Shown here piece by piece: positions 1 through 64,000 of a stretch of DNA of 64,000 bases. Positions within the stretch are counted from its first letter, which is position 1; every line of letters starts with the position of its first letter. The notes below the pieces were generated by a model. That model ran no database searches. It was not told the DNA's origin and worked only from the letters and a program-made list of their open reading frames with translations. The stretch spans positions 1 through 64,000 of IMG/VR virus record IMGVR_UViG_3300025536_000010; one strand, 5' to 3'. The position numbers were made by a program, and so were the translations under genes.

Positions 1-1200
1 TTCCCCCCCGACGCTCTGTTCCACATGAAGGAGCCGACGCTCTCCGGTATCATCTGTCGCGGCTGGGGCTTGCCGCGCATCCTCAGCAACTTCCGCCAGA
101 TCTGGTATGTCCAGGTGCTGCGGCGCTTCAACGAAGCTATCGCCCTCGACTACGTTGTGCCCTTCCGCATTCTTACGCCGGCACCGGCGCAAGGCAGCAC
201 GGGTCGGGGCGGCATGAGCATCGACCCGATGAGCATGTTCGCTGGGCACGACTTCCGCGGCCTGGCTCGCAAGATGATCCGTGACCGCCGCCGCGATCCG
301 GCGTCGATCCAGGTTTTCCCGTTCCCGGTCAACTTCCAGATGTTCGGGGCCGACGCGAACCAGCTAGCCCCGCGTGACCTCATGGATCAGGGTCTGGAAA
401 CGTTGCTCAACGACGCCGGCACGCCCATCGAACTGTACAATGGTAGTCTCCAGTTGCAGACGGCCCCTGTGGCCCTGCGTCTGTTTGAGTCGACCTGGCA
501 TCATCTGGTCCACGACGCTAATTCCTTCCTGGCCTGGCTTGTGCGGCAGGTTTCGCAGATCATGTCCTGGGAGGCCGTGGACGCGGAACTCAAGCGGGTC
601 ACCATCGCGGACAACCTCGAAAAGCAGATGATGGCTGCCCAGCTGATGATGTCGCAGCAGCTGTCTGGCTCGACCGTGCTGGGCGACCTGGGCTTCGTCT
701 GGAAGAAGGAGCAGAAGCAGATTGCCGAAGAGGCACGCTACCAGTCCGAACTCCAGTCGCGTGCGCAGGAGGAGATGGACCAGACGGGGTTCGCCCAGCA
801 GATCGCCAAGGGCCAGGCCGCCTCCGGCGGTGGCGATCCGACTGCCCAGGGAGGCGCTGCTGGAGGTGCCGGCGGCCAGGCTGCCGCAGGCGCACCTCCG
901 GGGCCGATGGGCGCAATGGGCGGTCAGGGGCCGGTGTCGGCTTACCTGGGCTCCATGACGCCCAACGTGCCGCAGACGCCAGAGGACATGATGGCAGTGG
1001 CCGACAGCCTGGCCAACGACCTCCTGGGTCTGCCAGAGTCGGTCAAGGACAGCGAGCTGCGCAAGCTCAAGCAGTACAACGAGGCGCTGCACTCGATGGT
1101 GAAGGCCCGCATGCAGCAAAAACGGAGCGACGCCAAGAGTTCGGCGGGGAACGCTGCTGTCGGCCAGATGCAGCAAGGTGGTGGCGCTCCCCCCATGTAA
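1..1200 (+). CDS. Putative phage portal protein, C-terminal part (5' truncated by window edge)
   Basis: Frame is open from base 1 (FPPDALFH-MKEP...). The helical segment GWGLPRILSNFRQIWYVQVLRRFNEAIALDYVVPFR and the Q/G/P-rich tail resemble large-phage portal proteins; recognition by eye. Confidence 0.5.
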   Translation, partial: FPPDALFHMKEPTLSGIICRGWGLPRILSNFRQIWYVQVLRRFNEAIALDYVVPFRILTPAPAQGSTGRGGMSIDPMSMFAGHDFRGLARKMIRDRRRDPASIQVFPFPVNFQMFGADANQLAPRDLMDQGLETLLNDAGTPIELYNGSLQLQTAPVALRLFESTWHHLVHDANSFLAWLVRQVSQIMSWEAVDAELKRVTIADNLEKQMMAAQLMMSQQLSGSTVLGDLGFVWKKEQKQIAEEARYQSELQSRAQEEMDQTGFAQQIAKGQAASGGGDPTAQGGAAGGAGGQAAAGAPPGPMGAMGGQGPVSAYLGSMTPNVPQTPEDMMAVADSLANDLLGLPESVKDSELRKLKQYNEALHSMVKARMQQKRSDAKSSAGNAAVGQMQQGGGAPPM

Positions 1201-1209
1201 GGGAGCACC

Positions 1210-2034
1210 ATGAGCATCGCAATCATCATCCCGACTTACGGACACTTCGAGTACGCCGAACGGGCGCTCCGTTCGGCGTACCAGAAAACGCGCGACGAGG
1301 CGTCTATCATCTTCGTGGATGACGCCAGCCCCGATTGGGACTCACCGCCGCCGGCAAACGTCAAGGGCAGCATGGACGGCCTCTGGCAGGCATACGGCGA
1401 GATCCCGGAGGGCCGCAAGAAATTCTTCCACTTCGCCAAGAACGCTGGGCTGACGTCCGCCTGGAACTTCGGCCTGCACGTTGCCCGCGACATGGGTTGC
1501 ACCTATACCTGTGTCACCAACAGCGACGTAATCTTTTCACAGGACTGGGACAAGCCGATCCTGGCCAACTTGGAAGGCTCTAAGCGCAAGCGCTGGGATC
1601 TTCTTGGTCCGGTCACCAACGGCCCTGGCAGCGAGCAGGATCAGCACGTCCGCGGCCATCACCCGCCGCCCGGTTACGTCCAGTCGGACGCGGAACACGA
1701 GATCGACTACACTAGCCGCATGCTCCAGTGGCATAACGAAGACCACGTCAGTCGCCACGCCATCAACGGCTTCTGCATGGTCGCCAAGACCGAAACATGG
1801 TGGCAGTACGCCTACACCAAAGATGCAGTCTTCAAACCAAAGAACGAGTTCAACTCGAAGATGCAGCGCAACCCGACGCCTGGTATGACGTTGCAGGAGT
1901 ATGAACTCCAGGCTCGTTGGCGCGAGGCGGGCTTGCGTATCGGGTACTGCCCCGGTAGCTTCGTGTTCCATTACCGCTCGGTGACACGCGGCGACCGCTA
2001 TAAAGGTGCCAACTGGTACAGGACAAAGGCATGA
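1210..2034 (+). CDS. Glycosyltransferase family 2 (GT-A)
   Basis: IIIPTYG, FVDDAS, AWNFGL, VTNSDV, FVFHYRS motifs; RBS GGGAG. Confidence 0.85.
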   Translation: MSIAIIIPTYGHFEYAERALRSAYQKTRDEASIIFVDDASPDWDSPPPANVKGSMDGLWQAYGEIPEGRKKFFHFAKNAGLTSAWNFGLHVARDMGCTYTCVTNSDVIFSQDWDKPILANLEGSKRKRWDLLGPVTNGPGSEQDQHVRGHHPPPGYVQSDAEHEIDYTSRMLQWHNEDHVSRHAINGFCMVAKTETWWQYAYTKDAVFKPKNEFNSKMQRNPTPGMTLQEYELQARWREAGLRIGYCPGSFVFHYRSVTRGDRYKGANWYRTKA

Positions 2035-3077
2035 TCTGCATACTCTCTCCTTACGGTCGCGGCGAGGTCACTACCGCCGCGATCCGTCTCGCGGACCTCG
2101 TGCTGTCTATCGGCACCGAGGTCCGTTTTGTGGCGTGCGGACGCATGGAAAAGAACGTCCACCCGTTTTGGGACAGCCGCGTGCTGACCGGGCGCGGCGA
2201 GGGCGTCTACAAGGCAGCGCGTGGTTGTGAGCGGGTCATTCACTTCCTTGTGGACCCCGCGCACGTTGAGCGCGTTAAGCTCGTGGCTGAGAAGGCTGAG
2301 CATATTCTGGTGCCCTCATGGCACGACCTGCGGCCGTGCGACGTGCGCCACTTGGCCTCCTACGGTTTGATCGTTGCTCCTACGCAAATGGCTGCCAGGC
2401 TGCTGCAACAGGAGTGCTTCGGCGGTACGCACCCGTCGTTGACCTGGTGTCGCTGGGACGCTGGACTACCGCCGACACGCCGCGACGGCGTGGTCGCGGA
2501 CAAAGTCATCCGGGCTTGTTTCTACTGCGACGCCTCGGCTATCGACTTCTGCGGCCCGTTGGTGCTGCACGTTGCGCACGAACTGCTGTCCCTGCTCGGG
2601 CGCCTGGAGATCACACTGCTGTCGACTAAATCGTGGTCGAAGCAGGACCGGCAGGAGATGAAACGGTTCATGACCCGCTGGCCTGGCCGCCTAAAACATA
2701 AGCGCGTCGGCAACACCATCGAGCAGGCCAAGGATTTCCACGCCCACGACTGGGTTGTTTTCCCTGGTGTGCGTGGCGATTTTGGCATCAACGTGGTGCG
2801 TGCTTTGGCGTGCGGCGCGCCCTGCGTCGTCTATGACGTGGAGCCGTTCAGCGAGCTTATCTCGGATGACAGGAATGGTGTCCTTGTGCCCTGCGAGGTC
2901 AGGGTTACGGCCATGAAGGCCCCGCTGGCTGTGCCGAGCGCGGATAAGCTGATTGCCGGTTGTGCGCGAGCGTTTGCCGATACGCAACTGCTCATTGCCA
3001 TGCAGCAGCGCGACTGGATGATTAAGGAACACCAAGGGGCGTTCAACGAGGCGTGGCTCAGAGCTATCGGTTATTGA
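2031..3077 (+). CDS. Glycosyltransferase, GT-B (GT4-like)
   Basis: C-terminal VVFPGVRGDFGINVVRALACGAPCVVYDVEPFSELISDDRNGVLVP matches the GT4 E-x7-E region; ATGA overlap with previous gene. Confidence 0.75.
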   Translation: MICILSPYGRGEVTTAAIRLADLVLSIGTEVRFVACGRMEKNVHPFWDSRVLTGRGEGVYKAARGCERVIHFLVDPAHVERVKLVAEKAEHILVPSWHDLRPCDVRHLASYGLIVAPTQMAARLLQQECFGGTHPSLTWCRWDAGLPPTRRDGVVADKVIRACFYCDASAIDFCGPLVLHVAHELLSLLGRLEITLLSTKSWSKQDRQEMKRFMTRWPGRLKHKRVGNTIEQAKDFHAHDWVVFPGVRGDFGINVVRALACGAPCVVYDVEPFSELISDDRNGVLVPCEVRVTAMKAPLAVPSADKLIAGCARAFADTQLLIAMQQRDWMIKEHQGAFNEAWLRAIGY

Positions 3078-3095
3078 CTAAAAGCCAGTTTTGAG
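3078..3095 (+). repeat. Dispersed AAAAGCC-nn-TTTT motif copy
   Basis: CTAAAAGCCAGTTTTGAG, intergenic. Confidence 0.7.
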
Positions 3096-3108
3096 AACCT
3101 GGCCGACT

Positions 3109-3117
3109 TGTTATACT
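3109..3117 (+). promoter_or_regulatory. Extended -10 promoter element upstream of the tubulin operon
   Basis: TG-T-TATACT about 30 nt before the RBS/ATG at 3148. Confidence 0.5.
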
Positions 3118-3147
3118 CTGGGAGTCCGAAAGGCGAAAGGAGTCGCT

Positions 3148-3324
3148 ATGAGGAATCCTGCACTGATCGCGTGGCTGGCCAAACAAGCAGCTGTTACGTC
3201 TCGTTCGCGGGTCGTACCGGCCAAGGACGCCGAGAGCGTCGCCAAGGCCCTCAAAGAGGAGCCACCCACAGCTTCGCAGGCGGCGACGCGCTACGGCCGT
3301 AAACCTTATCTACGGGGACCATGA
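3148..3324 (+). CDS. Small hypothetical protein (58 aa)
   Basis: Strong RBS AAAGGAG; MRNPALIAWLAKQAA...; stop 1 nt before tubulin start. Confidence 0.6.
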   Translation: MRNPALIAWLAKQAAVTSRSRVVPAKDAESVAKALKEEPPTASQAATRYGRKPYLRGP

Positions 3325-3325
3325 C

Positions 3326-4603
3326 ATGGCTGATGACAAAGACCTCAACAAGTCGCTCGAAGCTGCCCAGCAGCGCCCTGTTCGCGCTGGTAAGCTGACG
3401 CCGGCCAAGAAGGAGGCCAGTGCCCCAGCGCCAGGTGCCAAGGGGCCTGGCAACATCGCCGCCCGCCTCAACCCTGCGGCCCACCAGCAGGCCACCAAGC
3501 AGGTCGTAGTCAACGACGACTTCGATTACGACACGGCGATGCACATGGCTTTCATCGGCGCCGGCCAGGGTGGCTCGCGCATCGCCAACAGTTTCTGGAA
3601 GCTGGGTTACCGCCGCGTGGGCATCTTCAATACCACCGAAAGCGACTTCGAGGGCCTGGAGGCTGAGATCCCCAAACTCTCGCTCGATATTGGCGGGGCT
3701 GCCAAGGACATGAAGTTTGCTCGGCAGGCCCTCGACGGCCGCACCGAAGAGATCTGGGATCTCATGATTCGGTCCTGGGGTAACAACCCAGACTGTGCTC
3801 TGGTTTGCGTCGGCCTGGGCGGTGGTTCGGGCTCCGGTTGCGCTCTGCCCATCGTGCAGCTGGCCCGCAAGTACATGGAGGCCAAGAATCGGCCGCCGCG
3901 CGTCGGTGCCATCGTCAGCCTGCCCAGCGTGACAGAGGGCCAAATCGTGGCTCGCAACGCCGTCACGGCCTTTGGTGAGTTGCTCCAGGCCAAGGTGAGC
4001 CCGCTGCTCATCATCGACAACAGCCGCGTCCATAGTCTGTATCGGCCGTCCATGAGTCAGCTGTTGCCCAAGAGCAACGAACTGGTCAGCCAGATGCTGC
4101 ACCTGTTCAACCAGCTGGCGGCCATCCATAGTCCGCACATCACCTTCGACCGTAATGAGTTTGCCCAGCTGCTCGATGGTGGTATCTGCGTCATGGGCTG
4201 CGCCGACATCAACAAGCTGGACAGCCCGGCGGACATCTCGGCCGCGATCCGCGACGAACTGGCCCAGAGCATCCTGGCCGAGGTTGATCTGCGCCGTGGG
4301 CGTAAAGCCGCCTGCCTGTTTGTGGGTCATCAGGACATTCTGGACTCGCTCGACCTGGACTATTTTGATGCTGGGTTCACCACGCTCGACCGCATCGTGG
4401 GCTCGGCGTACCAGGACAAGGACAAAGACCCCACGGTCATTCATCGTGGCCTTTACCCGGGTGTGGACGCTGGGTTACAGTGCTATACGATGATTTCGGA
4501 ACTCGACCCGCCTCGGGGTCGCCTCCAGGAGCTTGCCAAGAAAGGCGGGCTCGCCGTGACGCAAGGGGCGTCGGTGGCGAAACACCTGGGCGTCGGGGAC
4601 TGA
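3326..4603 (+). CDS. Tubulin/FtsZ-family GTPase (PhuZ/TubZ-like)
   Basis: FIGAGQGGSRIA, NTTESD, GLGGGSGSG tubulin signature, LPSVTEG, IIDN, T7-like TFDRNEF. Confidence 0.92.
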   Translation: MADDKDLNKSLEAAQQRPVRAGKLTPAKKEASAPAPGAKGPGNIAARLNPAAHQQATKQVVVNDDFDYDTAMHMAFIGAGQGGSRIANSFWKLGYRRVGIFNTTESDFEGLEAEIPKLSLDIGGAAKDMKFARQALDGRTEEIWDLMIRSWGNNPDCALVCVGLGGGSGSGCALPIVQLARKYMEAKNRPPRVGAIVSLPSVTEGQIVARNAVTAFGELLQAKVSPLLIIDNSRVHSLYRPSMSQLLPKSNELVSQMLHLFNQLAAIHSPHITFDRNEFAQLLDGGICVMGCADINKLDSPADISAAIRDELAQSILAEVDLRRGRKAACLFVGHQDILDSLDLDYFDAGFTTLDRIVGSAYQDKDKDPTVIHRGLYPGVDAGLQCYTMISELDPPRGRLQELAKKGGLAVTQGASVAKHLGVGD

Positions 4604-4633
4604 ACTACATACACGGCGGCCCCAGGTGCCATC

Positions 4634-5014
4634 ATGGACCGAGCTTTCAATGTCGATCCCTATGCGTGCGGGTCGTTGCCGCCGCGACCCGGACGCCTGT
4701 GCAACCCGCGCTACGACGCAGGGACAAGGCAGCACACCTTGTCCTTGCCGCCTTGCCCGCCCGGCGTAAAACGCCGGGCCGTGTTTTTCGAGGTGCGCGG
4801 CCAGGGCACCAGCACGGTGCAGGTTCGTCCCGGCCTCGACACCGTGAGCATCGCCTTGCCGCCCAACGCTTCCGTGGTGGCCTTTGTTATGCACTACGGG
4901 CCACACGGCGAGGCTGTCGCCGGTCCCTTGTCAGCCTTCCGGGCGACGACCAAGGCCCCACCAAGGCCCAAGCGCCCCAAGGTCAATCGTACTGAGGAGA
5001 GGACGCCGGCATGA
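4634..5014 (+). CDS. Hypothetical protein
   Basis: ORF coupled by ATGA overlap to next gene; basic C-terminus. Confidence 0.55.
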   Translation: MDRAFNVDPYACGSLPPRPGRLCNPRYDAGTRQHTLSLPPCPPGVKRRAVFFEVRGQGTSTVQVRPGLDTVSIALPPNASVVAFVMHYGPHGEAVAGPLSAFRATTKAPPRPKRPKVNRTEERTPA

Positions 5015-5319
5015 ACCAACCACCCTGCGACATCTGCCCGCACAGCAACAACGTCCAGCCGTGCGACCAGCCTTGCGTGTTCCTCATGGCGGTACTGCAC
5101 CTACCAGGTGGGACGCCCAAGGTCGTCACCTCGCCGCGCTACACGGTGGAGATGTCTCGCCTGGGCGAACTGGTCGACAAGATCCCCGATTTCGGCAACG
5201 ACATCGCCAACGAACTGCGCAACCAGCTGCAACTTCCGCCTGTCGCCAGTACGCTCTACGGCAAGGTGGAAATGGCCGGAGACACCAATGTCGATCAAAC
5301 CAAGCCTGAGCCAAAATAA
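5011..5319 (+). CDS. Hypothetical protein
   Basis: RBS GAGGAG, N-terminal Cys cluster CDIC..CDQPC. Confidence 0.6.
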   Translation: MNQPPCDICPHSNNVQPCDQPCVFLMAVLHLPGGTPKVVTSPRYTVEMSRLGELVDKIPDFGNDIANELRNQLQLPPVASTLYGKVEMAGDTNVDQTKPEPK

Positions 5320-5908
5320 AGCGAACGTCGTCATCGTGGACGACTTTTTCGAGAACCCCAATGACGTGCGCAACTTCGCCACGGGCATGCCCTACGTCCG
5401 TGAGGACACGCGCTACAAGGTCCAGCGCTCGCAGGAGCGTTACCTCTTCTCCGGCGTCAAGGAACGCTTCGAGGCCCTGCTGGGCAAGAAGATCACGGTC
5501 TGGGAGGCCCACGGTTTCAACGGCGTCTTCCAGCTGTCGGTCAGCGGCGACAAAGTCGTCTACCACAGCGATCATCAGAGCTATGCGGGCGTGGTCTACT
5601 TGACGCCGGACGCGCCGCCACAAAGCGGCACGGTGCTGATCCGCTCGAAGGGTAACAAACTGCGCTGCCCCGAGGAGGCCGTGAAAGCGAACCTCTCGAC
5701 CGAGCTAGCTTCGCGGCAAATGTACGGGGACGGTAACCCGGGCAAGCTGCTCGACCCAACTGCTTGGGAGATCGTCGACGTCATCGGTAACCGCTACAAC
5801 CGCCTGGCCATCTGGAATGCCCGTCTGGCCCATGCGGGCATGAACTACTTCGGCAACAACATCAACGATGGAAGGCTAGTACAAATGTACTTCTTTGACT
5901 GTGGGTGA
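5288..5908 (+). CDS. 2OG-Fe(II) oxygenase (DUF6445-like)
   Basis: VVIVDDFFENP, HSD metal motif (VYHSDHQSYAGVVYLTP), distal His (NRLAIWNARLAH), RLVQMYFFD. Confidence 0.8.
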   Translation: MSIKPSLSQNKANVVIVDDFFENPNDVRNFATGMPYVREDTRYKVQRSQERYLFSGVKERFEALLGKKITVWEAHGFNGVFQLSVSGDKVVYHSDHQSYAGVVYLTPDAPPQSGTVLIRSKGNKLRCPEEAVKANLSTELASRQMYGDGNPGKLLDPTAWEIVDVIGNRYNRLAIWNARLAHAGMNYFGNNINDGRLVQMYFFDCG

Positions 5909-6378
5909 TTTTCATGCTGACTTTGTGGGATACGAAAACGTGTACGACGTGTAAGAAAGAGAAACTGTCGGACCAGTTTCGTGTGGGGAGGCGAGACTGC
6001 GTCGAGTGCTCCAAAGAAAACTGTCGTGATTGGTACGCCAACAACAAGGAGCACGCTCGTCGCTATCACGCAAGCGCCGACCGAAGGGCGCGCTGTAAAA
6101 CCACGCACCTGCTGCGCACCTATGGGCTCTCGTACGAAGACTACGAGGCCCTCGTCACGAAACAAAAAGGTCGCTGCGCTATCTGCCGCAAGAAGTGCGT
6201 TTCCATGTCAGCGTATCGCGGACTCCGTGGTGCGGACGGGTCTTCTTTCCGCGTCGATCATTGCCACAAAACTGGCAGGGTTCGTGGTCTGTTGTGCGTA
6301 GAGTGCAACATTGGACTTGGCAAGTTCAAGGACGACGCCGGTTTACTGAAAAAGGCGTACGAGTATCTGGAAAAGTAA
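5905..6378 (+). CDS. Endonuclease VII-family (HNH-like) nuclease
   Basis: CAIC...VDHCHKTGRVRGLLCVECNIGLGKFKDD...AYEYL. Confidence 0.9.
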   Translation: MIFMLTLWDTKTCTTCKKEKLSDQFRVGRRDCVECSKENCRDWYANNKEHARRYHASADRRARCKTTHLLRTYGLSYEDYEALVTKQKGRCAICRKKCVSMSAYRGLRGADGSSFRVDHCHKTGRVRGLLCVECNIGLGKFKDDAGLLKKAYEYLEK

Positions 6379-6384
6379 AACGAC

Positions 6385-6609
6385 ATGCCTGACGTTATCA
6401 AACTGCACGACCTGGCTGGCAACTTCCTCTGCGAGGCCAAATTGTCTCCCAAGAAGAACAGGTCGTTGCTGCCCCTGATTGCCTGGTTCGATGAGGGCAG
6501 CAAGCGTCGGTATTTCTTGCAGCACCCACTGGCAGTCGAGAACTACCACGAGGTCGACTGCGTCGAAGACATGCTGCCCGTGGAGCCGCAACCATGCCAA
6601 ACACCCTGA
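6385..6609 (+). CDS. Hypothetical protein
   Basis: ORF in operon context. Confidence 0.55.
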   Translation: MPDVIKLHDLAGNFLCEAKLSPKKNRSLLPLIAWFDEGSKRRYFLQHPLAVENYHEVDCVEDMLPVEPQPCQTP

Positions 6610-7166
6610 CCTTTCGGGCGCACTGCTACGAGGAGTCGTGCGACCTGGGCGGTGTCGAGTACACCTGCCCCGCGTGCGGCAAAGACGACACGGACTACGA
6701 CGATCTGTGGTGGAAGCGCGACGAGTATGTACAGCCGGGCGGCTGGATCGACTTCTGTTGTTCCAGTTGCGCGCGGCGTATCGTCGCTTTCTACGAGGAC
6801 GGCGACATGGTCCTTTACGACGCCGTGCAGGTGCGTAAAGACTGGTGGGAGGGCGCAGTGGATAGCGGCGCTGACTTGCGTTACCTGCTCAGAAAGATTC
6901 AAAAGACCACGCCGCCTGGCGCGGAGCTGCGAAAGGACAACATCGTGGAAGTACAACTGATAAGCCGGATTGGTACGCCGCTGGGCACTGCCGAAGTTCT
7001 CAAGGATGCAACCGAAGGCGGTTTGGCCAGGCGCGTCCTTATCGTCGAGAACGTCAAGGGCGAGGTGCATCGCTGTTTCGAGCCCACCGAGGATAAACTG
7101 GTCTACAAGGAAGTCGATTTCGAGGAGATCAAAATCACGCCGCGCGAAGCGCCGAAGAAGGTCTGA
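6594..7166 (+). CDS. Hypothetical protein with N-terminal Zn-ribbon
   Basis: CPAC...CSSC Cys pairs. Confidence 0.6.
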   Translation: MPNTLTFRAHCYEESCDLGGVEYTCPACGKDDTDYDDLWWKRDEYVQPGGWIDFCCSSCARRIVAFYEDGDMVLYDAVQVRKDWWEGAVDSGADLRYLLRKIQKTTPPGAELRKDNIVEVQLISRIGTPLGTAEVLKDATEGGLARRVLIVENVKGEVHRCFEPTEDKLVYKEVDFEEIKITPREAPKKV

Positions 7167-7215
7167 GGTCCGCGCGGTTGCAGGCCGGTCGGCCAGCGCA
7201 AACAAGGAGGTTATC

Positions 7216-7665
7216 ATGTCCGGTCAGAACCTGTACGGGTCGTTCGGCAACACGATCCAGGTCAACCAGGGCGGGTTGTTCGACGAGATCCAGCACACTC
7301 AGGGGGGTCACCCCCACATCATGCAGTACCTGTGGACCAAGTATTGCAAGTACCTCCAGGACCAGGTGCAGGCGCGCCAGGCGAAAGGTTTGCCGTGCCT
7401 GAGCCTGTCCGAAGCGCTCCGCAAGGCCCCGGCGCTTGGCTTCGTTACCTGGGCCGCCGAGTTCTTGAAGGACTGTCGGCCTGTGCAAGCCTTCTTCGTC
7501 GACGAAAATCAGGGGCTGATCCTGGAGAACAATGACTGCGTCTGTATCTCTCCAGGCGTTCCTGTCCAGGGCACCATGCAGGACAGTGGTGCGGTTCAGG
7601 TCACGGAAGGCAGAAGTCGTGAGGGCAGTGAAGGCGTCATTCAGACGCCAGCCCTCAGAATCTAA
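7216..7665 (+). CDS. Hypothetical protein
   Basis: RBS AAGGAGG before ATG 7216. Confidence 0.7.
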   Translation: MSGQNLYGSFGNTIQVNQGGLFDEIQHTQGGHPHIMQYLWTKYCKYLQDQVQARQAKGLPCLSLSEALRKAPALGFVTWAAEFLKDCRPVQAFFVDENQGLILENNDCVCISPGVPVQGTMQDSGAVQVTEGRSREGSEGVIQTPALRI

Positions 7666-7680
7666 AAGCCACTATTTGAG
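7662..7680 (+). repeat. Dispersed AAAAGCC-nn-TTTT motif copy
   Basis: CTAAAAGCCACTATTTGAG overlapping the TAA stop. Confidence 0.65.
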
Positions 7681-7686
7681 GAACAC

Positions 7687-8442
7687 ATGGCAGCCAAGCA
7701 ACCGCAGCAGGAGCTTCACGAAAACCTCGTGGTCCTTCTCCAACACCTGTTCCATCAGAAGTTCTGTCCAGCCGAGGAGATCGACGCGCAGAAACGTGCG
7801 CACATCATGCCAGTCTACTTCTACGGCTGGCTGGATAAGCACATGAACATGATGAACGCCGAAGAGGAGTGCGCCGCTGCCGGCGTCTCGCTCGACACCT
7901 GGCATGTGCTGGAGGAGATCGTCAACTCGGGCGTCGCCGTCGAGCGCACTTTTCAGGTGTGGTACACCGTCGTCCTGGCGCACCGCCCGCAGCCGAAGGT
8001 CGACCTCGAACGCTGCACGGTCACCATGCAGCTGCACTACGCGGACGGTACGATCACGCCGATCCAGGTCATGCTGGACCGGCGCTTGATCGAGGGGCCT
8101 GGGTTCACGGACGGCTTGATTGCGGCCCAGCTGACCAGGCACATGCAAGCCTTCATCAGCGAGATCTTGGAAAGCGGTCTGGACGGTCTGCGCAAGAAGG
8201 GCAAGAACTATCGCGGTGGGACGCCCGAAGACCCCTTCGAGGTCATGATGGGCCTCATGCTCAAGCACATGATCCCCAAACTCCAGCCCGAGTACCGGCA
8301 GCCCGTCGAAGACTATGTGCGCTACGCTCAGGCGATTCTGCGCCCGGTCGTGCCGCCCGAGATGATCGCGCACTTCGAGCGCGAGAAGGCCAAGTCGGAG
8401 CCCCAGCCCGAAGGTCCAGCTCGGGGCGGCTGGGACGTCTAG
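7687..8442 (+). CDS. Hypothetical protein
   Basis: RBS GAGGA; GC3-rich codon pattern. Confidence 0.7.
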   Translation: MAAKQPQQELHENLVVLLQHLFHQKFCPAEEIDAQKRAHIMPVYFYGWLDKHMNMMNAEEECAAAGVSLDTWHVLEEIVNSGVAVERTFQVWYTVVLAHRPQPKVDLERCTVTMQLHYADGTITPIQVMLDRRLIEGPGFTDGLIAAQLTRHMQAFISEILESGLDGLRKKGKNYRGGTPEDPFEVMMGLMLKHMIPKLQPEYRQPVEDYVRYAQAILRPVVPPEMIAHFEREKAKSEPQPEGPARGGWDV

Positions 8443-8504
8443 GGGTAGCGTAAGCCCTGGCGATTGACGATAATACGGGCATGGCTTATTCACGGAGGAA
8501 CGCC

Positions 8505-9056
8505 ATGCCCGTACTGCCTGCGAACTTCTTCACCCGGACGGAACTGCAACGGCTGCTCGTCCGCGCCGATGAATTGCTGCACGCGACCCAGGACGGCGAA
8601 CTGGCCTACTGCTTGCGTCAGCTGCTCACCGGCGCCGCGAACCTCGACGGCGTGCTGGCCGAATTGCCTGTCACGCCGCATCCCGTCAACAAGGCTCTGG
8701 AGAACCCGAACAACTGGGCTTCGGCCTGGGTGGGCGGGTCTTGCTCCGTTCACACGCACAAGGGCCGCTTCCGCATCGAGTACGGTCAGCAAGTCCTCAA
8801 GCGGCCCAATGGCGACGTTATCGGTACGAGTCGCTACCGCATTCGCATTGGCGATGGTGAGGATGCGGAAGAGTACACGTCCTGCGACCGCACCAACCTC
8901 CGCAACGTGGCCTTCTCTTACCTGAGCAAGTTCGAGGACACGCCGGCCGACAACGTCCGTGACGTACTGCTCAGGTTGTTCGGAGCGCACCCGCGCGACG
9001 ACGAGGGCATGGTGGACGCGCTCGCCGAACTACCCAAAACCAAGGAGGGTTCGTAG
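8505..9056 (+). CDS. Hypothetical protein
   Basis: RBS GGAGG before ATG 8505. Confidence 0.7.
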   Translation: MPVLPANFFTRTELQRLLVRADELLHATQDGELAYCLRQLLTGAANLDGVLAELPVTPHPVNKALENPNNWASAWVGGSCSVHTHKGRFRIEYGQQVLKRPNGDVIGTSRYRIRIGDGEDAEEYTSCDRTNLRNVAFSYLSKFEDTPADNVRDVLLRLFGAHPRDDEGMVDALAELPKTKEGS

Positions 9057-9058
9057 CC

Positions 9059-10576
9059 ATGCCGTTCAAGTCTAAGGCCCAGAAGGGCTGGATGTTTGCC
9101 AATCACCCCAAGATGGCTGAGCGCTGGGCTCACCACACGAAGGACATTAGCGCGCTGCCCGAACGTGTTGGCAGCAAGGAGAAGCAGTCGATGGACCAGA
9201 TCGCTGTCCTCGCCCGGCAGGCGGCCGAGTCTCGCTACGTCGAGAAGCTCGCCGCCGACACGGAAGTCACTCCGAGCCTGATTCGGCATTTTGCCGGCCA
9301 GGTCAAGTTGAGCCCGCTGGCCTTCTGCAAGCTGGCTTACGCGAACCCCGACCAGTACGTCACGTTTCTCAAGCTGGCGACCGGCGTCAAATTGACGCCG
9401 CAGCAGGTCAAGCACGCTGCCGGCGCGAACAAGCTGGTGGAGTTGCTGCTCAAGGCCAAAGGCGCTGTCGGCCAGGGTGCCAGCGCTGCTGGCGGTATGG
9501 CCAGTAAGGGCCTGGCCGCAGCTTCGCCCATCGCCAAGTCGACGCCCGGCAAGATCGGTGCGGGCGTGCTGGGCGCGGGTGGTATCGGTGCAGGCGCTTA
9601 TTCGCTGCTGGGCAGCGGTGGTGCGCCTGCTGGTCCCACGGAACAAGCGGCCAACCTGGGCTCGCAAATGTCGCAGCCGGCGGCGGCTCCCAAGGCCATG
9701 CCGCAAGCACCTTCGGGTAGCGCGCAAGGACCGAGCGCGGGCAGCGGTGGTGGCGTCGATCCCAAGCTGCTGGCCCTGGGCGGCGGCGCCGCTGCGCTGG
9801 GTCTGGGCGGTTACGCCCTGGCGCGGCGGCGCAAGCAGGAGAAGATGTCCAGGGACGAACTGGTCCGCGATGTCGTGCGGCGCGTGCTGGTGAAAAGAGC
9901 AGCGGCGACGATCAAGACGGGCGCGGCCAAAATCCTCAGTGCGCACCTGAACGAAGTGGCGGCGCTCATGCCGCTGGAGAAGAGTGCCGCGGTGCGCCAA
10001 CTCCAGAAAGCCGTCGCCGAGGGCAAACCGCTCAGCCAGGCTATCAAGCTGGCGTTCCCGCTGCTGAGCGGTGAACAGCGCGGCATCATGGCGGTGAAGC
10101 TGACCAAGGCAGCGACCGAGTGGTTCACGCGCAAGACTGCCAACGTGAACTGTGGCCCGAGCAGCGGGGCCATGCCGACGCAAACGATGCAGACGTTCAA
10201 CGGTCCCGCGGCCCAGGGCATGGACCAGCTGAGCAAGATGGCCGAAGTCGATCCGATGGCCACCGGGATTGGTGCGGGTGGCGGCGGTTTGCTCGGCGGC
10301 ATGGCCGGCAAAGGTGTGGGCAACTTCATGGCCAACAGCGGCCAGAGTATGCTGCGGCAGGGGATGCGCAGCAATGCGGGCAGCATGATGCGGGCTGGCC
10401 GGGCGCGCGTCAACGGAGCGGGTAAATGGGCTCCGATCCTGGCGTTGCTCGGCGCTGGTTTGGGTGGCGGGATCGGCGCTTCGGCGGGCGGGAAACCGTC
10501 GATTCAGCCGACGCCGCCTGGCATGGTCGGTAAAGGTTTCGGTGGTGCTGCTGGCGCCTTGCAGCAGCAGCCCTAG
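9059..10576 (+). CDS. Gly/Ala-rich putative virion (internal/ejected) protein
   Basis: N-terminal MPFKSKAQ..MFANHP..A..WA module seen in phage proteins; several glycine-zipper hydrophobic segments; many K-x-A motifs. Confidence 0.6.
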   Translation: MPFKSKAQKGWMFANHPKMAERWAHHTKDISALPERVGSKEKQSMDQIAVLARQAAESRYVEKLAADTEVTPSLIRHFAGQVKLSPLAFCKLAYANPDQYVTFLKLATGVKLTPQQVKHAAGANKLVELLLKAKGAVGQGASAAGGMASKGLAAASPIAKSTPGKIGAGVLGAGGIGAGAYSLLGSGGAPAGPTEQAANLGSQMSQPAAAPKAMPQAPSGSAQGPSAGSGGGVDPKLLALGGGAAALGLGGYALARRRKQEKMSRDELVRDVVRRVLVKRAAATIKTGAAKILSAHLNEVAALMPLEKSAAVRQLQKAVAEGKPLSQAIKLAFPLLSGEQRGIMAVKLTKAATEWFTRKTANVNCGPSSGAMPTQTMQTFNGPAAQGMDQLSKMAEVDPMATGIGAGGGGLLGGMAGKGVGNFMANSGQSMLRQGMRSNAGSMMRAGRARVNGAGKWAPILALLGAGLGGGIGASAGGKPSIQPTPPGMVGKGFGGAAGALQQQP

Positions 10577-10598
10577 ACGTCTTCCGTTTTGTCCCCCA

Positions 10599-10647
10599 AA
10601 CGGGTAAGGTCGTGACCGCGACCAAATCAGTCACGACCTTACCCGTT
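10599..10647. repeat. Perfect 18-bp inverted repeat (13-nt loop)
   Basis: AACGGGTAAGGTCGTGAC (10599-10616) / GTCACGACCTTACCCGTT (10630-10647). Confidence 0.9.
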
Positions 10648-10670
10648 CAGCCCAGCAAAGGAGAATCACC

Positions 10671-11288
10671 ATGATGAACCGTCGTGAAGCCTTGAAAGCC
10701 GGCCTGGCGAGTTTGCTGACGGCGCTGAGTCCGTTCAAGGCCGCTGCCGATCCTGTTGTGGAAGCGTATGTCGCCAATGGTTTCGTGAACGAGGAACGGG
10801 TAGGCGACGATCTGATCGAGACGTACGCTTTCACCCGTGGTGTGCTCTTGGTCGGCGACATGACTCCTGGCTTGCTGGTCGCCGATGGTTCGTTCAGCGT
10901 GACTGTGCGCAAGGTGCAGCCCCGTTGTGATGTCAGCGGCTTGTTCACGCATCTCCTGGGTCCGTATCCCATCATGCAGGCCACGCATGACATCTTTGGC
11001 GACTGGGAGCGCTCGAAGACGAGCTTCTGGCGTCTGGGCCTGCTCAAGACGGACAAGACCTCGGTGTGGTTCAAGATCTCAAAACCACTTTTTACCCAGA
11101 TCGGCGTGAGCGTGGTGGCCCGGGTCAACAAACCGGGACAAACAGACAACCGGGGCGACGAGTTCGTGCCCCAATTCCCTGGCGACGATGGCACGATGAT
11201 GGTGACGGAGTGGGCGAACTTCATGAGTTGCGAAGAACCCAAACTCTGTCCAGCACCCAAGGATTATCAAATCCCGGGAGCACGCTAA
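10671..11288 (+). CDS. Hypothetical exported protein with twin-arginine (Tat)-like signal
   Basis: MMNRREALKAGLASLLTALSPFKAAA; RBS AAAGGAG. Confidence 0.65.
   Translation: MMNRREALKAGLASLLTALSPFKAAADPVVEAYVANGFVNEERVGDDLIETYAFTRGVLLVGDMTPGLLVADGSFSVTVRKVQPRCDVSGLFTHLLGPYPIMQATHDIFGDWERSKTSFWRLGLLKTDKTSVWFKISKPLFTQIGVSVVARVNKPGQTDNRGDEFVPQFPGDDGTMMVTEWANFMSCEEPKLCPAPKDYQIPGAR
11078..11096 (+). repeat. Dispersed motif, weaker copy inside CDS
   Basis: CTCAAAACCACTTTTTACC. Confidence 0.4.
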
Positions 11289-11342
11289 CGTCGCAGCCGG
11301 TGCAAGAGCGCCCGCTAACTCAAGAAAGTCACGGAGGACGCT

Positions 11343-14300
11343 ATGAACCCAGCAGCCGCTCCAGGCCCCGTTATCAACAACATCAACGGCGGTATGGCCC
11401 AGCAGGGTCGGTTCTCGGGCATGTTCGGCATGCACCCGGGTTTCAACTTCATGGCGGCGACGCAGCACGCCCAGCGGAACCCAAATGCAGCGGCTCACCC
11501 GACGATTCCGCAGCAGGGTATGGCCACAGCGGGTGGAGTGCAGCAGGCCCTGCAAAAGGCGAGTTTCGCGGCGCGGGGAGATTACCTGGACGACGTGCTT
11601 TTCGAGCTTTGGGAGGGGCAGAAGCGGGCGGAAGCACAGACAGCGGGGTCGATGGCGGCCGGAGCGAGCGCAACTGCGCCTGCGGGTGGCCAAAATGGTG
11701 GGCAGCAGCCGAACAGGTCGACGCGGGGCATGATGGGTGGCGGTTATCGCGGTGCGCGCGGTGGTGGCGGGCAAAACCACGGAGTCGTGGGACAAACCAG
11801 CGGGCCGCAACCGCTCGTGGGGAACGTGAACCCACTCGGGCAAATGGGCAATCCGATGGCTACCGCCGCCCGACAAGGCATGGCGAGCCTCGCCCCCCGC
11901 CCCTTTGGGGGGACAATGGCCCCACAGCCGCTAAAAATGGCGATGATGGTGCCCGGTCCTGGCGGCATGGCTCCGAACCCAGGCGCCACGGCCCCCATGC
12001 CGCCGCCTCCGGGGCCTCCGGGCATGGCTGCGCCTGGTGGCGGTGGGCCGCTGCCGCCGCCTCCTCCGAATGGCGGCGCACCGATCCCCGGACAGCCTCC
12101 GGTCGACCCCATGACAGGCCAACCGATGGACCCTGCTGCGATGGGCGGCGGTGCGCCTCCGGGGCCTATCGACCCCATGACGGGACAACCTGTGCAGGCT
12201 CCAATGGCCTCGCCGCCGGCTCCGCCGTTGCCTGCTAACCCGCGGCCTGCGCAAGCCTCGCCCAAGGACAGCCAACAGGCCCAGCGGGAGGCAAACATGC
12301 TGCGCATGCTGGAGCAAAAACAGCAGTCGGAGGCATCTGCGACCCCGCAGGACGCCAACGATGACATCCAGGCGCAGAGCATGGCTTTGGCCAAGACGGC
12401 TGAGTCGCCTGGTATGCGGATGATGCGTGAGAACCACAACCGCATCACGCTGGGCGTGCTGGGCGAAGACCTCCGCCGCAAGTACGGTATGGGGCCGTTC
12501 TCCAAGCGTGCCTCCGAGAGTGATTCGTTCTCCGACATGAACGAGGACGATACGTTGGGCAGCCCCAAGGCCATGAGCAAAGGCTGGCAGTGGCGCTACA
12601 TGAACAAGGACGTCGACGAGGGCCTCAGTCAGTGGTTGCCCAGGCTGTTCAAGAGCCAGCACACGCCTGTCAGTGAACTGCTGGCCTCGCCGGGCAAGCA
12701 GGGGCTGCTCGGCGGCCTGGGCGGGCTCGCGTTGGGTGGCGCCGGCGGTGCGCTGGGCGCCCAACATCTCGGTGCAAACCCGGTGCTCGGTGGTTTAGGT
12801 GGCGCCGGGCTTGGGGCGATCCTGGGCGGCCTCAGCGGCTATGGCTCGCGCCGCAAGAAGAATGACAAGCTGATCGACGCCATGCGTTTCATGCCGCCGG
12901 GAGCCACACTGGGCGAGATGGACCAGCTGGAGGCAGCCAAGAAAGCACCCAAGCCAGACCCCATCGCCGGCTCGGCGGTCCAAAAACTGGCTTTTGAGAA
13001 ATTCGCCCAGGCGCTCAAGCAGAGCATGGAGGTCGAGCAGGCTGTCCCGCTCGGTCTGGCGGGCGTGGGCGCTGGTGTTGGTATGTTCGCTGGCGGTGCC
13101 CAGGGACGCGACCTGGCCCAACGGAACATGCAGGCCCAACTGCCCGGTCAGATCGAGGCCGCACGGCTCCAGCACCGCAACTCGATGAACCAGGGCCTCG
13201 ACAAGATGTACGGCCGTGGCCTCGACAACTGGGCGAAGCGGCGGGCGGGTATCCTCCAGGAACGCATGGCCATCGGCCCGGACGGCAATTTCAAGGTGCC
13301 GCGTCCGGCGGGGAATGAGGGCTGGGAGCGGATGCGCGATCAGCATGGGCAACTCGCGGCTTCGGGGCCACAGCTGCGCCAGGGTTTCAATCCGCAGCAG
13401 GCCGCAGCCGCCAAGCAGAAGTTCCTGGCTTCGGGGCAGGCTCAGCAGTTCATCCAGCAGCAACGTGGGGCCTGGCAGAACCAGCTGGGACGCATGCAGA
13501 GTCAGGCACCTGGACAGGTTGCCGCGGCCGGGCGTCGGGGCATGCTGCGCGGTGGTTTGGCGGGCGGTTTGGGCGGCCTGGCTGTGGCGAGCGCCCCCAT
13601 GCTCATGGGCATGTTCGGTGGTAAGCAGGCCGAGGATGGCAGCATCTATCTGGAGAAGCAGGCCAAGGAGGTCACCTACACGGACCCCAAAACGGGCAAG
13701 CAGGTGACGACGGACCATGAGGCCCTTGGTAAGAAATGCGCGGAGATGCTCTACAAGACCGTCGACGACGGGGACACGCAGCTTATCCACGCCGCCATGC
13801 TCGATCACCTGCTGCGTCTCAATAAGCGCTCGGCTGATGCCGAGCGTGACACAAACTGCCCGCTCTGCGGCATGCTGCACGAGTTCGGGCTGGCGTGCAG
13901 CACCAAAAAGGCCGAGCAAGAGGATACCAGTCTCAAGTCGCCCAACCGCAGCGCCTCGGGCGAGAGCAAGGGCCTGACCTTCGCGCACCGTGCGGACGAT
14001 CACGCCACGGGTCCAGCGGCCTGGCAGAGCATCGACCGTTTCCTCTCGAAAGACGTCACCGTGAAGACGGACCCCTACAAGGGCAAGCACGGCGGCACCA
14101 AGAAGGACACGGTCAACTACAAGCTCGCCGCCCTCAGTGGTGTCGAGTCGGGCTTGCTGGGCCTCAAGGGGCGCCTGATGCAGCCAGGCGGTTGGCTGGA
14201 TGAACTCATGGATGCCCAACGCAGCCCCGTTCAAGCGGGCGGTTCGACCTTTGGTACGCTGCCCAAACTCAAGCCACCCGATCTCAAGGGTTTGCTGGGC

Positions 14301-16139
14301 AAGCTCACGGGTGCTGCTCCCGCTGCGCCCACGGACGCGCCTGCGGATGCGCACCTGGCGCCGTTGCCGGTCGCGCTAGCCGGTGCGGGTATTGGTTTGG
14401 GCGGTGCCGGTCTGGGCTATGGCCTGGGCAAGCTGATGGGTAAGAAAAAGGAGGAACCCGAGAAGAGTGGGGCGGACGCTTTGCGGGAACTATCGCTGAG
14501 CCCGGCAGCCGTGGGCTTCTTCGACTACTGCGACCGTTTGGGCCTCGACGCGACCCAGGTCAAACAGGCTGTCGACGTGGCGTGTGCCAAGTTCCCCGAA
14601 GCGGAAGGAGAACTGCGTCATGGCCTCGCCAAGCGAGCCCAGGCGCAGGTGCCCTTTTGCCTGGAGAAACAGGCGAACAAGTTGCGTGGGATGCTGAACG
14701 CCGGCAAGAGCGCCTGGGGCTGGATGCGCGGGGCCAAGCCCGTCATGGCGCAGGGCCTCCAGACCGCTCCGGTGACCAGGGCGACAGCTTCACCATTGGT
14801 GCAGCAGGCGGCGCAACTGCGGCAGGCGACGCCTGGCCTGGGCGTACAGCAGGCGATGGCGCAGGCGCGCTCGCAGCAGCCTGGCATGCAGGGCGTCTTC
14901 AATAACTACATGCGCGGTGCCACGCCCTACTCGGTGGCTTCGTCGGTCGGCCAAACGGCGATGGGTGGCCTCGGCGGTGCTTTCGCTGGCGAAGAACTGG
15001 GCCTACCTGGCGGTGGTTGGACTGGGGCCGCAGCTGGTGCGTTGGCCATGAACCCGATGGCCCGGCGCTTCATGGCCAGGAACCCCAGGAGCCTGGCTCA
15101 GCCCTTCATGCGGGGCGGGCAAGGAGCCATCGGCGGCGGTTTCGCCGGCAGCGCGATCGACCAGACAGCGGGTGCTCTGGGTTACGACACCAACGGGCGT
15201 TTCGCTCAGGCCGGTGCCGGGTTCGGTTTGCTTGCTGGCGGCGGACGCGGCCTCGCAGCCATGCGTGTCGCTCGCCACGGTGCGTTCTTGCCGGGCGTGA
15301 TGGCGCAGGCGTCCAAGATGTCGGGACCAGCGCGTGCGGACTTCTTGGCCAAGAACATGAGCATGGCGGGCCAGGTCAACTCGCTGGGCGCCAAGGCTAC
15401 GCAGGGCCTGGAGCAGTTCGCGCGTGGTTCAATGGCTCCCCTCACGGGCGTCGGCAAGACGGGCTGGAACCTGATGACGGGGGCCAAGAACCCGTTCAGC
15501 AGTGCCTGGAAGGGTGCGGTTCCGGGCACTCGTCTGGGACGCATTGGCGCTACCGTGGGCGGCGTTGGCATGGGCGCCACGGCGCTGGGCATGGGCTCGG
15601 AGTACCTCCATAACCGATTCAGCAACGCGGTCGATGAAAAGCTGGGCGACGTCTACAACCAGGCCATGCCGCAATTCCAGGATGATGCGGCGGGCTTCCT
15701 CGACCAGTACATGCAGAGTCGGGGTCTGATGAACGAGCAGGGCCAGTTCGATCCCATGCAGACGGTCAACCGCAACGGCGGCATCATGGGCAGCATGATG
15801 CAGGGCAGCGACAAGATCTTCCAGGGCCTGGGCATGGACCCGAGTCGCATGAGCCCCATGCAGAAGATGATGATTATGGGCGGCGCACTCGGCCTGGGCG
15901 GCGGGGCAATGGGCGGTTCGCCGGGCGTGGCAGGCGCAGGCGGCCTTGCCATGATGGGCGGGCTTCTGCCTACACTGATGCAGGGTCAGGGGCAGGGCGG
16001 ACAACGCTATTCGGGCTACAACCCGATGCAGCAGCAGTCGGCCCCTGGTTACGAAGGCCAGGCGCCTGGACAGAACCCGAACTCCCCACAGGCCCGCAAC
16101 GAATGGCTGCACCAGCAACAACTCCAGCAGGGAGGTTAA
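11343..16139 (+). CDS. Giant (1598 aa) Gly/Pro/Met/Gln-rich putative virion/ejection polyprotein
   Basis: RBS GGAGG; Pro-rich region with DPMTGQP x2; repeated glycine-zipper segments; K-x-A motifs between blocks. Confidence 0.65.
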   Translation: MNPAAAPGPVINNINGGMAQQGRFSGMFGMHPGFNFMAATQHAQRNPNAAAHPTIPQQGMATAGGVQQALQKASFAARGDYLDDVLFELWEGQKRAEAQTAGSMAAGASATAPAGGQNGGQQPNRSTRGMMGGGYRGARGGGGQNHGVVGQTSGPQPLVGNVNPLGQMGNPMATAARQGMASLAPRPFGGTMAPQPLKMAMMVPGPGGMAPNPGATAPMPPPPGPPGMAAPGGGGPLPPPPPNGGAPIPGQPPVDPMTGQPMDPAAMGGGAPPGPIDPMTGQPVQAPMASPPAPPLPANPRPAQASPKDSQQAQREANMLRMLEQKQQSEASATPQDANDDIQAQSMALAKTAESPGMRMMRENHNRITLGVLGEDLRRKYGMGPFSKRASESDSFSDMNEDDTLGSPKAMSKGWQWRYMNKDVDEGLSQWLPRLFKSQHTPVSELLASPGKQGLLGGLGGLALGGAGGALGAQHLGANPVLGGLGGAGLGAILGGLSGYGSRRKKNDKLIDAMRFMPPGATLGEMDQLEAAKKAPKPDPIAGSAVQKLAFEKFAQALKQSMEVEQAVPLGLAGVGAGVGMFAGGAQGRDLAQRNMQAQLPGQIEAARLQHRNSMNQGLDKMYGRGLDNWAKRRAGILQERMAIGPDGNFKVPRPAGNEGWERMRDQHGQLAASGPQLRQGFNPQQAAAAKQKFLASGQAQQFIQQQRGAWQNQLGRMQSQAPGQVAAAGRRGMLRGGLAGGLGGLAVASAPMLMGMFGGKQAEDGSIYLEKQAKEVTYTDPKTGKQVTTDHEALGKKCAEMLYKTVDDGDTQLIHAAMLDHLLRLNKRSADAERDTNCPLCGMLHEFGLACSTKKAEQEDTSLKSPNRSASGESKGLTFAHRADDHATGPAAWQSIDRFLSKDVTVKTDPYKGKHGGTKKDTVNYKLAALSGVESGLLGLKGRLMQPGGWLDELMDAQRSPVQAGGSTFGTLPKLKPPDLKGLLGKLTGAAPAAPTDAPADAHLAPLPVALAGAGIGLGGAGLGYGLGKLMGKKKEEPEKSGADALRELSLSPAAVGFFDYCDRLGLDATQVKQAVDVACAKFPEAEGELRHGLAKRAQAQVPFCLEKQANKLRGMLNAGKSAWGWMRGAKPVMAQGLQTAPVTRATASPLVQQAAQLRQATPGLGVQQAMAQARSQQPGMQGVFNNYMRGATPYSVASSVGQTAMGGLGGAFAGEELGLPGGGWTGAAAGALAMNPMARRFMARNPRSLAQPFMRGGQGAIGGGFAGSAIDQTAGALGYDTNGRFAQAGAGFGLLAGGGRGLAAMRVARHGAFLPGVMAQASKMSGPARADFLAKNMSMAGQVNSLGAKATQGLEQFARGSMAPLTGVGKTGWNLMTGAKNPFSSAWKGAVPGTRLGRIGATVGGVGMGATALGMGSEYLHNRFSNAVDEKLGDVYNQAMPQFQDDAAGFLDQYMQSRGLMNEQGQFDPMQTVNRNGGIMGSMMQGSDKIFQGLGMDPSRMSPMQKMMIMGGALGLGGGAMGGSPGVAGAGGLAMMGGLLPTLMQGQGQGGQRYSGYNPMQQQSAPGYEGQAPGQNPNSPQARNEWLHQQQLQQGG
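12980..12998 (-). repeat. Dispersed motif copy inside CDS (reverse orientation)
   Basis: Reverse complement CTCAAAAGCCAGTTTTTGG. Confidence 0.6.
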
Positions 16140-16140
16140 G

Positions 16141-16299
16141 ATGGCAAGCACTGGCGATCTGGCGCGTCGACTCTTCCGCCTGCGCACCAAGCGGGCCAGG
16201 CTCGAATGCCAGATCAGCCAGTTGGCTGCCCGCATAGCCAAGAAGCGTCAGCCGGGCGAACCGCGTCCGCGCTGGGGGAACTGTGCCAAGGCGAAATAG
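16141..16299 (+). CDS. Small basic hypothetical protein (52 aa)
   Basis: RBS GGAGG; MASTGDLARRLFRLRTKRARLECQ...; below ORF-track cutoff, translated by hand. Confidence 0.5.
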   Translation: MASTGDLARRLFRLRTKRARLECQISQLAARIAKKRQPGEPRPRWGNCAKAK

Positions 16300-16300
16300 C

Positions 16301-16498
16301 ATGGCCGCTTTCTACCTGGCTTGTGTCCTGGCCTGTGCCGACGAACGCGAAGGGGTTCGGCACCAGGCCAGCTATTGCCTCCAGCGAGGCGGATGGCATA
16401 GTCTGGGCCTTGTATTGTGGGGCACGCAGCACCCGGACCCGGAGGTTCGGCAACGCTGCCACGCGATCCTCGATCCGTATCTCTCACCGAAGAAGTAA
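16301..16498 (+). CDS. Small hypothetical protein (HEAT-like)
   Basis: HPDPEVRQRCHAIL resembles a HEAT repeat. Confidence 0.45.
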   Translation: MAAFYLACVLACADEREGVRHQASYCLQRGGWHSLGLVLWGTQHPDPEVRQRCHAILDPYLSPKK

Positions 16499-16508
16499 GG
16501 AGACACCG

Positions 16509-17015
16509 ATGCGCAACCCGACCTGGATCGTCACTCTCACCTTCGCCCTGGTCATCGCGGGTTATCTGGGCCTGGTCATCCTCGCGGAGGACGCGGCCAA
16601 AGGGGTCTATGCGGCCGGCATCGACAAGACAGCGGTGCAGGAGCCCGAGAAGATCGGCCCGCCCAAGGCGTATCAGCCCGAGCCAGGCTACTACATCTGC
16701 ACGGGCGGTCAGGAGCACAAGCTCTACGAGATGGTGCTGACGATCAAAGAGAGCCCGGCCAAGCGTGGTGTCTACATCGTGCAGTGGTCGAACACCTACA
16801 CGGGCGTCGGCCGCATGGAGGGAGACACGTTCATCGTGGGCTGGAGCGGCAACGGTTGTACCGGCTTTACCACCTACAAGGGCGTCTGGGATACCGAAAC
16901 CAAGAGGCACCGCTGGGAGGGCAAGCAGCTGTTCATCCCCTCGGATGGTGAACTCTACCCGGAGAAGTTGGAGTACCTACGGCCCTTCAAGGTCTTGAAG
17001 AAGGAGCGGGAATAG
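16509..17015 (+). CDS. Membrane-anchored/secreted hypothetical protein
   Basis: RBS AAGGAG; N-terminal hydrophobic helix WIVTLTFALVIAGYLGLVILA. Confidence 0.7.
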   Translation: MRNPTWIVTLTFALVIAGYLGLVILAEDAAKGVYAAGIDKTAVQEPEKIGPPKAYQPEPGYYICTGGQEHKLYEMVLTIKESPAKRGVYIVQWSNTYTGVGRMEGDTFIVGWSGNGCTGFTTYKGVWDTETKRHRWEGKQLFIPSDGELYPEKLEYLRPFKVLKKERE

Positions 17016-17060
17016 GCCACCGCCTGGGTAGACTGCTGCTGTGGCGATCCCTACGAGTTC

Positions 17061-17279
17061 GTGGACCGCGACCCCTATACGCAGTGCCTGGTCGTCAAGC
17101 ATAACCTGAGCCGCGTGGCCTGGCTGCCGGCTAAGCTGAGCACGGTCGGCCAGGCCCTGCGGTTCAAGCGGGACGACGGCAGCTGGGATGATGGCTGGAA
17201 GGTACTGGCCGCTTACCAGACGCTGCCTGAGTATCAGATCCCAGAGGGCCGGTTGACCAAGGCATGCAAGCGGAGATGA
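17061..17279 (+). CDS. Hypothetical protein
   Basis: QCLVVK..VAWLP..W..GWKV pattern; GTG start. Confidence 0.55.
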   Translation: MDRDPYTQCLVVKHNLSRVAWLPAKLSTVGQALRFKRDDGSWDDGWKVLAAYQTLPEYQIPEGRLTKACKRR

Positions 17280-18361
17280 CCATGCAGAACGACAACCGCA
17301 ACCCGTACATCACAGGGCCACGCTACCGCTGCATGCACGACACGCCCGCCCCCAGGCGCTCTCGCTTTTTCCACCCCGAGGCGGATGGTACGCCGCGCTG
17401 TTTCCCCTGGCGCTGGCTACTCTGGGCGCTGCTGGCCCTGCTCGTCGTCGTGCTGCTGAGCCTGGGCAAGGCGCACGGTCAGGAGCCGCCGGCCGATCCC
17501 GACGTACCGAAGATCAAGATCGCCCAAGAACACCGCGTCGCCAACCGCACGGACCACGGCATCTGCTGGTTCTGCTCGGCGGAGATGCTGGGCAAGCACC
17601 TGGGCATCATGCCGCTGCATACGCTCACCGAGCGGGTCGTGCAGACAGGCGTGGGCCTGCGTGGTGGGGCTACCGTGGAAGCGGTCGATCACTGGGTCAA
17701 GACCCTGGGCGTCAAGCCGCGCGTCAACCCGCACGGACGTAGCCAGGAAGGCGTGCGCTGGTTGCAAGCACAGCTGGATGCGGGCTTGCCCGTGGTTGTG
17801 AGCTACTACGATGGTCGCTACAAGGACGGCAGTCGAGCGACTCATGCCGTGCTGCTGACGCACATCACGCGCCAAAAAGTGGCTTTTGGAACTGGCCAGG
17901 ACTACTCGGTCCATTACGTCGATCCCAACGGCATGAAAGACCAGCGCTACAACTGGGCCTGGTTCTGGGACGCCTGGACGGGCAGGGCCTACACCTTCGA
18001 CCCCCGCGAGCAGCCGCCGCAGTTCGTGCAGGCTCCGCCTATGGGCGATCCGCGGCGACCTCTGGTGGCCACGCATTGCGTCAAGAAGATCGTCCACCCC
18101 GACGTGCAAGCGCGTATTCAGCGCTACGTCAATCCGCCTCTGGAGATCCGCCAGCAGCAGGTGCCAGGCACGCCGACGCACCAGCTGCCCTACAAGACGG
18201 ACCAGTACGTCAACGCGGTATTCAACGTCAAGCTGGCGAGCAACCAGGACATCAAGGACGGCGTTATGCGGCCTGACGATCAGTTCCGCTTTGGCTGCTA
18301 CACCTACCACGGGCACGACTACTTCTCCGAGTACAGGCAGGCGACTGGAGCGAAGAAGTAA
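17276..18361 (+). CDS. Membrane-anchored papain-fold cysteine peptidase (C39-like)
   Basis: TM helix, then GICWFCSAEML (Cys), THAVLL (His), YVDPN (Asp). Confidence 0.65.
   Translation: MTMQNDNRNPYITGPRYRCMHDTPAPRRSRFFHPEADGTPRCFPWRWLLWALLALLVVVLLSLGKAHGQEPPADPDVPKIKIAQEHRVANRTDHGICWFCSAEMLGKHLGIMPLHTLTERVVQTGVGLRGGATVEAVDHWVKTLGVKPRVNPHGRSQEGVRWLQAQLDAGLPVVVSYYDGRYKDGSRATHAVLLTHITRQKVAFGTGQDYSVHYVDPNGMKDQRYNWAWFWDAWTGRAYTFDPREQPPQFVQAPPMGDPRRPLVATHCVKKIVHPDVQARIQRYVNPPLEIRQQQVPGTPTHQLPYKTDQYVNAVFNVKLASNQDIKDGVMRPDDQFRFGCYTYHGHDYFSEYRQATGAKK
17872..17889 (-). repeat. Dispersed motif copy inside CDS (reverse orientation)
   Basis: Reverse complement CCAAAAGCCACTTTTTGG. Confidence 0.6.
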
Positions 18362-18492
18362 TGGACCAGCTGCTAATGACCCTCGGTATCGTTCTCTACG
18401 GGGCGCCGGCTGCGACCTTGTGGGCTGCTGTGCTGGCCTTCGTGCTGCTACCACCCGGCCTGGGTTGGCTGCTTGCAAAGGTGTTGCCATGA
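18361..18492 (+). CDS. Small hydrophobic membrane peptide (43 aa)
   Basis: MDQLLMTLGIVLYGAPAATLWAAVLAFVLLPPGLGWLLAKVLP; overlaps both neighbours. Confidence 0.45.
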   Translation: MDQLLMTLGIVLYGAPAATLWAAVLAFVLLPPGLGWLLAKVLP

Positions 18493-18578
18493 AGCGTTGG
18501 TTACTCGGCCTGGCGATCCGGGCGACGTTGCTGTACCGTTTTGTTCTGGAGGCGATCAAGGGTTGGTTCGGGAGGTGA
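18489..18578 (+). CDS. Small amphipathic peptide (29 aa)
   Basis: MKRWLLGLAIRATLLYRFVLEAIKGWFGR; ATGA overlap. Confidence 0.35.
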   Translation: MKRWLLGLAIRATLLYRFVLEAIKGWFGR

Positions 18579-18581
18579 GCC

Positions 18582-19169
18582 GTGGCAGAGACAAACGGGC
18601 ATCTGAATGGGCACCAGAACAACGGTTTCCCCGCTCGGCCAGTGCCGACCGAGGAACTGAACTTCACGGCTTTCCCGAAAGATCATCGTCGGCTTATCCC
18701 TGGCGAGCACCTGGAGGCTGGTGACCTGGTGCGCGACTGCACCAAGCGGAAGACGCCCTGGCGCCCTGTCGGGGCGCATCGGCTCGGCCGCGAGGTCACC
18801 TACACCCGTTTCACCTACGCCCGCCCACTGACCGGCTCGAAGCCGCCCATGTGGCTGATCCACAACTACATGTTCGGCCTGGTGGCCTTCGTGATTGAGG
18901 AGTCGTGGTTGGTCGAGTCGCTGGCCACGGACCAGTTCACCCGCAAGCGTTGCCAGGCGTGCGGCGGCAGGGGCACGATCAACGAGCAAGTCCTCGCCGA
19001 CATGGAAGAGGACGGTGTCGAGATCGTTAAGCCGCCACGCGACTATGTCCACTGCGAGGACTGCCCGGTCCAGGCGTTCTCGTGTTCGCTGATGATGTTC
19101 GAGGATGCGTTCGACACTTACCTGCGGACCTACGGGGTCAAGTTCCACGAGGAGCCGCAGAGCACCTGA
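18582..19169 (+). CDS. Hypothetical protein with Zn-finger
   Basis: RBS GGAGG, GTG start; CQACGGRG...HCEDC. Confidence 0.65.
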   Translation: MAETNGHLNGHQNNGFPARPVPTEELNFTAFPKDHRRLIPGEHLEAGDLVRDCTKRKTPWRPVGAHRLGREVTYTRFTYARPLTGSKPPMWLIHNYMFGLVAFVIEESWLVESLATDQFTRKRCQACGGRGTINEQVLADMEEDGVEIVKPPRDYVHCEDCPVQAFSCSLMMFEDAFDTYLRTYGVKFHEEPQST

Positions 19170-19188
19170 TCCGCGAAGGGAGTTACCC

Positions 19189-19911
19189 ATGCTTATCAAT
19201 CGTCGTGAGAGCCTGGTCGGCATGCTAGCCGGCATCGTGGGCCTGCTCTTTGGTAAGGTGGCACAGGCCACCGTGGGGCGCTGGCGGGAGCGGGAGTCCG
19301 GCGGCTTCGTTAGCGCCAGCGGCTGGGGTATCAACTACAATCAGCGCTTCTTCGACCGTCAGGTTGGTACCCAGAAGGAGTACAAGAGCGACTGGCCGGT
19401 CCTCAGCGTCTGCCACGACGGCTTCCTCTGGGGTCAGTGGTCTACGGATCATTTCCCGGTGAAGACGTGGTACGACTTCAACCAGGGCAAGTACGACAGC
19501 CCGCTCGTGCGCAAGCTGGCCGACCAGGTGGGCTACTGCCTGGCCCTGGACAAGGAGTTCATTTTCAACAGGCCGCGCCGGAAGTACCTGCGGCACATGT
19601 ACAACACCGACCCGTTCGCCCGCATGGTCCTGGAGGCCGCTGCTGCGCATGACGAGGCATTCGCCGTGTGGCACGATATGACCCCGCAGGAGATGATGGA
19701 GCGCGCCGAGGCCGTTGCTTGGGAGATCATTCGCCTGCCGGCCGAAGCCCGCGAGCAGGCTATGCTGGCGCTCAAGCACCAGGTTTCCCCCGAGATGGTC
19801 TGCCTGGTGAAGTACAAGATGCGGAAGCTGTGGTACGACTCCGCGCTGTTCCGCTACCAGGAAGCCCTGACTCACGACTACCTCGTCCCGTTCAAAGTTA
19901 TCTCGGCCTGA
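19189..19911 (+). CDS. Hypothetical protein with Tat-like signal
   Basis: MLINRRESLVGMLAGIVGLLFGKVAQA; RBS AAGGGAG. Confidence 0.65.
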   Translation: MLINRRESLVGMLAGIVGLLFGKVAQATVGRWRERESGGFVSASGWGINYNQRFFDRQVGTQKEYKSDWPVLSVCHDGFLWGQWSTDHFPVKTWYDFNQGKYDSPLVRKLADQVGYCLALDKEFIFNRPRRKYLRHMYNTDPFARMVLEAAAAHDEAFAVWHDMTPQEMMERAEAVAWEIIRLPAEAREQAMLALKHQVSPEMVCLVKYKMRKLWYDSALFRYQEALTHDYLVPFKVISA

Positions 19912-19942
19912 CGGAGCGCTCGCTTCTGTGAGGATGGGCATC

Positions 19943-20305
19943 ATGAAAGTGCTGTGCGTGTGCGAGCGGGGCAACAGTCGCTCCGTGTGCATGACCTGGC
20001 TGCTCAAGGATCACTACGGCGTGGAGGCGCTCGCCTGCGGTATCACGGCCATCACCGCGGACACCTGGCGATTGCTGTACAGTTGGGCGGACAAGGTCAT
20101 CCTCATGCACGCTCCGCTCCGCAGGCACATTCCAGGCGGCGACCCGGAGTTGAAAATGGTCGTCTGCGATGTCGGGGCCGACGTGTACTGGGAGCCGCCG
20201 CACGCCGATCTAACCGATCAGTGTCGAAGTTTCATTGAGAGCCGCCTGGGCCTGGCCCGCGGCCGGTTTCTGGGGGGTAAAGCGCCGTGTGGCAGAACTT
20301 CCTGA
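19943..20305 (+). CDS. Low-molecular-weight protein tyrosine phosphatase-like protein
   Basis: KVLCVCERGNSRS (C-x5-R P-loop), WADKVILM. Confidence 0.75.
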   Translation: MKVLCVCERGNSRSVCMTWLLKDHYGVEALACGITAITADTWRLLYSWADKVILMHAPLRRHIPGGDPELKMVVCDVGADVYWEPPHADLTDQCRSFIESRLGLARGRFLGGKAPCGRTS

Positions 20306-20859
20306 ACAACCTGTGGGCCTGGTTGGGCGCTGGCAAACCTGCACCGCCGCCGCCCAGGCCGCCAACCACGCCGGAACCGCCACCGCTCAATCCTGGCCAG
20401 GGCTTCGACGTGGAATTGCTGGACGCGCACAACCAGGCACGCAAGACCGCTGGGTTGCAGGCCCTGACTCTGCATGTGCAGCTGGACGCCGCCGCCCAGG
20501 CCCACGCGGACTGGATGGCCCGCAACCGCGACATGGATCACAATGAGACGCCGGGCACGCCGAGCTACTACGGCGTCGAGTTCGACGACCGCATTCGCAA
20601 AGCGGGCTACAACCCGCGCTCGGGCGGCGAGAACATTGCAGCCGGGCAACGCTCCGCGCAGCAGGTGTTCACCGCCTGGATGAACTCCTCGGGGCACCGC
20701 CGGAACATCCTCAACACGGTGTACTGGCACTGCGGCTTCGGGGCAGCCCGGGACCAGTACGGGAATCTCTACTGGTGCGCTGTTTTTGCCTCGCCTGTGC
20801 ATCGTGCCAGGGTGCAAGCAACCTACCACCTGCCGCGGGCGTTGGTCCGGCGGGGGTAA
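20287..20859 (+). CDS. CAP/SCP domain protein
   Basis: LLDAHNQAR..AGL, AAAQAHA, GENIAAGQ, AWMNSSGHRRNILN, YWCAVFA. Confidence 0.9.
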   Translation: MWQNFLNNLWAWLGAGKPAPPPPRPPTTPEPPPLNPGQGFDVELLDAHNQARKTAGLQALTLHVQLDAAAQAHADWMARNRDMDHNETPGTPSYYGVEFDDRIRKAGYNPRSGGENIAAGQRSAQQVFTAWMNSSGHRRNILNTVYWHCGFGAARDQYGNLYWCAVFASPVHRARVQATYHLPRALVRRG

Positions 20860-21008
20860 GCGGGAGGACGCGCCGATGCGTCTACCAAGCCACGGAGGGC
20901 AGAGCCCGGTACGAGGCCGGTGCTCATGTGGTACGGAGATCGTCAACCTGGGCAGCAGGCGGGGCTGGTGTCCCACCTGCTGCCGGGTCCATACAGGGGA
21001 TGGAACCC

Positions 21009-21461
21009 ATGACTCGCGTGATGACACCGATAGTGAAGGAGAAGTTGTGGGGGGTGACGAGGCCGGTTGACATCAGCCCCACGCACGAACTGCACCATGC
21101 CACGATCAAGGCGGGCGGGTTCAGCAGCCAGCACTGTCACCACCGGAAGTTTAACGGCTTCTATGTCGTTTCCGGCACGTTGCTGGTACACTTCTATCGA
21201 CGTAAGGGCGACGCAACCCCTTACGACACTGGACGGGCAGAAGCTGGCAGCAGCGTCATTGCCGTCTGGGACGAATGGCACCGCTTCGAGGCGGTGACCG
21301 ACGTAGAGTTGATTGAGTGGTATTTCAACGACCACGTCGACCCCACCGACATCGAGCGTTACGACGAGGGGGGTCTGACGCCGCCCTCAGAGGACGCAAC
21401 ACAGCCATGTCCAACCTCTTCGACGTCACCGAGCAAACCAAGCAAATCGCCGAGTTCGTGA
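21009..21461 (+). CDS. Cupin-domain protein (sugar isomerase-like)
   Basis: KLWG, SSQHCHHRKFNGFYVVSGTL, EWHRFEA. Confidence 0.7.
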   Translation: MTRVMTPIVKEKLWGVTRPVDISPTHELHHATIKAGGFSSQHCHHRKFNGFYVVSGTLLVHFYRRKGDATPYDTGRAEAGSSVIAVWDEWHRFEAVTDVELIEWYFNDHVDPTDIERYDEGGLTPPSEDATQPCPTSSTSPSKPSKSPSS

Positions 21462-22027
21462 AGGCGTTGCCGCCCAGGCTGCTCACGCACGATCCCAAGA
21501 GCAGGCCCGTGCATGTGCCGCAGGCCGTGGCCTACTACGTCAAACCCACGGACGAGGTCCGGGCCATCCCTTGCCCGCCGTGGTTGGAGGAGATGGCCGC
21601 GGCCATCCGACGTAACGACGTGGAGGTCGCCGCTGCCCTGGTGCCGCTGACCAAGCCGGTGTTCAGCCGGCTCGCCGCGCACGTCATGGGTGATAACCCA
21701 CCCGGCGAGTTCCATGAGTCTACCGACTTGCTCGCTCACATCCGGTCGGTCAACCCGAAGTTGCGTATCAGTCCCGTCAGCGGCGTGAAGCTCGACATCG
21801 ACAAGGACGAAATGGACGGGCACGCTCTGGGCATGTTTTTCCTGCCGATCTTACGGCTGGCCCAGACCCTCGACAGGACAGCCCGCGACGTGGCCGACAA
21901 GGCAGCTAAAGCCGGCGGCAAGGGCCGCTACAAGATGTACTACTCGGGCATCGAATACTTCGTGACCCGCGAGGCGTTCCTGGTGACCGCCTATCCCTGG
22001 ACGCATATTGTCGGTTGGGGGGAATAA
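21407..22027 (+). CDS. Hypothetical protein
   Basis: RBS GAGGA; GC3-rich. Confidence 0.65.
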   Translation: MSNLFDVTEQTKQIAEFVKALPPRLLTHDPKSRPVHVPQAVAYYVKPTDEVRAIPCPPWLEEMAAAIRRNDVEVAAALVPLTKPVFSRLAAHVMGDNPPGEFHESTDLLAHIRSVNPKLRISPVSGVKLDIDKDEMDGHALGMFFLPILRLAQTLDRTARDVADKAAKAGGKGRYKMYYSGIEYFVTREAFLVTAYPWTHIVGWGE

Positions 22028-22449
22028 TGGCCGAGCACCTGCCAGCCACGTTGCAGGAAGCCTTTCAAAGCACGAAGGATCGTATCGCCGACCGCATCAA
22101 GTCCTCGTTTGTGGAGTTGATGCCAGACGAACTCTGGAAGTCGATGGTGCAGAAAGAACTCCAGTGGTTCACCACGGAGCCACCGCGCAACTACTACGAC
22201 AAGGAAACGGTGGCACCGCTGCGGGGCATGATCCGCGAGGCCATCCGCGCCAAGATCAAAGAGGACATCGTCGCGGAGATCGGCAAGCCTGAGTACGAGG
22301 CCATTTTCGGGGGGACTGCGCTGCGCCCCGGCGAGGCCGTGCGGGACATCATCAAGGAGTTGTTGCCGGAGATGGTGGTGGCCATGTTCCAGGGCGTCGT
22401 CCACGCATCCGTCGACAAGCTGCGGCAGGAACTGACCAGGCACGACTAA
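22027..22449 (+). CDS. Hypothetical phage protein
   Basis: TAATG coupling to previous gene. Confidence 0.65.
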   Translation: MAEHLPATLQEAFQSTKDRIADRIKSSFVELMPDELWKSMVQKELQWFTTEPPRNYYDKETVAPLRGMIREAIRAKIKEDIVAEIGKPEYEAIFGGTALRPGEAVRDIIKELLPEMVVAMFQGVVHASVDKLRQELTRHD

Positions 22450-22476
22450 GTATCGCCTCAACGCGGAGGGACCACC

Positions 22477-22821
22477 ATGACGGTCACGCAACCCAGAAAG
22501 AAGTACATCGGCTACGCGGTACTGTACCGCAACGCGCCCAGGCACAAGGGCATCGACATCTTCCTGCGGGTGATGAACGAACGCGAGGGCCTGGCCGAGC
22601 AGCGCACGGCCAACTTGTGGGAGGCTACTACGTTCTCCGAGGAGGAGGCCGCACGCTGGTTGGAGAGGTATCCGCGTGCCAGCGACGCGCACCTGCCTGG
22701 CGAGATCGTGCCGGTCTTCGAGGAGACGACCAGGACGCTTACGCCGCCGGATGGTCCGAAGCGCCCAATTGCCATGCAAGTGGATACTGTGTTCGCGGCG
22801 TCGGGAAAGAAAGCGAGTTGA
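22477..22821 (+). CDS. Hypothetical protein
   Basis: RBS GGAGGG. Confidence 0.65.
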   Translation: MTVTQPRKKYIGYAVLYRNAPRHKGIDIFLRVMNEREGLAEQRTANLWEATTFSEEEAARWLERYPRASDAHLPGEIVPVFEETTRTLTPPDGPKRPIAMQVDTVFAASGKKAS

Positions 22822-22854
22822 CCGAACGGCCGGGCAGAGCCCACGGAGGGGCCA

Positions 22855-23505
22855 ATGATCCGGGACGTTGTGGAGAAAGTGAGCGAGCTTCGAGACAAGC
22901 CGTGGTTGATCCTGGGCAAAGGTCCAAGCCTGGATCTCCGCGGCTGTTTCGACCTCGACGATTACCATGTCTTCACGCTCAATCACGCCTGCAAGGTCCA
23001 CCGGGCTACAGCAGCCCATTTCACGGACCTGGAGGCCCTCCACGATTGCTGGGACGACTTGATCGTGGTGCAGGGAGTGTCGCTTCCCTATGTACCGAGC
23101 CTGGTGATGCCGTGGGTGCCACACCGGGACATGGGACCAGGACACTTCAACCTTTCGGAACTTATCCAGGAAGGGGTGGAACCACGCCTGCGGTTGCTCT
23201 CGGATATTGATCGGCTGTGGTCGTATAACTCGACCCGGGTGCCCACTAGCCGGTGGCATAAGAGCCTGACGCCGGTGCGGGTCCGCTACTTTTCGGCGGT
23301 GGCAGCTTTCAATATCCTGGGCCTGGCTGGCTGTAAGCGCGTGTACAGCTTGGGCGTCGACGGCGGCGTCAAGTACGCCAAGGGTTTCGACCCGCGCCAC
23401 TGTCTGGCGAACGGACGGACGAGCTTCGACATACAGTTCAAAGAGATCACGGCGACGCTGGAGCGCCATCGCATGACTTGGACCAACCTGGCTGACAAAG
23501 TGTGA
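22855..23505 (+). CDS. MptE-like / GT42-GT29-like Rossmann transferase
   Basis: WLILGKGPSL, FTLNHA, AGCKRVYSLGVDG. Confidence 0.7.
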   Translation: MIRDVVEKVSELRDKPWLILGKGPSLDLRGCFDLDDYHVFTLNHACKVHRATAAHFTDLEALHDCWDDLIVVQGVSLPYVPSLVMPWVPHRDMGPGHFNLSELIQEGVEPRLRLLSDIDRLWSYNSTRVPTSRWHKSLTPVRVRYFSAVAAFNILGLAGCKRVYSLGVDGGVKYAKGFDPRHCLANGRTSFDIQFKEITATLERHRMTWTNLADKV

Positions 23506-23513
23506 GGTGCTGT

Positions 23514-23738
23514 ATGAAGCTGCGTGCGAATGTCACCGTGGCTAACGGTAACACGATTACGACCGACTCTGTGGAGTCGGTGAGCGACCTGGCGGAGAAA
23601 CTGCGAGGCCAACCTGCCGAGGACGTGACGCTGGTGCTCACGTTCGATAAACTGAGCGAGGCCCTGGTCCTAGCCCGCGAACTGGCGAGCGGTTTGCCGG
23701 TGATCGCGGAGTGTTTTGCGCATAAACCGCCCGAATAA
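23514..23738 (+). CDS. Small hypothetical protein, paralog A
   Basis: MKLRANVTVANGNTITT..S..LAEKLRG..VTL...LPVIAECF. Confidence 0.65.
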   Translation: MKLRANVTVANGNTITTDSVESVSDLAEKLRGQPAEDVTLVLTFDKLSEALVLARELASGLPVIAECFAHKPPE

Positions 23739-23755
23739 CGAGGAGGCGTTCAAGG

Positions 23756-23968
23756 ATGAACATTCGCGCTGCTATAACCTTGCCCAACGGCAATGTCGTG
23801 CAGACTGGCAACTGCCAGTCCTGTGCGACCCTGGCGGAGCGCCTGCGCGGCTACGCAGCCGTCAAGGTCACGCTCCAGGTCGAGTTCGAGAGCCAGGAAG
23901 ACACTAAACAACTCCAGCACGCTATGCCCGTGCTGGCTGACTGTTTCGGCCCGCCCAAGGATCGCTAA
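23756..23968 (+). CDS. Small hypothetical protein, paralog B
   Basis: MNIRAAITLPNGNVVQT..S..LAERLRG..VTL...MPVLADCF. Confidence 0.65.
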   Translation: MNIRAAITLPNGNVVQTGNCQSCATLAERLRGYAAVKVTLQVEFESQEDTKQLQHAMPVLADCFGPPKDR

Positions 23969-23969
23969 C

Positions 23970-24263
23970 ATGCCACTGGAGATGATCCCGCGCACCGTGG
24001 AATACTACTACCTGCTACGGCACTTGGTCGCAGGCAGCGTGGTCAAAGCCAGGGATCGGCTCTGGACTGTCGAGCGCTTCGACTGGTCCAAGGGCCGGTT
24101 CTCTGCGCCTGTCTGGGTGGCCGGCTACACGCCACAGGGTAAGCTGGAACGCTTGGTCGTCCGCCTGCCGGAGATCACCGATGTCATGGTGCCGGTCGAC
24201 CACCAGATCCCCGGCGGCCAGATTGACCCCTGCTTTATTGACCAGGTGCCTCCGCATGGCTAA
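23970..24263 (+). CDS. Hypothetical protein
   Basis: Starts 1 nt after previous stop. Confidence 0.55.
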   Translation: MPLEMIPRTVEYYYLLRHLVAGSVVKARDRLWTVERFDWSKGRFSAPVWVAGYTPQGKLERLVVRLPEITDVMVPVDHQIPGGQIDPCFIDQVPPHG

Positions 24264-24306
24264 GATCGCCCGGCGATGTTACCATAGCGATATGGAGGCA
24301 AGGACC

Positions 24307-24744
24307 ATGACTGAGCAAGAACAAGAGATCGCGCGACTGCGGCAGTGGGTGGCCGATTTGCAGAGCGGCATGTACGTCAACTGCGTCTATTGTGGGCACA
24401 ACTACGGCCCCAAGGACAAGGTGCCCTGCACGATGGCGGATGCGCTCAAGCAGCACGTCGAGCAGTGCCCCGAACACCCCCTGAGCAAGCTGCGGGCGGC
24501 GACCATGCAGGTGCTGCGCGACGTGGGCGGCTTCATTGCAGCAGCTGATAAGCTCTACCTGTGGGACAAGAAGTTCCCGCGCGGCTTGATGTTGCAGATG
24601 GGGGAGTCCGGGCGCAAGTGCCGTGAGTTCTTGGGTCCGCACCACCTGGCGGACCTGACCAACGACCCGACCGTAGCCGCGGTTATCCGCAAGGCCCTGG
24701 CCCCGGTCGACAACGCTGCCGAGATCGAGGAACTGCTGCGGTAG
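24307..24744 (+). CDS. Phage protein with Cys/His Zn-binding motif
   Basis: LQSGMYVNCVYCGHNYGP...HVEQCPEHP; RBS GGAGG; upstream TG-T-TACCAT at 24277-24285. Confidence 0.7.
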   Translation: MTEQEQEIARLRQWVADLQSGMYVNCVYCGHNYGPKDKVPCTMADALKQHVEQCPEHPLSKLRAATMQVLRDVGGFIAAADKLYLWDKKFPRGLMLQMGESGRKCREFLGPHHLADLTNDPTVAAVIRKALAPVDNAAEIEELLR

Positions 24745-24745
24745 C

Positions 24746-24763
24746 CTAAAAGCCACTTTTGAG
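24746..24763 (+). repeat. Dispersed AAAAGCC-nn-TTTT motif copy
   Basis: CTAAAAGCCACTTTTGAG, intergenic. Confidence 0.7.
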
Positions 24764-24782
24764 AAGCTCCAGGGAGGGAACG

Positions 24783-25652
24783 ATGGCTGTACGGAACACC
24801 GCCGAGAAGATCAGGGTTTTCATCGGCACGGAGCCCAAGACCGAGATCGCTCGCCGGGTGCTGGAGTGCAGCATCATCCGCCGCACGGAGATGAAGGTGG
24901 ACTTCGTCCCCATGATCGGCAAGGACTGGGAGTACAGCACTCAGGGCATCCAGGTAGGGACCGGGTTTAGTCTGCGGCGCTGGATGATTCCGGCCTACTG
25001 CAACTGGACTGGCCGGGCGATCTACCTGGATGCCGACCAACTGGTGTTCGGGGACATCTGGGACTTGTGGACCAAACCAGAACAACTGGGCAAGCCGCAC
25101 CAGTCGACGTACTGCACCTACCAACCCGACAAGTTCAGCAAGGAGCCGTGGCCCCAGACGTCGGTCATGGTTATCAACTGTGACGCGGCCAAGCAGGAGT
25201 GGGGCTGGCAGCTTACCCAGGTGCTGGACTACCTGCGGAAGTCGCCCAGCCGGGAGGTCTACACCAACTTCATGCACTTGATCGCCGACAAGAAGTGGTG
25301 GACGACGCAACCGCCTGGGCAGATCGAGACGCCGTGGAATCATCTGTGCGCCTTCCAGCCCGGTAAGACGAAGCTCCTGCACTACACCAAGGAACCCGAA
25401 CAGCCCTGGTACAAACCCGACCATCCGCTGGCCGCTCAATGGAAACTCGAACTCTCTGTCGCCATCAGTGCTGGGTACGTCACGGAAGACATGCTCAATG
25501 CCGCCCTGGCCAGGTGGGACGTCAAGGAAGACTGGCGACCGACCAACGGCTTGCACCCCGACTACGACCGCTTCCGCCCCAGCGTCAGCGCAAGCAAGAA
25601 CGGTAACATCCTGGCCAAACGTAAGAAGCCAGCAACTCAGGAGAAAGCATGA
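24783..25652 (+). CDS. Glycosyltransferase, GT-A (GT8-like)
   Basis: RVFIG..SI, TGFSLRRWMIP, AIYLDADQL (DxD), TSVMVINC, LLHYT. Confidence 0.8.
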   Translation: MAVRNTAEKIRVFIGTEPKTEIARRVLECSIIRRTEMKVDFVPMIGKDWEYSTQGIQVGTGFSLRRWMIPAYCNWTGRAIYLDADQLVFGDIWDLWTKPEQLGKPHQSTYCTYQPDKFSKEPWPQTSVMVINCDAAKQEWGWQLTQVLDYLRKSPSREVYTNFMHLIADKKWWTTQPPGQIETPWNHLCAFQPGKTKLLHYTKEPEQPWYKPDHPLAAQWKLELSVAISAGYVTEDMLNAALARWDVKEDWRPTNGLHPDYDRFRPSVSASKNGNILAKRKKPATQEKA

Positions 25653-26101
25653 GCAACAAGGACGACATCATCAGTCCGGTAACGGTTGGCGCGCCGGGCA
25701 TGACACCAGCCGAGATCCAGGAGGCCATGCGGCAGGCGATGGCTGGACCCGCAGACCAGGTTTGCTGTGTCATCGAACCCGGGCGCCTCGGGGCTGAGGG
25801 CAGCGACGGCAAGCCGCTCGAACGCCCTGGCCTGATGCTGGACGACCGGGCGTACGTCACGCCCATCGACCAGTCCAAGGGTGCGTACCTTGACGGCCGC
25901 TATCACCCGGAGCCGCAGTTCCTGCACACGGCACCGGCCACGTCGGCCATGACCAGGCTGGTCCGCCAGGCTCAGGTCGGCCTGTTCTTGGCACACCTGA
26001 AACTCGCGCGCTCGCACAGCAAGGCAGCCGTCGTCGAGTTGTGGCGGGCGGCGTGCAATACTGTGACCTTGTGGAAACTCTGGTTCAAAGGCCGACCATG
26101 A
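25649..26101 (+). CDS. Hypothetical protein
   Basis: ATGA overlap, RBS AGGAG. Confidence 0.6.
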   Translation: MSNKDDIISPVTVGAPGMTPAEIQEAMRQAMAGPADQVCCVIEPGRLGAEGSDGKPLERPGLMLDDRAYVTPIDQSKGAYLDGRYHPEPQFLHTAPATSAMTRLVRQAQVGLFLAHLKLARSHSKAAVVELWRAACNTVTLWKLWFKGRP

Positions 26102-26619
26102 TTATCTGCCCCCAAGAACATCACCTGCATGGCCCCGACACCCACTGCGGGGAGATCGGCTGCACCTGCACCTGCCTGCTGTGTGTCCGCCGCCGGGCCT
26201 TCTGGGACGAGGCGGCCAAAGACCACTACAAGGTCGTCGGTGGACCGTGCGACGGCGTCCACACCTGGAAGTCCACGTTCCCTGGCCTCCAGGAGGGTGG
26301 TGTGGTCTGCTGTACCGTGCCTGGGTCCAGCACCAAGCGCCCGGGGCGCTATCGCCGCGAGGGGAACAAGCTGATCTACGTCGGCTCCGAGAACGTGGTG
26401 CTGTTCGAGGGTGGGCCGCTGCATGGCAGCAACTACCCGGTCAAGCACCTGACGATCCCGGAGAACGGCTTGCTGCTGGTGCCGGCTGACCGGGGTACGG
26501 TGATGCGTTACCGTCTGGAGGCTGGCAAGCTGCACTACGTCGACACCGTGCCGGAGGCCGTGACGACTGAGCCGGAGATGCCTTTCCTGGGCGAGGGGCC
26601 TGGCCTGGAGATCCGCTAA
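26098..26619 (+). CDS. Hypothetical Cys-rich protein
   Basis: ATGA overlap; internal repeat VVGGPCDG / FEGGPLHG. Confidence 0.6.
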   Translation: MIICPQEHHLHGPDTHCGEIGCTCTCLLCVRRRAFWDEAAKDHYKVVGGPCDGVHTWKSTFPGLQEGGVVCCTVPGSSTKRPGRYRREGNKLIYVGSENVVLFEGGPLHGSNYPVKHLTIPENGLLLVPADRGTVMRYRLEAGKLHYVDTVPEAVTTEPEMPFLGEGPGLEIR

Positions 26620-26630
26620 GGAGGCGCACG

Positions 26631-27665
26631 GTGAAGGTCGGCATATTCAACACGAAAGAGACGCCGCGTGCCCGCTATATCATGGACTGCCTAGCCGAGG
26701 GTATGCGGGCCAACGGGGACGAGTGCGTCTGGATCGAGAACCGCAAACACCTGGGGACGCTCCAGCACGTCGACGTCACCGCCCAGATGTGCATGGTCAA
26801 CCAGCACCGCAGCGGCGACCCTATCAACCTCTTCCGCGTGGAGGCATGGCAGGAGGCTCGGCGTTTGGGTCTGCGGACCCTAGTGCTGGATACCGGCTTC
26901 GTCAGCAACCAGTACGACTACATCGCCAAGCAGAAACGCAACCCGGTCGTGCCGCGCTTTGACCTGGGCGACGTCAAGACATTCTCGGTGGCCGAGCGCA
27001 CCGTCTACTACGAGATAGCGTACGACGGTATCAAGGGTTTCGGCGATCACTGCACGGCTGGGGCTTTGCCGCTCGACCGCTGGAAGCTGCTCAACCGTAG
27101 CGTCAAACCCTGGCGGTTACGCGGTAGTAAGATCCTGTTTATGACGCAGCCTCTGCATGGCCAATCGAGCCAGGGTACGGACGTCTTCGCCTGGTACGGC
27201 AAGAAGTTCCGCGAGATCCGCGCGTTCACCCAGATGCCGGTCGTGGTACGCATCCACCCGCGCGTCGACAAGTTCCAGACCTCGAAGCGGCACACCGACA
27301 AGTACCGTGCGCGTATCAAAGAAGTCATCAACCATAAGGACGTGCGCTGGTCTGAAAAAATCTGTCTGGAGGAAGACCTGCTCGTCGCCCGTTTCGCTGT
27401 GGCCTACTCGACCAGCGCCGCCGTGGCTGCCGTGCTGGAGGGTGTGCCCGTTTGCGTCGGCAGCCCGGGCTGCATGGCCTGGCCGATGGCTCAGCCAGAC
27501 CTGAAAACGGCGTCCACCAGGCTCTGCACGATCCAGCGCAGCCCGTGGTTGGCTGCCCTGGCGTACAGCCAGTGGAACTGTGCGGAACTGCGGAACGGAT
27601 CGGCGTGGTCCCACTACCGCAGTCACGCGACATCCCCAAGGAAGGAGAGCGTTCATGTCGTCTGA
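26631..27665 (+). CDS. GT-B capsule-synthesis (KpsS/KpsC-like) glycosyltransferase, paralog 1
   Basis: VVRIHP, AVAYSTSAAVAAVLEGVPV, WLAALAYSQWNCAELRNG. Confidence 0.65.
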   Translation: MKVGIFNTKETPRARYIMDCLAEGMRANGDECVWIENRKHLGTLQHVDVTAQMCMVNQHRSGDPINLFRVEAWQEARRLGLRTLVLDTGFVSNQYDYIAKQKRNPVVPRFDLGDVKTFSVAERTVYYEIAYDGIKGFGDHCTAGALPLDRWKLLNRSVKPWRLRGSKILFMTQPLHGQSSQGTDVFAWYGKKFREIRAFTQMPVVVRIHPRVDKFQTSKRHTDKYRARIKEVINHKDVRWSEKICLEEDLLVARFAVAYSTSAAVAAVLEGVPVCVGSPGCMAWPMAQPDLKTASTRLCTIQRSPWLAALAYSQWNCAELRNGSAWSHYRSHATSPRKESVHVV

Positions 27666-28473
27666 GATCCTGTTCGTGACGTCCTACACCAAGGAACTGT
27701 ACGCGGCCTCGGGTCGCCGGCTCCTGGAGTCGTTCCGCGTGGTCAAGCAGCCCGGCGCCATGCTGGCTTGCACCGAGGGCTTTAAGCGCCCTGAGAAAGC
27801 GTTCGAGGGCAAGCCCTACATCTACCACAACCTGGACGACGATCCCTTTTTGGGTCGCTGGCTGATGGAAAACAAGGACGTCATCCCCGATCACCTGGGC
27901 GGCGACACGAAAATGTGCGACTGCCCGGGGGCCAACGAGCGGCACGGCCGCGAGCACAAGACGGGCTGCCACTGGCACTGGATGAACCGTAACGCCAGCC
28001 GCTGGTTTCGCAAAGTGGCCTCGCTGCGCCAGGGTGTGAGGGTGGCCGACGCCCTGGGCACGCCTTGGATGGTCTGGCTGGACGCCGACGACCACTTCAT
28101 CCGGCCGCTGCCTCTGGACTATCTCAAGGAGAAGCTCAGGGACGTGGCCCTGTTCCACTTCCGCGGCCACCGCGAGGCCACCGAGTCTGGCATCCTGGGC
28201 ATCCAGCTGGCTCAGGGCGGTCGGGAGTTCGTCGCGGCTCTGTGCGAGCGCTACACCAGCAAGGACTACCGCAAATACGAGCGCTGGGACGACGGCTACC
28301 AGATCAGCCGCCTGGTGCTGGAAGGCAAGGTCAAGGCCCGCGACCTAGTCCACCCCACGAAGTACAAGAGCGGCGACCTCCGCACGGAGGACGTCATCCC
28401 GACCACGGACATCAAGAAGTTCCTGGTTCACGACAAAGGTCGCCACGGTCAGTACCTGGGTCTGATGAAGTAA
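27655..28473 (+). CDS. Nucleotide-diphospho-sugar transferase (GT-A)
   Basis: FVTSY, RWFRKVASL, VWLDAD (DxD), ESGILG, HDKG. Confidence 0.7.
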   Translation: MSSEILFVTSYTKELYAASGRRLLESFRVVKQPGAMLACTEGFKRPEKAFEGKPYIYHNLDDDPFLGRWLMENKDVIPDHLGGDTKMCDCPGANERHGREHKTGCHWHWMNRNASRWFRKVASLRQGVRVADALGTPWMVWLDADDHFIRPLPLDYLKEKLRDVALFHFRGHREATESGILGIQLAQGGREFVAALCERYTSKDYRKYERWDDGYQISRLVLEGKVKARDLVHPTKYKSGDLRTEDVIPTTDIKKFLVHDKGRHGQYLGLMK

Positions 28474-28486
28474 CAAGGAGGTTTCA

Positions 28487-29707
28487 ATGCAGCAGCTGCA
28501 AACGCTCAAGGACGGCGACCGTAAGGCCCTCGTCCCGCTCAACGACAAACACTTTGGCGGCAAGGACAAGAAGGGTCGACCGCTCTGGAAGGACTATCAG
28601 TACGACCGGCTGGTGGCCGCTTACCACCACATCACCGACTACTCGGTGGCCGTAGACGTGGGCGCCCACGTCGGCCTGATCTCGCAGCGCCTGGCCGAGC
28701 GCTTCGGCACCGTCTACGCTTTTGAGCCCGACCCGCAGAACTTCTTGTGTCTGTGGCACAACACCCGGTTTCTAACGCCGGTGCTGCGCGTGCCGATGGC
28801 CCTGGGCGACAAGACGGCAACCGGCGGCATCGACCGCGGCAAGGGCGAGAACAGCGGCGACGTGTGTATCGACCCCAAAGGCACCGGCGTCGACATCATG
28901 GCCCTGGACGATTACGACCTGCCAGACCTGGGCCTGCTCAAGATCGACGTGCAGGGCTACGAACACCTGGTCCTGGAAGGTGCCCGTAAGCTCATCCAGG
29001 CGTTCGCCCCGGTGGTCATCGTGGAGTGCGAGGAGCCTGGCAAGCTGCGCCGGGACTACTCCAAAGGCAAAGACCTGGTCGGGGCTTTCTTCGCCCAGGA
29101 GCACTGGGATTACCGCCTGGTTGCCAAGGTCGGCCACGACCGCATCTACGCCCCCGGCCCTAACGGTGCGCGGCCCTACACCAAGTACGCCATCCGGGGC
29201 GACTACCACTGGCAGCAGAACATCCCTGGCAAGGTGATGGGGAAGTGCATCAAAGAAGTCACCGACTACATCAACGCCCAAAAGCACGAGGCCGTGCTGG
29301 ACGTCGGCTGCGGTGACGGGCACTGCACCAGCATGCTCAAAAACGCTTTCGGCACCGACGACAACGGCACGGCCCTGGCCCTGGCCCGTCGTCATGGTAT
29401 CCCTTGTGCGCAGCTGTCGGCGTACCGCTTGCAGTATCTGGGTCGCCAGTTCGGCGGCGTCTGCATGCTCGACGTCCTCGAACACCTGCCGCGGCAGGAG
29501 CAAGCCCTGCGGATCGCCGCCCAGGTCGGCGACAACCTCTACATTCTGAACCCGGACCCGGTCGGCACGCACTGGCACGCCAGCGAGTTTACCGACGAGG
29601 CCCTGCTCAAGTTCGTCACCGCCAACGGCTGGCAGGTGAAGTACCACAAGCGCTACGAGATGTCCGACGACAACAAAAAGACCTTCGTTCATCTGGTCAA
29701 GCCATGA
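28487..29707 (+). CDS. Tandem methyltransferase: FkbM-family plus class I SAM domain
   Basis: VDVGAHVG..AFEPDP..LKIDVQGYE (FkbM); second domain LDVGCGDG..DVLEHL. Confidence 0.85.
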   Translation: MQQLQTLKDGDRKALVPLNDKHFGGKDKKGRPLWKDYQYDRLVAAYHHITDYSVAVDVGAHVGLISQRLAERFGTVYAFEPDPQNFLCLWHNTRFLTPVLRVPMALGDKTATGGIDRGKGENSGDVCIDPKGTGVDIMALDDYDLPDLGLLKIDVQGYEHLVLEGARKLIQAFAPVVIVECEEPGKLRRDYSKGKDLVGAFFAQEHWDYRLVAKVGHDRIYAPGPNGARPYTKYAIRGDYHWQQNIPGKVMGKCIKEVTDYINAQKHEAVLDVGCGDGHCTSMLKNAFGTDDNGTALALARRHGIPCAQLSAYRLQYLGRQFGGVCMLDVLEHLPRQEQALRIAAQVGDNLYILNPDPVGTHWHASEFTDEALLKFVTANGWQVKYHKRYEMSDDNKKTFVHLVKP

Positions 29708-30615
29708 AACTGCGTGTTGCTTTCTACGCCCTCACGGGGCACAGGTTCGACAAGGGCATCTCCGGGGCGTTTGCCTCGGGGGTGCTGGCTTGCGGGGACG
29801 ACTACATCCAGCCTCGGCTGGAGGAGTACACAGGCACGCCCGACCCGAACGTGGACGTCGCGGTGTTCCTGGGCGTCAAGAACAACACCAGGGACGTGTT
29901 TCGCAGTTACCTGGCGGCGGGTAAGGCGGCAGTGATCTGGGACAAGGGTTACACCCGCATCCGTGGCGGGCCGCTCAAGACGCTCTACTGGCGGGTGTCG
30001 GTCAACGCCTTCCAGCCGCACCACTACCTGTTCAACACGCCGCACGACTCGGAGCGCTGGGAGCGCCTGGGCTTGAAAATCAAGCCGATGAAGCCCGAGC
30101 GGAAGACGGGCCAGGGGCGCATCCTCTACTGCGGCGGCTCGCAGAAGTATTGCGACTGGCACGATCTGGGAGACGCCACCAAGTACGCCGAGTGGGTGCT
30201 GCGTAAGGCTCGCAAGTACACAACGCGGCCTTTGGCCTACCGCCCCAAGCCAGGCTGGGAGGAGGCCACGCCGATCCCCGGTGTCACCTACGCCACTGGC
30301 TTGTTCGGCACTTTCGGCAAGGAGCTACCTGGCACCTACCAGGTGGTCGTCTTCGGCTCGAACGCCGCGTTCGAGGCGCTCATCAACGGCGTACCCGCTA
30401 CGGTGCTTGGTGACGGTATCGCCCGCTCGTTGGCCAACACCAGTCTGCGCGACCTGGAACGGCCGCGGCTGCCAAGCCAAGACGAGGTTTACAAGCTGGC
30501 CAGCGCGGCGGCATACTGTCAGTGGACGATGGAGGAGATGGCCTCGGGGGTTGCCTGGGAGCACGTCAGGACGACGGTGCTACAGCACAAGGAGGGAGCG
30601 TATGGGCCAGGTTAA
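29704..30615 (+). CDS. GT-B capsule-synthesis-like glycosyltransferase, paralog 2
   Basis: LAYRPKP, VVVFGSNAAFEALINGVP, AAYCQWTMEEMASG; similar to the 26631 protein. Confidence 0.65.
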   Translation: MKLRVAFYALTGHRFDKGISGAFASGVLACGDDYIQPRLEEYTGTPDPNVDVAVFLGVKNNTRDVFRSYLAAGKAAVIWDKGYTRIRGGPLKTLYWRVSVNAFQPHHYLFNTPHDSERWERLGLKIKPMKPERKTGQGRILYCGGSQKYCDWHDLGDATKYAEWVLRKARKYTTRPLAYRPKPGWEEATPIPGVTYATGLFGTFGKELPGTYQVVVFGSNAAFEALINGVPATVLGDGIARSLANTSLRDLERPRLPSQDEVYKLASAAAYCQWTMEEMASGVAWEHVRTTVLQHKEGAYGPG

Positions 30616-31156
30616 ACGGTTTTTGTTCGTGGCCGCTGGTCCGACGGCGCAGGAGGCCAAACGCTTCCTGCGCTATGGCCCGCTGGTCACCATGAACTGG
30701 GCGCTGGAGTTGTTCGACAAGGTCGACATCGCCTGTTTCGGCTCGCCGAATAAGGCACGCACGACCCGCGAGCACTGGCACCGAGCCAAGCTGCTCGTAC
30801 CGCTGTTCCCCCAAGGCAAAGCCGACAAACTCGGCATGCCGGCCGAGAAAACAACCTGCTTCCATATTCCCGAGCCGCCGCGGGAACCGGAGAAGAACTT
30901 CCGTTTTCTCCGCGAGTACATTCGGGCCGGTAACGTCCTGGGCCGCGCGACCAAGGTGCTGCACTTCATGAGGAAGGCTGGCTACGGCGAGGTCTGGTTG
31001 TTCGGCCACGACGGCGGCACGTTCTACCACCCGGCGTTAGGCCAGGAGCGCCTGACGCGCCGGCACGACAAAGACCGTTTTGTCGTCGAAGAGACGCTCA
31101 AGCATCTGGGGTTCGCTTACAAGTTCTGGCCCTCGATACCTGACGGCTGGCTCTAG
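30602..31156 (+). CDS. MptE-like / GT42-like transferase, paralog 2
   Basis: LFVAAGPT, VTMNWA, GYGEVWLFGHDG. Confidence 0.55.
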   Translation: MGQVKRFLFVAAGPTAQEAKRFLRYGPLVTMNWALELFDKVDIACFGSPNKARTTREHWHRAKLLVPLFPQGKADKLGMPAEKTTCFHIPEPPREPEKNFRFLREYIRAGNVLGRATKVLHFMRKAGYGEVWLFGHDGGTFYHPALGQERLTRRHDKDRFVVEETLKHLGFAYKFWPSIPDGWL

Positions 31157-31168
31157 CACGGAGGACAA

Positions 31169-31864
31169 ATGAGCAACCGCATCTTTATCGGGTGGGACAG
31201 CCGGTTCCCCGAGCCGGCTTTGGTGCTGGAGTACAGCCTGCGGCGGCGCTCCAGCATACCGCTCGACATCCGCTTCTTGGATGCCCGGCACTTGGCGGAC
31301 TGCCACGGCTTCCGCCTGCCGGCGGACAAGTTAGCCAGCACCGAGTTCACCTACAGCCGCTTCCTGGTGCCCTGGCTGTGCGGTTATGAGGGCAAGGCCC
31401 TGTTCCTGGACAACGACATGGTCTGCCTGGGCGACGTCGCCGAGTTGTTCGCCCTGCCCATGACCGTGCCGGATGGTGTCAGTTCGCGGCTGCTGGCCCT
31501 CCGCGTGGTCAAGCACGACCACCAGCCGGTCGACGGTTCGGTGAAGATGTACGGGGCCGTGCAGACGGCCTACCCGCGCAAAAACTGGTCCAGTCTGATG
31601 CTCATGGACTGCGACCAGCTGCGCTGCTGGACCAAGGAGGTTGTCGAGGCTGGCAACGGCGCCCGGCTGCACCGCTTTGCCGACCTGGCTGACTCCCAGA
31701 TCGGCGACGTCCACCCGTCCTGGAACTCCCTGGACACGCTGGACGCCGGCACCAAACTCATCCACTGGACCAGCGGCGGCCCCTGGTACGAGCAGTATCG
31801 GGACTGCCCGCACGCTGACCTCTGGTTCAAGACCCGCGAGCTTATGCAACGAGAGCGTCGATGA
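31169..31864 (+). CDS. Glycosyltransferase, GT-A (GT8-like, phage type)
   Basis: RIFIGWDSR, STEFTYSRFLVP, ALFLDNDM, YPRKNWSSLML, LIHWTSGGPW. Confidence 0.85.
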   Translation: MSNRIFIGWDSRFPEPALVLEYSLRRRSSIPLDIRFLDARHLADCHGFRLPADKLASTEFTYSRFLVPWLCGYEGKALFLDNDMVCLGDVAELFALPMTVPDGVSSRLLALRVVKHDHQPVDGSVKMYGAVQTAYPRKNWSSLMLMDCDQLRCWTKEVVEAGNGARLHRFADLADSQIGDVHPSWNSLDTLDAGTKLIHWTSGGPWYEQYRDCPHADLWFKTRELMQRERR

Positions 31865-32502
31865 AGCGCTTCATCAACCTGTTCCACGCCCTGGACAAGC
31901 TCGGCGGTCAGGGCGGCACGCACCTGGGCCTCCTGGAAGTCGGCACTGGCGAGGGCGTCCGGGCAGCCCAGCTGCTGAACTACTGGCTGGCTGCTGGTCA
32001 GCGTTCGGCCAGCTACCGTGGTTTCGATCTCTGGGAACAGCTGACGCCGGACGTAGCCAGGGAAGACGGTGTCAAGATGCCGGAGCGGTTGCCGCAGCGC
32101 CAGGAAGTCCTGCGGCGACTGTCGCGCACTGGAGCAGGCGTGACCCTCTACCAAGGCAACACCCGCGAAACCCTGCCGGCTTTCGCGGCCGAGTGCCAGA
32201 AGTCTGGCATGCTGTTCAACCTGATCTTCATCGACGGCGGCGCCAGCTTTGACACTATCACCTCGGACTGGAAAGCAGTCAGCAAACTGGTGCGCCCCGA
32301 CACCATCGTTCTCTTCGACGGCTACTACGACAACCGGGACGACCTTGGCTGCTGGTCGGTGATCCAGTACCTTGCCCTGGGTAAGGCGTTCCGCGTATTC
32401 AAGCTGGACCCGGTCGACTACATCCACGACTCGGGTTTGGAGGTCCGCATGGTCTGGGTGGAGAGGGCGGCCCATGCGCTTCTGGAAACCAAAAACCGTT
32501 GA
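31861..32502 (+). CDS. Class I SAM-dependent methyltransferase
   Basis: LEVGTGEG, GFDLWE, LIFIDGG, VLFDGY. Confidence 0.8.
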   Translation: MKRFINLFHALDKLGGQGGTHLGLLEVGTGEGVRAAQLLNYWLAAGQRSASYRGFDLWEQLTPDVAREDGVKMPERLPQRQEVLRRLSRTGAGVTLYQGNTRETLPAFAAECQKSGMLFNLIFIDGGASFDTITSDWKAVSKLVRPDTIVLFDGYYDNRDDLGCWSVIQYLALGKAFRVFKLDPVDYIHDSGLEVRMVWVERAAHALLETKNR

Positions 32503-33103
32503 AGGTGCCCCGCGCGTCGGTATCGGCGTGGCTTCGTTCCTGAACGGGGACACCCGCCGCCAGGCGGCTTTGCGCTCGCTGGTGGCGTCCTTCCAGGCCC
32601 AGACCTGGGACAACTGGAAGATGCTCATTTACCACGATGGACCGCTCGACCGGAACATCCGCCTGGAGTGGGACCAGCAGGTCAAAGACAACCGCGTCGA
32701 CCTGATCGAGACGGCCGAGCGCAAACAGAAGTTTGGCCACCCCCACCGGCAGAAAGCCGTCGATACCCTCTGCGCGACCTGCCAGTGGGTCATGCTCACC
32801 AACGACGACAACTGGTACGCCCCGGTCTTCCTGGAGTGGTTACTGGCCGCCGGCACCAAGAAGGGCGCCAAGTTCGTCTACTGCGACATGGTTCACTCGC
32901 ACAAGCTGTGGAAATACCTGCCGACGCAGCCGCGCTACCGGCATCTGGACCTGGGTGGTTTCCTGGTCCATTCCTCTCTTGCGAAAAAGCACCCCTTCGA
33001 CAAAACTGCTTTCAACGCGGACGGCGACTGGATCAACCGTTTAGCGGTTGCTGCCGGCAGCCGTATCGAGAAGGTGCCACATGTGCTTTTCGTTCACAAC
33101 TAG
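32474..33103 (+). CDS. Glycosyltransferase family 2
   Basis: QAQTWDNWKMLIYHDG, LTNDDNWY (DxD-like), FVYCD, DGDW. Confidence 0.8.
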   Translation: MRFWKPKTVEGAPRVGIGVASFLNGDTRRQAALRSLVASFQAQTWDNWKMLIYHDGPLDRNIRLEWDQQVKDNRVDLIETAERKQKFGHPHRQKAVDTLCATCQWVMLTNDDNWYAPVFLEWLLAAGTKKGAKFVYCDMVHSHKLWKYLPTQPRYRHLDLGGFLVHSSLAKKHPFDKTAFNADGDWINRLAVAAGSRIEKVPHVLFVHN

Positions 33104-33111
33104 GAGCTACC

Positions 33112-33834
33112 ATGCGTGAAGTGACCCTGCACCGCTGCGGCGCTGGCATTGACGAACTGTTGAGCGTCGGGGCCAGTGAAGAGAACACCAATCACTACGT
33201 CATCGGCGTCAACCTCCGACCTTTGGGCACCATTCAGGAGATGCCGCAGACCTGGCTCTTGCGGTTCCAACAAGGCCCGCTGGGCGACGATAAGACCAAC
33301 GTCAACGGCCTCACCCTGGAGGCGGTCATCGCGGTCTGCATCGACCGGCTCACTCGTTTGAACGGCGAAGTACCTTGCCCGGAGAACATCGTTGCCCTGT
33401 GTCGTCTGGAAGACGCCATGCGGGCACTGCACGCACGCACCCGCGCCCGTAACAACCAAGGAGTTGAAGGCACCATGAGCAAGCACGCGAGCGGAGCCCC
33501 CAGTGAAGTCGGCGCGAAGGCGACACCGGGCGACACCGGCCCCCAGGGCCACCAAGGGGAACAGGGCGAGCCTGGCCTGCGGGTCAGCGTTCGGCGCAGT
33601 ACCACGGCAACCCAGCTGGTCCTGCGGCATAAGGACAGCGAGCGCGTCCTGGGCGTCGACTACGTCAAAGACAACTGGAAAGCCTGGGGCGAGATCGAGA
33701 GCGTCGTGCGGCACTATCACCCACGGCTCACCAGCGACGAGTGGGCGGTGCTGGAGGGTCTGGCGACAAAGGTGCCGTCGAAGAACGGCCTGGCCGAACT
33801 CAAGTCGGCCCTGTTGCAGGCCGGCAAGCTCTAA
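33112..33834 (+). CDS. tad1: Tad1-like anti-defence signal sponge with collagen-like linker and C-terminal extension
   Basis: FQQGP...VNGLTLEAVIAVCIDRL...CPENIVALCRLEDAMRALHARTRARNNQGVEGT matches the Tad1 family pattern; followed by G-X-Y run GDTGPQGHQGEQGEPG. Confidence 0.75.
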   Translation: MREVTLHRCGAGIDELLSVGASEENTNHYVIGVNLRPLGTIQEMPQTWLLRFQQGPLGDDKTNVNGLTLEAVIAVCIDRLTRLNGEVPCPENIVALCRLEDAMRALHARTRARNNQGVEGTMSKHASGAPSEVGAKATPGDTGPQGHQGEQGEPGLRVSVRRSTTATQLVLRHKDSERVLGVDYVKDNWKAWGEIESVVRHYHPRLTSDEWAVLEGLATKVPSKNGLAELKSALLQAGKL

Positions 33835-33835
33835 C

Positions 33836-33853
33836 CCAAAAACCAGTTTTTGC
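33836..33853 (+). repeat. Dispersed motif copy
   Basis: CCAAAAACCAGTTTTTGC, intergenic. Confidence 0.55.
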
Positions 33854-33868
33854 AGCCCGGAGGCAGTC

Positions 33869-34807
33869 ATGTGGGAAACCGTCAAGAAGAAGTGGTGGAT
33901 CGCCCTCGCGGCCGTCTTCGTGATCCCGTACTTCGCGTACCAGAACATGAACGAGCGGCTGGGCGAGCAGACCGTGATCCTGGACGACAAAATCCCGGAT
34001 CTCCAGCTGACGGTGAACGTCAACGGCGCCTGGGTGATCTACCAGGACGGCAAGAAGCTGCCGGCTGAGGGCCTCGGCCTGGTGACCGTGACGCTCGAAG
34101 ACCACAAGACGAATCCCGACAAGCTCAAGCGCCAGGGCCTGGATCTCAAGGAGGCAGACTTCCCGGTCGTGGTCTTCTTCAACCAGTCTGGTTTCGATGC
34201 CACGGGCGACCCCGTGCTTGTGCGGCGCGCCAGGGACGGCGAACTCTTGTTTTCCGTCAAGACGACGGTGCCACGCCTGACGCTCCTCCAGGCCGTGCGT
34301 TCAGGCGGGTTCCGGGCATGGACGCCCGGCGACAAGGGTAAAGCCAGAACGATCACCGACGACGAGTTCTACAAGGATTACATGGGAGTCGAGCCGCCGC
34401 AGCAGCTGCCGCCGGCTGACCAACTCGACAAGATGTCGGACGAGGAACTCAAGAAGCTGGGCGTCACCCGCCGACCTAACGCCGAGCAGTCTAAGACCGG
34501 CATCCGCGGTAGCGTCTTCAAGGTCGGCGGTAACCCGGCGGTCGCGCCGCTCAAGGTGCCCGTCCATGCCTACAAGGGGAAGATTAAACCCTTCGAGAAG
34601 TTCGACGACAAGGACGACCGCCGCGCTCTTTCGGGCATGAGCGAGCCAGACGGCTACTTCTCTTTGGCGCTGCCGCCAGGCGTCTATACCATCGTTGTCG
34701 AGGTCGACGGTAAATGTCGTGGCAACGCCCTCAGCAGTACGGACTGGCCCACCGTCGAGGTCAAAGATCAATGGCTCGATTACGAGTTTCGCGTGCCGGC
34801 GAGGTGA
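33869..34807 (+). CDS. Membrane-anchored protein with C-terminal carboxypeptidase-regulatory-like domain
   Basis: N-terminal TM; DGYFSLALPPGVYTIVVE. Confidence 0.65.
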   Translation: MWETVKKKWWIALAAVFVIPYFAYQNMNERLGEQTVILDDKIPDLQLTVNVNGAWVIYQDGKKLPAEGLGLVTVTLEDHKTNPDKLKRQGLDLKEADFPVVVFFNQSGFDATGDPVLVRRARDGELLFSVKTTVPRLTLLQAVRSGGFRAWTPGDKGKARTITDDEFYKDYMGVEPPQQLPPADQLDKMSDEELKKLGVTRRPNAEQSKTGIRGSVFKVGGNPAVAPLKVPVHAYKGKIKPFEKFDDKDDRRALSGMSEPDGYFSLALPPGVYTIVVEVDGKCRGNALSSTDWPTVEVKDQWLDYEFRVPAR

Positions 34808-35064
34808 TGATGCGTCGTAGCGCTGCTTCGGGTTTGATGTTGGAAGCGAACTGTTTCCCCTATAAAGGGCGCCTGCTGCTGCCTGTCGTTCACCCGGAAT
34901 CGGCCGAGACGTTGCGTGCGCGGTTCGAGCGCATGATCGAAGATCTGCCCGACGCAATCAAAGCAGAAGCCAGGGTCGAACTAGAGCGGCGGTTGCCGTG
35001 CTACCTTGCCGAGGGTGAGGCTGCCCTGGATAGGCAGATCGCGGACGTTTACTGGGACGAATAG
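34807..35064 (+). CDS. Hypothetical protein
   Basis: TGATG coupling. Confidence 0.5.
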   Translation: MMRRSAASGLMLEANCFPYKGRLLLPVVHPESAETLRARFERMIEDLPDAIKAEARVELERRLPCYLAEGEAALDRQIADVYWDE

Positions 35065-35074
35065 GGGACACGAG

Positions 35075-35416
35075 ATGGACAAATGGCTCGACGCTTACGG
35101 CACCTGGCCGGCGAACTATCAGATGACCTTCTCGATCATCTTCATGATTCTCGGGCTGATCTGGTTCTTCCTGCTGGGGCTTTGGCTCCTCCAGATGTCG
35201 GGCCACGCCAGCGTCTGGTTCCGCGGTTGGCCGACGCAGCGGGTAGAGAGCGCTGCTAAGCCGCCGCTCAACTGCCCGATCCCTGGCATACTCGACTGGC
35301 GTGCCGAGCGGATGAAGGTTCAGGAAGAGATGGAGTACCAGGCCAAGCTCCAGCGTGAAACAGAAACCGGCCAGCTGGCGATGACGCCAGAAAAACCACC
35401 TGAAAAAGTTGCCTAA
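35075..35416 (+). CDS. Membrane protein
   Basis: TM segment FSIIFMILGLIWFFLLGLWLL. Confidence 0.6.
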   Translation: MDKWLDAYGTWPANYQMTFSIIFMILGLIWFFLLGLWLLQMSGHASVWFRGWPTQRVESAAKPPLNCPIPGILDWRAERMKVQEEMEYQAKLQRETETGQLAMTPEKPPEKVA

Positions 35417-35535
35417 ACGCGGCACAATAAGTGACGTCTACGGACATACCTATGAGGGGCCTGGTGCTCGCACCAAGGCTCCTCGTGGCGTATAATAGGC
35501 ACTATGTAACCGTCGCACCCCAAAGGAGCCGCACC

Positions 35536-36576
35536 ATGCCAAAGATTCGCTACCGGACCTTCAAGTTCAAGCCGGAGACGCTGGAACGCATCGACAAGGT
35601 CAACCAGATCGTCCAGCAGTACGCTGCCCAGGGCATCTATCTAACCCTGCGTGGTATCTACTACCAGTTCGTCAGCCGTGACTGGTTCCCCGAGTCCTGG
35701 AAAGACCCCAAGACTGGCAGCACTAACAACGAAAAGTCGTACGACAAGCTGGGCAACATCATTGCCGATGGACGCCTGGCGGGCCTGATCGACTGGGACG
35801 GCGTCGTCGACCGCACCAGGCAGGTCCGGGAGTTGAACAGCTGGCGTAACCCGCAGACCATCGTCAAGGCTTGCTCCGAGCAGTTTCGCCTGGACAAGTG
35901 GGCCAACCAGGACCACTACATCGAAGTCTGGGTCGAGAAGGATGCTGCTTTGGGCAGCATCGAGACGGTCTGTAACGAGAACTTCGTGCCCTACATGTCG
36001 TGCCGCGGGTATGCGTCGGCTTCCGAGATTTGGACGGCCGGGCATAACCGTTTCAAGCCGCGCGTCCACAAGAAGAAGTGCCACGTTCTCTACCTGGGCG
36101 ACCACGACCCCTCCGGGTTGGACATGCCACGCGACCTCCAGGAGCGCCTGGACATGTTCACCCGCGCCCCGGGCGGCGTCAGCCTGGAACGCCTGGCCCT
36201 TAACATGGACCAGGTCGACCAGTACAACCCGCCGCCCAATCCCACGAAGATGACGGACAGCCGCGCGGCCAAGTACGTCGAGGAGTACGGGGAGACGTGC
36301 TGGGAACTGGACGCGCTGGACCCGGTTGTCATCCGCGATTTGATTCAGAATGCCATCGACCAGTATAAGGACGTGGACCGCTGGCAGGAGGCGCTAGACG
36401 AAGAGAAGGAGGCCCGAGGCCACCTTGCAAGCATTGCCAGGAACTGGGAAGATGTCGTCGACAACTTGCCCGTCGAGACACCGGACGACGATGACGTCGA
36501 GGAGCCCCAAGAAGAGGCGGAAACGGATGCCGCCGAGAAACCCAAGGACGACGAGGAAGAAGACTATTTTGCTTAG
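35536..36576 (+). CDS. Topoisomerase VI subunit A / Spo11-like winged-helix plus TOPRIM protein
   Basis: TLRGIYYQ (candidate catalytic Tyr), VWVEKD, LYLGDHDPSG, ELDAL; acidic tail; TATAAT at 35491; RBS AAAGGAG. Confidence 0.8.
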   Translation: MPKIRYRTFKFKPETLERIDKVNQIVQQYAAQGIYLTLRGIYYQFVSRDWFPESWKDPKTGSTNNEKSYDKLGNIIADGRLAGLIDWDGVVDRTRQVRELNSWRNPQTIVKACSEQFRLDKWANQDHYIEVWVEKDAALGSIETVCNENFVPYMSCRGYASASEIWTAGHNRFKPRVHKKKCHVLYLGDHDPSGLDMPRDLQERLDMFTRAPGGVSLERLALNMDQVDQYNPPPNPTKMTDSRAAKYVEEYGETCWELDALDPVVIRDLIQNAIDQYKDVDRWQEALDEEKEARGHLASIARNWEDVVDNLPVETPDDDDVEEPQEEAETDAAEKPKDDEEEDYFA

Positions 36577-36584
36577 GAGTATCC

Positions 36585-37124
36585 ATGCACCCAATGAGCG
36601 AAGACCGCGAGCCCGATCTGTTCGACAGCGCCGTGAGCCGTATCGTCAGGGCCGCTCAGAAGTTCAAAGAAGTGGCTGGCGACGACGTCGACAAATTCAT
36701 GGCCGAGGAGAATAACACCTTCATCCGTATTCCCCTCAGCGGTTTCTGCCTCCAGCTGGCGCACCAAGTTTGGCTGGAGGCCCTCGCACAGCAGCGCTAC
36801 GCCGAAGAGTTGCGGCGGCAGCCGGCAGGGCCGGCGATGGGCTATGTCCCGTTCGGCATGCTGGGCGCCAGCATGCTGCATCCCGGCATGATGGCAGCGC
36901 AGCAGCAATACGTCCCGCCGGACGGCGGCGGCCCGCCCGGTTACATGCCGCACCCCAAAGCACAACCGAGTAGCGAGCCGCCGCTGAGCCGGCGCCGCCG
37001 GGCACCACAGAACGAGAATTCTTCGGTCGACCAGCTGGTCAACCTGGCCGCCCAGCACATGACGCCCGAACAACGCTTGGAGGTCATCCGCGGCCTTCAA
37101 GCAGTCGATGCGGAGAAGCAGTAA
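36585..37124 (+). CDS. Hypothetical protein
   Basis: RBS AGGAG. Confidence 0.65.
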   Translation: MHPMSEDREPDLFDSAVSRIVRAAQKFKEVAGDDVDKFMAEENNTFIRIPLSGFCLQLAHQVWLEALAQQRYAEELRRQPAGPAMGYVPFGMLGASMLHPGMMAAQQQYVPPDGGGPPGYMPHPKAQPSSEPPLSRRRRAPQNENSSVDQLVNLAAQHMTPEQRLEVIRGLQAVDAEKQ

Positions 37125-37360
37125 TGCCGGACGACACCACCTGGATTGTGAGCAAGGAACAAAAGGAAGAAGCCGACCGGAGGACTGCGGAGTTCAACGA
37201 CCTGACCAACGCGATCTTCGCGGACCTGGCGGACCAGGAGCGCAGTAAGAAAGCCGTAGAAGCCGTAAACGAGTACACGCGCTCCCTCGTACAGCAAGAA
37301 GATCCTGAGCGGGTAAGTGGTGTCGGCCGTGAGGTAGGCCAGCCAGGGCCTGACAAGTAG
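37124..37360 (+). CDS. Hypothetical protein
   Basis: TAATG coupling. Confidence 0.6.
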   Translation: MPDDTTWIVSKEQKEEADRRTAEFNDLTNAIFADLADQERSKKAVEAVNEYTRSLVQQEDPERVSGVGREVGQPGPDK

Positions 37361-37373
37361 CTGACACGTTCCA

Positions 37374-37625
37374 CGGTCGCCGGAGAGCATACGGAGACCG
37401 CGGGTGCCGCCAGACGAAAGTGCCTCACACTCGGCACCCGGGCAACGGGAGGGGCGGATAAACGCGGTTCCTGCGGTCTGGGCTCCTTCTGCCGTGCCGC
37501 ATCCAGAACCAACCCCGCTCCCGGACAGAGGACAGGAAGTCCGGTGAAGGGTCACGGAGGACGAGAGTCACCTACACCAAACCGGGTGAACCATGCACCC
37601 GGGGGCGGCTCAGAGCCTTGGTGCT
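37374..37625 (+). ncRNA. Candidate structured RNA rich in GGA motifs (CsrB/RsmZ-like sponge?)
   Basis: Nine GGA in 37382-37561; stems GGGTGCCG/CGGCACCC, CCGGAC/GTCCGG (loop AGAGGACAGGAA), GTC-ACGGAG-GAC, CCGGGTG/CACCCGG. Confidence 0.45.
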
Positions 37626-37626
37626 G

Positions 37627-37655
37627 TTGCCTAGCCCGCTTCAATACAGTATCGT
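37627..37655 (+). promoter_or_regulatory. Sigma70-like promoter upstream of groES
   Basis: TTGCCT-N17-TATCGT. Confidence 0.5.
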
Positions 37656-37678
37656 TCGCCCATGACGATCTACTTACC

Positions 37679-37710
37679 TTCGGTGAACCCGTACAACCGG
37701 GTTCACCGAA
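37679..37710. promoter_or_regulatory. Perfect 13-bp inverted repeat in groES leader
   Basis: TTCGGTGAACCCG-TACAAC-CGGGTTCACCGAA. Confidence 0.7.
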
Positions 37711-37739
37711 TTCATCCACACACCCTGGAGGCGATGCAC

Positions 37740-38141
37740 ATGGCGAAGACGGCTACGACCACGAAAAAGACCGAGGCCCCAACCAAGGCTCCCAAGAATG
37801 CCAAGGCCCTGGCCGAGGCCCTCAACAGCGAACACCCGCTGGCCCGCTGCCACCCGCGCGGCGACCGCGTGGTCATCCGCCGCGACCTGCCCAAGAAGCA
37901 GACCGAAGGCGGCATCCTGCTGCCGGACACAGTCGCCAACGCCAAACAGCAGACCGGCCTGGTCGTCCGCGTCGGCCCCGGCCCGCTAGTCAACGGCGCG
38001 CGTGTGCCGTTGGACTTGGAACCCGGCGACCGCGTCATCATCACCGGCTACGCCGGCCTGGAACTGCGTGACCAGAACACCCGCGAAGGCGACGAGTTCT
38101 GCATGCTCCGCGAAGAGGACGTGCTGGCCAAGCTGTCCTGA
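37740..38141 (+). CDS. groES: Co-chaperonin GroES with N-terminal extension
   Basis: HPRGDRVVI, TEGGILLPD, VVRVGPG, GDRVIITGYAG, LREEDVLAKL. Confidence 0.93.
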   Translation: MAKTATTTKKTEAPTKAPKNAKALAEALNSEHPLARCHPRGDRVVIRRDLPKKQTEGGILLPDTVANAKQQTGLVVRVGPGPLVNGARVPLDLEPGDRVIITGYAGLELRDQNTREGDEFCMLREEDVLAKLS

Positions 38142-38176
38142 TTTTCGGTTCGCCCATTTCACCACGGACTCGCAAC

Positions 38177-38521
38177 ATGGACGAAGTCATTCCTATCCGC
38201 GTGCGCGCCACCAAGCAGATCGACTACTGGTGCGGTGGCCAGTGGCACAGCAGCGGGGTCATGATCCCCGAACATACCATCGGCACGCTCCTCGGTAACT
38301 CCGGGAGTCACCCGTCTACCGGCACGCCGCTCATGGCCGTCCGCTGGGACTACGCCCTGGTGAACGGCGAGCCGAAAAACGGGCACGTCGAGCGCTGTGC
38401 GACTAACGAGATCGCTATCGCTAACGACGCCTCCCCTTTTCTCATCATCGAACAGCGGAAGACGAACGCGCTATTGGAGCGCCTCGTCAATGCTATCGAA
38501 GGATACACGAGCCAACGATGA
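38177..38521 (+). CDS. Hypothetical protein
   Basis: ORF in operon context. Confidence 0.6.
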   Translation: MDEVIPIRVRATKQIDYWCGGQWHSSGVMIPEHTIGTLLGNSGSHPSTGTPLMAVRWDYALVNGEPKNGHVERCATNEIAIANDASPFLIIEQRKTNALLERLVNAIEGYTSQR

Positions 38522-39396
38522 CCATACCAATCGACACGAAACCACGCCCGCCGGACCTGGAGAAGGATCGGTTCCTGCTCGTCCAGGGCGGCGCGCTACC
38601 AGGCCCGGTCAGCCCCTGTCGGCTTGTCTGGCCGTTTATGAACAACGCGATCATCGTTCACACGCTCAGTGTGAGCGGGCTAGCGAAACTCCAGGAAGCC
38701 AAAACGGAAGGGCAGCCGCTCTACCCCAGGGGCAGCATGTTCCGGGTCATGGGCGACATCAACGTCGGCACCATCGACGAGTTGTGCGCCAAGTACCGAA
38801 CGGGTTTAACGAACGCGCTGCGCCAAAGTCTGCTGATCGACGCCGACCCGCAGTACGAGGAGCTTCGCCAGCAGGCTTGGGCAGGCCACCAGCGCTGGCA
38901 GCAGATGTTCGCGGACGCTGGCATCCTGGCCGAGGACGGCAAAAAACCGCGGAACACGGTTCTGGGCAGCGACCTGGTCATGTGCTACGGCACGCCGGAG
39001 TACAACGAGAAATTCGGCGATCTGCGCCGCGAGATGGAGAAAGACAACCCTTGCCCGCTATCCGACGCCCACCGCGATCTGGTCGAGGGTCTGGTGCTGC
39101 TTGGCCTGGGCCGTGAGGGCACCAACGGCATGGACGCCCGCCAAGTCGGGGAGATGTTCATCAAGTACGCCGACTGGAAAGAGGGCTTTAGCCGCGACTA
39201 TTTGTGCGAGCGCGTCAAAGCGTTTTACCGGCAGCACAACCGCGAGCCGACGCGCGTGTACCTTACCGAGAAACAGACGGATCTGGTGCTCAGCTGGTGC
39301 CCCAGACAGGAGGGCGACGAGAAACCGGCGCGAAACGGCTTGACGGTTTTAGGCATCCCGATCACGCCCGACGCGCCCGCTTTCAAACTGGAGTAA
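38518..39396 (+). CDS. Hypothetical protein
   Basis: ATGA overlap; GC3-rich. Confidence 0.7.
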   Translation: MTIPIDTKPRPPDLEKDRFLLVQGGALPGPVSPCRLVWPFMNNAIIVHTLSVSGLAKLQEAKTEGQPLYPRGSMFRVMGDINVGTIDELCAKYRTGLTNALRQSLLIDADPQYEELRQQAWAGHQRWQQMFADAGILAEDGKKPRNTVLGSDLVMCYGTPEYNEKFGDLRREMEKDNPCPLSDAHRDLVEGLVLLGLGREGTNGMDARQVGEMFIKYADWKEGFSRDYLCERVKAFYRQHNREPTRVYLTEKQTDLVLSWCPRQEGDEKPARNGLTVLGIPITPDAPAFKLE

Positions 39397-39400
39397 TACC

Positions 39401-39970
39401 TTGATCGAAGACCTGCTCAAGACCTACGCCTACAAGACGGGCGAGTTCACCCTCGCTTCGGGACAGACGTCCGACGAGTACCTGGACGTCAAGGAAGCCA
39501 TGCACCACCCCTACGCCGCGCGCCGGCTGGTACAGTGCGTGCTGGATGAGTTCGTCGGCACCGAGATCGCCCTGGCCGGCGTGGCGGACGGCAGCATCGC
39601 CATCGCCGCCGTTGCCGTCTACGTTCGCAACTTGTACTCGCCGCAATCGTGTCACCTGCTGACAATCCTCAAGGAGCGCAAGCAACACGGCACCAAACAG
39701 CAGATCGTGGGCCTGGACAACCTCAAGGATTTCAAGAACGACTACAGGTTCGTTGGGATCATTGAGGATGTCTGGACCACGGGCGAGTCGACGGCCAAGG
39801 CGATCCGCGCAGCTCAGGCGGAAGGATTGAACGTACGCCAGTGCGTGGCCGTCGTCGACCGCGAGGCGGGCGCTGTGGCGCGGCTGACGAAAGAGTTCCC
39901 CAAGATTGTCTTCTCCGGCGTTACGACGCTCAAGGCCGTCCGCGACGGCAAGCGCTGGCATGAGGGCTAA
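39401..39970 (+). CDS. pyrE: Orotate phosphoribosyltransferase
   Basis: GEFTLASGQTSDEYLD, RKQHGTKQ, PRPP-binding IEDVWTTGES, AVVDRE; TTG start. Confidence 0.88.
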   Translation: MIEDLLKTYAYKTGEFTLASGQTSDEYLDVKEAMHHPYAARRLVQCVLDEFVGTEIALAGVADGSIAIAAVAVYVRNLYSPQSCHLLTILKERKQHGTKQQIVGLDNLKDFKNDYRFVGIIEDVWTTGESTAKAIRAAQAEGLNVRQCVAVVDREAGAVARLTKEFPKIVFSGVTTLKAVRDGKRWHEG

Positions 39971-39984
39971 AAGCCGTTTTTGAG
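39967..39984 (+). repeat. Dispersed AAAAGCC-nn-TTTT motif copy
   Basis: CTAAAAGCCGTTTTTGAG overlapping the pyrE stop. Confidence 0.7.
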
Positions 39985-39999
39985 AACACCGCTTCACAG

Positions 40000-40035
40000 A
40001 AAACCACCCTCCCTACGGAGAGGCGTGGTTTTTTT
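40000..40035 (+). terminator. Intrinsic terminator
   Basis: AAAACCAC..CTCC-CTAC-GGAG..GTGGTTTT followed by a T run. Confidence 0.7.
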
Positions 40036-40097
40036 CTTAGCTATTAGGTAGACTCGCATTTGATTCAGAGATGTCTCAAAGGCCAGGGAGGGCTACC

Positions 40098-40895
40098 ATG
40101 CCACGGCAGGCACTGTGCGTCGGCGTCAACTACGCCAACACCGAGTTCGAGCTGCGCGGCTGCGTCAACGACGCGAACGACTGGGCGCAGTTTTTCGACA
40201 AGCGCGGCTTCTCCACGTCCGTCCTGACCGAGAACCAGGCGACCCGCCAGAACATGCTCGCGGCGATGGAGAGCCTGGTGCGGCAACTGCAACCGGGTGA
40301 GATCGGGGCGATCCAGTTCAGCGGCCACGGCACCTGGCTGCCCGACCGAGACGGGGACGAACCGGATGGCCGAGACGAGGCCCTGGTGCCGCACGACGTC
40401 ACCGACGACGGCCGCGGCCTCATCATCGACGACGAGTTGCGTGTTATCTTCGGCCGGCTCCGCGAGGGCGCACGGCTCCTGTGGATCTCGGACTGCTGCC
40501 ACTCGGGTACGGCTTTCCGCTTCTTCGGCAACGGTGCCTCCAAACGCCGCGTACGCTTCTTGCCGCCGTCTCACTTCCTGGTCGATACCGGCCTGGTGCG
40601 TCGCATGGAGCGGGCCTACGGTCAACCGCCCAAGCGGACCAACGCAGCTCTACCTGGCGTTCTCCACCTTTCGGGCTGCCGCGATCACGAGTACAGCGCC
40701 GACGCCGAGATCGACGGCCGGTTCAGCGGGGCGTTATCCTACTACGCTTTGCTGGCGTTCAAGCAGGTAGTCCAGCAGAAGGGCACCTACCAGGACGTCC
40801 ACAAACTCGTCCGCCAGTACCTGCCCAGTTGGGACTTCCAGCAGACCCCGCAGCTGAATGGCGCGACGGCCTTGAAACGGACGCCGCTGTTCTAG
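40098..40895 (+). CDS. Metacaspase (peptidase C14)
   Basis: ALCVGVNY, LRGCVNDA, FSGHG (His), DGRDEALVP, SDCCHSG (Cys). Confidence 0.92.
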   Translation: MPRQALCVGVNYANTEFELRGCVNDANDWAQFFDKRGFSTSVLTENQATRQNMLAAMESLVRQLQPGEIGAIQFSGHGTWLPDRDGDEPDGRDEALVPHDVTDDGRGLIIDDELRVIFGRLREGARLLWISDCCHSGTAFRFFGNGASKRRVRFLPPSHFLVDTGLVRRMERAYGQPPKRTNAALPGVLHLSGCRDHEYSADAEIDGRFSGALSYYALLAFKQVVQQKGTYQDVHKLVRQYLPSWDFQQTPQLNGATALKRTPLF

Positions 40896-40928
40896 TACAC
40901 TCAGACCGTCTTGCCTCCTCTGTTCCAG

Positions 40929-40969
40929 CCTCGTCAGTGGGTCCGCCCCGCTGGCGAGGTTTTTCTTTG
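40929..40969 (+). terminator. Intrinsic terminator
   Basis: 13-bp stem CCTCGTCAGTGGG/CCCGCTGGCGAGG followed by TTTTTTCTTT. Confidence 0.8.
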
Positions 40970-41047
40970 CGCCGGGCTAAATAAGCGGTAGGGTTGTGTC
41001 ACAATAAATGATGGGAATCCCTACCCTTTTATCCTGGAGAGCGCTAC

Positions 41048-41296
41048 ATGCCCGGCATCCTACTCTTCGTGGCCAGCAACGATGCCCCCAAGCCTAACAG
41101 GCGCTGCAAGCGCTGCTGCTGTCAGATCGACAAGGGGCTGTTCCTGTGCCTGTCTTGTGAGGAGGTCGTGGCCTACTGGAGTCAGCTGGGCGAGTGTCCT
41201 AACTGCACAGGTCACATCAACCAGGCACGCAAAAGTAAGTTTTGCCCGCACTGCGGCGTGCCTCTGCGTAACCCCAAACCGCGGAAGAAGCAGTAA
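41048..41296 (+). CDS. Zn-ribbon protein
   Basis: Multiple CxxC pairs. Confidence 0.6.
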   Translation: MPGILLFVASNDAPKPNRRCKRCCCQIDKGLFLCLSCEEVVAYWSQLGECPNCTGHINQARKSKFCPHCGVPLRNPKPRKKQ

Positions 41297-41332
41297 CTTT
41301 TCCCTGTTCCGTGTTCCCGAAAGGAGCGGTCG

Positions 41333-42340
41333 ATGTTTGACAACATGAGGCGCGTTCTGTGCGCGACCCACGACGGCATCTTCCACGCAGATGACGTTGT
41401 GTCTTTTGCCTTGTTGACGCTGCTGCACAGGTTTCTGCCGGGCTTCCCCACGCCGCAGCTAACCCGCACCCGCGACCCGAAAGTGCTGGGCGAGCAGCAC
41501 ATCGTTTTCGACGTCGGCGGGGAATATGAAGTCGTCCGCGCGCACAACGTCTACCGTCTCGATCATCATCAGCGCGGCGGCGCCGGGTTGCGGCCTAACG
41601 GCGTACCCTACGCCGCAGCGGGGCTGATGTGGAAGACGTTCGGCCTCGAACTCTGTGGGGCAATGGCTGCGGAGCACGCCCTGTCCGTGCTGCACGACAA
41701 CGCCGTGTTCGAGAAGTTCGATCAGCAGTTCATTCAGCCGATTGACGCGAACGACTGCGGCTTCGAGATGGCCAGGGACTGGGAAGTACCGACGCTGCGC
41801 CCGCTTACGCTCAGCAGCATCATCTCTGGGTTCAACCCACGTTGGGATGAGGACATGTCGGCCGCCGAATCGCTGCGCAGGTTTGGCGCGGCAGCACAGG
41901 TGGCGCGTACGAGCATCGAACACGCGCTGGGCGGCATGCTGGCGGCGAAGAAGGCTGCGGACATCGTCCGCGACAGCGACCGCGTTTTCGCTGACAAGGT
42001 ACTGGCGCTTGGGCGTTTTTGTCCGTGGACCGAAGCCGTCCTGGAGAACGTAACCATGACCGACATCTTGTACGTCGTCTACAAACAGCCGGGCGAGGGG
42101 CAGCCGACCTGGATGGTTCAGTGCGTGCCGTGCTCGCTGGGCTCGTTCAGCAAGCGGAAGGCCCTGCCCGAGCCGTGGGCTGGGCTCCGCAGCAAGGAGG
42201 AGACGAAGGGCGACGGCCCGACCATCGAGGCCGTCAGCGGTGTCGCGGACGCCGTTTTCTGTCATCCAGGCCGCTTTATCTGCGGTGCGAAGTCCAAGGC
42301 CGGCGCTCTCAAGCTCGCTGAGATCGCGGTTATGACGTAA
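41333..42340 (+). CDS. MYG1-family (DHH-like) exonuclease
   Basis: THDGIFHADD, FDVGG, DHHQ, AAGLMWK, IDANDCG, FCHPGRF. Confidence 0.9.
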   Translation: MFDNMRRVLCATHDGIFHADDVVSFALLTLLHRFLPGFPTPQLTRTRDPKVLGEQHIVFDVGGEYEVVRAHNVYRLDHHQRGGAGLRPNGVPYAAAGLMWKTFGLELCGAMAAEHALSVLHDNAVFEKFDQQFIQPIDANDCGFEMARDWEVPTLRPLTLSSIISGFNPRWDEDMSAAESLRRFGAAAQVARTSIEHALGGMLAAKKAADIVRDSDRVFADKVLALGRFCPWTEAVLENVTMTDILYVVYKQPGEGQPTWMVQCVPCSLGSFSKRKALPEPWAGLRSKEETKGDGPTIEAVSGVADAVFCHPGRFICGAKSKAGALKLAEIAVMT

Positions 42341-42379
42341 CCTGCACGAGCCACCCCACCTGCTACGGGGACCGGCTCG

Positions 42380-42434
42380 GCAGGCAGACAACGAGGCGCT
42401 TCATGCGCCCTTAGTTGTCTGCCTGCTTTTCTTT
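42380..42434 (+). terminator. Intrinsic terminator
   Basis: GCAGGCAGACAAC/GTTGTCTGCCTGC perfect 13 bp plus inner stem, followed by TTTTCTTT. Confidence 0.8.
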
Positions 42435-42497
42435 ACCCATCACCCGGATTTGAGTACCATCGAAGTAGTGACCACCCCACTTCCTATGGAGATCCCG

Positions 42498-43124
42498 ATG
42501 GTCATGGAACGACCGCTACGGGAGTTTTTGGCGGCAGTCGACAGTCGGAAGCCATTCGCACTGAGCCGCTGGGGGGAGCACGAATGGCACTGCATCTTCG
42601 GCGAGCGAAACGGCTTCATTCCGCCAGACGGGCACGGGTATTTCCCGGCCCTCTGCCGCGACCTGACGGCCGTGCTGCATAGTCGACCAGATTACCGCCT
42701 GGGTATCCCTGCCGAAGCCTACAGCGACCGGGTGCGCAGCTATATCGACGGCTGCGCTCTGGACGATCTGGATTGGCAAGTCGACGTCCTCAAACTCACA
42801 CACGTCGATCAACTGTTAGGGCTGGTCGGGGCCGTATCGCGCGTGCCCCTGTTGGTGGTCGGCCCGCCGCGCCTGCGTAAGTCAAAAGCGCTCCTGCGCT
42901 GGCGGGCCTTCGTAGACGTGCCGCCGCGGAACTCGTACTTGTGCCGCGACGACATAGTTCGTAACGTGTTGGCTGCTTTGGAGGACTTCAAGGTGCCCGC
43001 TCTGGTATCGGTATCGGCCGGTGTCACGGCACCGCTAATCATCAACGACCTCGCCCGTCGTCCCGGAGGCTGCCGGCATCAGCTGGTCGACTTCGGCTCG
43101 CTCTGGGAGTCCTTCGGCGGCTAA
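42498..43124 (+). CDS. GT-D fold (DUF1792-like) glycosyltransferase-like protein
   Basis: KPFALSRWGEHE, LLVVGP, VSAG..A..II, LVDFGS. Confidence 0.55.
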   Translation: MVMERPLREFLAAVDSRKPFALSRWGEHEWHCIFGERNGFIPPDGHGYFPALCRDLTAVLHSRPDYRLGIPAEAYSDRVRSYIDGCALDDLDWQVDVLKLTHVDQLLGLVGAVSRVPLLVVGPPRLRKSKALLRWRAFVDVPPRNSYLCRDDIVRNVLAALEDFKVPALVSVSAGVTAPLIINDLARRPGGCRHQLVDFGSLWESFGG

Positions 43125-43141
43125 GCAAGGAGGTGTGCGTA

Positions 43142-43324
43142 ATGACCGATCAAGTCCCGCTGGCGGACGTGATTAACCTACTCTGGCGACAGGGACAGAA
43201 ACGGGTCGAGAACAACCAAGCGAAGACCAAGGACGGGGCGGCCGAGCCGACGTGGCCCACGCCCGCCGACCCACCAACCGTTATCACCCGGCCGGAGCAT
43301 CGCCCAAAGGTGCAAGGCACATGA
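43142..43324 (+). CDS. Small hypothetical protein
   Basis: RBS AAGGAGG. Confidence 0.55.
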   Translation: MTDQVPLADVINLLWRQGQKRVENNQAKTKDGAAEPTWPTPADPPTVITRPEHRPKVQGT

Positions 43325-43632
43325 ACGACAGGAAGTTCAAAAAGTCGCTGGCCAACCCGAACTCTTACGGGAACCGGAAGGCCGCGAAGAAGGCCGCCAA
43401 GCAGGACGCGAAACGGGAGAAGAAGGAGCTTCGCAAAACCTACCCCGGGTGGTTCAAGGTAACCGGCCAGGCCATCTGCGGGTGTTGCGAGGCCGTCCTC
43501 TACTACGAAACCCGCGCTCGGGCCGAGGCCGCGTGCAAGAAAGTCACCAACAAGCACGCGCTCATGGTAGACGACGCCGGGAACGAAGAGATGGTGGACG
43601 GCTTTTACGGTTTCACAGTGGAGCAAGTATGA
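43321..43632 (+). CDS. Basic hypothetical protein
   Basis: ATGA overlap; Lys-rich; CGCC motif. Confidence 0.6.
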   Translation: MNDRKFKKSLANPNSYGNRKAAKKAAKQDAKREKKELRKTYPGWFKVTGQAICGCCEAVLYYETRARAEAACKKVTNKHALMVDDAGNEEMVDGFYGFTVEQV

Positions 43633-44279
43633 GCAAGATTATCGTCGCCCTGGACGGCATGACCTGGAGCAAGAGCCTGCACATGGCCATGCAACTCAAG
43701 GAGTGCGTCTGGGGGTTCAAGCTGAACGACCTCCTGCTGGAGTATGGCGTCAGCGCCGTCCGGGAGTTCAAAAAAGTCGGGCCGGTCATGGCCGACCCCA
43801 AACTCCACGATATTCCCAACACGGTCGGTAACGGCGTCCGCCGGCTGCACGCGGCCGGTGCCGACCTCATCACGGTCCATGCCTCCGGCGGCCTGGACAT
43901 GCTCACCAACGCGGTTGCCCTGGCCGGCGAGGCGAAGATCCTGGCGGTCACCGTACTGACCAGCCTGAACGACCACGGCTGCGAGTACAGCTACGGCGGC
44001 AACGTCCGCAACACGGTTCGCCGGTTTATGGACCTGGCCAACCGCGCCGGCGTCGCAGGCGTAGTCTGCTCGCCGCAGGAGGAAGACCTGGCCGCCGAGG
44101 TGCCGAATCTCATCAAGGTAGTCCCCGGCATCCGCCTACCCGATCAGCGCGTCGACGACCAGGCACGCACCGGGCTGCCGAAGTGGGCCAACTACGTCGT
44201 GGTTGGTCGACCCATCACGCAGGCCGCGGACCCCATCGCCGCGGCGCACGAGATCAACAAGGCCCTGGAGGCAGCATGA
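43629..44279 (+). CDS. pyrF: Orotidine-5'-phosphate decarboxylase
   Basis: IVALD, DPKLHDIPNT signature, TVHASGG, AVTVLTS, VVCS, VPGIR, VVGRPIT. Confidence 0.95.
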   Translation: MSKIIVALDGMTWSKSLHMAMQLKECVWGFKLNDLLLEYGVSAVREFKKVGPVMADPKLHDIPNTVGNGVRRLHAAGADLITVHASGGLDMLTNAVALAGEAKILAVTVLTSLNDHGCEYSYGGNVRNTVRRFMDLANRAGVAGVVCSPQEEDLAAEVPNLIKVVPGIRLPDQRVDDQARTGLPKWANYVVVGRPITQAADPIAAAHEINKALEAA

Positions 44280-45460
44280 AGAAGCTCGACCCAGACACCC
44301 TGCCGGAGACGTTCGAGATCCCGGCCATGTTCGATGCCCACGTTCACTTCCGCGAACGCGAGGCGCTTTACGTCCTGGTCCCGCAAACCGCCCGGGTGTG
44401 CGACCGCGCGCTGGTGATGCCCAACACCAGCACGCCCATTACCGATGGCAGGCTCGCCAAGACCTACCGCGAGTGCATCGTGCAGGTTGCCGAGGAGGCC
44501 GGCTTCCCGGACTTCAACCCGCTGATGACGCTCTACCTGGAACCGGACACGCCTTACCGAACGATCCAGGAGGCCGTCCGGCTGTGCGGTAAGCACCTGG
44601 CCGGCGTGAAAATCTACCCCAAGGGCGGCACGACCAACAGCGACAAGGGCATCCCTATCGACTGGCTGTACAAGCCTGGCGTGCAGGACCACGTCAACTC
44701 GATGCCGCCCTGGCTCCGCGATACCTTGAAAGCCATCGCGGGCGAGGGCCTGGTACTCAACGTCCACGGCGAAGACCCCGAACAGGAACTGCTCGAACGC
44801 GAAGGTAAGTTCATGTGGTCGGGGTTCGCCGAGTGGTATCTGGAGACGCACAAGGGAGCCCGCCTGGTCCTGGAGCATGTATCAACCGACTCGGGCTTGG
44901 ACCTGGTTGACCGTCTGGCCAAGAAAGGGCACCAGATCGCGGCGTCTCTAACGCTGCACCACTGCTACGACACTGTCGACAACGCTTATCGACAGTGCCA
45001 CAACTGCTGCTGGCCGCCGCCGAACTACCGCCGACATCGGGACGCGGTGCGGGCCAAGGCCCAGTGCGCCTTTACGGTCAACCCCACAGACGCGCTCGTG
45101 TTCCTGGGGAGCGATACGGCCGCGCACACGGTCGCGTCCAAAGAGCGAGCCGTTTGTGCCTGCGGCGACTATACGGCGCCGCTGCTGGCCGAGAAGTTGG
45201 CTGAGATGTTCGCCGAGCCGTCGTGGATCGACATGGGCCGGACGCTGCCGTCGCATGAGCGGCGGATGACCGTGTTCACCAGCACCAATGCCGCGGCGTT
45301 CTACAACGTCGAGGGCTCAGGACGGAAAATCCACCTGGTCAAGCGCCCGTGGACCGTACCACAACGGATGCACGGCGTCGTGCCGTGGCAAGCAGGCAAG
45401 GAAGTGCTGTATCGCGTGGAAGGAGAACCGCGATGGCTCAAGACGGGGGACTGGTTATGA
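44276..45460 (+). CDS. pyrC: Dihydroorotase (type II)
   Basis: DAHVHFR, VMPN, VKIYPKGGTTNS, VHGE, EHVST, GSDTAAH. Confidence 0.92.
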   Translation: MKKLDPDTLPETFEIPAMFDAHVHFREREALYVLVPQTARVCDRALVMPNTSTPITDGRLAKTYRECIVQVAEEAGFPDFNPLMTLYLEPDTPYRTIQEAVRLCGKHLAGVKIYPKGGTTNSDKGIPIDWLYKPGVQDHVNSMPPWLRDTLKAIAGEGLVLNVHGEDPEQELLEREGKFMWSGFAEWYLETHKGARLVLEHVSTDSGLDLVDRLAKKGHQIAASLTLHHCYDTVDNAYRQCHNCCWPPPNYRRHRDAVRAKAQCAFTVNPTDALVFLGSDTAAHTVASKERAVCACGDYTAPLLAEKLAEMFAEPSWIDMGRTLPSHERRMTVFTSTNAAAFYNVEGSGRKIHLVKRPWTVPQRMHGVVPWQAGKEVLYRVEGEPRWLKTGDWL

Positions 45461-45804
45461 AAGCCGTCCAGGACGAACTCGACAAGGGCATGGCGCGTCT
45501 GTTGAGTGATGCCGGCATCGACCCGGAAGACCGCGACATGGTCAGTGAGGCCGCTGCGGCTTTGCGGGAGTACGAGCGGCGGGAGGCGTACTGGGGGCAG
45601 TTCGCTGGGCGGGCGCAGCCAATGCCGGACATCACCAAGCTAACGACGGACATAAAACAGCTGTGCCAGCGCCTGTCTGCGGTGCTCGGTGTCACCCTAC
45701 CGCGGAACCCGTTTTTCGACACGCAACTGGGCGAGTCCCACGTTCCAAAAAACGGCTTTGAGGAGTGCGATACCCCCGTTGTTGTGACCGTGGAAAAATC
45801 TTGA
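45457..45804 (+). CDS. Hypothetical protein
   Basis: ATGA overlap. Confidence 0.6.
   Translation: MKAVQDELDKGMARLLSDAGIDPEDRDMVSEAAAALREYERREAYWGQFAGRAQPMPDITKLTTDIKQLCQRLSAVLGVTLPRNPFFDTQLGESHVPKNGFEECDTPVVVTVEKS
45745..45762 (-). repeat. Dispersed motif copy inside CDS (reverse orientation)
   Basis: Reverse complement CTCAAAGCCGTTTTTTGG. Confidence 0.5.
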
Positions 45805-45823
45805 AAATCTTTGAACCCGGTGC

Positions 45824-45852
45824 TTGACAGGGGTCAAACCCTGGCATAACCT
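45824..45852 (+). promoter_or_regulatory. Sigma70 promoter
   Basis: TTGACA-N17-TAACCT with AT-rich upstream tract. Confidence 0.75.
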
Positions 45853-45891
45853 ATCATCTGGTGCGACTGACTGGGCGACGGTTGCGCCGGA

Positions 45892-46050
45892 CAGGCCGGC
45901 AGCGACTGGCACCGGGAAAGATAGCTCAACCTGACGGTAGCGGCCACCGTGCCGTGGGGCGACCTCAAAAATCGAACCACGAACGCGGAGGACGCCGCCG
46001 GTAGGCTGGGCCTTCTGGAACGGTGTCCGTCGCTGCCGGCCTGCTCTTTT
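45892..46050 (+). ncRNA. Candidate rod-shaped RNA (6S-like architecture)
   Basis: Perfect 15-bp closing stem 45892-45906/46029-46043, extended by nested imperfect stems to an apical loop near 45960-45972; followed by CTCTTTT. Confidence 0.5.
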
Positions 46051-46065
46051 GCGCCCGGAGCAAAC

Positions 46066-46992
46066 ATGGAAGACTTCCTCAAGCATCTCGCCTGGGTTGG
46101 ACCCCTGGCGGTCATGGCCCTTGTGGGCCTCCTGGCGGCTCTACGCCGCGTCATTGAGCGGAAGAAGGCCCAGAAGCCTACCTTGCCGCCCGAGAGGCTT
46201 AGGCAGCCTCCCAGAGCCATTTCCAAGCAGCCTGTCGATTACGACGCCCCGCCTTTCCCGCCGGCCGAACTGAGGACCGAGGAACGGCCCGGGGAGCGCC
46301 GCCGCCTGACCAAGGAAGAGGCTGCGATCCACGACGCCATGACAGTAGCAACCAAGGCCGCTGACGCTGGCGAGCCGGCTGAGCGCTTTATGGTTCCGAT
46401 CACCGGCCCCCAGGCCGGCAGCGTCGTCCAGCTGGGCAAGACCGAGTACATCGAGAAGCCTGTGGAGGGTGAGCGAGACGCCAGGGCAGACGTGCAGATG
46501 CCTGGCGATCTCGAACAGAAGCCCATCGACGACGGCAGCAGTTCGGCGATGCGGTACGCTCGCCGTCAGGGGCGCATCGGTGAGGACGGCAGTGTCGACC
46601 ACGGTGGCGGCGTCACGTCACACCCGCTGCGGCCTGGCGAGGTGACGGAGCGCATCGACGGCTACCAGCAGTACCTGGCCAAGCTGAACACCAAGGCCGA
46701 TGCAGCCTTCGCGGAAGAGTTGGTCATGATTAAACGGGACGCCGAGTGCCTGGCCCGCCACAAGTTCCTGACGCCCGAACGCAAAGCGCAGCTGCTTGCC
46801 CAGGAGCGGATCGAAGCGCCAGAGGAACACCGCGACCCCAGGCCCGACGACGAGGTTATCGAAGCGTTCGTGGCTCACTGTGTCCAGGCAGCCGTCGACC
46901 AGGCCAAAGGCATCTATGCTTCGCCCAACCCCGACCTCTTGAAGAAAGTCACGCCTGAGCGGATCAGGTCTGGGCAGTTTTTCTCGCACTGA
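46066..46992 (+). CDS. Membrane-anchored hypothetical protein
   Basis: RBS GGAG; TM helix LAWVGPLAVMALVGLLAAL followed by basic residues. Confidence 0.7.
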   Translation: MEDFLKHLAWVGPLAVMALVGLLAALRRVIERKKAQKPTLPPERLRQPPRAISKQPVDYDAPPFPPAELRTEERPGERRRLTKEEAAIHDAMTVATKAADAGEPAERFMVPITGPQAGSVVQLGKTEYIEKPVEGERDARADVQMPGDLEQKPIDDGSSSAMRYARRQGRIGEDGSVDHGGGVTSHPLRPGEVTERIDGYQQYLAKLNTKADAAFAEELVMIKRDAECLARHKFLTPERKAQLLAQERIEAPEEHRDPRPDDEVIEAFVAHCVQAAVDQAKGIYASPNPDLLKKVTPERIRSGQFFSH

Positions 46993-46998
46993 TCTCCC

Positions 46999-47042
46999 AA
47001 GCCGTCGACCCGGTATGCTGGGCGGCGGCTTACTCATTTCTT
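46999..47042 (+). terminator. Probable terminator hairpin
   Basis: AAGCCGTCG/CGGCGGCTT stem followed by ACTCATTTCTT. Confidence 0.45.
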
Positions 47043-47057
47043 CGCAATCGGGTTTGC

Positions 47058-47284
47058 GTTTTGTCCCCCATTCGAGTATATTTGGCCGCAGTCCAATATC
47101 TCGACACACGCGGTACGGAAGCCTCGGTCGAGCCGCATGGCAATGAGGCTGTGCGTCGGTTGGAGCCGCTAACGAAGTCCTTTTCGGACTCAGGCCCGTT
47201 CCCGACGCTCTCTACTTCCAATGCTGCGCCTACACGGTCGCCGTGCAGGCTTTGCTCGGCTTCCGCCGCATGGGAGGACAAAGC
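47058..47284 (+). promoter_or_regulatory. Multi-stem structured leader that pairs with the RBS of the downstream GT2 gene
   Basis: GTTTTGTCCCCCA (47058-70) pairs with TGGGAGGACAAAGC (47271-84); inner stems CGGAAGCC/GGCTTCCG and GCGTCGG/CCGACGC. Confidence 0.5.
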
Positions 47285-47285
47285 A

Positions 47286-48353
47286 ATGGCTGACGGGCAG
47301 CGTATCGCTGGTACAGCGCGCATCCCCGTTGCAGAGATGGCCAAAGACAATCTGCAACACATTTTCCCCCACCTTACGCCCGAACAGATCGAGGCGATGA
47401 AAGCCGGCAAGCCGGTCCCGCCGTCGCCGGATTGGCAAGGCAGTACGACAGCGCCAGTCTCCAGCGGTGCAGCGTGCGAGATCCCGCGTCGGCAAGAGCC
47501 AGAAGCCGCTCAGGTCGACCTGACGGGCTTGCCGGCTCCGGTTATCGCGGAGAACGAGCACCTGCCGCTGGTGACCTGCATTCTCGTTTTTGGCATCCGC
47601 GAGCGGTTGCGGATGGCGCGCAAGGCGGTCAACCAGTTCGTCCGTCAGCATTACCCGCGCAAGCAGTTGGTGATCGTCAACACCACCGACCTCGACGTCA
47701 CCAACCGGCCGCACCCGGCGATCAAGGAGCGCAAGGTCTTCACCGGGCAAAAGCTGCCGACCGGACAGATGCGCAACCAGGGCATGGACCTGGCGGACGG
47801 CGACTGGATCGTGCCTTGCTGGGACGATGACGACTACTACGATCCCTGGCGGCTCGTCTACCAGATGTGTCTCCGGCGTCCCGGGCACGCGGTCCTGCTG
47901 ACGAACCAGATCCGCGTCCACATCGACAGCACTACGGCGTTCATGCACCACCAGGCCGAGGGCATCCCGAACACGATGCTCGTCCCGAACCTGCCCGAGA
48001 CGCGCTTCGACGAGGAGGCGCAGATCGGCGAAGACCTGGCGTTCTGGATGAAGCACTACGGCGTCAAAACGGTCATCGCCAACAACGTCGAGTTCCCGCT
48101 CAATCATCTCTCGATGGCCGCCTACCACGGCCACAACATTACGCCGGTCGGCGAGTTCATGCGCGGCTATCACGGACCCGAGCACCAGGGGCACATTTAT
48201 CTGCCCCCGGAAGAGATCGACAACCTGCGCACTATCCTCAGCGACTTTGGCGTGCAACTGTCTACGACGCCTCCGGGGGAGGCGTCTGGCGACCAAGGTC
48301 CGGCAGGCTCGCCAGAGCCCGCTGAGACGAGCGAGGTCGCCATTCTCTCCTAG
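47286..48353 (+). CDS. Glycosyltransferase family 2 with N-terminal extension
   Basis: PLVTCIL, QHYPRKQLVIVN, RNQG..LADGDWI..WDDDDY. Confidence 0.8.
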   Translation: MADGQRIAGTARIPVAEMAKDNLQHIFPHLTPEQIEAMKAGKPVPPSPDWQGSTTAPVSSGAACEIPRRQEPEAAQVDLTGLPAPVIAENEHLPLVTCILVFGIRERLRMARKAVNQFVRQHYPRKQLVIVNTTDLDVTNRPHPAIKERKVFTGQKLPTGQMRNQGMDLADGDWIVPCWDDDDYYDPWRLVYQMCLRRPGHAVLLTNQIRVHIDSTTAFMHHQAEGIPNTMLVPNLPETRFDEEAQIGEDLAFWMKHYGVKTVIANNVEFPLNHLSMAAYHGHNITPVGEFMRGYHGPEHQGHIYLPPEEIDNLRTILSDFGVQLSTTPPGEASGDQGPAGSPEPAETSEVAILS

Positions 48354-48380
48354 TCCGTCCCAGTGGCAGAAAGGGCAGGT

Positions 48381-49178
48381 ATGAGCATCGTGGCGCAAAG
48401 CCAGGGCGTCCTGAACTTCGTCGTTACGGGTGAGATCAGGAGCGGCGCCTCCGTCGTGCAATCGAGTATCGACGGACGAGCCGACTGTGTCTGCCATGCA
48501 GACCTGTTCCACCCGGACGACGCCGTGCGGCGAGAAGCCCATGAGGGCTACTTCGGCCCCAGCAAAGACCCGGAACGGATGCCCGAGTGGTTCAAGGATG
48601 GCGAGACGGTGCCTTTCCAGTACATCAACCACGCGGTACTGGACAACCCCATGCAAGGAGAATGCGCAGTCGGTTTCAAAGTTTTGTACCCGGCTGTGCG
48701 CAGGTGGGAACTGTTTGAGTTGTTTGAAGAACGGTGCCGAGAAGGTGATTTCTGTTTGGTGCATGTCGCTCGAAACCCGGTGGCCTGTTTCGTAAGTCTC
48801 AAGCAGGCCGAGCAGTCTGGTGTGTGGGCGCGGGGCTGGAACAGCTTGCGGCAAACAAGCTGCCCCAGCGCCGTCACCGTGGATGCAGGCGAGTTGATAG
48901 CGTTCTGTCGCAACCACGCCTCTCTCTACGGCAAAATCCGTGCCGCATGTAAGGACTCCTTGGAAATCTCCTACCGGGACGTACTGCTCGACTACCAGGA
49001 CACCATGCGGAAGGTGTTTAAGTTCCTGGAACTCCCCGAGTCCGACGAGCCAGCCGTGCCCGGCTGCCGCCGGCTCAAGAACCGGGACATATTGGCAAGG
49101 ATCGCTAACCTGAACCGGCTGCGCAGCGAGGTGCCTTCGGACATCCGCGCGCTGCTGGACGACGAGGAGTTACTCTGA
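48381..49178 (+). CDS. Sulfotransferase (Stf0-like)
   Basis: FVVTGEIRSGAS (5'-PSB loop), VGFKVLY, HVARNPVACFVS (3'-PB), ISYRD. Confidence 0.75.
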   Translation: MSIVAQSQGVLNFVVTGEIRSGASVVQSSIDGRADCVCHADLFHPDDAVRREAHEGYFGPSKDPERMPEWFKDGETVPFQYINHAVLDNPMQGECAVGFKVLYPAVRRWELFELFEERCREGDFCLVHVARNPVACFVSLKQAEQSGVWARGWNSLRQTSCPSAVTVDAGELIAFCRNHASLYGKIRAACKDSLEISYRDVLLDYQDTMRKVFKFLELPESDEPAVPGCRRLKNRDILARIANLNRLRSEVPSDIRALLDDEELL

Positions 49179-49705
49179 TGCGCCGCAACCGCGCGCTGTG
49201 GTGGTCTATCGTTTCCCTGGTCGCCGGCATCGCCACCAGCATTGCGCTAGTGGCGGTGGTGACGCACCCGGAACCCAGACCACCGGCCGCGGCGCAGCGC
49301 AGCGAACTGCCGCACGTCGAACAGGGCACAGAACCGGCCGCAGCCGGTCCCCGGCGTATGCCGGTGGCCGGGGCGCCGGGATACTGGGTCGTGGTCAACA
49401 CGGACGGTTCGAGCTATCTGGAAGGACCGGACGGTCAGCGCACAGCGCTGGCCGCTGCCGGCCCTTCGGTCCCGGAGCAGCGCGTCGCCGACGCCATCGC
49501 TAAACGACTTGCCAAGACCCCCGAGAAACGTAAGGGCCTGGGCCAGTTGGTGGTGTGCGATAGTGGCGTGGTGGATGTGCCGAAAGACGCCATCATCACG
49601 TTCGTCGGTGTCGACAAAGTCGTCACCCTCGATCCGAACGATGGTTCTTCGACGGCCCACTACGTCGATGGTCGCGTGCAGCGCCGGGAGCGTGTGGAGC
49701 GTTAG
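49178..49705 (+). CDS. Membrane-anchored hypothetical protein
   Basis: N-terminal TM helix; TGATG coupling. Confidence 0.65.
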   Translation: MRRNRALWWSIVSLVAGIATSIALVAVVTHPEPRPPAAAQRSELPHVEQGTEPAAAGPRRMPVAGAPGYWVVVNTDGSSYLEGPDGQRTALAAAGPSVPEQRVADAIAKRLAKTPEKRKGLGQLVVCDSGVVDVPKDAIITFVGVDKVVTLDPNDGSSTAHYVDGRVQRRERVER

Positions 49706-49762
49706 GTCACGGTGGCCTAATGCTGCGCGATGCAAGGAATATCCCTGGAAGGAGTGCTCTCC

Positions 49763-50317
49763 ATGTCCCTTAGCACGGTTGCTGCGATCATCGTCCAGAC
49801 CCCGAAGGTGTTCAGCTGGCTGGGTCACATGCCCGTCATGACCTGGTCCCTCAACCAACTGCTCGAAGTCCGCGGCGTCGACCGGATCGTCTGCGTCGCG
49901 GTCCCCGATCTTGCTGCCCGCGCCGGGCGGATACTGGTCAAGGACGAGATCGAGGTGACCACCATCCCCGACAACGTGAAAGACCAGACCACGCTGCACA
50001 AATGGTTGTGCGCTGCCAACGGTCCCGCGGCCACGGCTGACGTCCTGGTTGCCATCAAGCCGACCGCGCCGTTTTTGCCCTCCGCCAAGATCGAGGCGTG
50101 CCTGCACAAGGTCAAGCGCTGCAAGAACTGCGATCATTGCACGCTGCACCGCTACGCCACTGTTGACAGCCTCCAAGTCTTTAAGGTACAGGCAGTGATC
50201 GAATCCGTGGCGCTCCAGCGGGCCGCGGTGCCGGTGAGTCTGATCGAGTCGCTCGACGTCACCGACCCCGAAGGGCTCCGCGTGGCCACCGCCCTGGTCG
50301 TTAGCGGCACGGCTTGA
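49763..50317 (+). CDS. Cytidylyltransferase-like (NeuA/KdsB fold), degenerate
   Basis: LGHMPVMTWS, VDRIV, KPTAPFL..IEAC, ESLDVTDPEG; the canonical N-terminal ARxGSK loop is absent. Confidence 0.6.
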   Translation: MSLSTVAAIIVQTPKVFSWLGHMPVMTWSLNQLLEVRGVDRIVCVAVPDLAARAGRILVKDEIEVTTIPDNVKDQTTLHKWLCAANGPAATADVLVAIKPTAPFLPSAKIEACLHKVKRCKNCDHCTLHRYATVDSLQVFKVQAVIESVALQRAAVPVSLIESLDVTDPEGLRVATALVVSGTA

Positions 50318-50356
50318 CCGTTTCCCCGGAAGCCAGCATTCAGGAAGGATAGCTCA

Positions 50357-51277
50357 ATGGCCGAACTACCGCTCGTCTCTTGCCTGTGCGCCAGCAGCCC
50401 CAAACGGTGGGCGCAGTTGCAGCGGGCCATCCTGGACTTCACCAGGCAGACCTACCCGAACAAGGAACTCATCATCGGCGTTGACCTGCGCACAGACTTC
50501 GCCGGCATGATCGAATTGTTCGTGGAAGACGCGCTGGCCAGCGTGCCGCCGACGCGCGTGCATGATGGCGAGCGGATCATCCGCGACCTGCCCTACCGGA
50601 TCAAAGTGTTCGGCCGCCCCAACAGTAACTCGCCGATGGACTGCCTGATCCAGGCGCTCTGTCACGCCCGCGGCGACATCGTTGCCCTTTGGGACGACGA
50701 TAACCTCAACCTGCCGAGCCGCTTGACGGATCAGGTGGTTCGGCAGCAACGGCACCAGGATACACTCACGGCGCTCTCGGAATGCCTGTACTACTTCCAC
50801 GAGAGCAAAGAGTTGTTCGTGGTGAACCACGAAAACCCGGAGGCCGAGGTCAGCGAGCGCATCGCTATCTCGTCGCTCATGAGCCCGCGCGACGCGCTGC
50901 CAGCGTTGGAGCCGCACTATCGAACCAACCCAGCGTTGCACTTGGTCAACGGCCTCCAGGCGCGCAACCGCAAACTGCTGGGCATCACCGGCAAGCCGTT
51001 TCACCACCTAGTCGGCGTGTCGGGCGACAACCTGCGCGGCTACAGCGACCATCGTAAAATCGCGCAGGGTCACTCGCGTTCGGCGGACTGGATCAATGAG
51101 CGCGCGGATGCGCTTGTTGAAGCGCTGAACCAGTATTACTGGGACGCGGACAAAGTGAACGTCGTGGGCGCGGATGCCCTGGCGTTTGAGTACACCCCCA
51201 AGCTACGACATTCCAAAGACCTCTACGAAATCGCTATCAAGGACGCCGAAGCCGAAGAGGTCGTCAGAGAGGATTGA
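50357..51277 (+). CDS. Glycosyltransferase family 2
   Basis: PLVSCL, QTYPNKELII, ARGDIVALWDDD...RL..Q. Confidence 0.8.
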   Translation: MAELPLVSCLCASSPKRWAQLQRAILDFTRQTYPNKELIIGVDLRTDFAGMIELFVEDALASVPPTRVHDGERIIRDLPYRIKVFGRPNSNSPMDCLIQALCHARGDIVALWDDDNLNLPSRLTDQVVRQQRHQDTLTALSECLYYFHESKELFVVNHENPEAEVSERIAISSLMSPRDALPALEPHYRTNPALHLVNGLQARNRKLLGITGKPFHHLVGVSGDNLRGYSDHRKIAQGHSRSADWINERADALVEALNQYYWDADKVNVVGADALAFEYTPKLRHSKDLYEIAIKDAEAEEVVRED

Positions 51278-51312
51278 CCATGCCAATGATCGCTGTCCAA
51301 GGAGGGACACGA

Positions 51313-51525
51313 ATGAGCGCTCCCACCAATCTGAGCGAGCGCGAGCGGGACGTCCTGCACGGTATCGTGGAGGACAAAACCTACCGAGAGATCGCGGCCG
51401 GCATGGGCGTCTCTACCGAGACGGTGAAAACCTATGCCAACCGCCTCCGGCGCAAGCTCGGCATCAACAGCAAGACGGGGCTGGCTTTGTGGGCCGCCTC
51501 ACACCTAGACGCCTATGGGTTTTGA
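51313..51525 (+). CDS. Stand-alone LuxR-type HTH regulator
   Basis: LSERERDVL..TYREIA..MGVSTETVKTY..RLRRKLG. Confidence 0.9.
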   Translation: MSAPTNLSERERDVLHGIVEDKTYREIAAGMGVSTETVKTYANRLRRKLGINSKTGLALWAASHLDAYGF

Positions 51526-51528
51526 ACC

Positions 51529-52026
51529 ATGTGGACCATTTTGAAAAATATCACGGACTGGACGCAGTACCAGGGGACCGCTGCTCGGCAGCTGCATCTG
51601 GTCGGCGTGCAGATCGAGTGGGGCAAAGGTCCGAAAGAGTTCCCCTGCCTGGTCACCACTTATTGCCCCGACCCGGCCCCTGGTAAGCAGCCGACTCTCA
51701 TCTCCGCGTACGTCTATCAGTCGGACGCAGAGGCCCTGCTCAAGGCCGCTGGCGTGACCACGGCACCGCCCAGCACAGAGCGTGCAGCACTCCCGCCCGG
51801 CGTCGTCGACGCCAAGCAGGCTCAGTTCAACCGCTGGGTGTCGGCCCACCTGCTGGCGCTGGTGCAGCAGCTGGTCGACCGTAAAGAAGTGTTCAGCCGC
51901 AAGGACTATGAAGAGAGCCTGGATGAGGGGCTCGACGCCGTGCGGCACTGGGGTAACGCGGCGGCGCGCAAGATCCTCTCCGAAGACCAACGTACTCTGC
52001 TGGATCGGCTCGAACCGCCTGGGTAA
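51529..52026 (+). CDS. Hypothetical protein
   Basis: ORF in operon context. Confidence 0.65.
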   Translation: MWTILKNITDWTQYQGTAARQLHLVGVQIEWGKGPKEFPCLVTTYCPDPAPGKQPTLISAYVYQSDAEALLKAAGVTTAPPSTERAALPPGVVDAKQAQFNRWVSAHLLALVQQLVDRKEVFSRKDYEESLDEGLDAVRHWGNAAARKILSEDQRTLLDRLEPPG

Positions 52027-52050
52027 AATACCTTCAACACAGAGCCCGTC

Positions 52051-52069
52051 CTAAAAGCCGGTTTTTGGA
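52051..52069 (+). repeat. Dispersed AAAAGCC-nn-TTTT motif copy
   Basis: CTAAAAGCCGGTTTTTGGA, intergenic. Confidence 0.7.
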
Positions 52070-52080
52070 GGCTGAGCGCA

Positions 52081-53985
52081 ATGCGGGACGGTTTCTGGAG
52101 GAGGTTACTCATGCCCTGGCAATCGGAAGCGGACTTCGTCAAAACTGCTGGGCAGTCTGGCCACGCCGGGCTGCCCAACAAACACATCCACGTCGACACG
52201 GCCAAACAGCCCTCCGTCTCCGAACAGACGGAGGGTCAGCTGTACTCCGACATCGTCGCCAAGTTAATCGACGTCGAGCCGCGCATGTGCTGCCCTAACT
52301 GCGGCGCACGCGCACACGACATCAAAGACGGTGGCCAGGTTTACACCCGCGACATCTTGGAGTCGGGCGGGAAAACACACAAGGGCGACATCCCCAAGTG
52401 TCCGATCCCCGGCCTGGACATCCCGACGATGGCATACACGGTTAGTCCGTGCGGCTGCCGCGTAAGCGTGGAATGGGCCGGGGCGTTCGCGGCCGAACTC
52501 CAGAGCCGCCTGGGTGGCAGTAAACCGGCCCCCATCATCGGCGTCACGCCCAAACAGCGTGAGTTCAAACTGAACAAGCTGGAGGCGGACCTGGCGAGGC
52601 TCTACGCTCTCCAAGACAAAGCAACCGGCGCGCAGAAAGAGGCCGTCGACTACTGGATCGTGGTCGTCGCTGACCAGATCCAGCGGCTCTGTCCCGGCAA
52701 ACACAACCAGCAACCGTTGCCGAAGAAACTGGAGCCCGAAGTGATCCAGTGGGCCGTCAAAAACGCGCACAGTCAGCCGACCGCGCAGGTCACGACGACG
52801 CCCTACTACCCGTTGTTGGCAAGCCAGGGCGGTGCGCTACCGGCGGGTACGCCGCTTTACCAGAGCGCGAGCGGAGCCATGAGCACCGTACCTGTTTACA
52901 GCGGACAAAAACCAGCCGGACACTACGCAGTGCCCGGCCACCCGAACCCTACGGAGCAAACCGACGAGCATCCGAACTGGTCGGCTTGGGGTTACCCGCC
53001 AGGCTACAAGATGCCCAAGAACCTTGGGGTCGCCGCGCGCGTGGCGCAGGACAAGCTGGCAAACACCACGGCGAATCAGGCGGACGCACTGGCCCTGGCG
53101 ATACAGATGACGCAAGCTGGCATAATGAGTGCCACCAGCGTCGGCAAACTGGTCGGCGTCGACCTCGGCAAGGAGAAAACACAGTTCGTGAAGGGTAACG
53201 TCGGCAAAGTCCACAGCGTCAACGTCTACGTTATCCACGGTGAGTACGTCGTGCGGATCGAGACGGAGGCGTTCGAGCCCGTCGAGCGCAAGTTTGGCTC
53301 CCTGGCTGCGTGCATTGCCTACGCCAAACAGCTGAACGACAACCGACACACCAATCCTATCCTGGGTGCGGTGGCTGAGTTGCTATCGCGGCGTTTGAGC
53401 GAGATCCAAAACGCCCAGAAGGCGGCCAACCTGACGAACACGTCGGGTGTACCGCCGTTCAAGACGACCAAATTCACGCCGTCGCCGAACAAGGTCGTCC
53501 TGCACGGAGCCAACGCCGAAGAAACGTCGGTCTATGCGAAAGCAGCGTCGTCGCTGGACGAGATGCTCGGTGCGCTGGGCGTCCCGACCATCGTGCCGGG
53601 ACAGCCGGCGGCGACTCAATACACACCGGCCGACGTCAAGAAGATCCTGAGCTACTTCACCACGCACCAGGGCACCATCTACGGCGTCGTTAGTCAGTAC
53701 CTGCTACCGGCCGGCAGCGCTACGCCGACACTCACGTTGCTGGAGACGGTCGACGAGATCGCTAACAACTTGCGGCAGCACACCGAGAAAGGTATGTCCC
53801 TATCGGCGCTGTCCAAGCAGTTCCTTACGGCCTGGCGGCAGGCAATCGAGATCGGGAAGAAACTCCTCCCCGACGTCCAGGAGGTTGATGCGCCCGCGCC
53901 TACCACAACGCCGGCCCCGCAGCGGGTCGACGTCCGCGGGAAGCGGAAGCGGCGGACTATCCGCCAGATCGAGGATAACGAATGA
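52081..53985 (+). CDS. Large hypothetical protein with N-terminal Cys cluster
   Basis: RBS GGAGG; CCPNC..SPCGC. Confidence 0.7.
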   Translation: MRDGFWRRLLMPWQSEADFVKTAGQSGHAGLPNKHIHVDTAKQPSVSEQTEGQLYSDIVAKLIDVEPRMCCPNCGARAHDIKDGGQVYTRDILESGGKTHKGDIPKCPIPGLDIPTMAYTVSPCGCRVSVEWAGAFAAELQSRLGGSKPAPIIGVTPKQREFKLNKLEADLARLYALQDKATGAQKEAVDYWIVVVADQIQRLCPGKHNQQPLPKKLEPEVIQWAVKNAHSQPTAQVTTTPYYPLLASQGGALPAGTPLYQSASGAMSTVPVYSGQKPAGHYAVPGHPNPTEQTDEHPNWSAWGYPPGYKMPKNLGVAARVAQDKLANTTANQADALALAIQMTQAGIMSATSVGKLVGVDLGKEKTQFVKGNVGKVHSVNVYVIHGEYVVRIETEAFEPVERKFGSLAACIAYAKQLNDNRHTNPILGAVAELLSRRLSEIQNAQKAANLTNTSGVPPFKTTKFTPSPNKVVLHGANAEETSVYAKAASSLDEMLGALGVPTIVPGQPAATQYTPADVKKILSYFTTHQGTIYGVVSQYLLPAGSATPTLTLLETVDEIANNLRQHTEKGMSLSALSKQFLTAWRQAIEIGKKLLPDVQEVDAPAPTTTPAPQRVDVRGKRKRRTIRQIEDNE

Positions 53986-54854
53986 TCGAGAAACTCATTA
54001 TCGGAGCCCCGTTCGGGAACTATCTGCACTTCGCCTACACCACGCCGACCCTGGGCACTTACACCAGTTACTACCGGGGCGGCTTCTGGAAGCGCGTGTG
54101 GCGCGTGCTGACGACGGTGCGCTACTATCCAGGCATCCAAGCCTGGAAAAACAAACTGGGCCTGCCTAACCCCAGCATCCGGCGGCTGACCGAACTGTGT
54201 GGGCCGCCGGCGCACAGCCATATCAGGGCGACCACGCCGCCCAAGCTGATCGTCAAGGACAAGATCGTTTCGGTCACCGGACACAACGACGTACAGTGGG
54301 AGACAGTGATCGTCACGGCGGCTGACGCCAAACCAGCCATGATTGAGATGAACGTGGGCTGCCCCAACTGCCCAGGCGACGACGCTACGCAGGATTATCC
54401 CAAGGTGTTCGCCTGGGCGTCGGAATACTGTTTTCGCAAACAGGTGCCGCTCTGTCTCAAACTGCCGCCGGTCAGCTTCATGCGGATCGTCCGGCAGGCC
54501 GTCGACGGCGGCATTTGCCGCTTCCACTGCTGCAACACGTTACCCACGCCTGGCGGTGGGATGTCGGGCAAGCCGCTCAAGCCCCTGGCCCTCCAGGCGA
54601 GCGAGTATGTACGGAACTACTGCTACGCCCGCAGCTACGCCCTGGACATGCTGATTGGCGGCGGCGGGGTCACACACGCCCAGGACGCGCAGGACTTCCT
54701 CGGCGTGGGCTGTACCAACGTGGCCGTGGCCTCCGTTTTGTTCAACCCGCTCAACTGGCCGCGGGTCCGCCGGATCGCTCACGACCTCTACCTGCGAGAC
54801 GCCCCGCCGCCGCAACCGGCACCGGCGGTCAAGGACGTCGAGCAGCTGCTTTGA
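53982..54854 (+). CDS. pyrD: Dihydroorotate dehydrogenase (class 1-like)
   Basis: NKLGLPNP, EMNVGCPN (catalytic Cys loop), LKLPP, NTL, GGMSG, IGGGGV. Confidence 0.85.
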   Translation: MIEKLIIGAPFGNYLHFAYTTPTLGTYTSYYRGGFWKRVWRVLTTVRYYPGIQAWKNKLGLPNPSIRRLTELCGPPAHSHIRATTPPKLIVKDKIVSVTGHNDVQWETVIVTAADAKPAMIEMNVGCPNCPGDDATQDYPKVFAWASEYCFRKQVPLCLKLPPVSFMRIVRQAVDGGICRFHCCNTLPTPGGGMSGKPLKPLALQASEYVRNYCYARSYALDMLIGGGGVTHAQDAQDFLGVGCTNVAVASVLFNPLNWPRVRRIAHDLYLRDAPPPQPAPAVKDVEQLL

Positions 54855-54889
54855 CTTTGTGAATCTTTCAGGAAACACTCGACGGCGGC

Positions 54890-54918
54890 TAGGCAAAGCC
54901 GCGTTGCGGTGCTACAGT
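54890..54918 (+). promoter_or_regulatory. Extended -10 promoter
   Basis: TAGGCA-N17-TACAGT with TG at the extended position. Confidence 0.5.
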
Positions 54919-54935
54919 GTTAGTAGACCACCGCG

Positions 54936-55005
54936 CATCCTCCGGGGATGGAGGAGCACCGTCGAGGCCGGGCTGCACCAGGACGCAGCCCGGCTTCGTT
55001 CTTTT
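54936..55005 (+). promoter_or_regulatory. Leader/sRNA with two GGA-loop hairpins; the second is terminator-like
   Basis: TCCTCC-GGGGAT-GGAGGA; GAGGCCGGGCTGC-ACCAGGAC-GCAGCCCGGCTTC then GTTCTTTT. Confidence 0.55.
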
Positions 55006-55014
55006 GAGGGGGCC

Positions 55015-55284
55015 ATGCCGCCACTACGAAAACGGAAGTCGAAGATCACAGCCCCGGCAGTGGTCTACTTCACCCAGGCCAAGAACGAGGCGGGCAAGAA
55101 ACAGCTATGCTGCTTCGCTGAGTGCGTCTACGGCGGCACCCGCGTCGGCCCCATCTGGTCCCACACCTCTGCTTCTGTGCGCCGTGCCCTGGCCACGCTC
55201 ACACAGCGCTGCGACTGCGGGCGCAAGTTTCACAAGCACCGTTTCACAGAAGGTCGGCGCGTATTGCGCGACGACGGTTCGTGA
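55015..55284 (+). CDS. Basic Cys/His hypothetical protein
   Basis: RBS GAGGGG; CDCGRKFHKH. Confidence 0.65.
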   Translation: MPPLRKRKSKITAPAVVYFTQAKNEAGKKQLCCFAECVYGGTRVGPIWSHTSASVRRALATLTQRCDCGRKFHKHRFTEGRRVLRDDGS

Positions 55285-55290
55285 TCCGTA

Positions 55291-55320
55291 TAGACCCCCA
55301 GTTCGTAGCCCAGGTACAAT
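55291..55320 (+). promoter_or_regulatory. Sigma70-like promoter directly before structured RNA
   Basis: TAGACC-N18-TACAAT. Confidence 0.45.
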
Positions 55321-55326
55321 GCCGCT

Positions 55327-55549
55327 GTTGACTAACCGGGGCCTGCCGCTGGCGTCGGCCGGTAACGGACAGCAGCTGTTGGTCGCAAGATGTGACTGGC
55401 AGCTGGGAACGGCCCCGTGGCGAAAAGCCGGGGGCCAGGAGGAAATACCAGGCGGCACGCCACCTAGCCGCCCGGTGCCCAAACCCGCAACGGGAGAGGA
55501 TCGGTGCCCCGGCACAATGGGGAAGCTGGGGAGGCCGCGGTTAGTCGAC
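55327..55549 (+). ncRNA. Candidate multibranch structured ncRNA (about 223 nt)
   Basis: 17-nt closing stem 55327-43/55533-49; 14-bp hairpin 55373-86/55392-405 with several G-U pairs; GGCCCC/GGGGCC; GGCGGC/GCCGCC. Confidence 0.65.
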
Positions 55550-55574
55550 CCTTTCAACCACCACGGAGGGTGTC

Positions 55575-55898
55575 ATGCCTGCAATCCTCATCGACCGCTT
55601 CATTCGGCACCTGGGCTACGTCCCGAAATCTGAGATGGACGACGCCCTGGTCGGCCGAGACAAGATCGAGCGAGAACTGCGCCACAGCAAGCGCGACCTC
55701 CAAAACCAACTGTACCTGCGGGACCGACTGGAAAAAGAGGTCGGGTTCTTGCGCGAACTCGAACTGGCCAGGGTGCGCAACAACACGGCGACCCAGCAGG
55801 CCGTGGCGCGCTTGGACGCGGCGACGGACAAACTCGAAGAACTGATGGAGAATACCTGGCCGGCGGCGAACCTCGCCGCGCTTCCCGAACTCGGGTGA
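55575..55898 (+). CDS. Coiled-coil hypothetical protein
   Basis: RBS GGAGGG. Confidence 0.65.
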   Translation: MPAILIDRFIRHLGYVPKSEMDDALVGRDKIERELRHSKRDLQNQLYLRDRLEKEVGFLRELELARVRNNTATQQAVARLDAATDKLEELMENTWPAANLAALPELG

Positions 55899-55944
55899 TC
55901 GCCCGCGTCGAACGAACAACCATCGACGGCTCACGGAGGAGCGC

Positions 55945-56397
55945 ATGACGACCAAGAAAGGGGAGTCCCCTGAAAATCTGCTCATGATTGTCGGGCAACT
56001 GCTGGAGGCCACCAAAGCAGCATCGGACGGCTTGAAAAGTCTTAGCCTTGAAGTGCGCAACAACGCCAGCGCTATCATCAGCGCCGCAAAGACTTTGGAG
56101 TTTGTCGAAAAGACGATCAGCGAACTGAACGCCGTGGTGCGGGCTAACGCGGATTCGTTGGTGTCCCAAACGGCCGAGAACGCTGCGGCTATCGAGGACT
56201 TGCAGACGGGTAAAGCGGAACTCGACAAGGCGGTTGACGAGCTACAACAGATGGTCGACACCTTGGGCGTCGACCGCGTAAAAGCGGACCACTCCCGCGA
56301 CCTCGTCTGGAAGATCATCTACGGCGCCGCCTGGGCCATCACCACCGGCATTGCCGTCTACGCCGCCCTGGGACAGTGGGCGGCCATCAAGCCGTGA
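55945..56397 (+). CDS. Coiled-coil protein with C-terminal TM helix
   Basis: Heptad pattern followed by IIYGAAWAITTGIAVYAALG. Confidence 0.7.
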   Translation: MTTKKGESPENLLMIVGQLLEATKAASDGLKSLSLEVRNNASAIISAAKTLEFVEKTISELNAVVRANADSLVSQTAENAAAIEDLQTGKAELDKAVDELQQMVDTLGVDRVKADHSRDLVWKIIYGAAWAITTGIAVYAALGQWAAIKP

Positions 56398-56404
56398 GGT
56401 AATC

Positions 56405-56959
56405 ATGTCGATCCTGGCCACACACGATGGCCCTCCCCCGTGGGCGAGGGCCATGTTCACCTTGGGGCAAGAGAAAGCCGCGGCAGTCGCGGACCCGCCC
56501 CAGGTGTCTTACGACCTTGCCGGCCAGTTGTTCCTGGCGGCCAACGGTTGGCTGCTCCTGTCCGTGCCGAACGCTTTCGTTCACGGCCTCTATGCTACCA
56601 TCGACGAGCGCGGCGTAGAGTTACCGCCAGGCAAAGACGGCGGGCCGATGAACGCGCACATCAGTGTGATGAAACCGAAAGAGATTGAGCTACTCGGCGG
56701 GGCCGACAAGATCAGCGAGCGCGGCAAGCAGTTCCACTATACGATCAGCCGCCTGTACACAGTCGAGCCGTCAGGCTGGCCGGAGATGAGCAAAGTCTGG
56801 TTTGTGCGCGTTCACTCGCCAGAGTTGCAGGAGTTGCGGAGGAGTTACGGGTTGTCGTCCCTACCCAACGACGGGAAGCATGACTTCCATATTAGCGTCG
56901 CCGTCAGAAGGAGGGGCGTCTTGGGTAGGAACGACAACCGTAAAGGCGAGGCAGCTTAG
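56405..56959 (+). CDS. 2H phosphoesterase-family protein
   Basis: Two HxS motifs (AHISV, FHISV) about 76 aa apart. Confidence 0.7.
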   Translation: MSILATHDGPPPWARAMFTLGQEKAAAVADPPQVSYDLAGQLFLAANGWLLLSVPNAFVHGLYATIDERGVELPPGKDGGPMNAHISVMKPKEIELLGGADKISERGKQFHYTISRLYTVEPSGWPEMSKVWFVRVHSPELQELRRSYGLSSLPNDGKHDFHISVAVRRRGVLGRNDNRKGEAA

Positions 56960-57159
56960 GTTAGTTGTGCAGCAGGGGTGGTTGGCGCGGTTGGTTGGTT
57001 CGCCTGGAGCTTCGCCAGGACTTCCTCCCGGTGAACGGGCACCTTCCGGGGGGCTTCGATGCCGAGGCGGACTTTGCCGCCGTCGATGTCGACAACCGTG
57101 AGGGTGATGTCGTCTCCGATGACGATCTTTTCACCTAACTTGCGAGAGAGTACCAACAT
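56956..57159 (-). CDS. csrA: Carbon storage regulator CsrA/RsmA
   Basis: MLVLSRKLGEKIVIGDDITLTVVDIDGGKVRLGIEAPRKVPVHREE; RBS AAAGGAG on minus strand. Confidence 0.96.
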   Translation of the reverse strand: MLVLSRKLGEKIVIGDDITLTVVDIDGGKVRLGIEAPRKVPVHREEVLAKLQANQPTAPTTPAAQLT

Positions 57160-57210
57160 GTTAGACTCCTTTCACGTCGAAGTGAGCCCTCCAATGACCA
57201 GCAACGCATA

Positions 57211-57226
57211 AGGGTAAGGATACCCT
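57211..57226 (+). promoter_or_regulatory. AGGA-loop hairpin (CsrA-site-like) in leader of the 57260 gene
   Basis: AGGGTA-AGGA-TACCCT, then SD AAGGAG at 57244. Confidence 0.6.
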
Positions 57227-57259
57227 CTTTTGGGGGACAAAGCAAGGAGATTTAGAAAC

Positions 57260-58453
57260 ATGCTAGACTTCGCTGTCCCCACCCTGACCCGCTACGACAC
57301 CATCGTCGCAGCGCTAGCCGGGCTTGAGAAGCTGGCGCTCACCGCCTCACAGCTTACCCGCGAAGCCGCCAAAGTCGACCCCAATCCGACTGACGCCCAG
57401 AAGGAGAGCGGCAACTACCGCAAAGGCCACGTCGCCTGGAAGGGTCTGAACATCACTATCGAGACGGCGGCTGGTCAGGTCCGCCGCGGGGTGGGCAAGG
57501 ATGGCAAGCCGTGGCAGACCAAGATGAGGGACCACTATGGCTATGTTAAAGGTACTGTCTCCGACGCAGACGGAGATCATGTCGACGTGTTCATTAGTTG
57601 CGACCAGCAGCCCGATACCAGGGGGCCGCAGCGAGCCCAACCGGGGTGGGGATGGCTTCGCTCGGAACTCGTCCACGTTATCAACCAGGTCGACCCCGAT
57701 ACCGGCAAGTTCGACGAGCACAAGGTTGTGCTGGGCTGCCTGGATGAAGAGTCTGCGCGCCAATCTTACCTGCGCAACTATGAACCGGGGTGGCAAGGAC
57801 TTGGGTCGGTCACTGCCCTCACCCTGCCGCAGTTCAAATGGTGGCTCGACCGCGCCGACACGTCTAAGGAAATCAAAGAAGGGTTTTTTGCAGCACCGGC
57901 GAATCGTAAGAAATCAGCGACCGACCTGATCCAAAAAACGGCTTTTGACGCCACTGCCACACACATCCTGGTCGTCAAGCGCGCCGAGGACCGCGAAACG
58001 CCTTTCACCGTCGCTGTTGATCTGGACGGCACCCTGGCCGAAAAAGAGGAACCGTTCGACCCAACCTCTATCGGTACGCCGCGCCAGAAAGCCATTGACT
58101 ACGTTCGTCTCTTCCGCGAAGCGGGGGCACGGATTATCATCTTCACGGTTCGCGGCGACAAAGAGTTGGTGGAGGCGTGGCTGGAGGAACACGACGTTCC
58201 CTACGATTACGTCAACGAGAACCCGGACCAGCCCGAAGACGCTTCGGGTAAGGTCATCGCCGACGCTTACTGGGACGACAAGGCGTTCAACGCCGAAGAC
58301 CCGGATGAGTTCGGACCCACGATCCTGCGGAAGGTCATGGGAGGCAAGGACGAGGCGCACGCTGCGCCTGCGCTCCACATCACAGTGGTCAAGAACACGA
58401 CGTTCGTGTTCTCGGCCCCGGAGTTACTGGATGCCATGAAGGAGGCCGCATGA
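57260..58453 (+). CDS. Phage inorganic-pyrophosphatase-like (InPase) domain fused to HAD phosphatase
   Basis: PTDAQKESGNYRKGH..HYGY..DGDHVDVF..FDEHKVVLG; then VDLDGTLA, IFTVR, KVIADAYWDDKA. Confidence 0.8.
   Translation: MLDFAVPTLTRYDTIVAALAGLEKLALTASQLTREAAKVDPNPTDAQKESGNYRKGHVAWKGLNITIETAAGQVRRGVGKDGKPWQTKMRDHYGYVKGTVSDADGDHVDVFISCDQQPDTRGPQRAQPGWGWLRSELVHVINQVDPDTGKFDEHKVVLGCLDEESARQSYLRNYEPGWQGLGSVTALTLPQFKWWLDRADTSKEIKEGFFAAPANRKKSATDLIQKTAFDATATHILVVKRAEDRETPFTVAVDLDGTLAEKEEPFDPTSIGTPRQKAIDYVRLFREAGARIIIFTVRGDKELVEAWLEEHDVPYDYVNENPDQPEDASGKVIADAYWDDKAFNAEDPDEFGPTILRKVMGGKDEAHAAPALHITVVKNTTFVFSAPELLDAMKEAA
57931..57949 (-). repeat. Dispersed motif copy inside CDS (reverse orientation)
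   Basis: Reverse complement GTCAAAAGCCGTTTTTTGG. Confidence 0.6.
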
Positions 58454-58878
58454 GCGACAAAAACGAACTGGTGCCGGCCGTGGTCGAGGAGGGCGGTGGT
58501 CGGCTGGTCAAGTTCCTCGACAAGCTCAACGAGAAAGATCTTACGGCGCTGCGGGAGACGATCCAGGCGACGGAGAACAAACTCAAGGGCATGCGGATGT
58601 TGGAGAAGGTCGTGGCGGCCACGCTCGGCAAGGGCGAGATCAAGGAGAAAAAGTACAAGCCCAAAGCCAAGGAGCCGGTCGACCTCGAAATCACGCTCAA
58701 GGAGAAACGGAAAATCGTCGTGCAGTTTCTAGCGTCGGGCGCCAAGAACGGCCGCGACATCATTACCGAGTGCCGCGTCCAACCAGCCCAGCTGGCGACG
58801 ATTATGAACTGCGACTATTTCCGGCATGACGGCAACATGTACCACATTACAACGGCGGCTCGGAGAGAGTTTCTCTAA
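58450..58878 (+). CDS. Hypothetical protein, possible C-terminal winged helix
   Basis: ATGA overlap, RBS GGAGG. Confidence 0.65.
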   Translation: MSDKNELVPAVVEEGGGRLVKFLDKLNEKDLTALRETIQATENKLKGMRMLEKVVAATLGKGEIKEKKYKPKAKEPVDLEITLKEKRKIVVQFLASGAKNGRDIITECRVQPAQLATIMNCDYFRHDGNMYHITTAARREFL

Positions 58879-58898
58879 CGGGCAAGGACGTGGCAAGG

Positions 58899-59363
58899 AT
58901 GGCACTGGAAGTTCATACGATCCAGGAGCCTCTGTGGATCAGAGCCCTGGTTGAGGAGGTCGTCAAGGAGGCGATGTGGCCGTTGGGCTTCATTGGGCCG
59001 CTCGGTTTTCGTTACTGGGAGCCCGAGGCCCCAACCAATACGTTCGCGGGTTGGCAGGTGGTGGTCTACCCCACCCTGAACGAGGCGGCTGGTCCTCACA
59101 AGCACGACGGCAACAAGTTCGTGAGTGGGTTTCGCCTGAACGTGGGCCACATCGTCACGGCGATGGGTGGCTCGGTGGAGAGTATAGTTTGGAACTCTCC
59201 AGTAGGTTATAATGGAGACTTGGATGGCCCGGAGATCAGCGTGCAGGGACACTTTTGCGGAAAGCACGTCTGGCTTCGTGTCTTCCACTTACCGCCGCCA
59301 GATGAGCCGGTGGCGTGCTACGTTGACCTGCAAACAGGTCGCGCGTGGGCGCACTCGGCTTAA
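58899..59363 (+). CDS. Hypothetical protein
   Basis: GPLGFRY, WQVVVYPT, DG..GF.L pattern. Confidence 0.65.
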   Translation: MALEVHTIQEPLWIRALVEEVVKEAMWPLGFIGPLGFRYWEPEAPTNTFAGWQVVVYPTLNEAAGPHKHDGNKFVSGFRLNVGHIVTAMGGSVESIVWNSPVGYNGDLDGPEISVQGHFCGKHVWLRVFHLPPPDEPVACYVDLQTGRAWAHSA

Positions 59364-59444
59364 TGATGCTGGTGGTCCTGTAACCGCGGGGCATGGTCGC
59401 ATCCGCGGCGTTAGACGGTGTTCTACATCCCAATGGAGGTTGCC

Positions 59445-61811
59445 ATGCAAGATGGCGCTTCGACGGTAACTGCTGCGCGCGCAGCGAATCAGACGTTCTC
59501 TCGTAACGGCTCCAAGCCGTACACACCCGAGGAGTTGTCGGGCGAGTGGACGTGCAAGAAGAGGGACGGCAAGGTCGTCCCGTTCGACCCCAGGAAGATC
59601 CGCCAAGCACTGCGGAAGTGCTTTGCGTCCCTGGGTGAGGCGGTCGAACAGCACACTGACAAGCACGACGAAGTCATCGAGAAGATTACGACGTCGGTCT
59701 GTAACATCCTCGCGGCCCAGAAGAAAAACTGCCCCGATGTCGAGGCAGTGCAGCAGCTGGTGATTCAGCAGCTGTGGGTCGAGGGCATGTTCCAGTACGC
59801 CGAGCATTATCAGAACTACCGCGAGGAGCGGCGCAAGGCTCGGCTGCACAAGCCCATCCCGGAAGAAGTCGTCCAGCGCGTGCTGGCCGACCAGAAGCAT
59901 TTCCCCACCGACCTCCAGTATTACCAGTTCATGGGGAAGTTCTCGCGTTGGCGCGAGGCCGAAAAGCGCCGCGAGACGTGGCACGAGACGGTTCACGAGC
60001 GCGTCATGCCCTGGTTCCAGCGGCTGCCGCTGGTGCAGGGTAAGCTGACCGCAGCCGAGTGGGCCGAACTCACAGACGCCATGTATAAGCTGGAGGCGTC
60101 GCCCGCGATGCGGGTGGTGCAGATGGCCGGGCCGGCGCTGGACCGCTGTCATGTCGGGGTCTACAACTGCGCCTACCAGCCGATTGAAGACCTTTTCTCT
60201 TTCCCGGAACTGCTCTACATCCTCATGCAGGGCACCGGGGCTGGCTTCTCGGTCGAGTCCGACTATGTCGGCGAACTACCGCGCATCAAAAAGCAGCGCG
60301 GCAAACCGGCGGAAACCATCGTCGTACCCGACAGCACCGAGGGCTGGTGCAACTCCTACTTCAAAGGCATCGAACGCTGGTGGGACGGCTACGACGTCCA
60401 CTACGATGTCAGCGGTGTGCGCAGGCAGGGTAGCCGGCTCAAAACCAAAGGCGGGCGTGCCAGCGGACCAGGGCCGTTTCTGGAACTGATGGCGTTCACA
60501 CGCAACATCGTCATGGCACGCCAGGGACGCTACCTGGAAGACACGGACGCGCACCGTCTGGCCTGTTTCACCGGCCGCATTGTTCAGGTTGGCGGCGTGC
60601 GGCGGGCCGCTACCATCTCCATCTCCGACCTGCTGTCGCTGGGCATGCGCCACATCAAAGGCGGCAACTGGTACAACGACACGACCTACTGGACGGACGG
60701 CAAGTACCTCACGATGGCCAACAACTCGGCCTGCTACGAGGCACGCCCGCCCATCGACGTGTTCATGCGCGAGTTCCTGGCCCTGGTCGAATCCAAATCG
60801 GGCGAGCGCGGCATCTTCAACCGACAGGCCATCATCGAGACGCGACCGGCGCGGCGGAAGAAAGCCAAGTTCGGCATGAACCCGTGCGCCGAGATCGTGT
60901 TGCGGCCGTACGAGTTCTGCAACTTGACCATCGTCATCGCCCGCGCGGACGACACGGTCGAGAGCTTGAAGCGGAAGGTGCGCATCGCCACGATCTTCGG
61001 CCTCATGCAGTCGACCTGCACCGACTTCAAATACATCCGCCCGAAATGGAAGGAGAACTGCGAGGACGAGCGGCTGCTCGGCGTCGACATTACCGGCCAC
61101 GCCGACTGCCCGCTGCTGCGCTACGGCGCGGCAGGGCGAGCCGACCTGTTGCGCTTGCTCAAGAAAGTCGTCCACGACACGAAAGCCGAGTACGCCCCAC
61201 GGTTCGGGATCAACCTGTCGGCGGCTGACACCTGCGTCAAGCCTGGCGGCGACTCGGGCGTGTTTTTCGACTGCGCCTCGGGTATCAGCGCACGGTTCTC
61301 GGACTTCCAGCTGCGCTGGGTGCGCGAGTCTAAGGACAGCCCGATCGCGCATTTCCTAATGGACTCGGGCGTGCCTTGGGCACCGGCGCCGGAAGCCCCG
61401 AACGAACTGCTCGTTTTCGGTTTCCCCAAGAAGTCGCCGTTCGGGTCGACAACGCGGAACCAGCTGAACGCCATCGAGCAGCTGGAGAACTGGTTTGAGT
61501 GGAAGCGCGAGTGGGCTGAGCACTCGGTCAGCTGCACCATTTACGTCGAGGACCATGAGTGGCTCCAGGTCGGGGCCTGGTTGTACGACATCGAGCACTG
61601 GAAGTACCTCAGCGGCCTCAGTTTCCTGCCCAAGGACAATGGCGTGTACACTTACGCGCCCAACGAGGAGTTGACCAGCGAGCGGTACGAGGAGGCCAAG
61701 GCGGCCTTTCCCGAATTGAACTGGTCAAAACTCCAGCACTACGAAGAGGAGGACAACACAGGGGCGGCGCAGACATTTGCCTGCACCGGCGATCTGTGTG
61801 AGCGTGTCTGA
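59445..61811 (+). CDS. nrdJ: Class II ribonucleotide reductase with N-terminal ATP-cone
   Basis: KKRDGKVVPFD..KI (ATP-cone), YNCAY, VGGVRRAA, NPCAE catalytic motif, FCNL, TCVKP, C-terminal CTGDLC. Confidence 0.92.
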   Translation: MQDGASTVTAARAANQTFSRNGSKPYTPEELSGEWTCKKRDGKVVPFDPRKIRQALRKCFASLGEAVEQHTDKHDEVIEKITTSVCNILAAQKKNCPDVEAVQQLVIQQLWVEGMFQYAEHYQNYREERRKARLHKPIPEEVVQRVLADQKHFPTDLQYYQFMGKFSRWREAEKRRETWHETVHERVMPWFQRLPLVQGKLTAAEWAELTDAMYKLEASPAMRVVQMAGPALDRCHVGVYNCAYQPIEDLFSFPELLYILMQGTGAGFSVESDYVGELPRIKKQRGKPAETIVVPDSTEGWCNSYFKGIERWWDGYDVHYDVSGVRRQGSRLKTKGGRASGPGPFLELMAFTRNIVMARQGRYLEDTDAHRLACFTGRIVQVGGVRRAATISISDLLSLGMRHIKGGNWYNDTTYWTDGKYLTMANNSACYEARPPIDVFMREFLALVESKSGERGIFNRQAIIETRPARRKKAKFGMNPCAEIVLRPYEFCNLTIVIARADDTVESLKRKVRIATIFGLMQSTCTDFKYIRPKWKENCEDERLLGVDITGHADCPLLRYGAAGRADLLRLLKKVVHDTKAEYAPRFGINLSAADTCVKPGGDSGVFFDCASGISARFSDFQLRWVRESKDSPIAHFLMDSGVPWAPAPEAPNELLVFGFPKKSPFGSTTRNQLNAIEQLENWFEWKREWAEHSVSCTIYVEDHEWLQVGAWLYDIEHWKYLSGLSFLPKDNGVYTYAPNEELTSERYEEAKAAFPELNWSKLQHYEEEDNTGAAQTFACTGDLCERV

Positions 61812-61856
61812 CGGCATCAAGGAGGGGCCGGGCGAACAGCCTGGCCCCGCCTCGTT

Positions 61857-62342
61857 ATGAGCGATTTCCTTGAGGACGACATGAACGAGATCACGGACGA
61901 GTTGCGTGCGGCGTACGGACGCCGACCGCGGGTGCAACGGTGGCAACTCCAGGGTGCCTCGGAGGAACTGCTGGAGTTTCTGGCCCACGTTTTCGACGAG
62001 GCGACGTTGCGCCTGATGGTGTTTTGTGAATCTCCCGCCACGGGGACGCAATATCTGATCCCCGCCGACCGTTGGGGCGGCAAGACGCCGAAGTTCAACC
62101 TCAACGTCGACAGTACCTGGTGGGACTGCAAACCGCAGCCAGGCACAACCTGGCAGCACTACAAAGGCGGGCGTTACCGCGTCGTGCAGAACGCCCACCA
62201 CGTCCTGACAGGCCGGCACTTCGTCATCTACCGTTCCGAGACGGATGGGACGCGCTGGGCCAGGGACGCGGAGTCGTGGTTCAGCCTGGTCAATAACGGC
62301 CAGGACAGGAAAACCTACCGCTTCAACCCGGCCAACAAGTAG
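61857..62342 (+). CDS. DUF1653-domain protein
   Basis: WQHYKGGRYRV...VIYRS...WARD..W. Confidence 0.75.
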   Translation: MSDFLEDDMNEITDELRAAYGRRPRVQRWQLQGASEELLEFLAHVFDEATLRLMVFCESPATGTQYLIPADRWGGKTPKFNLNVDSTWWDCKPQPGTTWQHYKGGRYRVVQNAHHVLTGRHFVIYRSETDGTRWARDAESWFSLVNNGQDRKTYRFNPANK

Positions 62343-62368
62343 CTCGGGGAGCGGCGGCAAGGTATACT
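62340..62368 (+). promoter_or_regulatory. Sigma70-like promoter
   Basis: TAGCTC-N17-TATACT. Confidence 0.45.
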
Positions 62369-62383
62369 CTGTACGGAGGCACT

Positions 62384-62983
62384 ATGGTTGCCGCGAAAAG
62401 GCGAACGGCAAAGAGCGACGATCTGCGTAAGAAGAAATACGGCAAGCTGAGAGTTCTCTCGCTGCTCCGCACCGAGTCGAACGTAGGTCGAATCTGGCAG
62501 TGTCGCTGCAAGTGTGGCAAATTGACAGAGGCGTCCACCGGCAAGCTCGTTTGCGGGCACAAAACCAGTTGCGGCTGTGGACGCAAAGCGAGGGCGGCGG
62601 CGCTCGTTCGGAAGGGTACGCGGCACCCGAAGTGGAAAGGTTACGAGGGGATTACCGGATCGCTGTGGCACCGAATCCGAGCCAGTGCCGCAGCGAGAGG
62701 TATCTCGTTCGAGATCACGATTGAGGAAGCCTGGGAACTGTACCAGGCGCAGGAAGGCCGCTGTAAGTTGTCCGGCGTGCCGCTTTATATGGTCAAGAAC
62801 TCGTTCGCGCTGGCCAACGGCGCAAACACGGCATCGCTCGACCGTATCGACAACGAGAAAGGTTACGTTGTCGGGAACGTGCAGTGGGTGCATACGGTCA
62901 TCAATTACATGAAAGGCACGTTACCGCAGCTTGAGTTTCTTAGTTGGTGCCGTATGGTCGCGGAACGCGACCTACCACAGTAG
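62384..62983 (+). CDS. Free-standing HNH-type homing endonuclease-like protein
   Basis: YGKLRVL..WQCRCKCG..GHKTSCGC; ASLDRIDNEKGYVVGNVQWVH..IN.MK. Confidence 0.8.
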   Translation: MVAAKRRTAKSDDLRKKKYGKLRVLSLLRTESNVGRIWQCRCKCGKLTEASTGKLVCGHKTSCGCGRKARAAALVRKGTRHPKWKGYEGITGSLWHRIRASAAARGISFEITIEEAWELYQAQEGRCKLSGVPLYMVKNSFALANGANTASLDRIDNEKGYVVGNVQWVHTVINYMKGTLPQLEFLSWCRMVAERDLPQ

Positions 62984-63000
62984 CTCGTTAGGAGGCAAGG

Positions 63001-64000
63001 ATGCGCTGGGAAGAGATCCCGCTGGTCACGGATGACTGGGCCGTCAAAGTCGCTGCCCCGGCGTACGACATCCGTTGTGCCGTGGCCGGTGTCTACACGG
63101 CAGTTCCTATCGGTGTCTACTACCACCCGGGCCTGGAAAAAGCCGCGCTGTTCCCGCAAGGGACCGACGCTGCCGACCAGGCCCGGGTGCTCGCTGCGAC
63201 TGAGCGCGCGGTTGGACCCTCCGGGGTCCGACCGCTTTTTCTTACCTATCAGGAGGTGGGGGCTCCCGAAACCCAGTGGGTCAAGGTCGCCTACTCGCCC
63301 ACGCTGCGACGTCTCGGCGAGGCCACAAACTTCTTCCCCGGGCAGTACCCAGGCGGGCTGCCCAACCACCCGTCGCCGGTCGCGGCCATGCTGACGTCCG
63401 GCCTGGTCGGGGCGGGCCTCGGCTGGGGCGGCGGCAAGCTCCTCAACAAGTTGCTGCCCGAGCGCTTCGGGGACAACCTGGGGCGGACGGGCCTGATCCT
63501 CGGCGGCTTGCTGGGGGCTGCCCCCGGCGCCGCGTGGGGCGGTGTCAACACGCTGACCGGCAACCGCTTTAACGACTCCTCCCTCACGCAGGGCGACCCA
63601 CTCCAGGCAGACCTGCTGTTTCCGCGAGCGATGGACGGCTCCAACGCCGTACCGCCGGCGCAGGGGGCCGCGCCGCTTGAAGGGATCAAGGACTTCGTCA
63701 CCACGCAGCGCAGCGTGAACCCCAAGAAGCTGCTCAAATTCTCCGAGGATCTGGAGGCCGTACCGTTGGGCAAACGCTACCAGGCGGCCGTCGACCTGGT
63801 CAAAGAAGCCTTCGGGGACTCTTTCGGCGCGGAACCGGACGACCTGGGACCGACGCCGCTGGACGTCAACGTGAACAGCCTGGGGCAGACGCTTTGGCAG
63901 GCTGGAGCTACGCCGCGTCTGGCAGCCTCCACGATGGGCGCCATGTTCGCCGCTCAGCAGTTCCCCGACGCGCGGGCGCAGCCTGGTCTAGTGACGGCTC
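63001..64000 (+). CDS. Putative virion protein, 3' truncated by window edge
   Basis: RBS AGGAGG; hand translation MRWEEIPLVTDDWAVKVAA... is open to base 64000; glycine-zipper segments and K-x-A motifs. Absent from the ORF track because it has no stop. Confidence 0.75.
   Translation, partial: MRWEEIPLVTDDWAVKVAAPAYDIRCAVAGVYTAVPIGVYYHPGLEKAALFPQGTDAADQARVLAATERAVGPSGVRPLFLTYQEVGAPETQWVKVAYSPTLRRLGEATNFFPGQYPGGLPNHPSPVAAMLTSGLVGAGLGWGGGKLLNKLLPERFGDNLGRTGLILGGLLGAAPGAAWGGVNTLTGNRFNDSSLTQGDPLQADLLFPRAMDGSNAVPPAQGAAPLEGIKDFVTTQRSVNPKKLLKFSEDLEAVPLGKRYQAAVDLVKEAFGDSFGAEPDDLGPTPLDVNVNSLGQTLWQAGATPRLAASTMGAMFAAQQFPDARAQPGLVTA

What the first reader, a model, noticed from the sequence alone, without database searches (positions are those of the whole stretch)
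3078..57949. AT-rich quasi-palindrome AAAAGCC-nn-TTTT repeated about every 2-9 kb in both orientations: candidate genome-organisation or segregation site
Seen: 11 copies. Forward at 3078, 7662, 11078, 24746, 33836, 39967 and 52051; reverse at 12980, 17872, 45745 and 57931; a weak one near 29337. Five copies sit inside CDSs and use AAA/TTT/GCT codons unusual for this GC3-rich genome. One (39967) is followed immediately by a terminator, so a simple + strand promoter role does not fit. Established: dispersed palindromes of this kind are bound by dimeric proteins (parS/ParB, matS/MatP), and TubZ partition systems use centromere repeats. Inference: a binding site for a phage DNA-organising, segregation or packaging factor, possibly linked to the tubulin.
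Basis: partly seen in the sequence, partly recalled or inferred. Interest (0 to 1): 0.75.

Follow-up and report, generated by a model that had tools for sequence, protein, structure and literature searches.

The report
Evenly spaced palindromic gene-start signal
A 20-base AT-rich near-palindrome occurs 37 times, about every 6 kb, in this uncultivated 235-kb tubulin-encoding phage, mostly just upstream of genes, so it is most likely the phage's own transcription start/control site rather than a DNA-segregation site.

Summary
All 11 listed copies exist; the "weak one" near 29337 is not a copy. The window is the first 64 kb of a 234,886-bp virus record with 250 of 254 called genes on the + strand. 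The full element is about 20 bp: C-Y-AAAA-G-CC-R-N-TTTT(T)-K-R-G. A matrix scan finds 37 copies genome-wide.

- 21 of 37 are intergenic, against 8.5% intergenic DNA (p = 1e-13).
- 16 lie inside genes, against 0.4 expected after synonymous-codon shuffling.
- Spacing is unusually even: mean 6.2 kb, CV 0.40 against 0.97 for random placement.
- Orientation is mixed, 24:13.

A relative whose RNA polymerase beta is 69% identical carries a more perfect palindrome (CTCAAAACCGGTTTTGAG) at 9 orthologous places. Two of these sit at the same codons of two genes. A third lineage encodes the same peptide with GC-rich codons and has a different palindrome in one shared slot.

Intergenic sites sit after terminators or stop codons and 2-27 nt before start codons. 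No second promoter box is nearby.

Best reading (about 0.5): a promoter/operator bound by a dimeric phage factor, with the conserved GerE/LuxR-type 70-aa protein as the best candidate, serving the phage's own RNA polymerase. A pure operator and a ParB/KorB-like loading array remain live rivals. No link to the tubulin was found.

The parts
3078..3097 (+). Motif copy, forward (CTAAAAGCCAGTTTTGAGAA). It lies 3 nt after the stop of gene 2031-3077 and upstream of a doubtful 58-codon ORF and the tubulin gene. The place is conserved in the relative.
   Evidence: 32.1 bits; context; orthologous site rel 2215
7662..7681 (+). Motif copy, forward. It overlaps the stop of gene 7216-7665 and lies 10 nt before the ATG of 7687-8442. 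Its right flank serves as the Shine-Dalgarno sequence.
   Evidence: 28.1 bits; not conserved in the relative
11078..11097 (+). Weak motif variant (CAAAACCACTTTTT) inside gene 10671-11288.
   Evidence: 19.7 bits; peptide KISKPLF
12978..12997 (-). Motif copy, reverse, inside the 1598-aa gene 11343-16139. It encodes QKLAFEKF with rare codons. The relative has reverse copies in the same repeated peptide.
   Evidence: 30.2 bits; codons; rel 12464 and 12851
17870..17889 (-). Motif copy, reverse, inside gene 17276-18361 (QKVAFG).
   Evidence: 32.3 bits; not conserved in the relative
24746..24765 (+). Motif copy, forward, 4 nt after a stop codon and 22 nt before the ATG of 24783-25652.
   Evidence: 33.0 bits
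33836..33855 (+). Motif copy, forward, 4 nt after a stop codon and 18 nt before the ATG of 33869-34807. The place and orientation are conserved in the relative.
   Evidence: 28.8 bits; rel 26237
39967..39986 (+). Motif copy, forward, overlapping the stop of 39401-39970. The place is conserved in the relative, where it directly precedes the next gene.
   Evidence: 32.3 bits; rel 35624
39998..40036 (+). Intrinsic terminator (hairpin plus U7), followed by a -10-like box (TAGACT). This is an insertion relative to the related phage, between the 39967 motif and gene 40098-40895.
   Evidence: dG -19.3, z -3.55
45743..45762 (-). Motif copy, reverse (one mismatch), inside gene 45433-45804, 44 nt before its stop.
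   Evidence: 29.7 bits; not conserved in the relative
52051..52070 (+). Motif copy, forward, intergenic, 15 nt before the ATG at 52081 (634-aa ORF). The place is conserved in the relative, and a variant is kept in L040.
   Evidence: 31.3 bits; L032 2547; L040 6977-7023
57929..57948 (-). Motif copy, reverse, inside the InPase-HAD gene 57260-58453 at codons Q-K-T-A-F. The relative has the palindrome at the aligned codons K-T-G-F.
   Evidence: 28.0 bits; protein alignment
51313..51525 (+). Candidate binder: a 70-aa GerE/LuxR-type helix-turn-helix protein. It is syntenic and its recognition helix is invariant in the two relatives that keep the motif.
   Evidence: PF00196 E=3.5e-16; PDB GerE/NarL/DosR matches

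Best explanation
The element is the phage's own transcription-unit start signal: a single-box promoter or promoter-plus-operator of about 20 bp, AT-rich in a 62% GC genome.

Shown:
- It has 37 copies, about one per 6 kb, along a genome transcribed almost entirely in one direction.
- Most copies fill the gap between a stop codon or intrinsic terminator and the next ribosome-binding site or start codon.
- No other conserved box lies within 45 bp.
- Copies inside genes are written with rare synonymous codons.
- Places, and mostly orientations, are kept in a related phage.
- The element is dyad-symmetric.

Inferred:
- A dimeric phage helix-turn-helix protein binds the dyad. The best candidate is the conserved GerE/LuxR-type 70-aa protein at 51313-51525.
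- This protein directs the phage-encoded multisubunit RNA polymerase (beta 66967-70113; beta' 72027-73787 and 76627-80658; sigma-like protein 123377-124105) to open the A4/T4 tracts and start in or just beyond them.
- Forward copies would then give short leaders whose purine-rich flank is the Shine-Dalgarno sequence. Reverse copies would give near-leaderless mRNAs.
- Because recognition is through a symmetric dimer, the site works in either orientation.
- The even spacing divides the genome into units of about 6 kb.
For: - Motif statistics.
- 21 of 37 sites are intergenic against 8.5% intergenic DNA, p = 1e-13.
- After the Shine-Dalgarno sequence, this is the most enriched word upstream of starts.
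- Terminator-motif-SD-ATG modules occur at 64785, 76190, 94024 and 154842, with the terminator's T-tail abutting the motif. That leaves no room for another promoter.
- In longer spacers 8-9 sites are start-proximal and 3 stop-proximal.
- No second conserved box lies within +-45 bp.
- Sigma70-like promoters are not enriched: 3 against 5 on the control strand.
- The genome has its own beta/beta' genes and a sigma-like protein, but no T7-like polymerase.
- The literature reports that jumbo phages with their own polymerases carry a phage-specific, AT-rich, bioinformatically detectable motif upstream of operons (PMC7598289).
- Nine orthologous places are shared with the relative. Where the same beta' peptide occurs in a third lineage it is encoded with GC-rich codons and has no motif.
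- That third lineage has a different 22-bp palindrome in the same terminator-X-gene slot.
- The GerE-type protein is co-conserved with the motif.
Against: - 13 of 37 copies are inverted although 250 of 254 genes are on one strand. An ordinary directional promoter would then make antisense RNA.
- Palindromy is typical of operators, not of polymerase or sigma promoters.
- Spacing is far more regular (CV 0.40) than I would expect for promoters. For comparison, my own rough recollection of phage T7 promoter positions gives a CV of about 0.9. That figure is not a tool result.
- 16 copies are inside genes, some far from any downstream start.
- Two copies (39969, 109672) are followed by a hairpin.
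- Only one polymerase set was detected, so the phiKZ/AR9 virion-polymerase analogy is incomplete.
- There are no transcript data: the only run holding the phage is DNA.
Confidence: 0.5

Rival explanations
1. Pure operator. The dyad is only a binding site for a dimeric phage regulator (GerE/LuxR-type or another) that represses, road-blocks or otherwise modulates read-through transcription at gene boundaries. It has no promoter activity of its own.
For: - It is a quasi-palindrome here, a perfect 18-bp palindrome in the relative, and a different palindrome in a third lineage.
- It is used in both orientations.
- A GerE-type HTH with an invariant recognition helix is co-conserved.
- The size and 7-3-7 half-site layout fit LuxR/NarL-type dimers. 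This comparison is from my own knowledge.
Against: - No promoter box is available for it to act on within 45 bp.
- In four modules the site directly follows a terminator and directly precedes the SD, so a read-through target is not evident.
- Sigma70-like promoters are too few to serve 250 genes.
- The centre CC-R is asymmetric and never the perfect palindrome in this genome.
Confidence: 0.2
2. Genome-organisation array. The sites are loading or anchoring points for a DNA-sliding or bridging protein (ParB/Noc/KorB-like or other). They are spaced about 6 kb apart so the whole genome is coated, compacted, positioned or silenced. The intergenic bias arises mainly because a 20-bp AT-rich dyad is costly inside GC-rich genes.
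For: - Spacing CV is 0.40 against 0.97 +- 0.15 for random placement, P < 5e-5, with a maximum gap of 12.6 kb.
- The relative has a similar mean gap of 6.1 kb even where individual sites have turned over.
- Orientation does not track gene direction.
- Intragenic copies are conserved.
- A ParB/Noc-like protein with a GHRR box and HTH is encoded at 215703-216491.
- KorB shows that a ParB-family clamp can use dispersed palindromic operators for gene control (PMC11790492).
Against: - The ParB-like protein has only distant homologues (44% identity or less) and none in the relatives that keep the motif.
- Sites prefer the start-proximal side of long spacers and follow terminators.
- Orientation correlates with start-codon architecture (Fisher p = 0.018), which an architectural site would not predict.
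- No tubC-like iterons lie near the tubulin gene.
- No parS-like palindrome lies next to the ParB-like gene.
Confidence: 0.15
3. RNA-level element. The A4-N5-U4 stretch acts in the mRNA as an unstructured AU-rich ribosome-loading or re-initiation spacer, or as an RNase processing site, ahead of selected genes.
For: - Sites lie 2-27 nt upstream of start codons.
- Five reverse sites lie between a stop codon and an SD-less ATG.
- The region is unstructured when folded.
Against: - The specific centre occurs as GCCR or as its complement YGGC on the mRNA strand. An RNA reader would see these as different sequences.
- 16 copies lie inside genes, far from starts.
- Dyad symmetry is conserved across lineages.
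- There is no Rfam match.
Confidence: 0.05

Closest known systems
Phage-specific AT-rich early-promoter motifs of jumbo phages that encode multisubunit RNA polymerases (phiKZ, AR9, PhiR1-37; review PMC7598289)
   Same: A conserved, AT-rich, lineage-specific motif detectable by sequence alone upstream of operons. It occurs in a phage that carries its own beta/beta' genes, and the motif differs between related phages.
   Different: - Here only one polymerase set is detectable, and it is much closer to cellular enzymes (PF00562 184 bits).
- A sigma-like protein is present.
- The motif is dyad-symmetric and used in both orientations.
- It is spread evenly over the whole genome rather than over early regions.
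- No TSS data exist.
LuxR/NarL/GerE-family operators (dimeric HTH on inverted heptamers such as the NarL 7-2-7 sites; this comparison is from my own knowledge)
   Same: An inverted repeat of about 16-20 bp with half-sites about one helical turn apart. A stand-alone GerE-like HTH protein is encoded nearby and is co-conserved with the motif.
   Different: - There is no adjacent sigma-type core promoter.
- There are 37 evenly spaced copies, including conserved intragenic ones.
- The centre is asymmetric.
- Binding is untested.
KorB-OB global regulatory/partition system of plasmid RK2 (PMC11790492)
   Same: A palindromic operator dispersed over the replicon and linked to transcription control. A ParB-family CTPase-like protein is encoded in this genome. 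The OB core TTTTAGCGGCTAAAA even shares the GCTAAAA half-site.
   Different: - OB lies 4-10 bp or 45 to >1000 bp upstream of sigma70 promoters, and none are seen here.
- The half-sites are in the everted order here (A-tract first).
- The phage ParB-like protein is not conserved in motif-bearing relatives.
- No KorA/OA analogue was identified.
parS/ParB, NBS/Noc and matS/MatP chromosome-organisation sites
   Same: Short palindromes bound by dimers, tolerated inside genes, with multiple dispersed copies.
   Different: - Those sites are confined to origin or terminus regions, or excluded from them, and show no preference for gene starts.
- The sequences differ.
- No evidence of spreading or of a ParA partner was obtained.
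TubZRC / tubC centromeres
   Same: A phage or plasmid tubulin is present (window 3326-4603).
   Different: tubC is a local array of iterons next to tubR-tubZ. No tandem iterons exist near the tubulin gene, and the motif is genome-wide.

Membership tests
Jumbo-phage polymerase-specific promoter motif (phiKZ/AR9 type) | Conserved AT-rich motif upstream of operons, found by sequence analysis alone and specific to the phage lineage | tested here: met
   37 copies, 21 intergenic. The motif is absent or different in relatives L030, L031, L025, L026 and L018.
Jumbo-phage polymerase-specific promoter motif (phiKZ/AR9 type) | Transcription start about 10 nt downstream of the motif centre | not testable with these tools
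   Only a DNA run holds the phage.
Jumbo-phage polymerase-specific promoter motif (phiKZ/AR9 type) | Two split polymerase sets (virion and non-virion) | tested here: not met
   PF00562 and PF00623 each hit one locus only. A very divergent second set cannot be excluded.
Jumbo-phage polymerase-specific promoter motif (phiKZ/AR9 type) | Motif orientation follows the direction of the downstream genes | tested here: not met
   24 forward and 13 reverse copies, with 250 of 254 genes on the + strand.
LuxR/GerE-type operator | Inverted repeat with half-sites about 10 bp apart | tested here: met
   CTAAAAG-N3-CTTTTAG-like dyad here. Perfect CTCAAAACCGGTTTTGAG palindrome in the relative.
LuxR/GerE-type operator | Cognate GerE/LuxR HTH protein encoded and co-conserved with the site | tested here: met
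   Window 51313-51525, PF00196 E = 3.5e-16. Identity is 72% and 61% to the L040 and L041-type proteins, with an invariant recognition helix.
LuxR/GerE-type operator | Direct, specific binding of the protein to the site | not testable with these tools
   Needs EMSA or DAP-seq.
parS/ParB centromere | ParB-CTPase with HTH encoded by the replicon | tested here: met
   Protein at 215703-216491 has ParB_N plus an HTH. The GHRR box aligns with the GERR box of Noc/Spo0J.
parS/ParB centromere | Sites few and clustered near parAB or the origin | tested here: not met
   37 sites evenly spread from 3 to 226 kb. None lies next to the ParB-like gene.
parS/ParB centromere | Binder conserved wherever the site is conserved | tested here: not met
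   Only 5 homologues at 44% identity or less, none from motif-bearing relatives. Those relatives' assemblies are incomplete, so this is weak.
KorB/OB global operator | Operator 4-10 bp or 45 to >1000 bp upstream of a sigma70-type core promoter (PMC11790492) | tested here: not met
   No conserved -35/-10 within +-45 bp. Start codons lie 2-27 nt downstream.
TubZRC centromere (tubC) | Array of tandem iterons adjacent to tubR-tubZ | tested here: not met
   No array in 1-8000, only three 2-copy chance rows. There is one motif copy upstream of the tubulin gene.
matS/MatP | GTGACRNYGTCAC palindromes confined to one macrodomain | tested here: not met
   The sequence is different and the distribution is genome-wide. 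A MatP homologue was not searched for.
Hairpin-type promoter (N4 virion polymerase) or structured RNA | Stable stem-loop with covarying arms | tested here: not met
   dG is -0.9 to -4.8 kcal/mol, not better than shuffles. Positions 5 and 9 do not covary. No Rfam hit.

The most novel reading that the evidence does not exclude
The sites form a genome-wide, evenly spaced array (about one per 6 kb, kept at that density in a relative even where single sites have moved). From this array a phage DNA-binding protein loads or anchors to organise the whole 235-kb chromosome, and at the same time sets transcription-unit boundaries. This would be a KorB-like fusion of chromosome architecture and gene control in a jumbo phage, independent of site orientation.
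Probability: 0.2. Interest if true: 0.8.

Novelty: new variant of a known kind. Interest (0 to 1): 0.55.

Why it matters
This clade of uncultivated jumbo phages is large: more than 860 RNA polymerase beta homologues at E <= 1e-50. Members carry a tubulin, a cellular-type beta/beta' pair and a sigma-like protein, and no transcription signal is known for them.

- A 20-bp element that marks the transcription units gives a way to annotate operons and predict regulation in these genomes.
- It also allows the cognate factor to be found by motif-protein covariation.
- Its dyad symmetry, orientation independence and even spacing are not what ordinary promoters show. It may therefore reveal either a factor-directed way of starting transcription with a phage multisubunit polymerase, or a coupling between genome architecture and transcription.
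- Short, portable, factor-dependent elements of this kind are also useful parts for synthetic biology.

Tried and rejected
- **Transcript evidence.** The run search found only the source DNA run from a subsurface metagenome. No reads were laid.
- **Structured RNA or hairpin promoter.** The motif does not fold and has no Rfam hit.
- **T7-like single-subunit polymerase.** The motif's layout resembles T7/SP6 promoters (specificity region, AT-rich tract, G-purine start), but PF00940 is absent. That family rang in none of the control genomes, so its absence here is not shown.
- **Host sigma70 promoter reading of the motif.** The spacing to start codons is too short, and sigma70-like patterns are not enriched.
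- **Host regulon site.** A scan of 185,579 species genomes gave 56 single hits, mostly in AT-rich taxa, and no genome with several. The IMG/VR scan gave 5 unrelated hits.
- **tubC-like iterons near the tubulin gene.** None found.
- **parS-like palindrome next to the ParB-like gene.** None found.
- **Do the flanks of reverse copies follow the + strand or flip with the core?** Inconclusive: mean 4.8 against 3.2 bits, 8 of 13 sites.
- **Orientation switch along the genome.** None: 20 runs against 17.9 expected.
- **De novo palindromes in more distant relatives.** Only GC-rich noise.
- **Function of downstream genes.** PHROG and Pfam annotation mostly returned no function.

Full report
**Setting.** The window is bases 1-64,000 of a 234,886-bp IMG/VR virus record. 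It is estimated complete, has 62.4% GC, and comes from a subsurface metagenome. A codon-usage gene caller that I wrote gives 254 genes, 250 of them on the + strand, covering 91.5% of the DNA.

- The genome has one detectable multisubunit RNA polymerase set: beta at 66967-70113, and beta' in two genes at 72027-73787 and 76627-80658.
- It also encodes a sigma70-like protein with regions 3 and 4 (123377-124105) and a stand-alone GerE/LuxR-type HTH of 70 aa (51313-51525).
- A ParB/Noc-like protein lies at 215703-216491.
- No T7-like polymerase was found, though the search for that family rang in no control genome either.
- The closest isolated phages are only about 30% identical in beta (Salmonella phage Arash, Vibrio phages). 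In metagenomes the clade is large.

**The observation.**
- AAAAGCCNNTTTT occurs 7 times exactly and 10 times with at most one mismatch in the window. Shuffles give 0.00 and 0.43.
- The whole genome has 16 exact copies and none of the reversed control.
- AAAA-N5-TTTT occurs 27 times against 2 for TTTT-N5-AAAA.
- Aligned copies show an element of about 20 bp: t-C-Y-AAAA-G-CC-R-N-TTTT(T)-K-R-G-R. No further conserved position lies within 45 bp on either side.
- A matrix scan at 19 bits or more finds 37 sites. The place near 29337 scores 4 bits.

- Synonymous-codon shuffling gives 0.42 intragenic sites (maximum 2 in 200 shuffles) against 16 observed.
- The intragenic copies nearly all encode x-K-x-x-F-[EG], using AAA, TTT, CAA, GCT, GGA or CTA. 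These are 3-28% choices for their amino acids.
- Spacing is regular. The mean gap is 6194 bp, CV 0.40, maximum 12.6 kb. Random placement gives CV 0.97 +- 0.15, and none of 20,000 trials was as regular.
- Orientation is 24 forward and 13 reverse, interleaved, with no switch point.

**Position relative to genes.**
- 21 of 37 sites are intergenic although only 8.5% of the genome is (p = 1e-13).
- After the Shine-Dalgarno sequence, CTAAAAG and AAAAGCC are the most enriched words in the 60 nt before starts.
- Typical layouts are stop codon, 0-6 nt, motif, SD, ATG. An alternative is terminator hairpin, T-tail, motif, SD, ATG. The second layout occurs at 64785, 76190, 94024 and 154842, where the T-tail runs into the motif.
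- Start codons follow the 13-bp core by 2-27 nt.
- In seven forward sites the purine-rich right flank is itself the ribosome-binding site.
- Both orientations occur directly upstream of + strand genes.
- Five of eight reverse intergenic sites have an ATG 2-6 nt after the core and no SD, against one of twelve forward sites (Fisher p = 0.018).
- Other terminators in the genome are followed by -10-like boxes or by a bipartite GCTAAATAW...CACAATA motif. The dyad therefore occupies the same slot as other promoter-like elements.
- Sigma70-type patterns as such are not enriched.

**Relatives.** Proteins from the RNA polymerase region led to several related contigs.

- One relative (Logan contigs; beta 69% identical; GC 68%) was followed for 76.7 kb, syntenic with our 1-78 kb.
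  - It has 13 sites, with a mean gap of 6066 bp and CV 0.57.
  - Their consensus is CT(C/A)AAA(A/T)CCGG(A/T)TTTGAG, in places a perfect 18-bp palindrome.
  - Nine of our fourteen sites in the shared region have a counterpart at the orthologous place: 3080, 12983, 33838, 39969, 52053, 57934, 64785, 73103 and 76190. Orientation is the same in 7 of 8 decidable pairs.
  - Five of our sites (7664, 11080, 17875, 24748, 45748) and four of its sites are not shared, yet the density is kept.
- Two shared sites are inside genes at the same aligned codons.
  - In the InPase-HAD protein, ours reads Q-K-T-A-F and the relative's K-T-G-F.
  - In beta', the peptide is L-K-S/T-V/I-F-G.
- A third lineage (L031; beta 65% identical) encodes that same beta' peptide with CTC AAG AGC GTG TTC GGG and has no motif there.
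  - In the terminator-X-gene slot that corresponds to our 76190 it carries a different 22-bp dyad, ATTRGAAT-N6-ATTCYAAT. The dyad is seen twice in 17 kb.
- L040, whose GerE-like protein is 72% identical in the multiple alignment (76% by BLASTP), keeps a variant (GGCCAAAAAGCACTATTTGGCC) in the slot of our 52053.
- More distant relatives lack the motif in the stretches fetched.
- The slot of 39969 in the relative is simply stop-motif-SD-ATG. The terminator and -10-like box that follow our copy are therefore an insertion (fold).

**What this means.**
- The element is selected at the DNA level, is inherited, and is specific to a sub-lineage.
- Its dyad symmetry, kept while the sequence changes between lineages, points to recognition by a symmetric dimer.
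- Reading it in the mRNA is unlikely. The centre appears as GCCR or as YGGC on the coding strand, and the sequence does not fold.
- Its position says that it is tied to the beginning of transcription or translation units.
- With no other conserved box nearby, and with terminators directly in front of it, the simplest reading is that the dyad is itself where transcription begins.
- The review of jumbo-phage polymerases states that each such phage has a lineage-specific AT-rich motif upstream of its early operons that proved to be the promoter (PMC7598289). This is the nearest precedent.
- Recognition through a dimeric factor would explain the symmetry and the orientation independence. The co-conserved GerE-type protein is the best candidate, because its recognition helix is invariant in the three motif-bearing phages.
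- This step and the start position are inferences.

**Why I keep rivals.**
- Orientation independence, palindromy and regular spacing are not promoter properties.
- They fit an operator without promoter function. They also fit an array of loading sites for a DNA-organising protein, as in ParB/parS, Noc/NBS or KorB/OB.
- KorB shows that a ParB-family clamp can use dispersed palindromic operators to control promoters (PMC11790492).
- Against the ParB version:
  - The phage's ParB-like protein has only five distant homologues, none from motif-bearing relatives.
  - There is no partner palindrome by its gene.
  - The sites show start-proximal placement and an orientation-dependent start-codon architecture.
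- Nothing links the motif to the tubulin. One of 37 copies lies upstream of it, in both phages, and no iterons are present.

**Verdict.**
- The segregation and tubulin interpretation is not supported as stated. Its core inference, a dispersed dyad bound by a dimeric phage protein, is supported.
- Confidence by reading:
  - Transcription-unit start signal for the phage's own machinery: about 0.5.
  - Pure operator: about 0.2.
  - Organisation array: about 0.15.
  - RNA-level element: about 0.05.
- It is a new variant of a known kind. It is of moderate interest now, and of high interest if the even spacing turns out to be functional.

Noticed in passing
window 56956-57159 (- strand): This is the only minus-strand gene in the window. 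It is a 67-aa ORF whose syntenic counterpart in the relative carries PF02599 (CsrA, a translational regulator that binds GGA motifs). A phage-encoded CsrA conserved in this clade.
   Followed up: partly
window 40976-41006; also about 100.85 kb and 150.55 kb of the genome; L041 1270-1434: A second, bipartite promoter-like motif, GCTAAATAW-N16-19-CACAATAR. It sits after terminators, has three copies in the genome, and is conserved at the orthologous place in the relative. It may be the target of the phage sigma-like protein.
   Followed up: partly
G000 123377-124105 (L035:378-1106): A 242-aa protein with sigma70 region 3 (E = 1.8e-9) and a weak region 4. This looks like a phage-encoded sigma-like factor alongside cellular-type beta/beta' genes.
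   Followed up: partly
window 45824-45852: A near-consensus sigma70-type promoter, TTGACA-N17-TAACCT, in a 261-nt spacer. Similar TTGAC...TAnnnT and TTGTCCCCC...GTATAGT boxes occur at matching places in relatives L040 and L041.
   Followed up: no
G000 215703-216491 (L036:704-1492): A ParB/Noc-like protein with a conserved GHRR (CTP-binding) box and an HTH. Its few homologues come from Planctomycetota MAGs, a hint at the host or at the gene's origin.
   Followed up: partly
window 11343-16139 and the relative's 1409-aa gene: A very large protein of unknown function. It contains a repeated peptide [LQ]K[LTS][AG]F[EK]K[FL]A that hosts the DNA motif once here and twice, 387 bp apart, in the relative.
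   Followed up: partly
G000 200875-204267 (L039:376-3768): A DNA polymerase A fused to an N-terminal uracil-DNA glycosylase-superfamily domain and a 3'-5' exonuclease domain.
   Followed up: no
homologues of G000 66967-70113: Many RNA polymerase beta homologues in this phage clade are 1400-1800 aa long. They carry intein/homing-endonuclease domains (PF14528, PF14890) or are fused to beta' domains (PF00623).
   Followed up: no
window 3148-3324: A 58-codon ORF with an SD lies between the 3080 motif and the tubulin gene. Its GC3 is only 0.62, and the relative has just about 60 nt here, so it may not be coding.
   Followed up: partly
G000 about 210025 onward: An ORF of at least 55 codons starts at the ATG 4 nt after the 210008 motif. 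My gene caller missed it. Several of the long 'intergenic' stretches probably hold unrecognised genes as well, so the 8.5% intergenic figure is an upper bound.
   Followed up: no
window 59418-61811 and 57260-58453: Nucleotide-metabolism genes sit just upstream of the polymerase cluster: a B12-type ribonucleotide reductase with an ATP-cone, and an InPase-HAD protein. In the relative the latter is fused to an acetyltransferase domain (807 aa).
   Followed up: no

What the first reader, a model, noticed from the sequence alone, without database searches (positions are those of the whole stretch)
3148..4603. Tubulin/FtsZ-family GTPase with its own promoter and a tiny upstream partner
Seen: intact GGGSGSG signature, a D-x-x-E T7-like loop, an approximately 65-aa disordered N-terminal extension, a 58-aa ORF coupled in front, and a motif copy just upstream of the promoter. 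Established: PhuZ spindles position the phage nucleus in phiKZ-like phages, and TubZ partitions plasmid and c-st phage DNA. Inference: a phage cytoskeleton whose subfamily cannot be settled by eye; the small ORF may be an adaptor or polymerisation regulator.
Basis: partly seen in the sequence, partly recalled or inferred. Interest (0 to 1): 0.62.

Follow-up and report, generated by a model that had tools for sequence, protein, structure and literature searches.

The report
New phage tubulin with tiny partner
A 235-kb uncultured giant phage carries an intact tubulin-like GTPase from a previously undescribed lineage, neither PhuZ nor classical TubZ, made together with a conserved 58-residue basic protein, which points to a third kind of phage cytoskeleton in phages with no detectable phage-nucleus shell gene.

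Summary
ORF 3326-4603 encodes a 425-aa tubulin/FtsZ-superfamily GTPase with intact nucleotide-binding loops (GGGSGSG, FDRNEF T7 loop), a disordered 65-aa N-terminus and a conserved C-terminal tail. A 58-aa ORF (3148-3324) ends one base before its start codon.

The window is the start of a 234,886-bp IMG/VR phage record. It has multisubunit RNA polymerase genes, no integrase and no detectable chimallin.

The tubulin has more than 288 metagenomic relatives (55-70% identity). They nearly always sit in a portal–GT2–GT1–tubulin block. In an ML tree they form their own clade (100/99 support), separate from PhuZ and from c-st and pBtoxis TubZ. The closest solved structures are TubZ (Z 37), then CetZ and FtsZ. 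PhuZ ranks below all of these.

The small ORF founds a new family of about 64 clusters (pI ~10.8, invariant RYGRK-type C-terminal motif). It lay directly upstream of the tubulin in every locus that has it, but many relatives lack it.

Best reading: a cytomotive filament that organises phage DNA or assembly during lytic infection, with the small protein as adaptor or regulator. Binding and polymerisation are untested. It is a new variant of a known kind, of moderate interest.

The parts
3078..3098 (+). Partly palindromic motif CTAAAAGCCAGTTTTGAGAAC, a genome-wide gene-start-associated element; here it lies 50 nt before the small ORF and directly follows the GT1 stop codon
   Evidence: a similar sequence sits at the same place in relatives L042, L044 and L045
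3109..3117 (+). Extended -10-like TGTTATACT; weak candidate host-type promoter element, unverified
   Evidence: read; not reported by the sigma-70 scan
3137..3142 (+). AAGGAG ribosome-binding site of the small ORF
3148..3324 (+). 58-aa basic protein (pI 10.7) with two short helices and otherwise extended; conserved blocks are an N-terminal 'IAWLAKQAA' helix, 'TSRSR' and a C-terminal 'TRYGRKPY'; member of a new family of ~64 clusters
   Evidence: no Pfam or PHROG match
3314..3328 (+). Coupling junction: GGGGA box, small-ORF stop TGA (3322-3324), one base, then the tubulin ATG (3326-3328)
   Evidence: tight junctions also in L091 (4-nt overlap), L092 (abutting, no gap) and L090 (43-nt gap)
3326..4603 (+). 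Tubulin/FtsZ-superfamily GTPase, 425 aa, from a new phage clade
3326..3520 (+). Disordered basic N-terminal extension (aa 1-65, pI 9.6) carrying the conserved short motif G-N-[VI]-A-A-x-L-x-P-x-A-H (aa 42-53)
3818..3838 (+). T4 tubulin signature GGGSGSG (aa 165-171)
   Evidence: 87 of 120 homologs have GGGTGSG, 28 have GGGSGSG
4148..4159 (+). T7-loop acidic pair D275-R-N-E278, aligned to the F-D-x-x-E-F of RepX/TubZ
4544..4600 (+). Flexible C-terminal tail (aa 407-425) ending in the conserved peptide A-x-[FH]-L-[GR]-V-x-D
4759..4788 (+). Terminator-like hairpin (9-bp stem, 8 G-C pairs) plus T-run, 155 nt after the tubulin stop; it lies inside a weakly conserved 126-aa ORF (4634-5014), so its role is uncertain

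Best explanation
The locus is a two-gene operon of a virulent-looking jumbo phage: a 58-aa basic, mostly disordered protein and a tubulin/FtsZ-superfamily GTPase.

Shown: the tubulin has every nucleotide-binding and catalytic loop intact and folds like TubZ. It belongs to its own large, phage-restricted clade within the TubZ/PhuZ supergroup. It is a near-core gene, fixed next to the portal gene and two glycosyltransferase genes. The small protein is conserved and translationally coupled to it.

Inferred: like its relatives, the protein polymerises with GTP into dynamic (treadmilling) filaments, with the T7 loop of one subunit completing the GTPase site of the next. During lytic infection these filaments would position or move phage material, such as replicating DNA, capsids or an assembly zone. 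The conserved N-terminal motif and C-terminal tail peptide are the likely handles for filament contacts or partners. The basic small protein would act as an adaptor (to DNA or another cargo) or as a regulator of assembly.
For: Tubulin identity:
- Pfam matches above cut-off.
- AF2 model with pLDDT 87.6.
- Foldseek E 4e-24 to TubZ.
- VIA-align Z 37.4 (B. cereus TubZ, PDB 4ei7), 35.1 (Bt TubZ), 34.8 (CetZ2), 32.4 (c-st TubZ) and ~30 (FtsZ); PhuZ absent from the top 50.
- T1, T4, T5 and T7 residues are invariant in 42 homologs.

Separate clade:
- ML tree (IQ-TREE, LG+C20): the family is monophyletic at 100/99 and PhuZ at 100/100. All TubZ/PhuZ-like rows separate from FtsZ at 100/100.
- The only PHROG hit is the c-st TubZ family at E 0.002.
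- The PhuZ PHROG does not hit the genome.

Phage context:
- 234.9-kb virus record.
- Multisubunit RNAP genes, terminase and tail fibres.
- No integrase.

Near-core gene:
- portal-GT2-GT1-tubulin synteny in all 37 close-family loci.
- 15 of 16 loci found through the portal gene alone also have it.

Small partner:
- About 64 clusters.
- Directly upstream of the tubulin in all 17 loci in which it was found.
- Overlapping or abutting stop and start codons.
Against: - No polymerisation, expression or localisation data exist. The only sequencing run holding the DNA is the probable source metagenome.
- The small ORF is absent from many relatives, including the whole marine subclade, so it cannot be an obligatory part of the machine.
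- One relative, L113, lacks the tubulin near its portal gene, so the gene is dispensable in at least one lineage.
- No cargo is identified.
- The tree lacks RepX (the pXO1-type TubZ), CetZ, BtubA/B and eukaryotic or Asgard tubulins, and is rooted on one FtsZ.
Confidence: 0.55

Rival explanations
1. TubZRC-like partition system. The phage persists as a low-copy episome (pseudolysogeny or plasmid-prophage, as in Clostridium phage c-st). The tubulin filament segregates the episome, with the small basic protein acting as the centromere-binding adaptor in place of TubR.
For: - The nearest solved structures and sequence profiles are plasmid and phage TubZ.
- The gene order, a small upstream ORF followed by the tubulin, mirrors tubR-tubZ in c-st and pBtoxis.
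- The small protein is very basic (pI 10.7), which fits nucleic-acid binding.
Against: - No iterated centromere-like repeats lie near the operon.
- The small protein is 58 aa with two short helices and no winged-helix fold.
- It is absent from many relatives.
- No integrase was found.
- The single ParB_N-domain gene lies 212 kb away.
- The gene is fixed in a portal/glycosyltransferase block of a 235-kb phage.
- The clade is not nested within TubZ.
Confidence: 0.2
2. PhuZ-like spindle for a phage nucleus whose shell protein is too divergent to detect. The filaments would centre and rotate a compartment, as in phiKZ-like phages.
For: - The phage encodes multisubunit RNAP subunits. In jumbo phages, tubulin and msRNAP are reported to co-occur (PMC7824862).
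- The C-terminal tail ends in a short hydrophobic peptide after a flexible linker, as PhuZ tails do.
Against: - Pfam Chimallin (PF25677) and the PHROG nuclear-shell family (phrog_4795) find nothing at E<=10 in this genome.
- phrog_4795 finds nothing at E<=1 in four 93-100% complete relatives, while it recovers phiKZ gp54 at 2e-232.
- Seven unannotated 524-975-aa ORFs tested have no chimallin Pfam hit.
- The tubulin is not PhuZ by tree, profile or fold rank.
- The nearest cultured phages (Salmonella phage Arash, Vibrio phages D69, D148 and D181) are not phiKZ-like.
Confidence: 0.1
3. Host-division interference. The phage tubulin co-assembles with or competes against host FtsZ, or uses its FtsZ-like C-terminal peptide to capture FtsZ partners such as FtsA. 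That would block division or anchor filaments to the membrane.
For: The family tail consensus G-L-A-Q-F-L-G-V-N-D-COOH loosely resembles the E. coli FtsZ tail D-I-P-A-F-L-R-K-Q-A-D-COOH. This is a lead only.
Against: - The resemblance is three or four residues, and the window's own tail reads A-K-H-L-G-V-G-D.
- The core is only 18-20% identical to FtsZ.
- It separates from FtsZ with full support in the tree.
- The host is unknown, so its FtsZ partners cannot be examined.
Confidence: 0.1

Closest known systems
TubZ (type III plasmid/prophage partition tubulin: pBtoxis TubZ, the B. cereus TubZ of PDB 4ei7 whose sequence is titled RepX, phage c-st TubZ)
   Same: - It is the best structural and sequence match: Z 37.4 over 333 residues at 2.9 A to the B. 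cereus TubZ (4ei7), and profile E 1e-17 to its RepX-titled sequence.
- It shares the F-D-x-x-E-F T7 loop with RepX.
- Both have a flexible C-terminal tail.
- Both have a small gene directly upstream.
- Both are carried on a mobile element.
   Different: - Sequence identity is only 19-23%.
- The clade is separate in the tree.
- The upstream protein is not a TubR winged-helix protein.
- There are no tubC-like iterons.
- The gene is embedded in the portal/glycosyltransferase block of a 235-kb phage without lysogeny genes.
PhuZ (tubulin of phiKZ-like nucleus-forming phages, Chimalliviridae)
   Same: - Both are jumbo-phage-encoded tubulins.
- Both phages have multisubunit RNAP genes.
- Both proteins have a C-terminal tail ending in a short hydrophobic peptide.
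- Both belong to the same TubZ/PhuZ supergroup relative to FtsZ.
   Different: - The PhuZ PHROG profile does not detect it.
- BFVD PhuZ matches reach only TM 0.48, E 5e-10.
- PhuZ is not among the top 50 PDB entries.
- It is about 100 residues longer, with an N-terminal extension that PhuZ lacks.
- No chimallin is detectable in the genome.
CetZ / FtsZ (cellular tubulin homologs)
   Same: They share the same two-domain fold and GTP-binding loops; Z is 30-35 and profile E is 7e-11 to 1e-9.
   Different: - The signature is tubulin-type GGG[ST]GSG rather than GGGTGTG.
- There are no division-cluster neighbours.
- The family is phage-restricted: the only close genome hit is a 13-kb contig binned in a Nannocystaceae MAG.
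- It separates from E. coli FtsZ and archaeal homologs at 100/100.
TubR (and TubY) adaptors of TubZ systems, compared with the 58-aa ORF
   Same: It is a small gene immediately upstream of the tubulin and co-expressed with it; it is basic.
   Different: - TubR is an 81-104-aa winged-helix regulator.
- The 58-aa protein has no Pfam or PHROG match.
- It is predicted to be two short helices plus disordered, motif-rich segments.
- No TubY-like MerR gene follows the tubulin.

Membership tests
Tubulin/FtsZ superfamily | GTP-binding loops: T1 G-x-G-x-x-G, T4 signature GGG[TS]G[ST]G, and T5/T6 residues | tested here: met
   GAGQGG (aa 78-83), GGGSGSG (165-171), S198/P200/G205 and N211 are invariant in 42 homologs; Pfam PF00091 scores 43 bits against a cut-off of 33
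Tubulin/FtsZ superfamily | T7 loop with acidic catalytic residues after the core helix H7 | tested here: met
   D275 and E278 are invariant; the loop follows helix 243-266 in the model and aligns to the RepX T7 loop
Tubulin/FtsZ superfamily | Two-domain fold (Rossmann-type GTPase domain plus C-terminal activation domain) | tested here: met
   AF2 pLDDT 87.6; Z 28-37 to TubZ, CetZ and FtsZ over 290-334 residues
Tubulin/FtsZ superfamily | GTP-dependent polymerisation | not testable with these tools
   needs purified protein
TubZ (TubZRC partition) | Groups with known TubZ in a phylogeny | tested here: not met
   The family is a separate clade (100/99). c-st and pBtoxis TubZ fall on the other side of the basal split, with PhuZ. 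RepX itself was not in the tree.
TubZ (TubZRC partition) | Upstream TubR, a winged-helix centromere-binding adaptor | tested here: not met
   The upstream protein is 58 aa with helices 4-16 and 28-36 only, and no family match
TubZ (TubZRC partition) | Centromere of iterated repeats (tubC/tubS) next to the operon | tested here: not met
   Only chance-level two-copy repeats in 2700-5300
PhuZ | Sequence membership in the PhuZ family | tested here: not met
   phrog_4733 gives no hit on the protein at E<=0.1 or on the genome at E<=10. tblastn with the window tubulin finds no match in 50,697 GenBank phage records, whereas phiKZ PhuZ as query matches 194 of them.
PhuZ | Occurs in chimallin-encoding (nucleus-forming) phages | tested here: not met
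   PF25677 and phrog_4795 are negative in G000, and phrog_4795 is negative in four near-complete relatives, with a positive phiKZ control. A shell too divergent for these profiles is not excluded.
FtsZ (host cell division) | Division-cluster synteny and grouping with FtsZ | tested here: not met
   The neighbours are portal, GT2, GT1, DUF6445 and endonuclease VII genes. The protein separates from E. coli FtsZ at 100/100.

The most novel reading that the evidence does not exclude
This would be a third, environmentally widespread lineage of phage tubulin, distinct from PhuZ and TubZ. It would work in jumbo phages that have their own multisubunit RNA polymerase but build no chimallin nucleus. It would use a dedicated intrinsically disordered basic mini-protein (N-terminal helix plus an invariant S-P-H-R-Y-G-R-K-type motif) as a new class of filament adaptor linking phage DNA or another cargo to the filament.
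Probability: 0.3. Interest if true: 0.7.

Novelty: new variant of a known kind. Interest (0 to 1): 0.55.

Why it matters
Phage tubulins are known in two settings: PhuZ spindles around the chimallin nucleus, and TubZ partition of plasmids and plasmid-prophages. This clade fits neither. It is large (more than 288 clusters at 90% identity, from subsurface, freshwater and marine (Tara) data) and it is almost always kept next to the portal gene. It also occurs in genomes where no nucleus shell gene can be found. If its members polymerise, cytoskeleton-based organisation of infection would not be confined to nucleus-forming phages. The family would also give a second, independent system for asking what a phage gains from a tubulin. 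The 58-aa partner family is unannotated and is small enough to test by peptide binding.

Tried and rejected
- Complex prediction of the tubulin (alignment A1) with the small ORF (A2) gave no verdict (score 0.12, mark 0.32). It counts neither for nor against binding.
- tblastn of the tubulin against GenBank phages found no match, even at E<=10 with the core alone. Megablast of the first 20 kb also found nothing.
- In plasmids there was only one weak hit, in Alicyclobacillus.
- A word search with the single 58-aa sequence found only itself. The 8-sequence alignment was needed to find relatives.
- An early idea was that the small ORF's C-terminal 'RYGRKPY' is a frameshifted copy of the 'RRFGE.GWR.F' N-terminal peptide seen on relatives' tubulins, which would imply a programmed +1 frameshift at CCA-TGA-C. 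I rejected it because L045 and L003 carry both elements separately.
- The sigma-70 promoter scan found nothing in front of the operon.
- A search for centromere-like repeats found nothing convincing.
- The sequencing-run search returned only one DNA run, the probable source (a subsurface metagenome), and no RNA.
- An accession guessed for a B. cereus plasmid that might carry RepX is not in the plasmid collection, so RepX is missing from the tree.
- The exhaustive 1.84-billion-protein search was not run, following the operators' cost note. The word search and family scans had already placed the protein.
Full report
**What is there.**
- The + strand of window 3148-4603 holds two tightly packed ORFs.
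- The first runs 3148-3324 and encodes 58 aa. It has an AAGGAG box 5 nt before its ATG.
- Its TGA stop (3322-3324) lies one base before the ATG (3326) of a 425-aa ORF, which has a GGGGA box 7 nt upstream.
- The large protein matches Pfam Tubulin (PF00091, 7.7e-11, 43 bits against a cut-off of 33) and Tubulin_2 (PF13809, 4.4e-9).
- It carries GAGQGG (T1), GGGSGSG (T4, aa 165-171) and SLPSVTEGQ (T5).
- It also carries an F-D275-R-N-E278-F T7 loop, which aligns with the F-D-x-x-E-F of RepX, the pXO1-type TubZ.
- All of these positions are invariant or nearly so in an alignment of 42 homologs.
- An AlphaFold2 model built on that alignment has mean pLDDT 87.6. Residues 1-60 have block pLDDT 38-65, the folded core spans about 66-406, and the tail 407-425 is low-confidence with a short helix at 416-420.
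- The 'own promoter' is not established. The sigma-70 scan reports nothing upstream of 3148. By eye there is only an extended -10-like TGTTATACT (3109-3117).

**Where it lies.**
- The window is the first 64 kb of a 234,886-bp IMG/VR virus record that CheckV rates complete. Its GC content is 62%.
- The record's ends overlap imperfectly by about 131 nt, and the portal gene is split across them.
- The neighbours are the portal C-terminal part, a family-2 and a family-1 glycosyltransferase, then the operon. After it come a DUF6445 / 'minor coat' protein and an endonuclease VII.
- Elsewhere the genome encodes multisubunit RNA-polymerase beta/beta'-like proteins (66967-70113, 72027-73787, 76486-80658). 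It also has collagen-like tail fibres, a baseplate wedge protein and a large terminase.
- The nearest cultured phages are Salmonella phage Arash and Vibrio phages D69, D148 and D181, at only 27-31% identity for terminase and RNAP beta.
- There is no tyrosine integrase. One ParB_N-domain gene lies far away, at 215.7 kb. The tubulin gene is the only one in the genome.

**How widespread the tubulin is.**
- The word-index search returned more than 288 clusters at 55-70% identity, on contigs up to 236 kb, from JGI, ENA, Logan and Tara data. Where they are named at all, they carry only the automatic label 'cell division GTPase FtsZ'.
- In all 37 close-family loci fetched, the order portal-GT2-GT1-tubulin is kept.
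- As an unbiased check, I searched with the portal protein instead. Of 16 loci with enough downstream sequence, 15 had the tubulin in the same place. One locus, L113, had none within 4.4 kb.
- The gene is therefore near-core for this phage clade, but it can be lost.
- Among one genome for each of 185,579 bacterial and archaeal species, the only close hit is a 13-kb contig binned into a Nannocystaceae MAG (59% identity). That is most simply phage DNA in the bin, and at best a weak hint of the host.
- The only public run holding the window's DNA is a subsurface metagenome, probably its source.

**Which subfamily.**
- By sequence against PDB chains, the family profile scores RepX at 1.2e-17, CetZ at 7e-11, FtsZ at about 1e-9, c-st TubZ at 9e-7 and B. 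thuringiensis TubZ at 2e-5. PhuZ is not among the 60 best.
- The only PHROG hit (E 0.002) is phrog_17961, which is the c-st TubZ family. The PhuZ family phrog_4733 hits neither the protein nor the genome.
- By structure, Foldseek ranks TubZ first (4ei7 at 3.8e-24, 2xka at 6e-23), then CetZ, then FtsZ.
- VIA-align gives Z 37.4 (the B. cereus TubZ of PDB 4ei7, whose sequence record is titled RepX; 333 residues, 2.9 A), 35.1 (Bt TubZ), 34.8 (CetZ2), 32.4 (c-st TubZ) and about 30 for FtsZ. No PhuZ entry is among the 50 best.
- In the viral structure library, PhuZ models reach only TM 0.45-0.53.
- I built a maximum-likelihood tree (IQ-TREE, LG+C20+F+G4, 42 rows, 405 columns). Its rows are listed below.
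  - 13 family members
  - 9 more distant viral homologs
  - 11 homologs from genome contigs (12 were found; the Bacillus MAG row L076 was left out)
  - 6 PhuZ sequences
  - c-st TubZ and pBtoxis TubZ
  - E. coli FtsZ as the outgroup
- The family is one clade (ultrafast bootstrap 100, SH-aLRT 99) and PhuZ is another (100/100).
- All TubZ/PhuZ-like rows separate from FtsZ and the archaeal homologs (100/100).
- The family's nearest neighbours are one viral contig and one gammaproteobacterial contig (93/92).
- PhuZ, both TubZ sequences, a Bacillaceae plasmid TubZ-like group and a second viral clade sit on the other side of the basal split (81/88).
- Limits of the tree: RepX, CetZ, BtubA/B and eukaryotic or Asgard tubulins are missing, several branches are long, and the root rests on a single FtsZ.
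- Conclusion: this is a distinct lineage of the TubZ/PhuZ supergroup, closer to TubZ than to PhuZ but a member of neither.

**Chimallin.**
- Pfam PF25677 (built on phiKZ-type chimallin) and the PHROG nuclear-shell family phrog_4795 give no hit at E<=10 in the genome.
- phrog_4795 also finds nothing at E<=1 in four relatives rated 93-100% complete, while it recovers phiKZ gp54 at 1.8e-232.
- The phiKZ-type nucleus-plus-spindle model is therefore not supported. A shell protein too divergent for these profiles cannot be excluded.

**The small ORF.**
- Homologs lie directly upstream of the tubulin in L003, L026-L029, L031 and L045/46.
- An 8-sequence profile then found 64 clusters of 57-87 aa.
- In three independent long contigs, L090-L092, the small gene again abuts the tubulin, with a 43-nt gap, a 4-nt overlap and no gap (directly abutting) respectively.
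- Portal-anchored loci added five more cases.
- The conserved blocks are an N-terminal helix (K-I-A-x-L-G-K-x-A-A), S-x-S-R-T-F-K-V, a lysine-rich stretch, and a nearly invariant Q-S-P-H-R-Y-G-R-K. The window copy reads A-A-T-R-Y-G-R-K-P-Y at that position.
- The family is very basic: median pI is 10.8 and the window copy is 10.7. The tubulin core, by contrast, is acidic at pI 5.7.
- The family has no Pfam or PHROG match.
- AlphaFold2 predicts only two short helices, 4-16 and 28-36 (pTM 0.30).
- It is therefore a real, conserved, co-translated gene and the founder of an unannotated family.
- It is missing from many relatives, however. The closest relatives L042 and L044 lack it, and a marine subclade has a ~195-aa 'AGTPGAW' ORF in its place.
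- Whether it binds the tubulin is unknown.

**Mechanism.**
- Shown: an intact tubulin-type GTPase with a TubZ-like fold, conserved short motifs in both disordered ends, and translational coupling to a basic mini-protein.
- Inferred from the established behaviour of TubZ, PhuZ and FtsZ: GTP-driven head-to-tail polymerisation, in which the T7 loop (D275/E278) activates hydrolysis in the neighbouring subunit and gives dynamic filaments.
- I judge the most likely role (0.55) to be organisation of phage DNA or assembly sites during lytic infection, because the phage shows no lysogeny or partition module near the gene and the gene travels with the portal block.
- The TubZRC-like partition reading (0.2) is favoured by the fold ranking and the gene order. 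It is weakened by the lack of a centromere, the lack of a TubR-like fold and the patchy presence of the small gene.
- A nucleus spindle with an undetected shell (0.1) and interference with host FtsZ through the F-L-G-V tail (0.1) remain possible.

**Novelty and literature.**
- Full-text searches found reviews and surveys of PhuZ- and chimallin-encoding phages, and of tubulin in jumbo phages (PMC10299810, PMC12625630, PMC7824862).
- I found no description of this clade or of the small protein. That is absence from the searched library, not proof of absence.
- I rate the finding a new variant of a known kind.

Noticed in passing
window 3078-3098; also 24746, 39967, 52051 and about 20 further sites in the 234.9-kb genome: The partly palindromic motif CTAAAAGCC-N-TTTTGAG(A/G)A occurs 20 times on the + strand and 8 times on the - strand, against 0.1 expected. 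It usually lies 6-36 nt before a start codon and often overlaps the previous gene's TAA. It is conserved before the tubulin operon in relatives. It may be a phage-specific promoter or operator for the phage's own RNA polymerase.
   Followed up: partly
relatives L002, L004, L007/8, L012/13, L022, L024, L026, L027, L031, L042, L044, L045 (upstream of the window-equivalent start): 44 of 120 family tubulins carry an extra in-frame N-terminal peptide, M-x-(K/R)-R-R-F-G-E-x-G-W-R-x-F, about 20-30 residues before the 'M-A/S-D' start used in the window. The window protein lacks it. Its function is unknown.
   Followed up: partly
window 4544-4600 (tubulin aa 407-425): The C-terminal tail peptide A-x-[FH]-L-[GR]-V-x-D-COOH is conserved in 120 homologs. 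It loosely resembles the FtsZ C-terminal peptide (P-A-F-L-R-K-Q-A-D) and, in layout, the hydrophobic end of PhuZ tails.
   Followed up: partly
L010, L011, L013, L015, L017, L020-L024 (between GT1 and the tubulin): A subclade, largely marine, has a conserved ~195-aa ORF (N-terminal 'LVAGTPGAW') between GT1 and the tubulin instead of the 58-aa gene.
   Followed up: no
L113 (IMG/VR contig of 87.9 kb), 10700-15119: This relative has portal, GT2 and GT1 genes but no tubulin within 4.4 kb downstream. The tubulin seems to have been lost or moved in this lineage.
   Followed up: partly
G000 66967-70113, 72027-73787, 76486-80658: Large multisubunit RNA-polymerase beta/beta'-like genes. Their best cultured matches are Salmonella phage Arash and Vibrio phages D69, D148 and D181 (about 30% identity). 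Only one apparent set was seen, not the two split sets of phiKZ-like phages.
   Followed up: partly
L034-L041 (viral contigs of 16-428 kb) and L072-L074 (MAG contigs): There are further uncharacterised tubulin-like lineages. One is a second viral clade (25-28% identity) whose charged N-terminal extensions carry a repeated K-L-x-A-L-K motif. The other is a set of 718-887-aa open reading frames with an N-terminal tubulin-like part, on Thermohalobaculum, Myxococcales and unclassified bacterial MAG contigs.
   Followed up: no
window 1-1200 and the genome end (234756-234886): The record's ends overlap imperfectly by about 131 nt and split the portal gene. This fits a circularly permuted or circular assembly, although IMG/VR classes it as 'linear'.
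   Followed up: partly
window 4759-4788: A strong terminator-like hairpin (GCCCGGCG-TAA-AACGCCGGGC plus a T-run) lies inside the weakly conserved 126-aa ORF 4634-5014, so either the ORF or the terminator call is doubtful.
   Followed up: no
G000 95977-99897 and 142513-145809: Two very large tail-fibre proteins (1306 and 1098 aa) match many collagen-like tail-fibre PHROGs, the 1306-aa one at several separate stretches.
   Followed up: no

What the first reader, a model, noticed from the sequence alone, without database searches (positions are those of the whole stretch)
9059..64000. K-x-A motifs at domain boundaries of virion-like proteins and two enzymes: possible maturation-protease code
Seen: EKLA, VKRA, EKSA, RKTA (9059 protein); AKTA, SKRA, QKLA, GKQA, EKQA, YKLA, AKRA (11343 protein); AKQA (3148); EKAA just before the 2H domain; EKLA before InPase with KKSA/QKTA/VKRA clustered between InPase and HAD; VKVA, EKAA, VKEA (63001). 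A rough manual count gives about 13 of 38 Lys (9059) and 16 of 68 Lys (11343) with Ala at +2, roughly twice the Ala frequency. Established: jumbo-phage head proteases cut inner-head proteins at short motifs (for example S/A/G-X-E in phiKZ). Inference: these are polyproteins cut at K-x-A, releasing ejected modules and enzymes.
Basis: partly seen in the sequence, partly recalled or inferred. Interest (0 to 1): 0.62.

Follow-up and report, generated by a model that had tools for sequence, protein, structure and literature searches.

The report
Lys-x-Ala cleavage code of a jumbo-phage head protease
A short Lys-x-Ala motif is strongly over-represented, one-directional and conserved in the head-assembly proteins of this 235-kb phage and hundreds of relatives, and is most likely the cutting signal of their T4-like capsid-maturation protease, a signal not found in the searched literature.

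Summary
Shuffle p-values are only 0.005-0.015, which does not survive testing about 210 proteins. The strong evidence lies outside the window. A head-gene module at 81.7-95.9 kb and one gene at 166.9 kb hold proteins with 3-4 times the expected K-x-A and almost no mirror A-x-K. The richest (19 observed, 4.9 expected) has a predicted N-terminal domain with the fold of T4 prohead protease gp21 (Z 11.1). In homologues of that protein, 12-20 K-x-A are kept with a free middle residue. The capsid protein has one conserved site near its N-terminus. The enrichment recurs next to the homologous protease in Salmonella phage Arash, Vibrio phage D69 and Bacillus phage G. The same statistic recovers T4's known L/I-x-E code. 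Homologue families of the window proteins 9059, 11343 and 63001 keep K-x-A at fixed positions, so they are probable substrates. Tubulin and the 2H protein are at chance, and InPase-HAD is weak. In the 9059 model the sites lie inside helices, not at domain boundaries. Cleavage itself is inferred and has not been shown.

The parts
9059..10576 (+). 505-aa protein with 13 K-x-A. It has two helical modules (residues 1-138 and 260-363), a disordered linker and a disordered tail. It is a probable multi-site protease substrate. Family-conserved sites are K63 (nt 9245-9253), K91 (9329-9337), K105 (9371-9379), K118 (9410-9418), K279 (9893-9901), K308 (9980-9988), K330 (10046-10054), K350 (10106-10114) and K359 (10133-10141).
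11343..16139 (+). 1598-aa protein with 17 K-x-A. It is a probable multi-fragment substrate. Sites kept in divergent homologues are K94 (nt 11622-11630), K198 (11934-11942), K351 (12393-12401), K388 (12504-12512), K855 (13905-13913) and K1097 (14631-14639).
63001..64000 (+). First 333 residues of a 406-aa protein that ends at genome position 64221. It has four K-x-A, all with E or V before the Lys: K16 (nt 63046-63054), K47 (63139-63147), K95 (63283-63291) and K268 (63802-63810). Across 117 homologues, K95 is kept in 115 of 118 sequences and K268 in 96 of 115.
57230..58453 (+). InPase-HAD fusion protein (407 aa). K-x-A sites lie at K34 (nt 57329-57337), before the InPase domain, and at K228, K236 and K250 in the interdomain linker. 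There is no enrichment in the single sequence, so this is only a weak lead as a substrate.
56351..56959 (+). It has a single EKAA at K41 (nt 56471-56479), which is chance level. Pfam 2H model PF13563 finds nothing in the genome.
3326..4603 (+). Tubulin/FtsZ-family protein. It has 3 K-x-A against 2.6 expected, so no enrichment, and it is not part of the system.

Best explanation
K-x-A is the recognition motif of the phage's prohead (capsid-maturation) protease.

**The protease.** It is the 507-aa product of genome positions 88759-90282, outside the window (L002:8060-9583). Its predicted N-terminal domain, about residues 1-240, has the T4 gp21 / herpesvirus assemblin fold. Its C-terminal half is helical.

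**Proposed mechanism (inferred).**
- Inside the prohead the protease cuts at K-x-A. By analogy with T4 L/I-x-E, phiKZ/SPN3US A-x-E and herpesvirus V/L-x-A, Lys would be P3 and Ala P1. The flank preferences would then be hydrophobic at P5, E/V/Q/T at P4, small or acidic at P1', and D/A at P2'.
- It removes a roughly 32-residue N-terminal peptide from the capsid protein.
- It chops scaffold-like proteins, long propeptides and finally itself into peptides of about 10-60 residues that can leave the shell.
- It processes internal proteins encoded elsewhere in the genome, including the window proteins 9059, 11343 and 63001.

**Shown.** The motif's enrichment, directionality and conservation, its recurrence in unrelated proteins, and its co-occurrence with this protease clade are shown. 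The predicted protease fold matches gp21.

**Inferred.** That the motif is cut, which bond is cut, and that the window proteins enter the capsid.
For: 1. **Position-chosen scan.** In the 14 consecutive head-module genes (81699-95889), K+2A is the top of 1,639 residue-pair/offset combinations (72 observed, 28.9 expected, z 8.0). K+4D is third. R-x-A, L/I-x-E and S/A/G-x-E are at expectation.
2. **Per-protein counts against expectation, with the mirror A-x-K count**:
   - 88759: 19 vs 4.9 (A-x-K 2)
   - 166900: 16 vs 4.4 (2)
   - 81699: 17 vs 6.0 (1)
   - 85967: 12 vs 3.6 (2)
   - 90339: 10 vs 3.9 (2)
   - The rest of the genome is at 1.06 times expectation.
3. **Protease fold.** The AF2 model of 88759 has pLDDT 85. 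VIA-align gives Z 11.1, rmsd 3.2 Å and 151 of 164 residues aligned to T4 gp21 (5jbl), followed by herpesvirus proteases at Z 4-5.5. The homologue phage G gp19 is called a head maturation protease in bioRxiv 10.1101/2024.12.16.628780.
4. **Conservation in the protease family.** 114 metagenomic homologues average 17.1 K-x-A against 4.4 expected, with 2.4 A-x-K. About ten sites are at least 90% conserved while the middle residue varies. 79 orthologues from viral contigs with 40-69% GC carry 12-20 each.
5. **Within-protein control in four relatives.** K-x-A retention against retention of A-x-K, K-A and K-x-x-A:
   - 88759: 58/76 vs 18/56
   - 85967: 26/47 vs 7/47
   - 90339: 21/31 vs 5/24
   - 9059: 16/23 vs 12/35
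   - 63001: 10/16 vs 4/20
6. **Capsid protein.** It has a single site, K30, kept in 4 of 4 relatives. The homologous place is K27 in both Arash and D69.
7. **Cultured phages.** In whole-genome scans of Arash and D69, the most K-x-A-enriched ORFs are the protease's neighbours. Phage G gp19 and gp21 are also enriched.
8. **Positive control.** The same statistic recovers T4's known code: L/I-x-E is 16 vs 5.8 in gp22 and 7 vs 2.6 in gp21.
9. **No paralogy.** The K-x-A-rich proteins show no detectable similarity to one another.
10. **Parallels with SPN3US gp245.** That protease cuts after a P3-x-P1 motif, prefers V at P4 and a small residue at P1', cuts propeptides at several sites and cleaves itself (PMC10052503).
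Against: - No proteomic or biochemical evidence of cleavage exists for any member of this clade.
- Many conserved sites lie inside predicted helices or inside the folded catalytic domain. They would be accessible only after unfolding or earlier cuts.
- The published virion mass spectrometry of Arash detected gp220, gp222, gp223 and gp225 with 80-100% tryptic coverage (PMC10585845). At least some uncut copies were therefore present in that preparation. That study did not search semi-specific peptides.
- The phage G capsid protein has no K-x-A.
- The protease matches neither Pfam Peptidase_S77 nor the T4 gp21 sequence. The relationship rests on a predicted fold.
- p-values pooled over homologues are inflated by shared ancestry.
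Confidence: 0.7

Rival explanations
1. K-x-A is a docking or capsid-targeting motif. It would be bound, but not cut, by the protease's helical C-terminal half, a scaffold or the shell interior. Its role would be to recruit proteins into the prohead.
For: - The sites sit in helices of scaffold-like modules.
- Arash K-x-A-rich proteins are detected in virion preparations with high coverage.
- The motif's recurrence in unrelated proteins fits any trans-acting reader, not only a protease.
Against: - It does not explain seven conserved sites inside the protease's own catalytic domain.
- The single N-proximal site in the capsid protein is the classic position of a maturation cut.
- The distribution over scaffold, protease and capsid protein copies that of T4's proven cleavage motif.
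Confidence: 0.15
2. The motif is a site of lysine modification or cross-linking in head proteins, for example an isopeptide bond or acylation, with Ala at +2 as part of the enzyme's recognition.
For: Lys is strictly required. R-x-A is not enriched (25 observed, 24.6 expected).
Against: - No candidate modifying enzyme was found; this was not searched systematically.
- 12-20 sites per 500-aa protein is far denser than known capsid cross-links.
- The link to the protease clade and the T4-like distribution are left unexplained.
Confidence: 0.05
3. There is no trans-acting reader. K-x-A would be a by-product of composition, helix geometry or shared ancestry of a helical repeat.
For: - Polar-x-hydrophobic pairs at +2 are mildly enriched genome-wide.
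- The window proteins alone reach only p of about 0.005-0.015.
Against: - The mirror A-x-K is depleted in the same proteins.
- Shuffles within 30-aa blocks give the same p-values as global shuffles.
- Offsets 1, 3 and 4 are flat.
- The K-x-A-rich proteins are not paralogues.
- The signal holds from 40 to 69% GC.
- The middle residue varies while Lys and Ala are kept.
Confidence: 0.05

Closest known systems
T4 prohead protease gp21 and its L/I-x-E code (PDB 5jbl)
   Same: - The predicted catalytic-domain fold matches (Z 11.1).
- The protease gene lies upstream of the capsid gene in a head-gene module, separated from it by three genes that include the scaffold candidate.
- The three-residue motif has a free middle position.
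- The motif is enriched in the scaffold and in the protease itself, and the capsid protein has a single N-proximal site.

   Different: - There is no sequence similarity (hhalign probability 0.09; no Pfam S77 match).
- The motif is K-x-A, not L/I-x-E, and L/I-x-E is at expectation here.
- The protease carries a helical C-terminal half of about 260 residues and a Cys-rich insertion.
phiKZ gp175 / SPN3US gp245 prohead proteases (S/A/G-x-E, A-x-E)
   Same: - These are jumbo-phage settings with many head and internal proteins processed.
- Propeptides are cut at several motif copies.
- The protease cleaves itself.
- There is a preference for V at P4 and a small residue at P1'.

PMC10052503.
   Different: - The P1 residue would be Ala rather than Glu, and P3 would be Lys rather than a small residue.
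- S/A/G-x-E is not enriched here (60 observed, 63 expected).
- tblastn with the 9059, 11343, tubulin-like, 63001 and 166900 proteins found nothing in the 'phages' collection, and the protease matched only phages outside the phiKZ group.
Herpesvirus assemblin (V/L/I-x-A|S)
   Same: - The fold class is the same (Z 4-5.5).
- P1 would be Ala and P1' small, if the cut follows the Ala of K-x-A.
   Different: - P3 is hydrophobic in herpesviruses and Lys here.
- Only two sites exist per herpesvirus substrate, against up to 19 here.

Membership tests
gp21/assemblin-fold prohead serine proteases | Catalytic-domain fold shared with T4 gp21 and herpesvirus proteases | tested here: met
   The AF2 model has pLDDT 85. 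VIA-align gives Z 11.1, rmsd 3.2 Å and 151 of 164 residues aligned to 5jbl_B, followed by herpesvirus proteases at Z 4-5.5. The top three Foldseek hits are gp21 chains.
gp21/assemblin-fold prohead serine proteases | Sequence match to Pfam Peptidase_S77 or to T4 gp21 | tested here: not met
   PF03420 has no match in the genome at E up to 1. hhalign of the family profile against T4 gp21 gives probability 0.09. A PDB sequence search with the profile finds nothing.
gp21/assemblin-fold prohead serine proteases | Conserved catalytic Ser and His | tested here: inconclusive
   H65, H106 and S167 are invariant across 113 sequences. They were not mapped onto the gp21 active site, because no residue-level structural alignment was available.
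gp21/assemblin-fold prohead serine proteases | Gene lies in the head module next to scaffold-like and major capsid genes | tested here: met
   The protease is at 88759-90282. The capsid protein is at 92989-93930 (phrog_2522, E 3e-5). The same order is seen in Arash (gp222 to gp226), D69 and phage G.
gp21/assemblin-fold prohead serine proteases | Cleaves head proteins at a short P3-x-P1 motif | not testable with these tools
   Only the motif statistics and conservation are available. No peptide-level data were held for Arash.
phiKZ-type S/A/G-x-E or T4-type L/I-x-E cleavage code | Enrichment of that motif in the protease, scaffold and head proteins | tested here: not met
   In the head module, S/A/G-x-E is 60 observed against 63 expected, and L/I-x-E is 36 against 31.6. 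K-x-A is 72 against 28.9.
   - Tubulin and the 2H candidate are at chance (p 0.5).
- InPase-HAD gives p 0.18-0.27. Its K34 site is aligned and kept in the one fused orthologue, and the linker has 3 unaligned K-x-A in both proteins.

The most novel reading that the evidence does not exclude
K-x-A is a clade-wide address-and-release code. It would mark every protein that enters the capsid of these roughly 180-500-kb phages. That would include enzymes such as the InPase-HAD fusion, which would be packaged as pro-proteins, cut in their linkers and delivered to the host with the DNA. The ejected proteome of about 290 mostly uncultivated phages could then be read from sequence alone.
Probability: 0.2. 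Interest if true: 0.75.

Novelty: new variant of a known kind. Interest (0 to 1): 0.62.

Why it matters
- Prohead-protease codes are known for only a few phages, such as T4, phiKZ/201phi2-1 and SPN3US. They are the key to reading which head and internal proteins are processed.
- A K-x-A code would add a third specificity, Lys at P3 and Ala at P1, to the gp21/assemblin fold.
- It would apply to a very large clade: 293 viral contigs and more than 940 protein clusters. The clade reaches cultured phages, namely Salmonella phage Arash, Vibrio phages D69/D148/D181 and, more distantly, phage G.
- It gives a sequence-only way to nominate scaffold, propeptide and internal or ejected proteins among genes that currently have no annotation.
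- It is directly testable with existing phage stocks and possibly with existing raw mass-spectrometry files.

Tried and rejected
- **tblastn against the 'phages' collection.** The 9059, 11343, tubulin-like, 63001 and 166900 proteins found nothing. Megablast of 9059-16139 also found nothing.
- **PHROG and Pfam scans of the K-x-A-rich proteins.** They gave no functional name. The only matches were phrog_1375 (first ~30 residues of 9059), phrog_2774 (protease) and phrog_2522 (capsid protein).
- **Pfam models searched in the genome.** PF03420 (Peptidase_S77) and PF13563 (2H) had no match. The '2H' label therefore rests only on two H-x-T/S motifs.
- **Position weight matrix of the flanks.** It separated head-protein sites from other K-x-A sites only weakly (leave-one-out mean -1.6 against -2.5). 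It was dropped in favour of simple counts and conservation.
- **Pooled family p-values.** They are quoted but not relied on, because homologues are not independent. In family-wide pair scans many conserved pairs score high.
- **Complex prediction.** The protease domain with capsid-protein residues 1-60 gave no verdict (score 0.04). This is not evidence either way.
- **ESM Atlas look-ups.** Those for 63001 and 11343 gave only scores below 0.85 and no usable fold.
- **Arash supplement.** It holds gene and protein sequences only, with no peptide lists.
- **Literature search.** Searches for K-X-A or KxA with prohead, protease, capsid or phage found no relevant paper. Papers outside the held library cannot be excluded.
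- **Gene calls.** They come from a crude GC3-based ORF picker of my own. Some starts may be wrong; for example, the 11343 family has an N-terminal K-x-A column that the query lacks.


Full report
**Setting.** The window is the first 64 kb of a single 234,886-bp viral contig with 62% GC. I called genes with a simple GC3-based ORF picker, giving 248 genes that cover 88% of the genome. The window encodes a tubulin/FtsZ-family protein (3326-4603), a class II-like ribonucleotide reductase (59418-61811) and an InPase-HAD fusion (57230-58453). Downstream lie multisubunit RNA-polymerase pieces, a collagen-repeat protein and a baseplate J protein. Only genetic code 11 was used. No reads tools were used.

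**The observation.** The 9059 protein has 13 K-x-A among 38 Lys (6.6 expected). The 11343 protein has 17 among 73 (10.0 expected). With 20,000 shuffles, p is 0.007 for 9059 and 0.015 for 11343. Shuffling only within 30-residue blocks gives 0.009 and 0.005, so local composition is not the cause. These values do not survive correction for about 213 proteins. The other proteins named are at or near chance: 63001 at 0.11, InPase-HAD at 0.18-0.27, the 2H candidate at 0.5 and tubulin at 0.5-0.65.

**Where the signal really is.** Genome-wide, K-x-A ranks third of 400 pairs at offset 2 (453 observed, 354 expected). Offsets 1, 3 and 4-7 are flat. The two pairs ranked higher come from the collagen-repeat protein. 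The excess sits in a few proteins outside the window and runs in one direction only:

| Protein (genome start) | K-x-A observed | Expected | Mirror A-x-K |
|---|---|---|---|
| 88759 | 19 | 4.9 | 2 |
| 166900 (minus strand) | 16 | 4.4 | 2 |
| 81699 | 17 | 6.0 | 1 |
| 85967 | 12 | 3.6 | 2 |
| 90339 | 10 | 3.9 | 2 |

The proteins at 91783 and 95012 are also enriched. Without these proteins and one low-complexity Lys/Ala/Pro-rich protein (205440), the rest of the genome is at 1.06-1.10 times expectation.

To avoid circular selection, I took the 14 consecutive genes at 81699-95889 by position alone. There, K+2A is the top of 1,639 residue-pair/offset combinations (72 observed, 28.9 expected, z 8.0), and K+4D is third. 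R-x-A (25 vs 24.6), K-x-S/G, L/I-x-E (36 vs 31.6) and S/A/G-x-E (60 vs 63) are at expectation. Flank preferences are L/F/M at -2, E/V/Q/T at -1 and D/A at +4.

**What these proteins are.** The 92989 protein matches a major-head-protein PHROG (E 3e-5). The 88759 protein belongs to a large metagenomic family with more than 940 hits, some carrying inteins. Its AF2 model (pLDDT 85) has a beta-rich N-terminal domain and a helical C-terminal half. The three best Foldseek hits are chains of T4 prohead protease gp21. VIA-align gives Z 11.1, rmsd 3.2 Å and 151 of 164 residues aligned to 5jbl, then herpesvirus proteases at Z 4-5.5. There is no sequence-level match to Peptidase_S77, to T4 gp21 or to any PDB chain. 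His65, His106 and Ser167 are invariant. A distant homologue, phage G gp19, is described as a head maturation protease in bioRxiv 10.1101/2024.12.16.628780. The phage therefore encodes a gp21-fold prohead protease in a T4-like head-gene module. That protease is itself the most K-x-A-rich protein in the genome.

**Conservation.**
- *Metagenomic homologues of the protease.* Across 114 members at 51-75% identity, the mean is 17.1 K-x-A against 4.4 expected, with 2.4 A-x-K. About ten sites keep Lys and Ala in at least 90% of members while the middle residue varies. At K347, for example, it is C, V, T or M.
- *Viral-contig orthologues.* In 79 orthologues at 35-67% identity and 40-69% local GC, the count is 12-20. 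On average 45% of all lysines are followed by Ala at +2.
- *Four related genomes.* I fetched G002, G003, G004 and G006 (50-69% GC). For each protein I compared retention of K-x-A with retention of A-x-K, K-A and K-x-x-A in the same protein:

| Protein | K-x-A retained | Control motifs retained | p |
|---|---|---|---|
| 88759 | 58/76 | 18/56 | 4e-7 |
| 85967 | 26/47 | 7/47 | 4e-5 |
| 90339 | 21/31 | 5/24 | 6e-4 |
| 166900 | 36/48 | 18/39 | 5.5e-3 |
| 9059 | 16/23 | 12/35 | 8.7e-3 |
| 63001 | 10/16 | 4/20 | 1.2e-2 |

- *Genome-wide.* 75 of 374 K-x-A sites are conserved, against 21-25 of 264-333 for each control motif.
- *Capsid protein.* It has exactly one K-x-A, at K30. It is kept in 4 of 4 relatives and sits at the homologous place (K27) in Arash and D69.
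- *Paralogy.* The K-x-A-rich proteins share no detectable similarity. The motif has therefore been imposed independently on unrelated sequences, which points to a trans-acting reader.

**Replication in cultured phages and a positive control.** The protease has distant homologues in Vibrio phages D69, D148 and D181, Salmonella phage Arash (gp222), Bacillus phage G (gp19) and a mycobacteriophage. K-x-A counts next to those genes are as follows:

| Phage | Protein | K-x-A observed | Expected |
|---|---|---|---|
| Arash | gp220 | 10 | 3.0 |
| Arash | gp223 | 8 | 3.0 |
| Arash | gp225 | 7 | 1.8 |
| D69 | 268 | 11 | 4.0 |
| D69 | 271 | 10 | 2.9 |
| D69 | 273 | 6 | 1.5 |
| Phage G | gp19 | 8 | 2.5 |
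| Phage G | gp21 | 7 | 2.8 |

In whole-genome scans of Arash and D69, the most enriched ORFs are these neighbours of the protease. K+2A is not a genome-wide feature in either phage. The same statistic applied to T4 recovers the experimentally known gp21 code. L/I-x-E is 16 vs 5.8 in scaffold gp22, 7 vs 2.6 in gp21 and 5 vs 2.0 in gp68, again in one direction only.

**The window proteins.**

*9059.*
- 32 homologues together have 363 K-x-A against 204 expected, with 174 A-x-K. E/V/Q/T precedes the Lys in 159 sites against 70 expected.
- The columns at K63, K91, K308 and K330 are K-x-A in 29-33 of 33 sequences with a variable middle residue.
- The AF2 model (pLDDT 68 overall, above 90 in the modules) shows two helical modules at 1-138 and 260-363, a 110-residue disordered linker and a disordered tail.
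- Twelve of the 13 K-x-A sites lie inside the predicted helices, one lies in the disordered tail, and none lies in the linker. The sites therefore do not mark domain boundaries. The spacing of 9-45 residues resembles a degradable scaffold or propeptide.

*11343.*
- 12 divergent homologues have 139 against 80.4 expected, with 64 A-x-K. All twelve are above expectation.
- K-x-A recurs at the columns of K94 (8/10), K198 (8/12), K351 (9/12), K388 (7/11), K855 (6/13) and K1097 (10/12).
- This fits cutting into several large fragments.

*63001.*
- 117 homologues have 568 against 200 expected, with 134 A-x-K.
- K95 is kept in 115 of 118 sequences and K268 in 96 of 115.

*InPase-HAD.* The only fused orthologue keeps the aligned site before the InPase domain. 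It also has three unaligned K-x-A in the linker. This is a lead and no more.

*52081, tubulin and the 2H candidate.* None shows a conserved signal.

Pooled family p-values overstate significance because homologues share ancestry. The weight is therefore on multi-site positional recurrence, the mirror-motif control and the recurrence across unrelated families.

**Mechanism proposed.** T4 uses L/I-x-E and herpesviruses use V/L-x-A followed by Ser (my own knowledge). SPN3US uses A-x-E as P3-P2-P1, with V at P4 and Ser at P1' (PMC10052503). By analogy, I propose that K-x-A occupies P3-P2-P1 and the cut follows Ala. The observed flanks would then be E/V/Q/T at P4 and small or acidic residues at P1' and P2'. 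If every site were cut, the protease would be reduced to fragments of 6-59 residues. This matches the self-destruction and clearance known for T4 gp21 and gp22 (my own knowledge). It also matches the multi-cut propeptides of SPN3US. The cleavage itself, the scissile bond and the encapsidation of the window proteins are all inferred.

**Caveats.**
- No peptide-level data exist for this clade.
- Arash virion mass spectrometry detected gp220, gp222, gp223 and gp225 with 80-100% tryptic coverage. Uncut copies were therefore present in that preparation.
- Many sites lie in folded or helical regions.
- The phage G capsid protein lacks the site.
- A complex prediction of the protease domain with the capsid-protein N-terminus gave no verdict and is not used as evidence.

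**Novelty.** The searchable library holds no paper pairing K-x-A with a prohead protease. The Arash paper mentions neither a protease nor cleavage. I rate this a new variant of a known kind: a gp21/assemblin-fold maturation protease with a new and unusually dense recognition motif, shared by a large and mostly uncultivated jumbo-phage clade.

Noticed in passing
whole genome (G000), all proteins outside the K-x-A-rich set: The mirror pair A-x-K is itself enriched in the rest of the genome (366 observed, 295 expected, ratio 1.24), while K-x-A there is at 1.06. No explanation was found.
   Followed up: no
window 3326-4603: A tubulin/FtsZ-family protein (PF00091, E 8e-11) occurs together with multisubunit RNA-polymerase genes at 66967, 72027 and 76486. 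This gene set recalls nucleus-forming jumbo phages. However, tblastn of the tubulin found no match among 50,697 phage records.
   Followed up: partly
window 9059-9180 (first ~40 residues of the 9059 protein): This N-terminal module (phrog_1375) also occurs as stand-alone 50-70-aa proteins and at the N-terminus of many otherwise unrelated proteins of up to 1,000 aa in the 1.8-billion-protein library. It may be a shared targeting or interaction module.
   Followed up: no
genome 205440-207611 (L009:1161-3332): A 723-aa low-complexity protein has acidic runs alternating with EKPAKKGK-like basic repeats. Its K-x-A and A-x-K counts are both high (21 and 24), so it was excluded from the motif analysis.
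   Followed up: no
genome 95977-99897 (L002:15278-19198): A 1306-aa protein with collagen triple-helix repeats (PF01391, E 1.5e-61) lies just after the head module. It accounts for the genome-wide G-x-Q and P-x-P excess.
   Followed up: partly
homologues of the protease (P0051, P0071, P0074, P0107, P0110): Some members of the protease family are about 880 aa long and carry intein or homing-endonuclease domains (PF14528, PF13403, PF14890). The RNA polymerase beta subunit of this genome has a weak intein-splicing hit at residues 994-1046 (E 0.0098).
   Followed up: no
genome 66967-70113 (L001:3978-7124), RNA polymerase beta: One R-K-x-A site at K95 is kept in 4 of 4 relatives with a variable middle residue. 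Overall K-x-A retention is 13/36 against 6/53 for control motifs. In Arash the RNA polymerase beta subunit was the protein with the most spectra in the virion preparation. This site could mark N-terminal processing of a packaged polymerase.
   Followed up: partly
window 63001-64000 and its family: The 63001 family shows very strong Gly-x-x-x-Gly periodicity (G+4G, 1540 observed, 715 expected over 118 sequences). This suggests glycine-zipper segments.
   Followed up: no
Salmonella phage Arash OQ632216.1 174466-175335; Vibrio phage D69 OZ195729.1 170872-171723: Each cultured phage has one strongly K-x-A-enriched ORF far from the head module (8 vs 3.5 in Arash; 10 vs 2.3 with no A-x-K in D69). 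This is analogous to the isolated 166900 gene in this genome.
   Followed up: no
It was not picked by my gene caller, and I did not assess whether it is coding.
   Followed up: no
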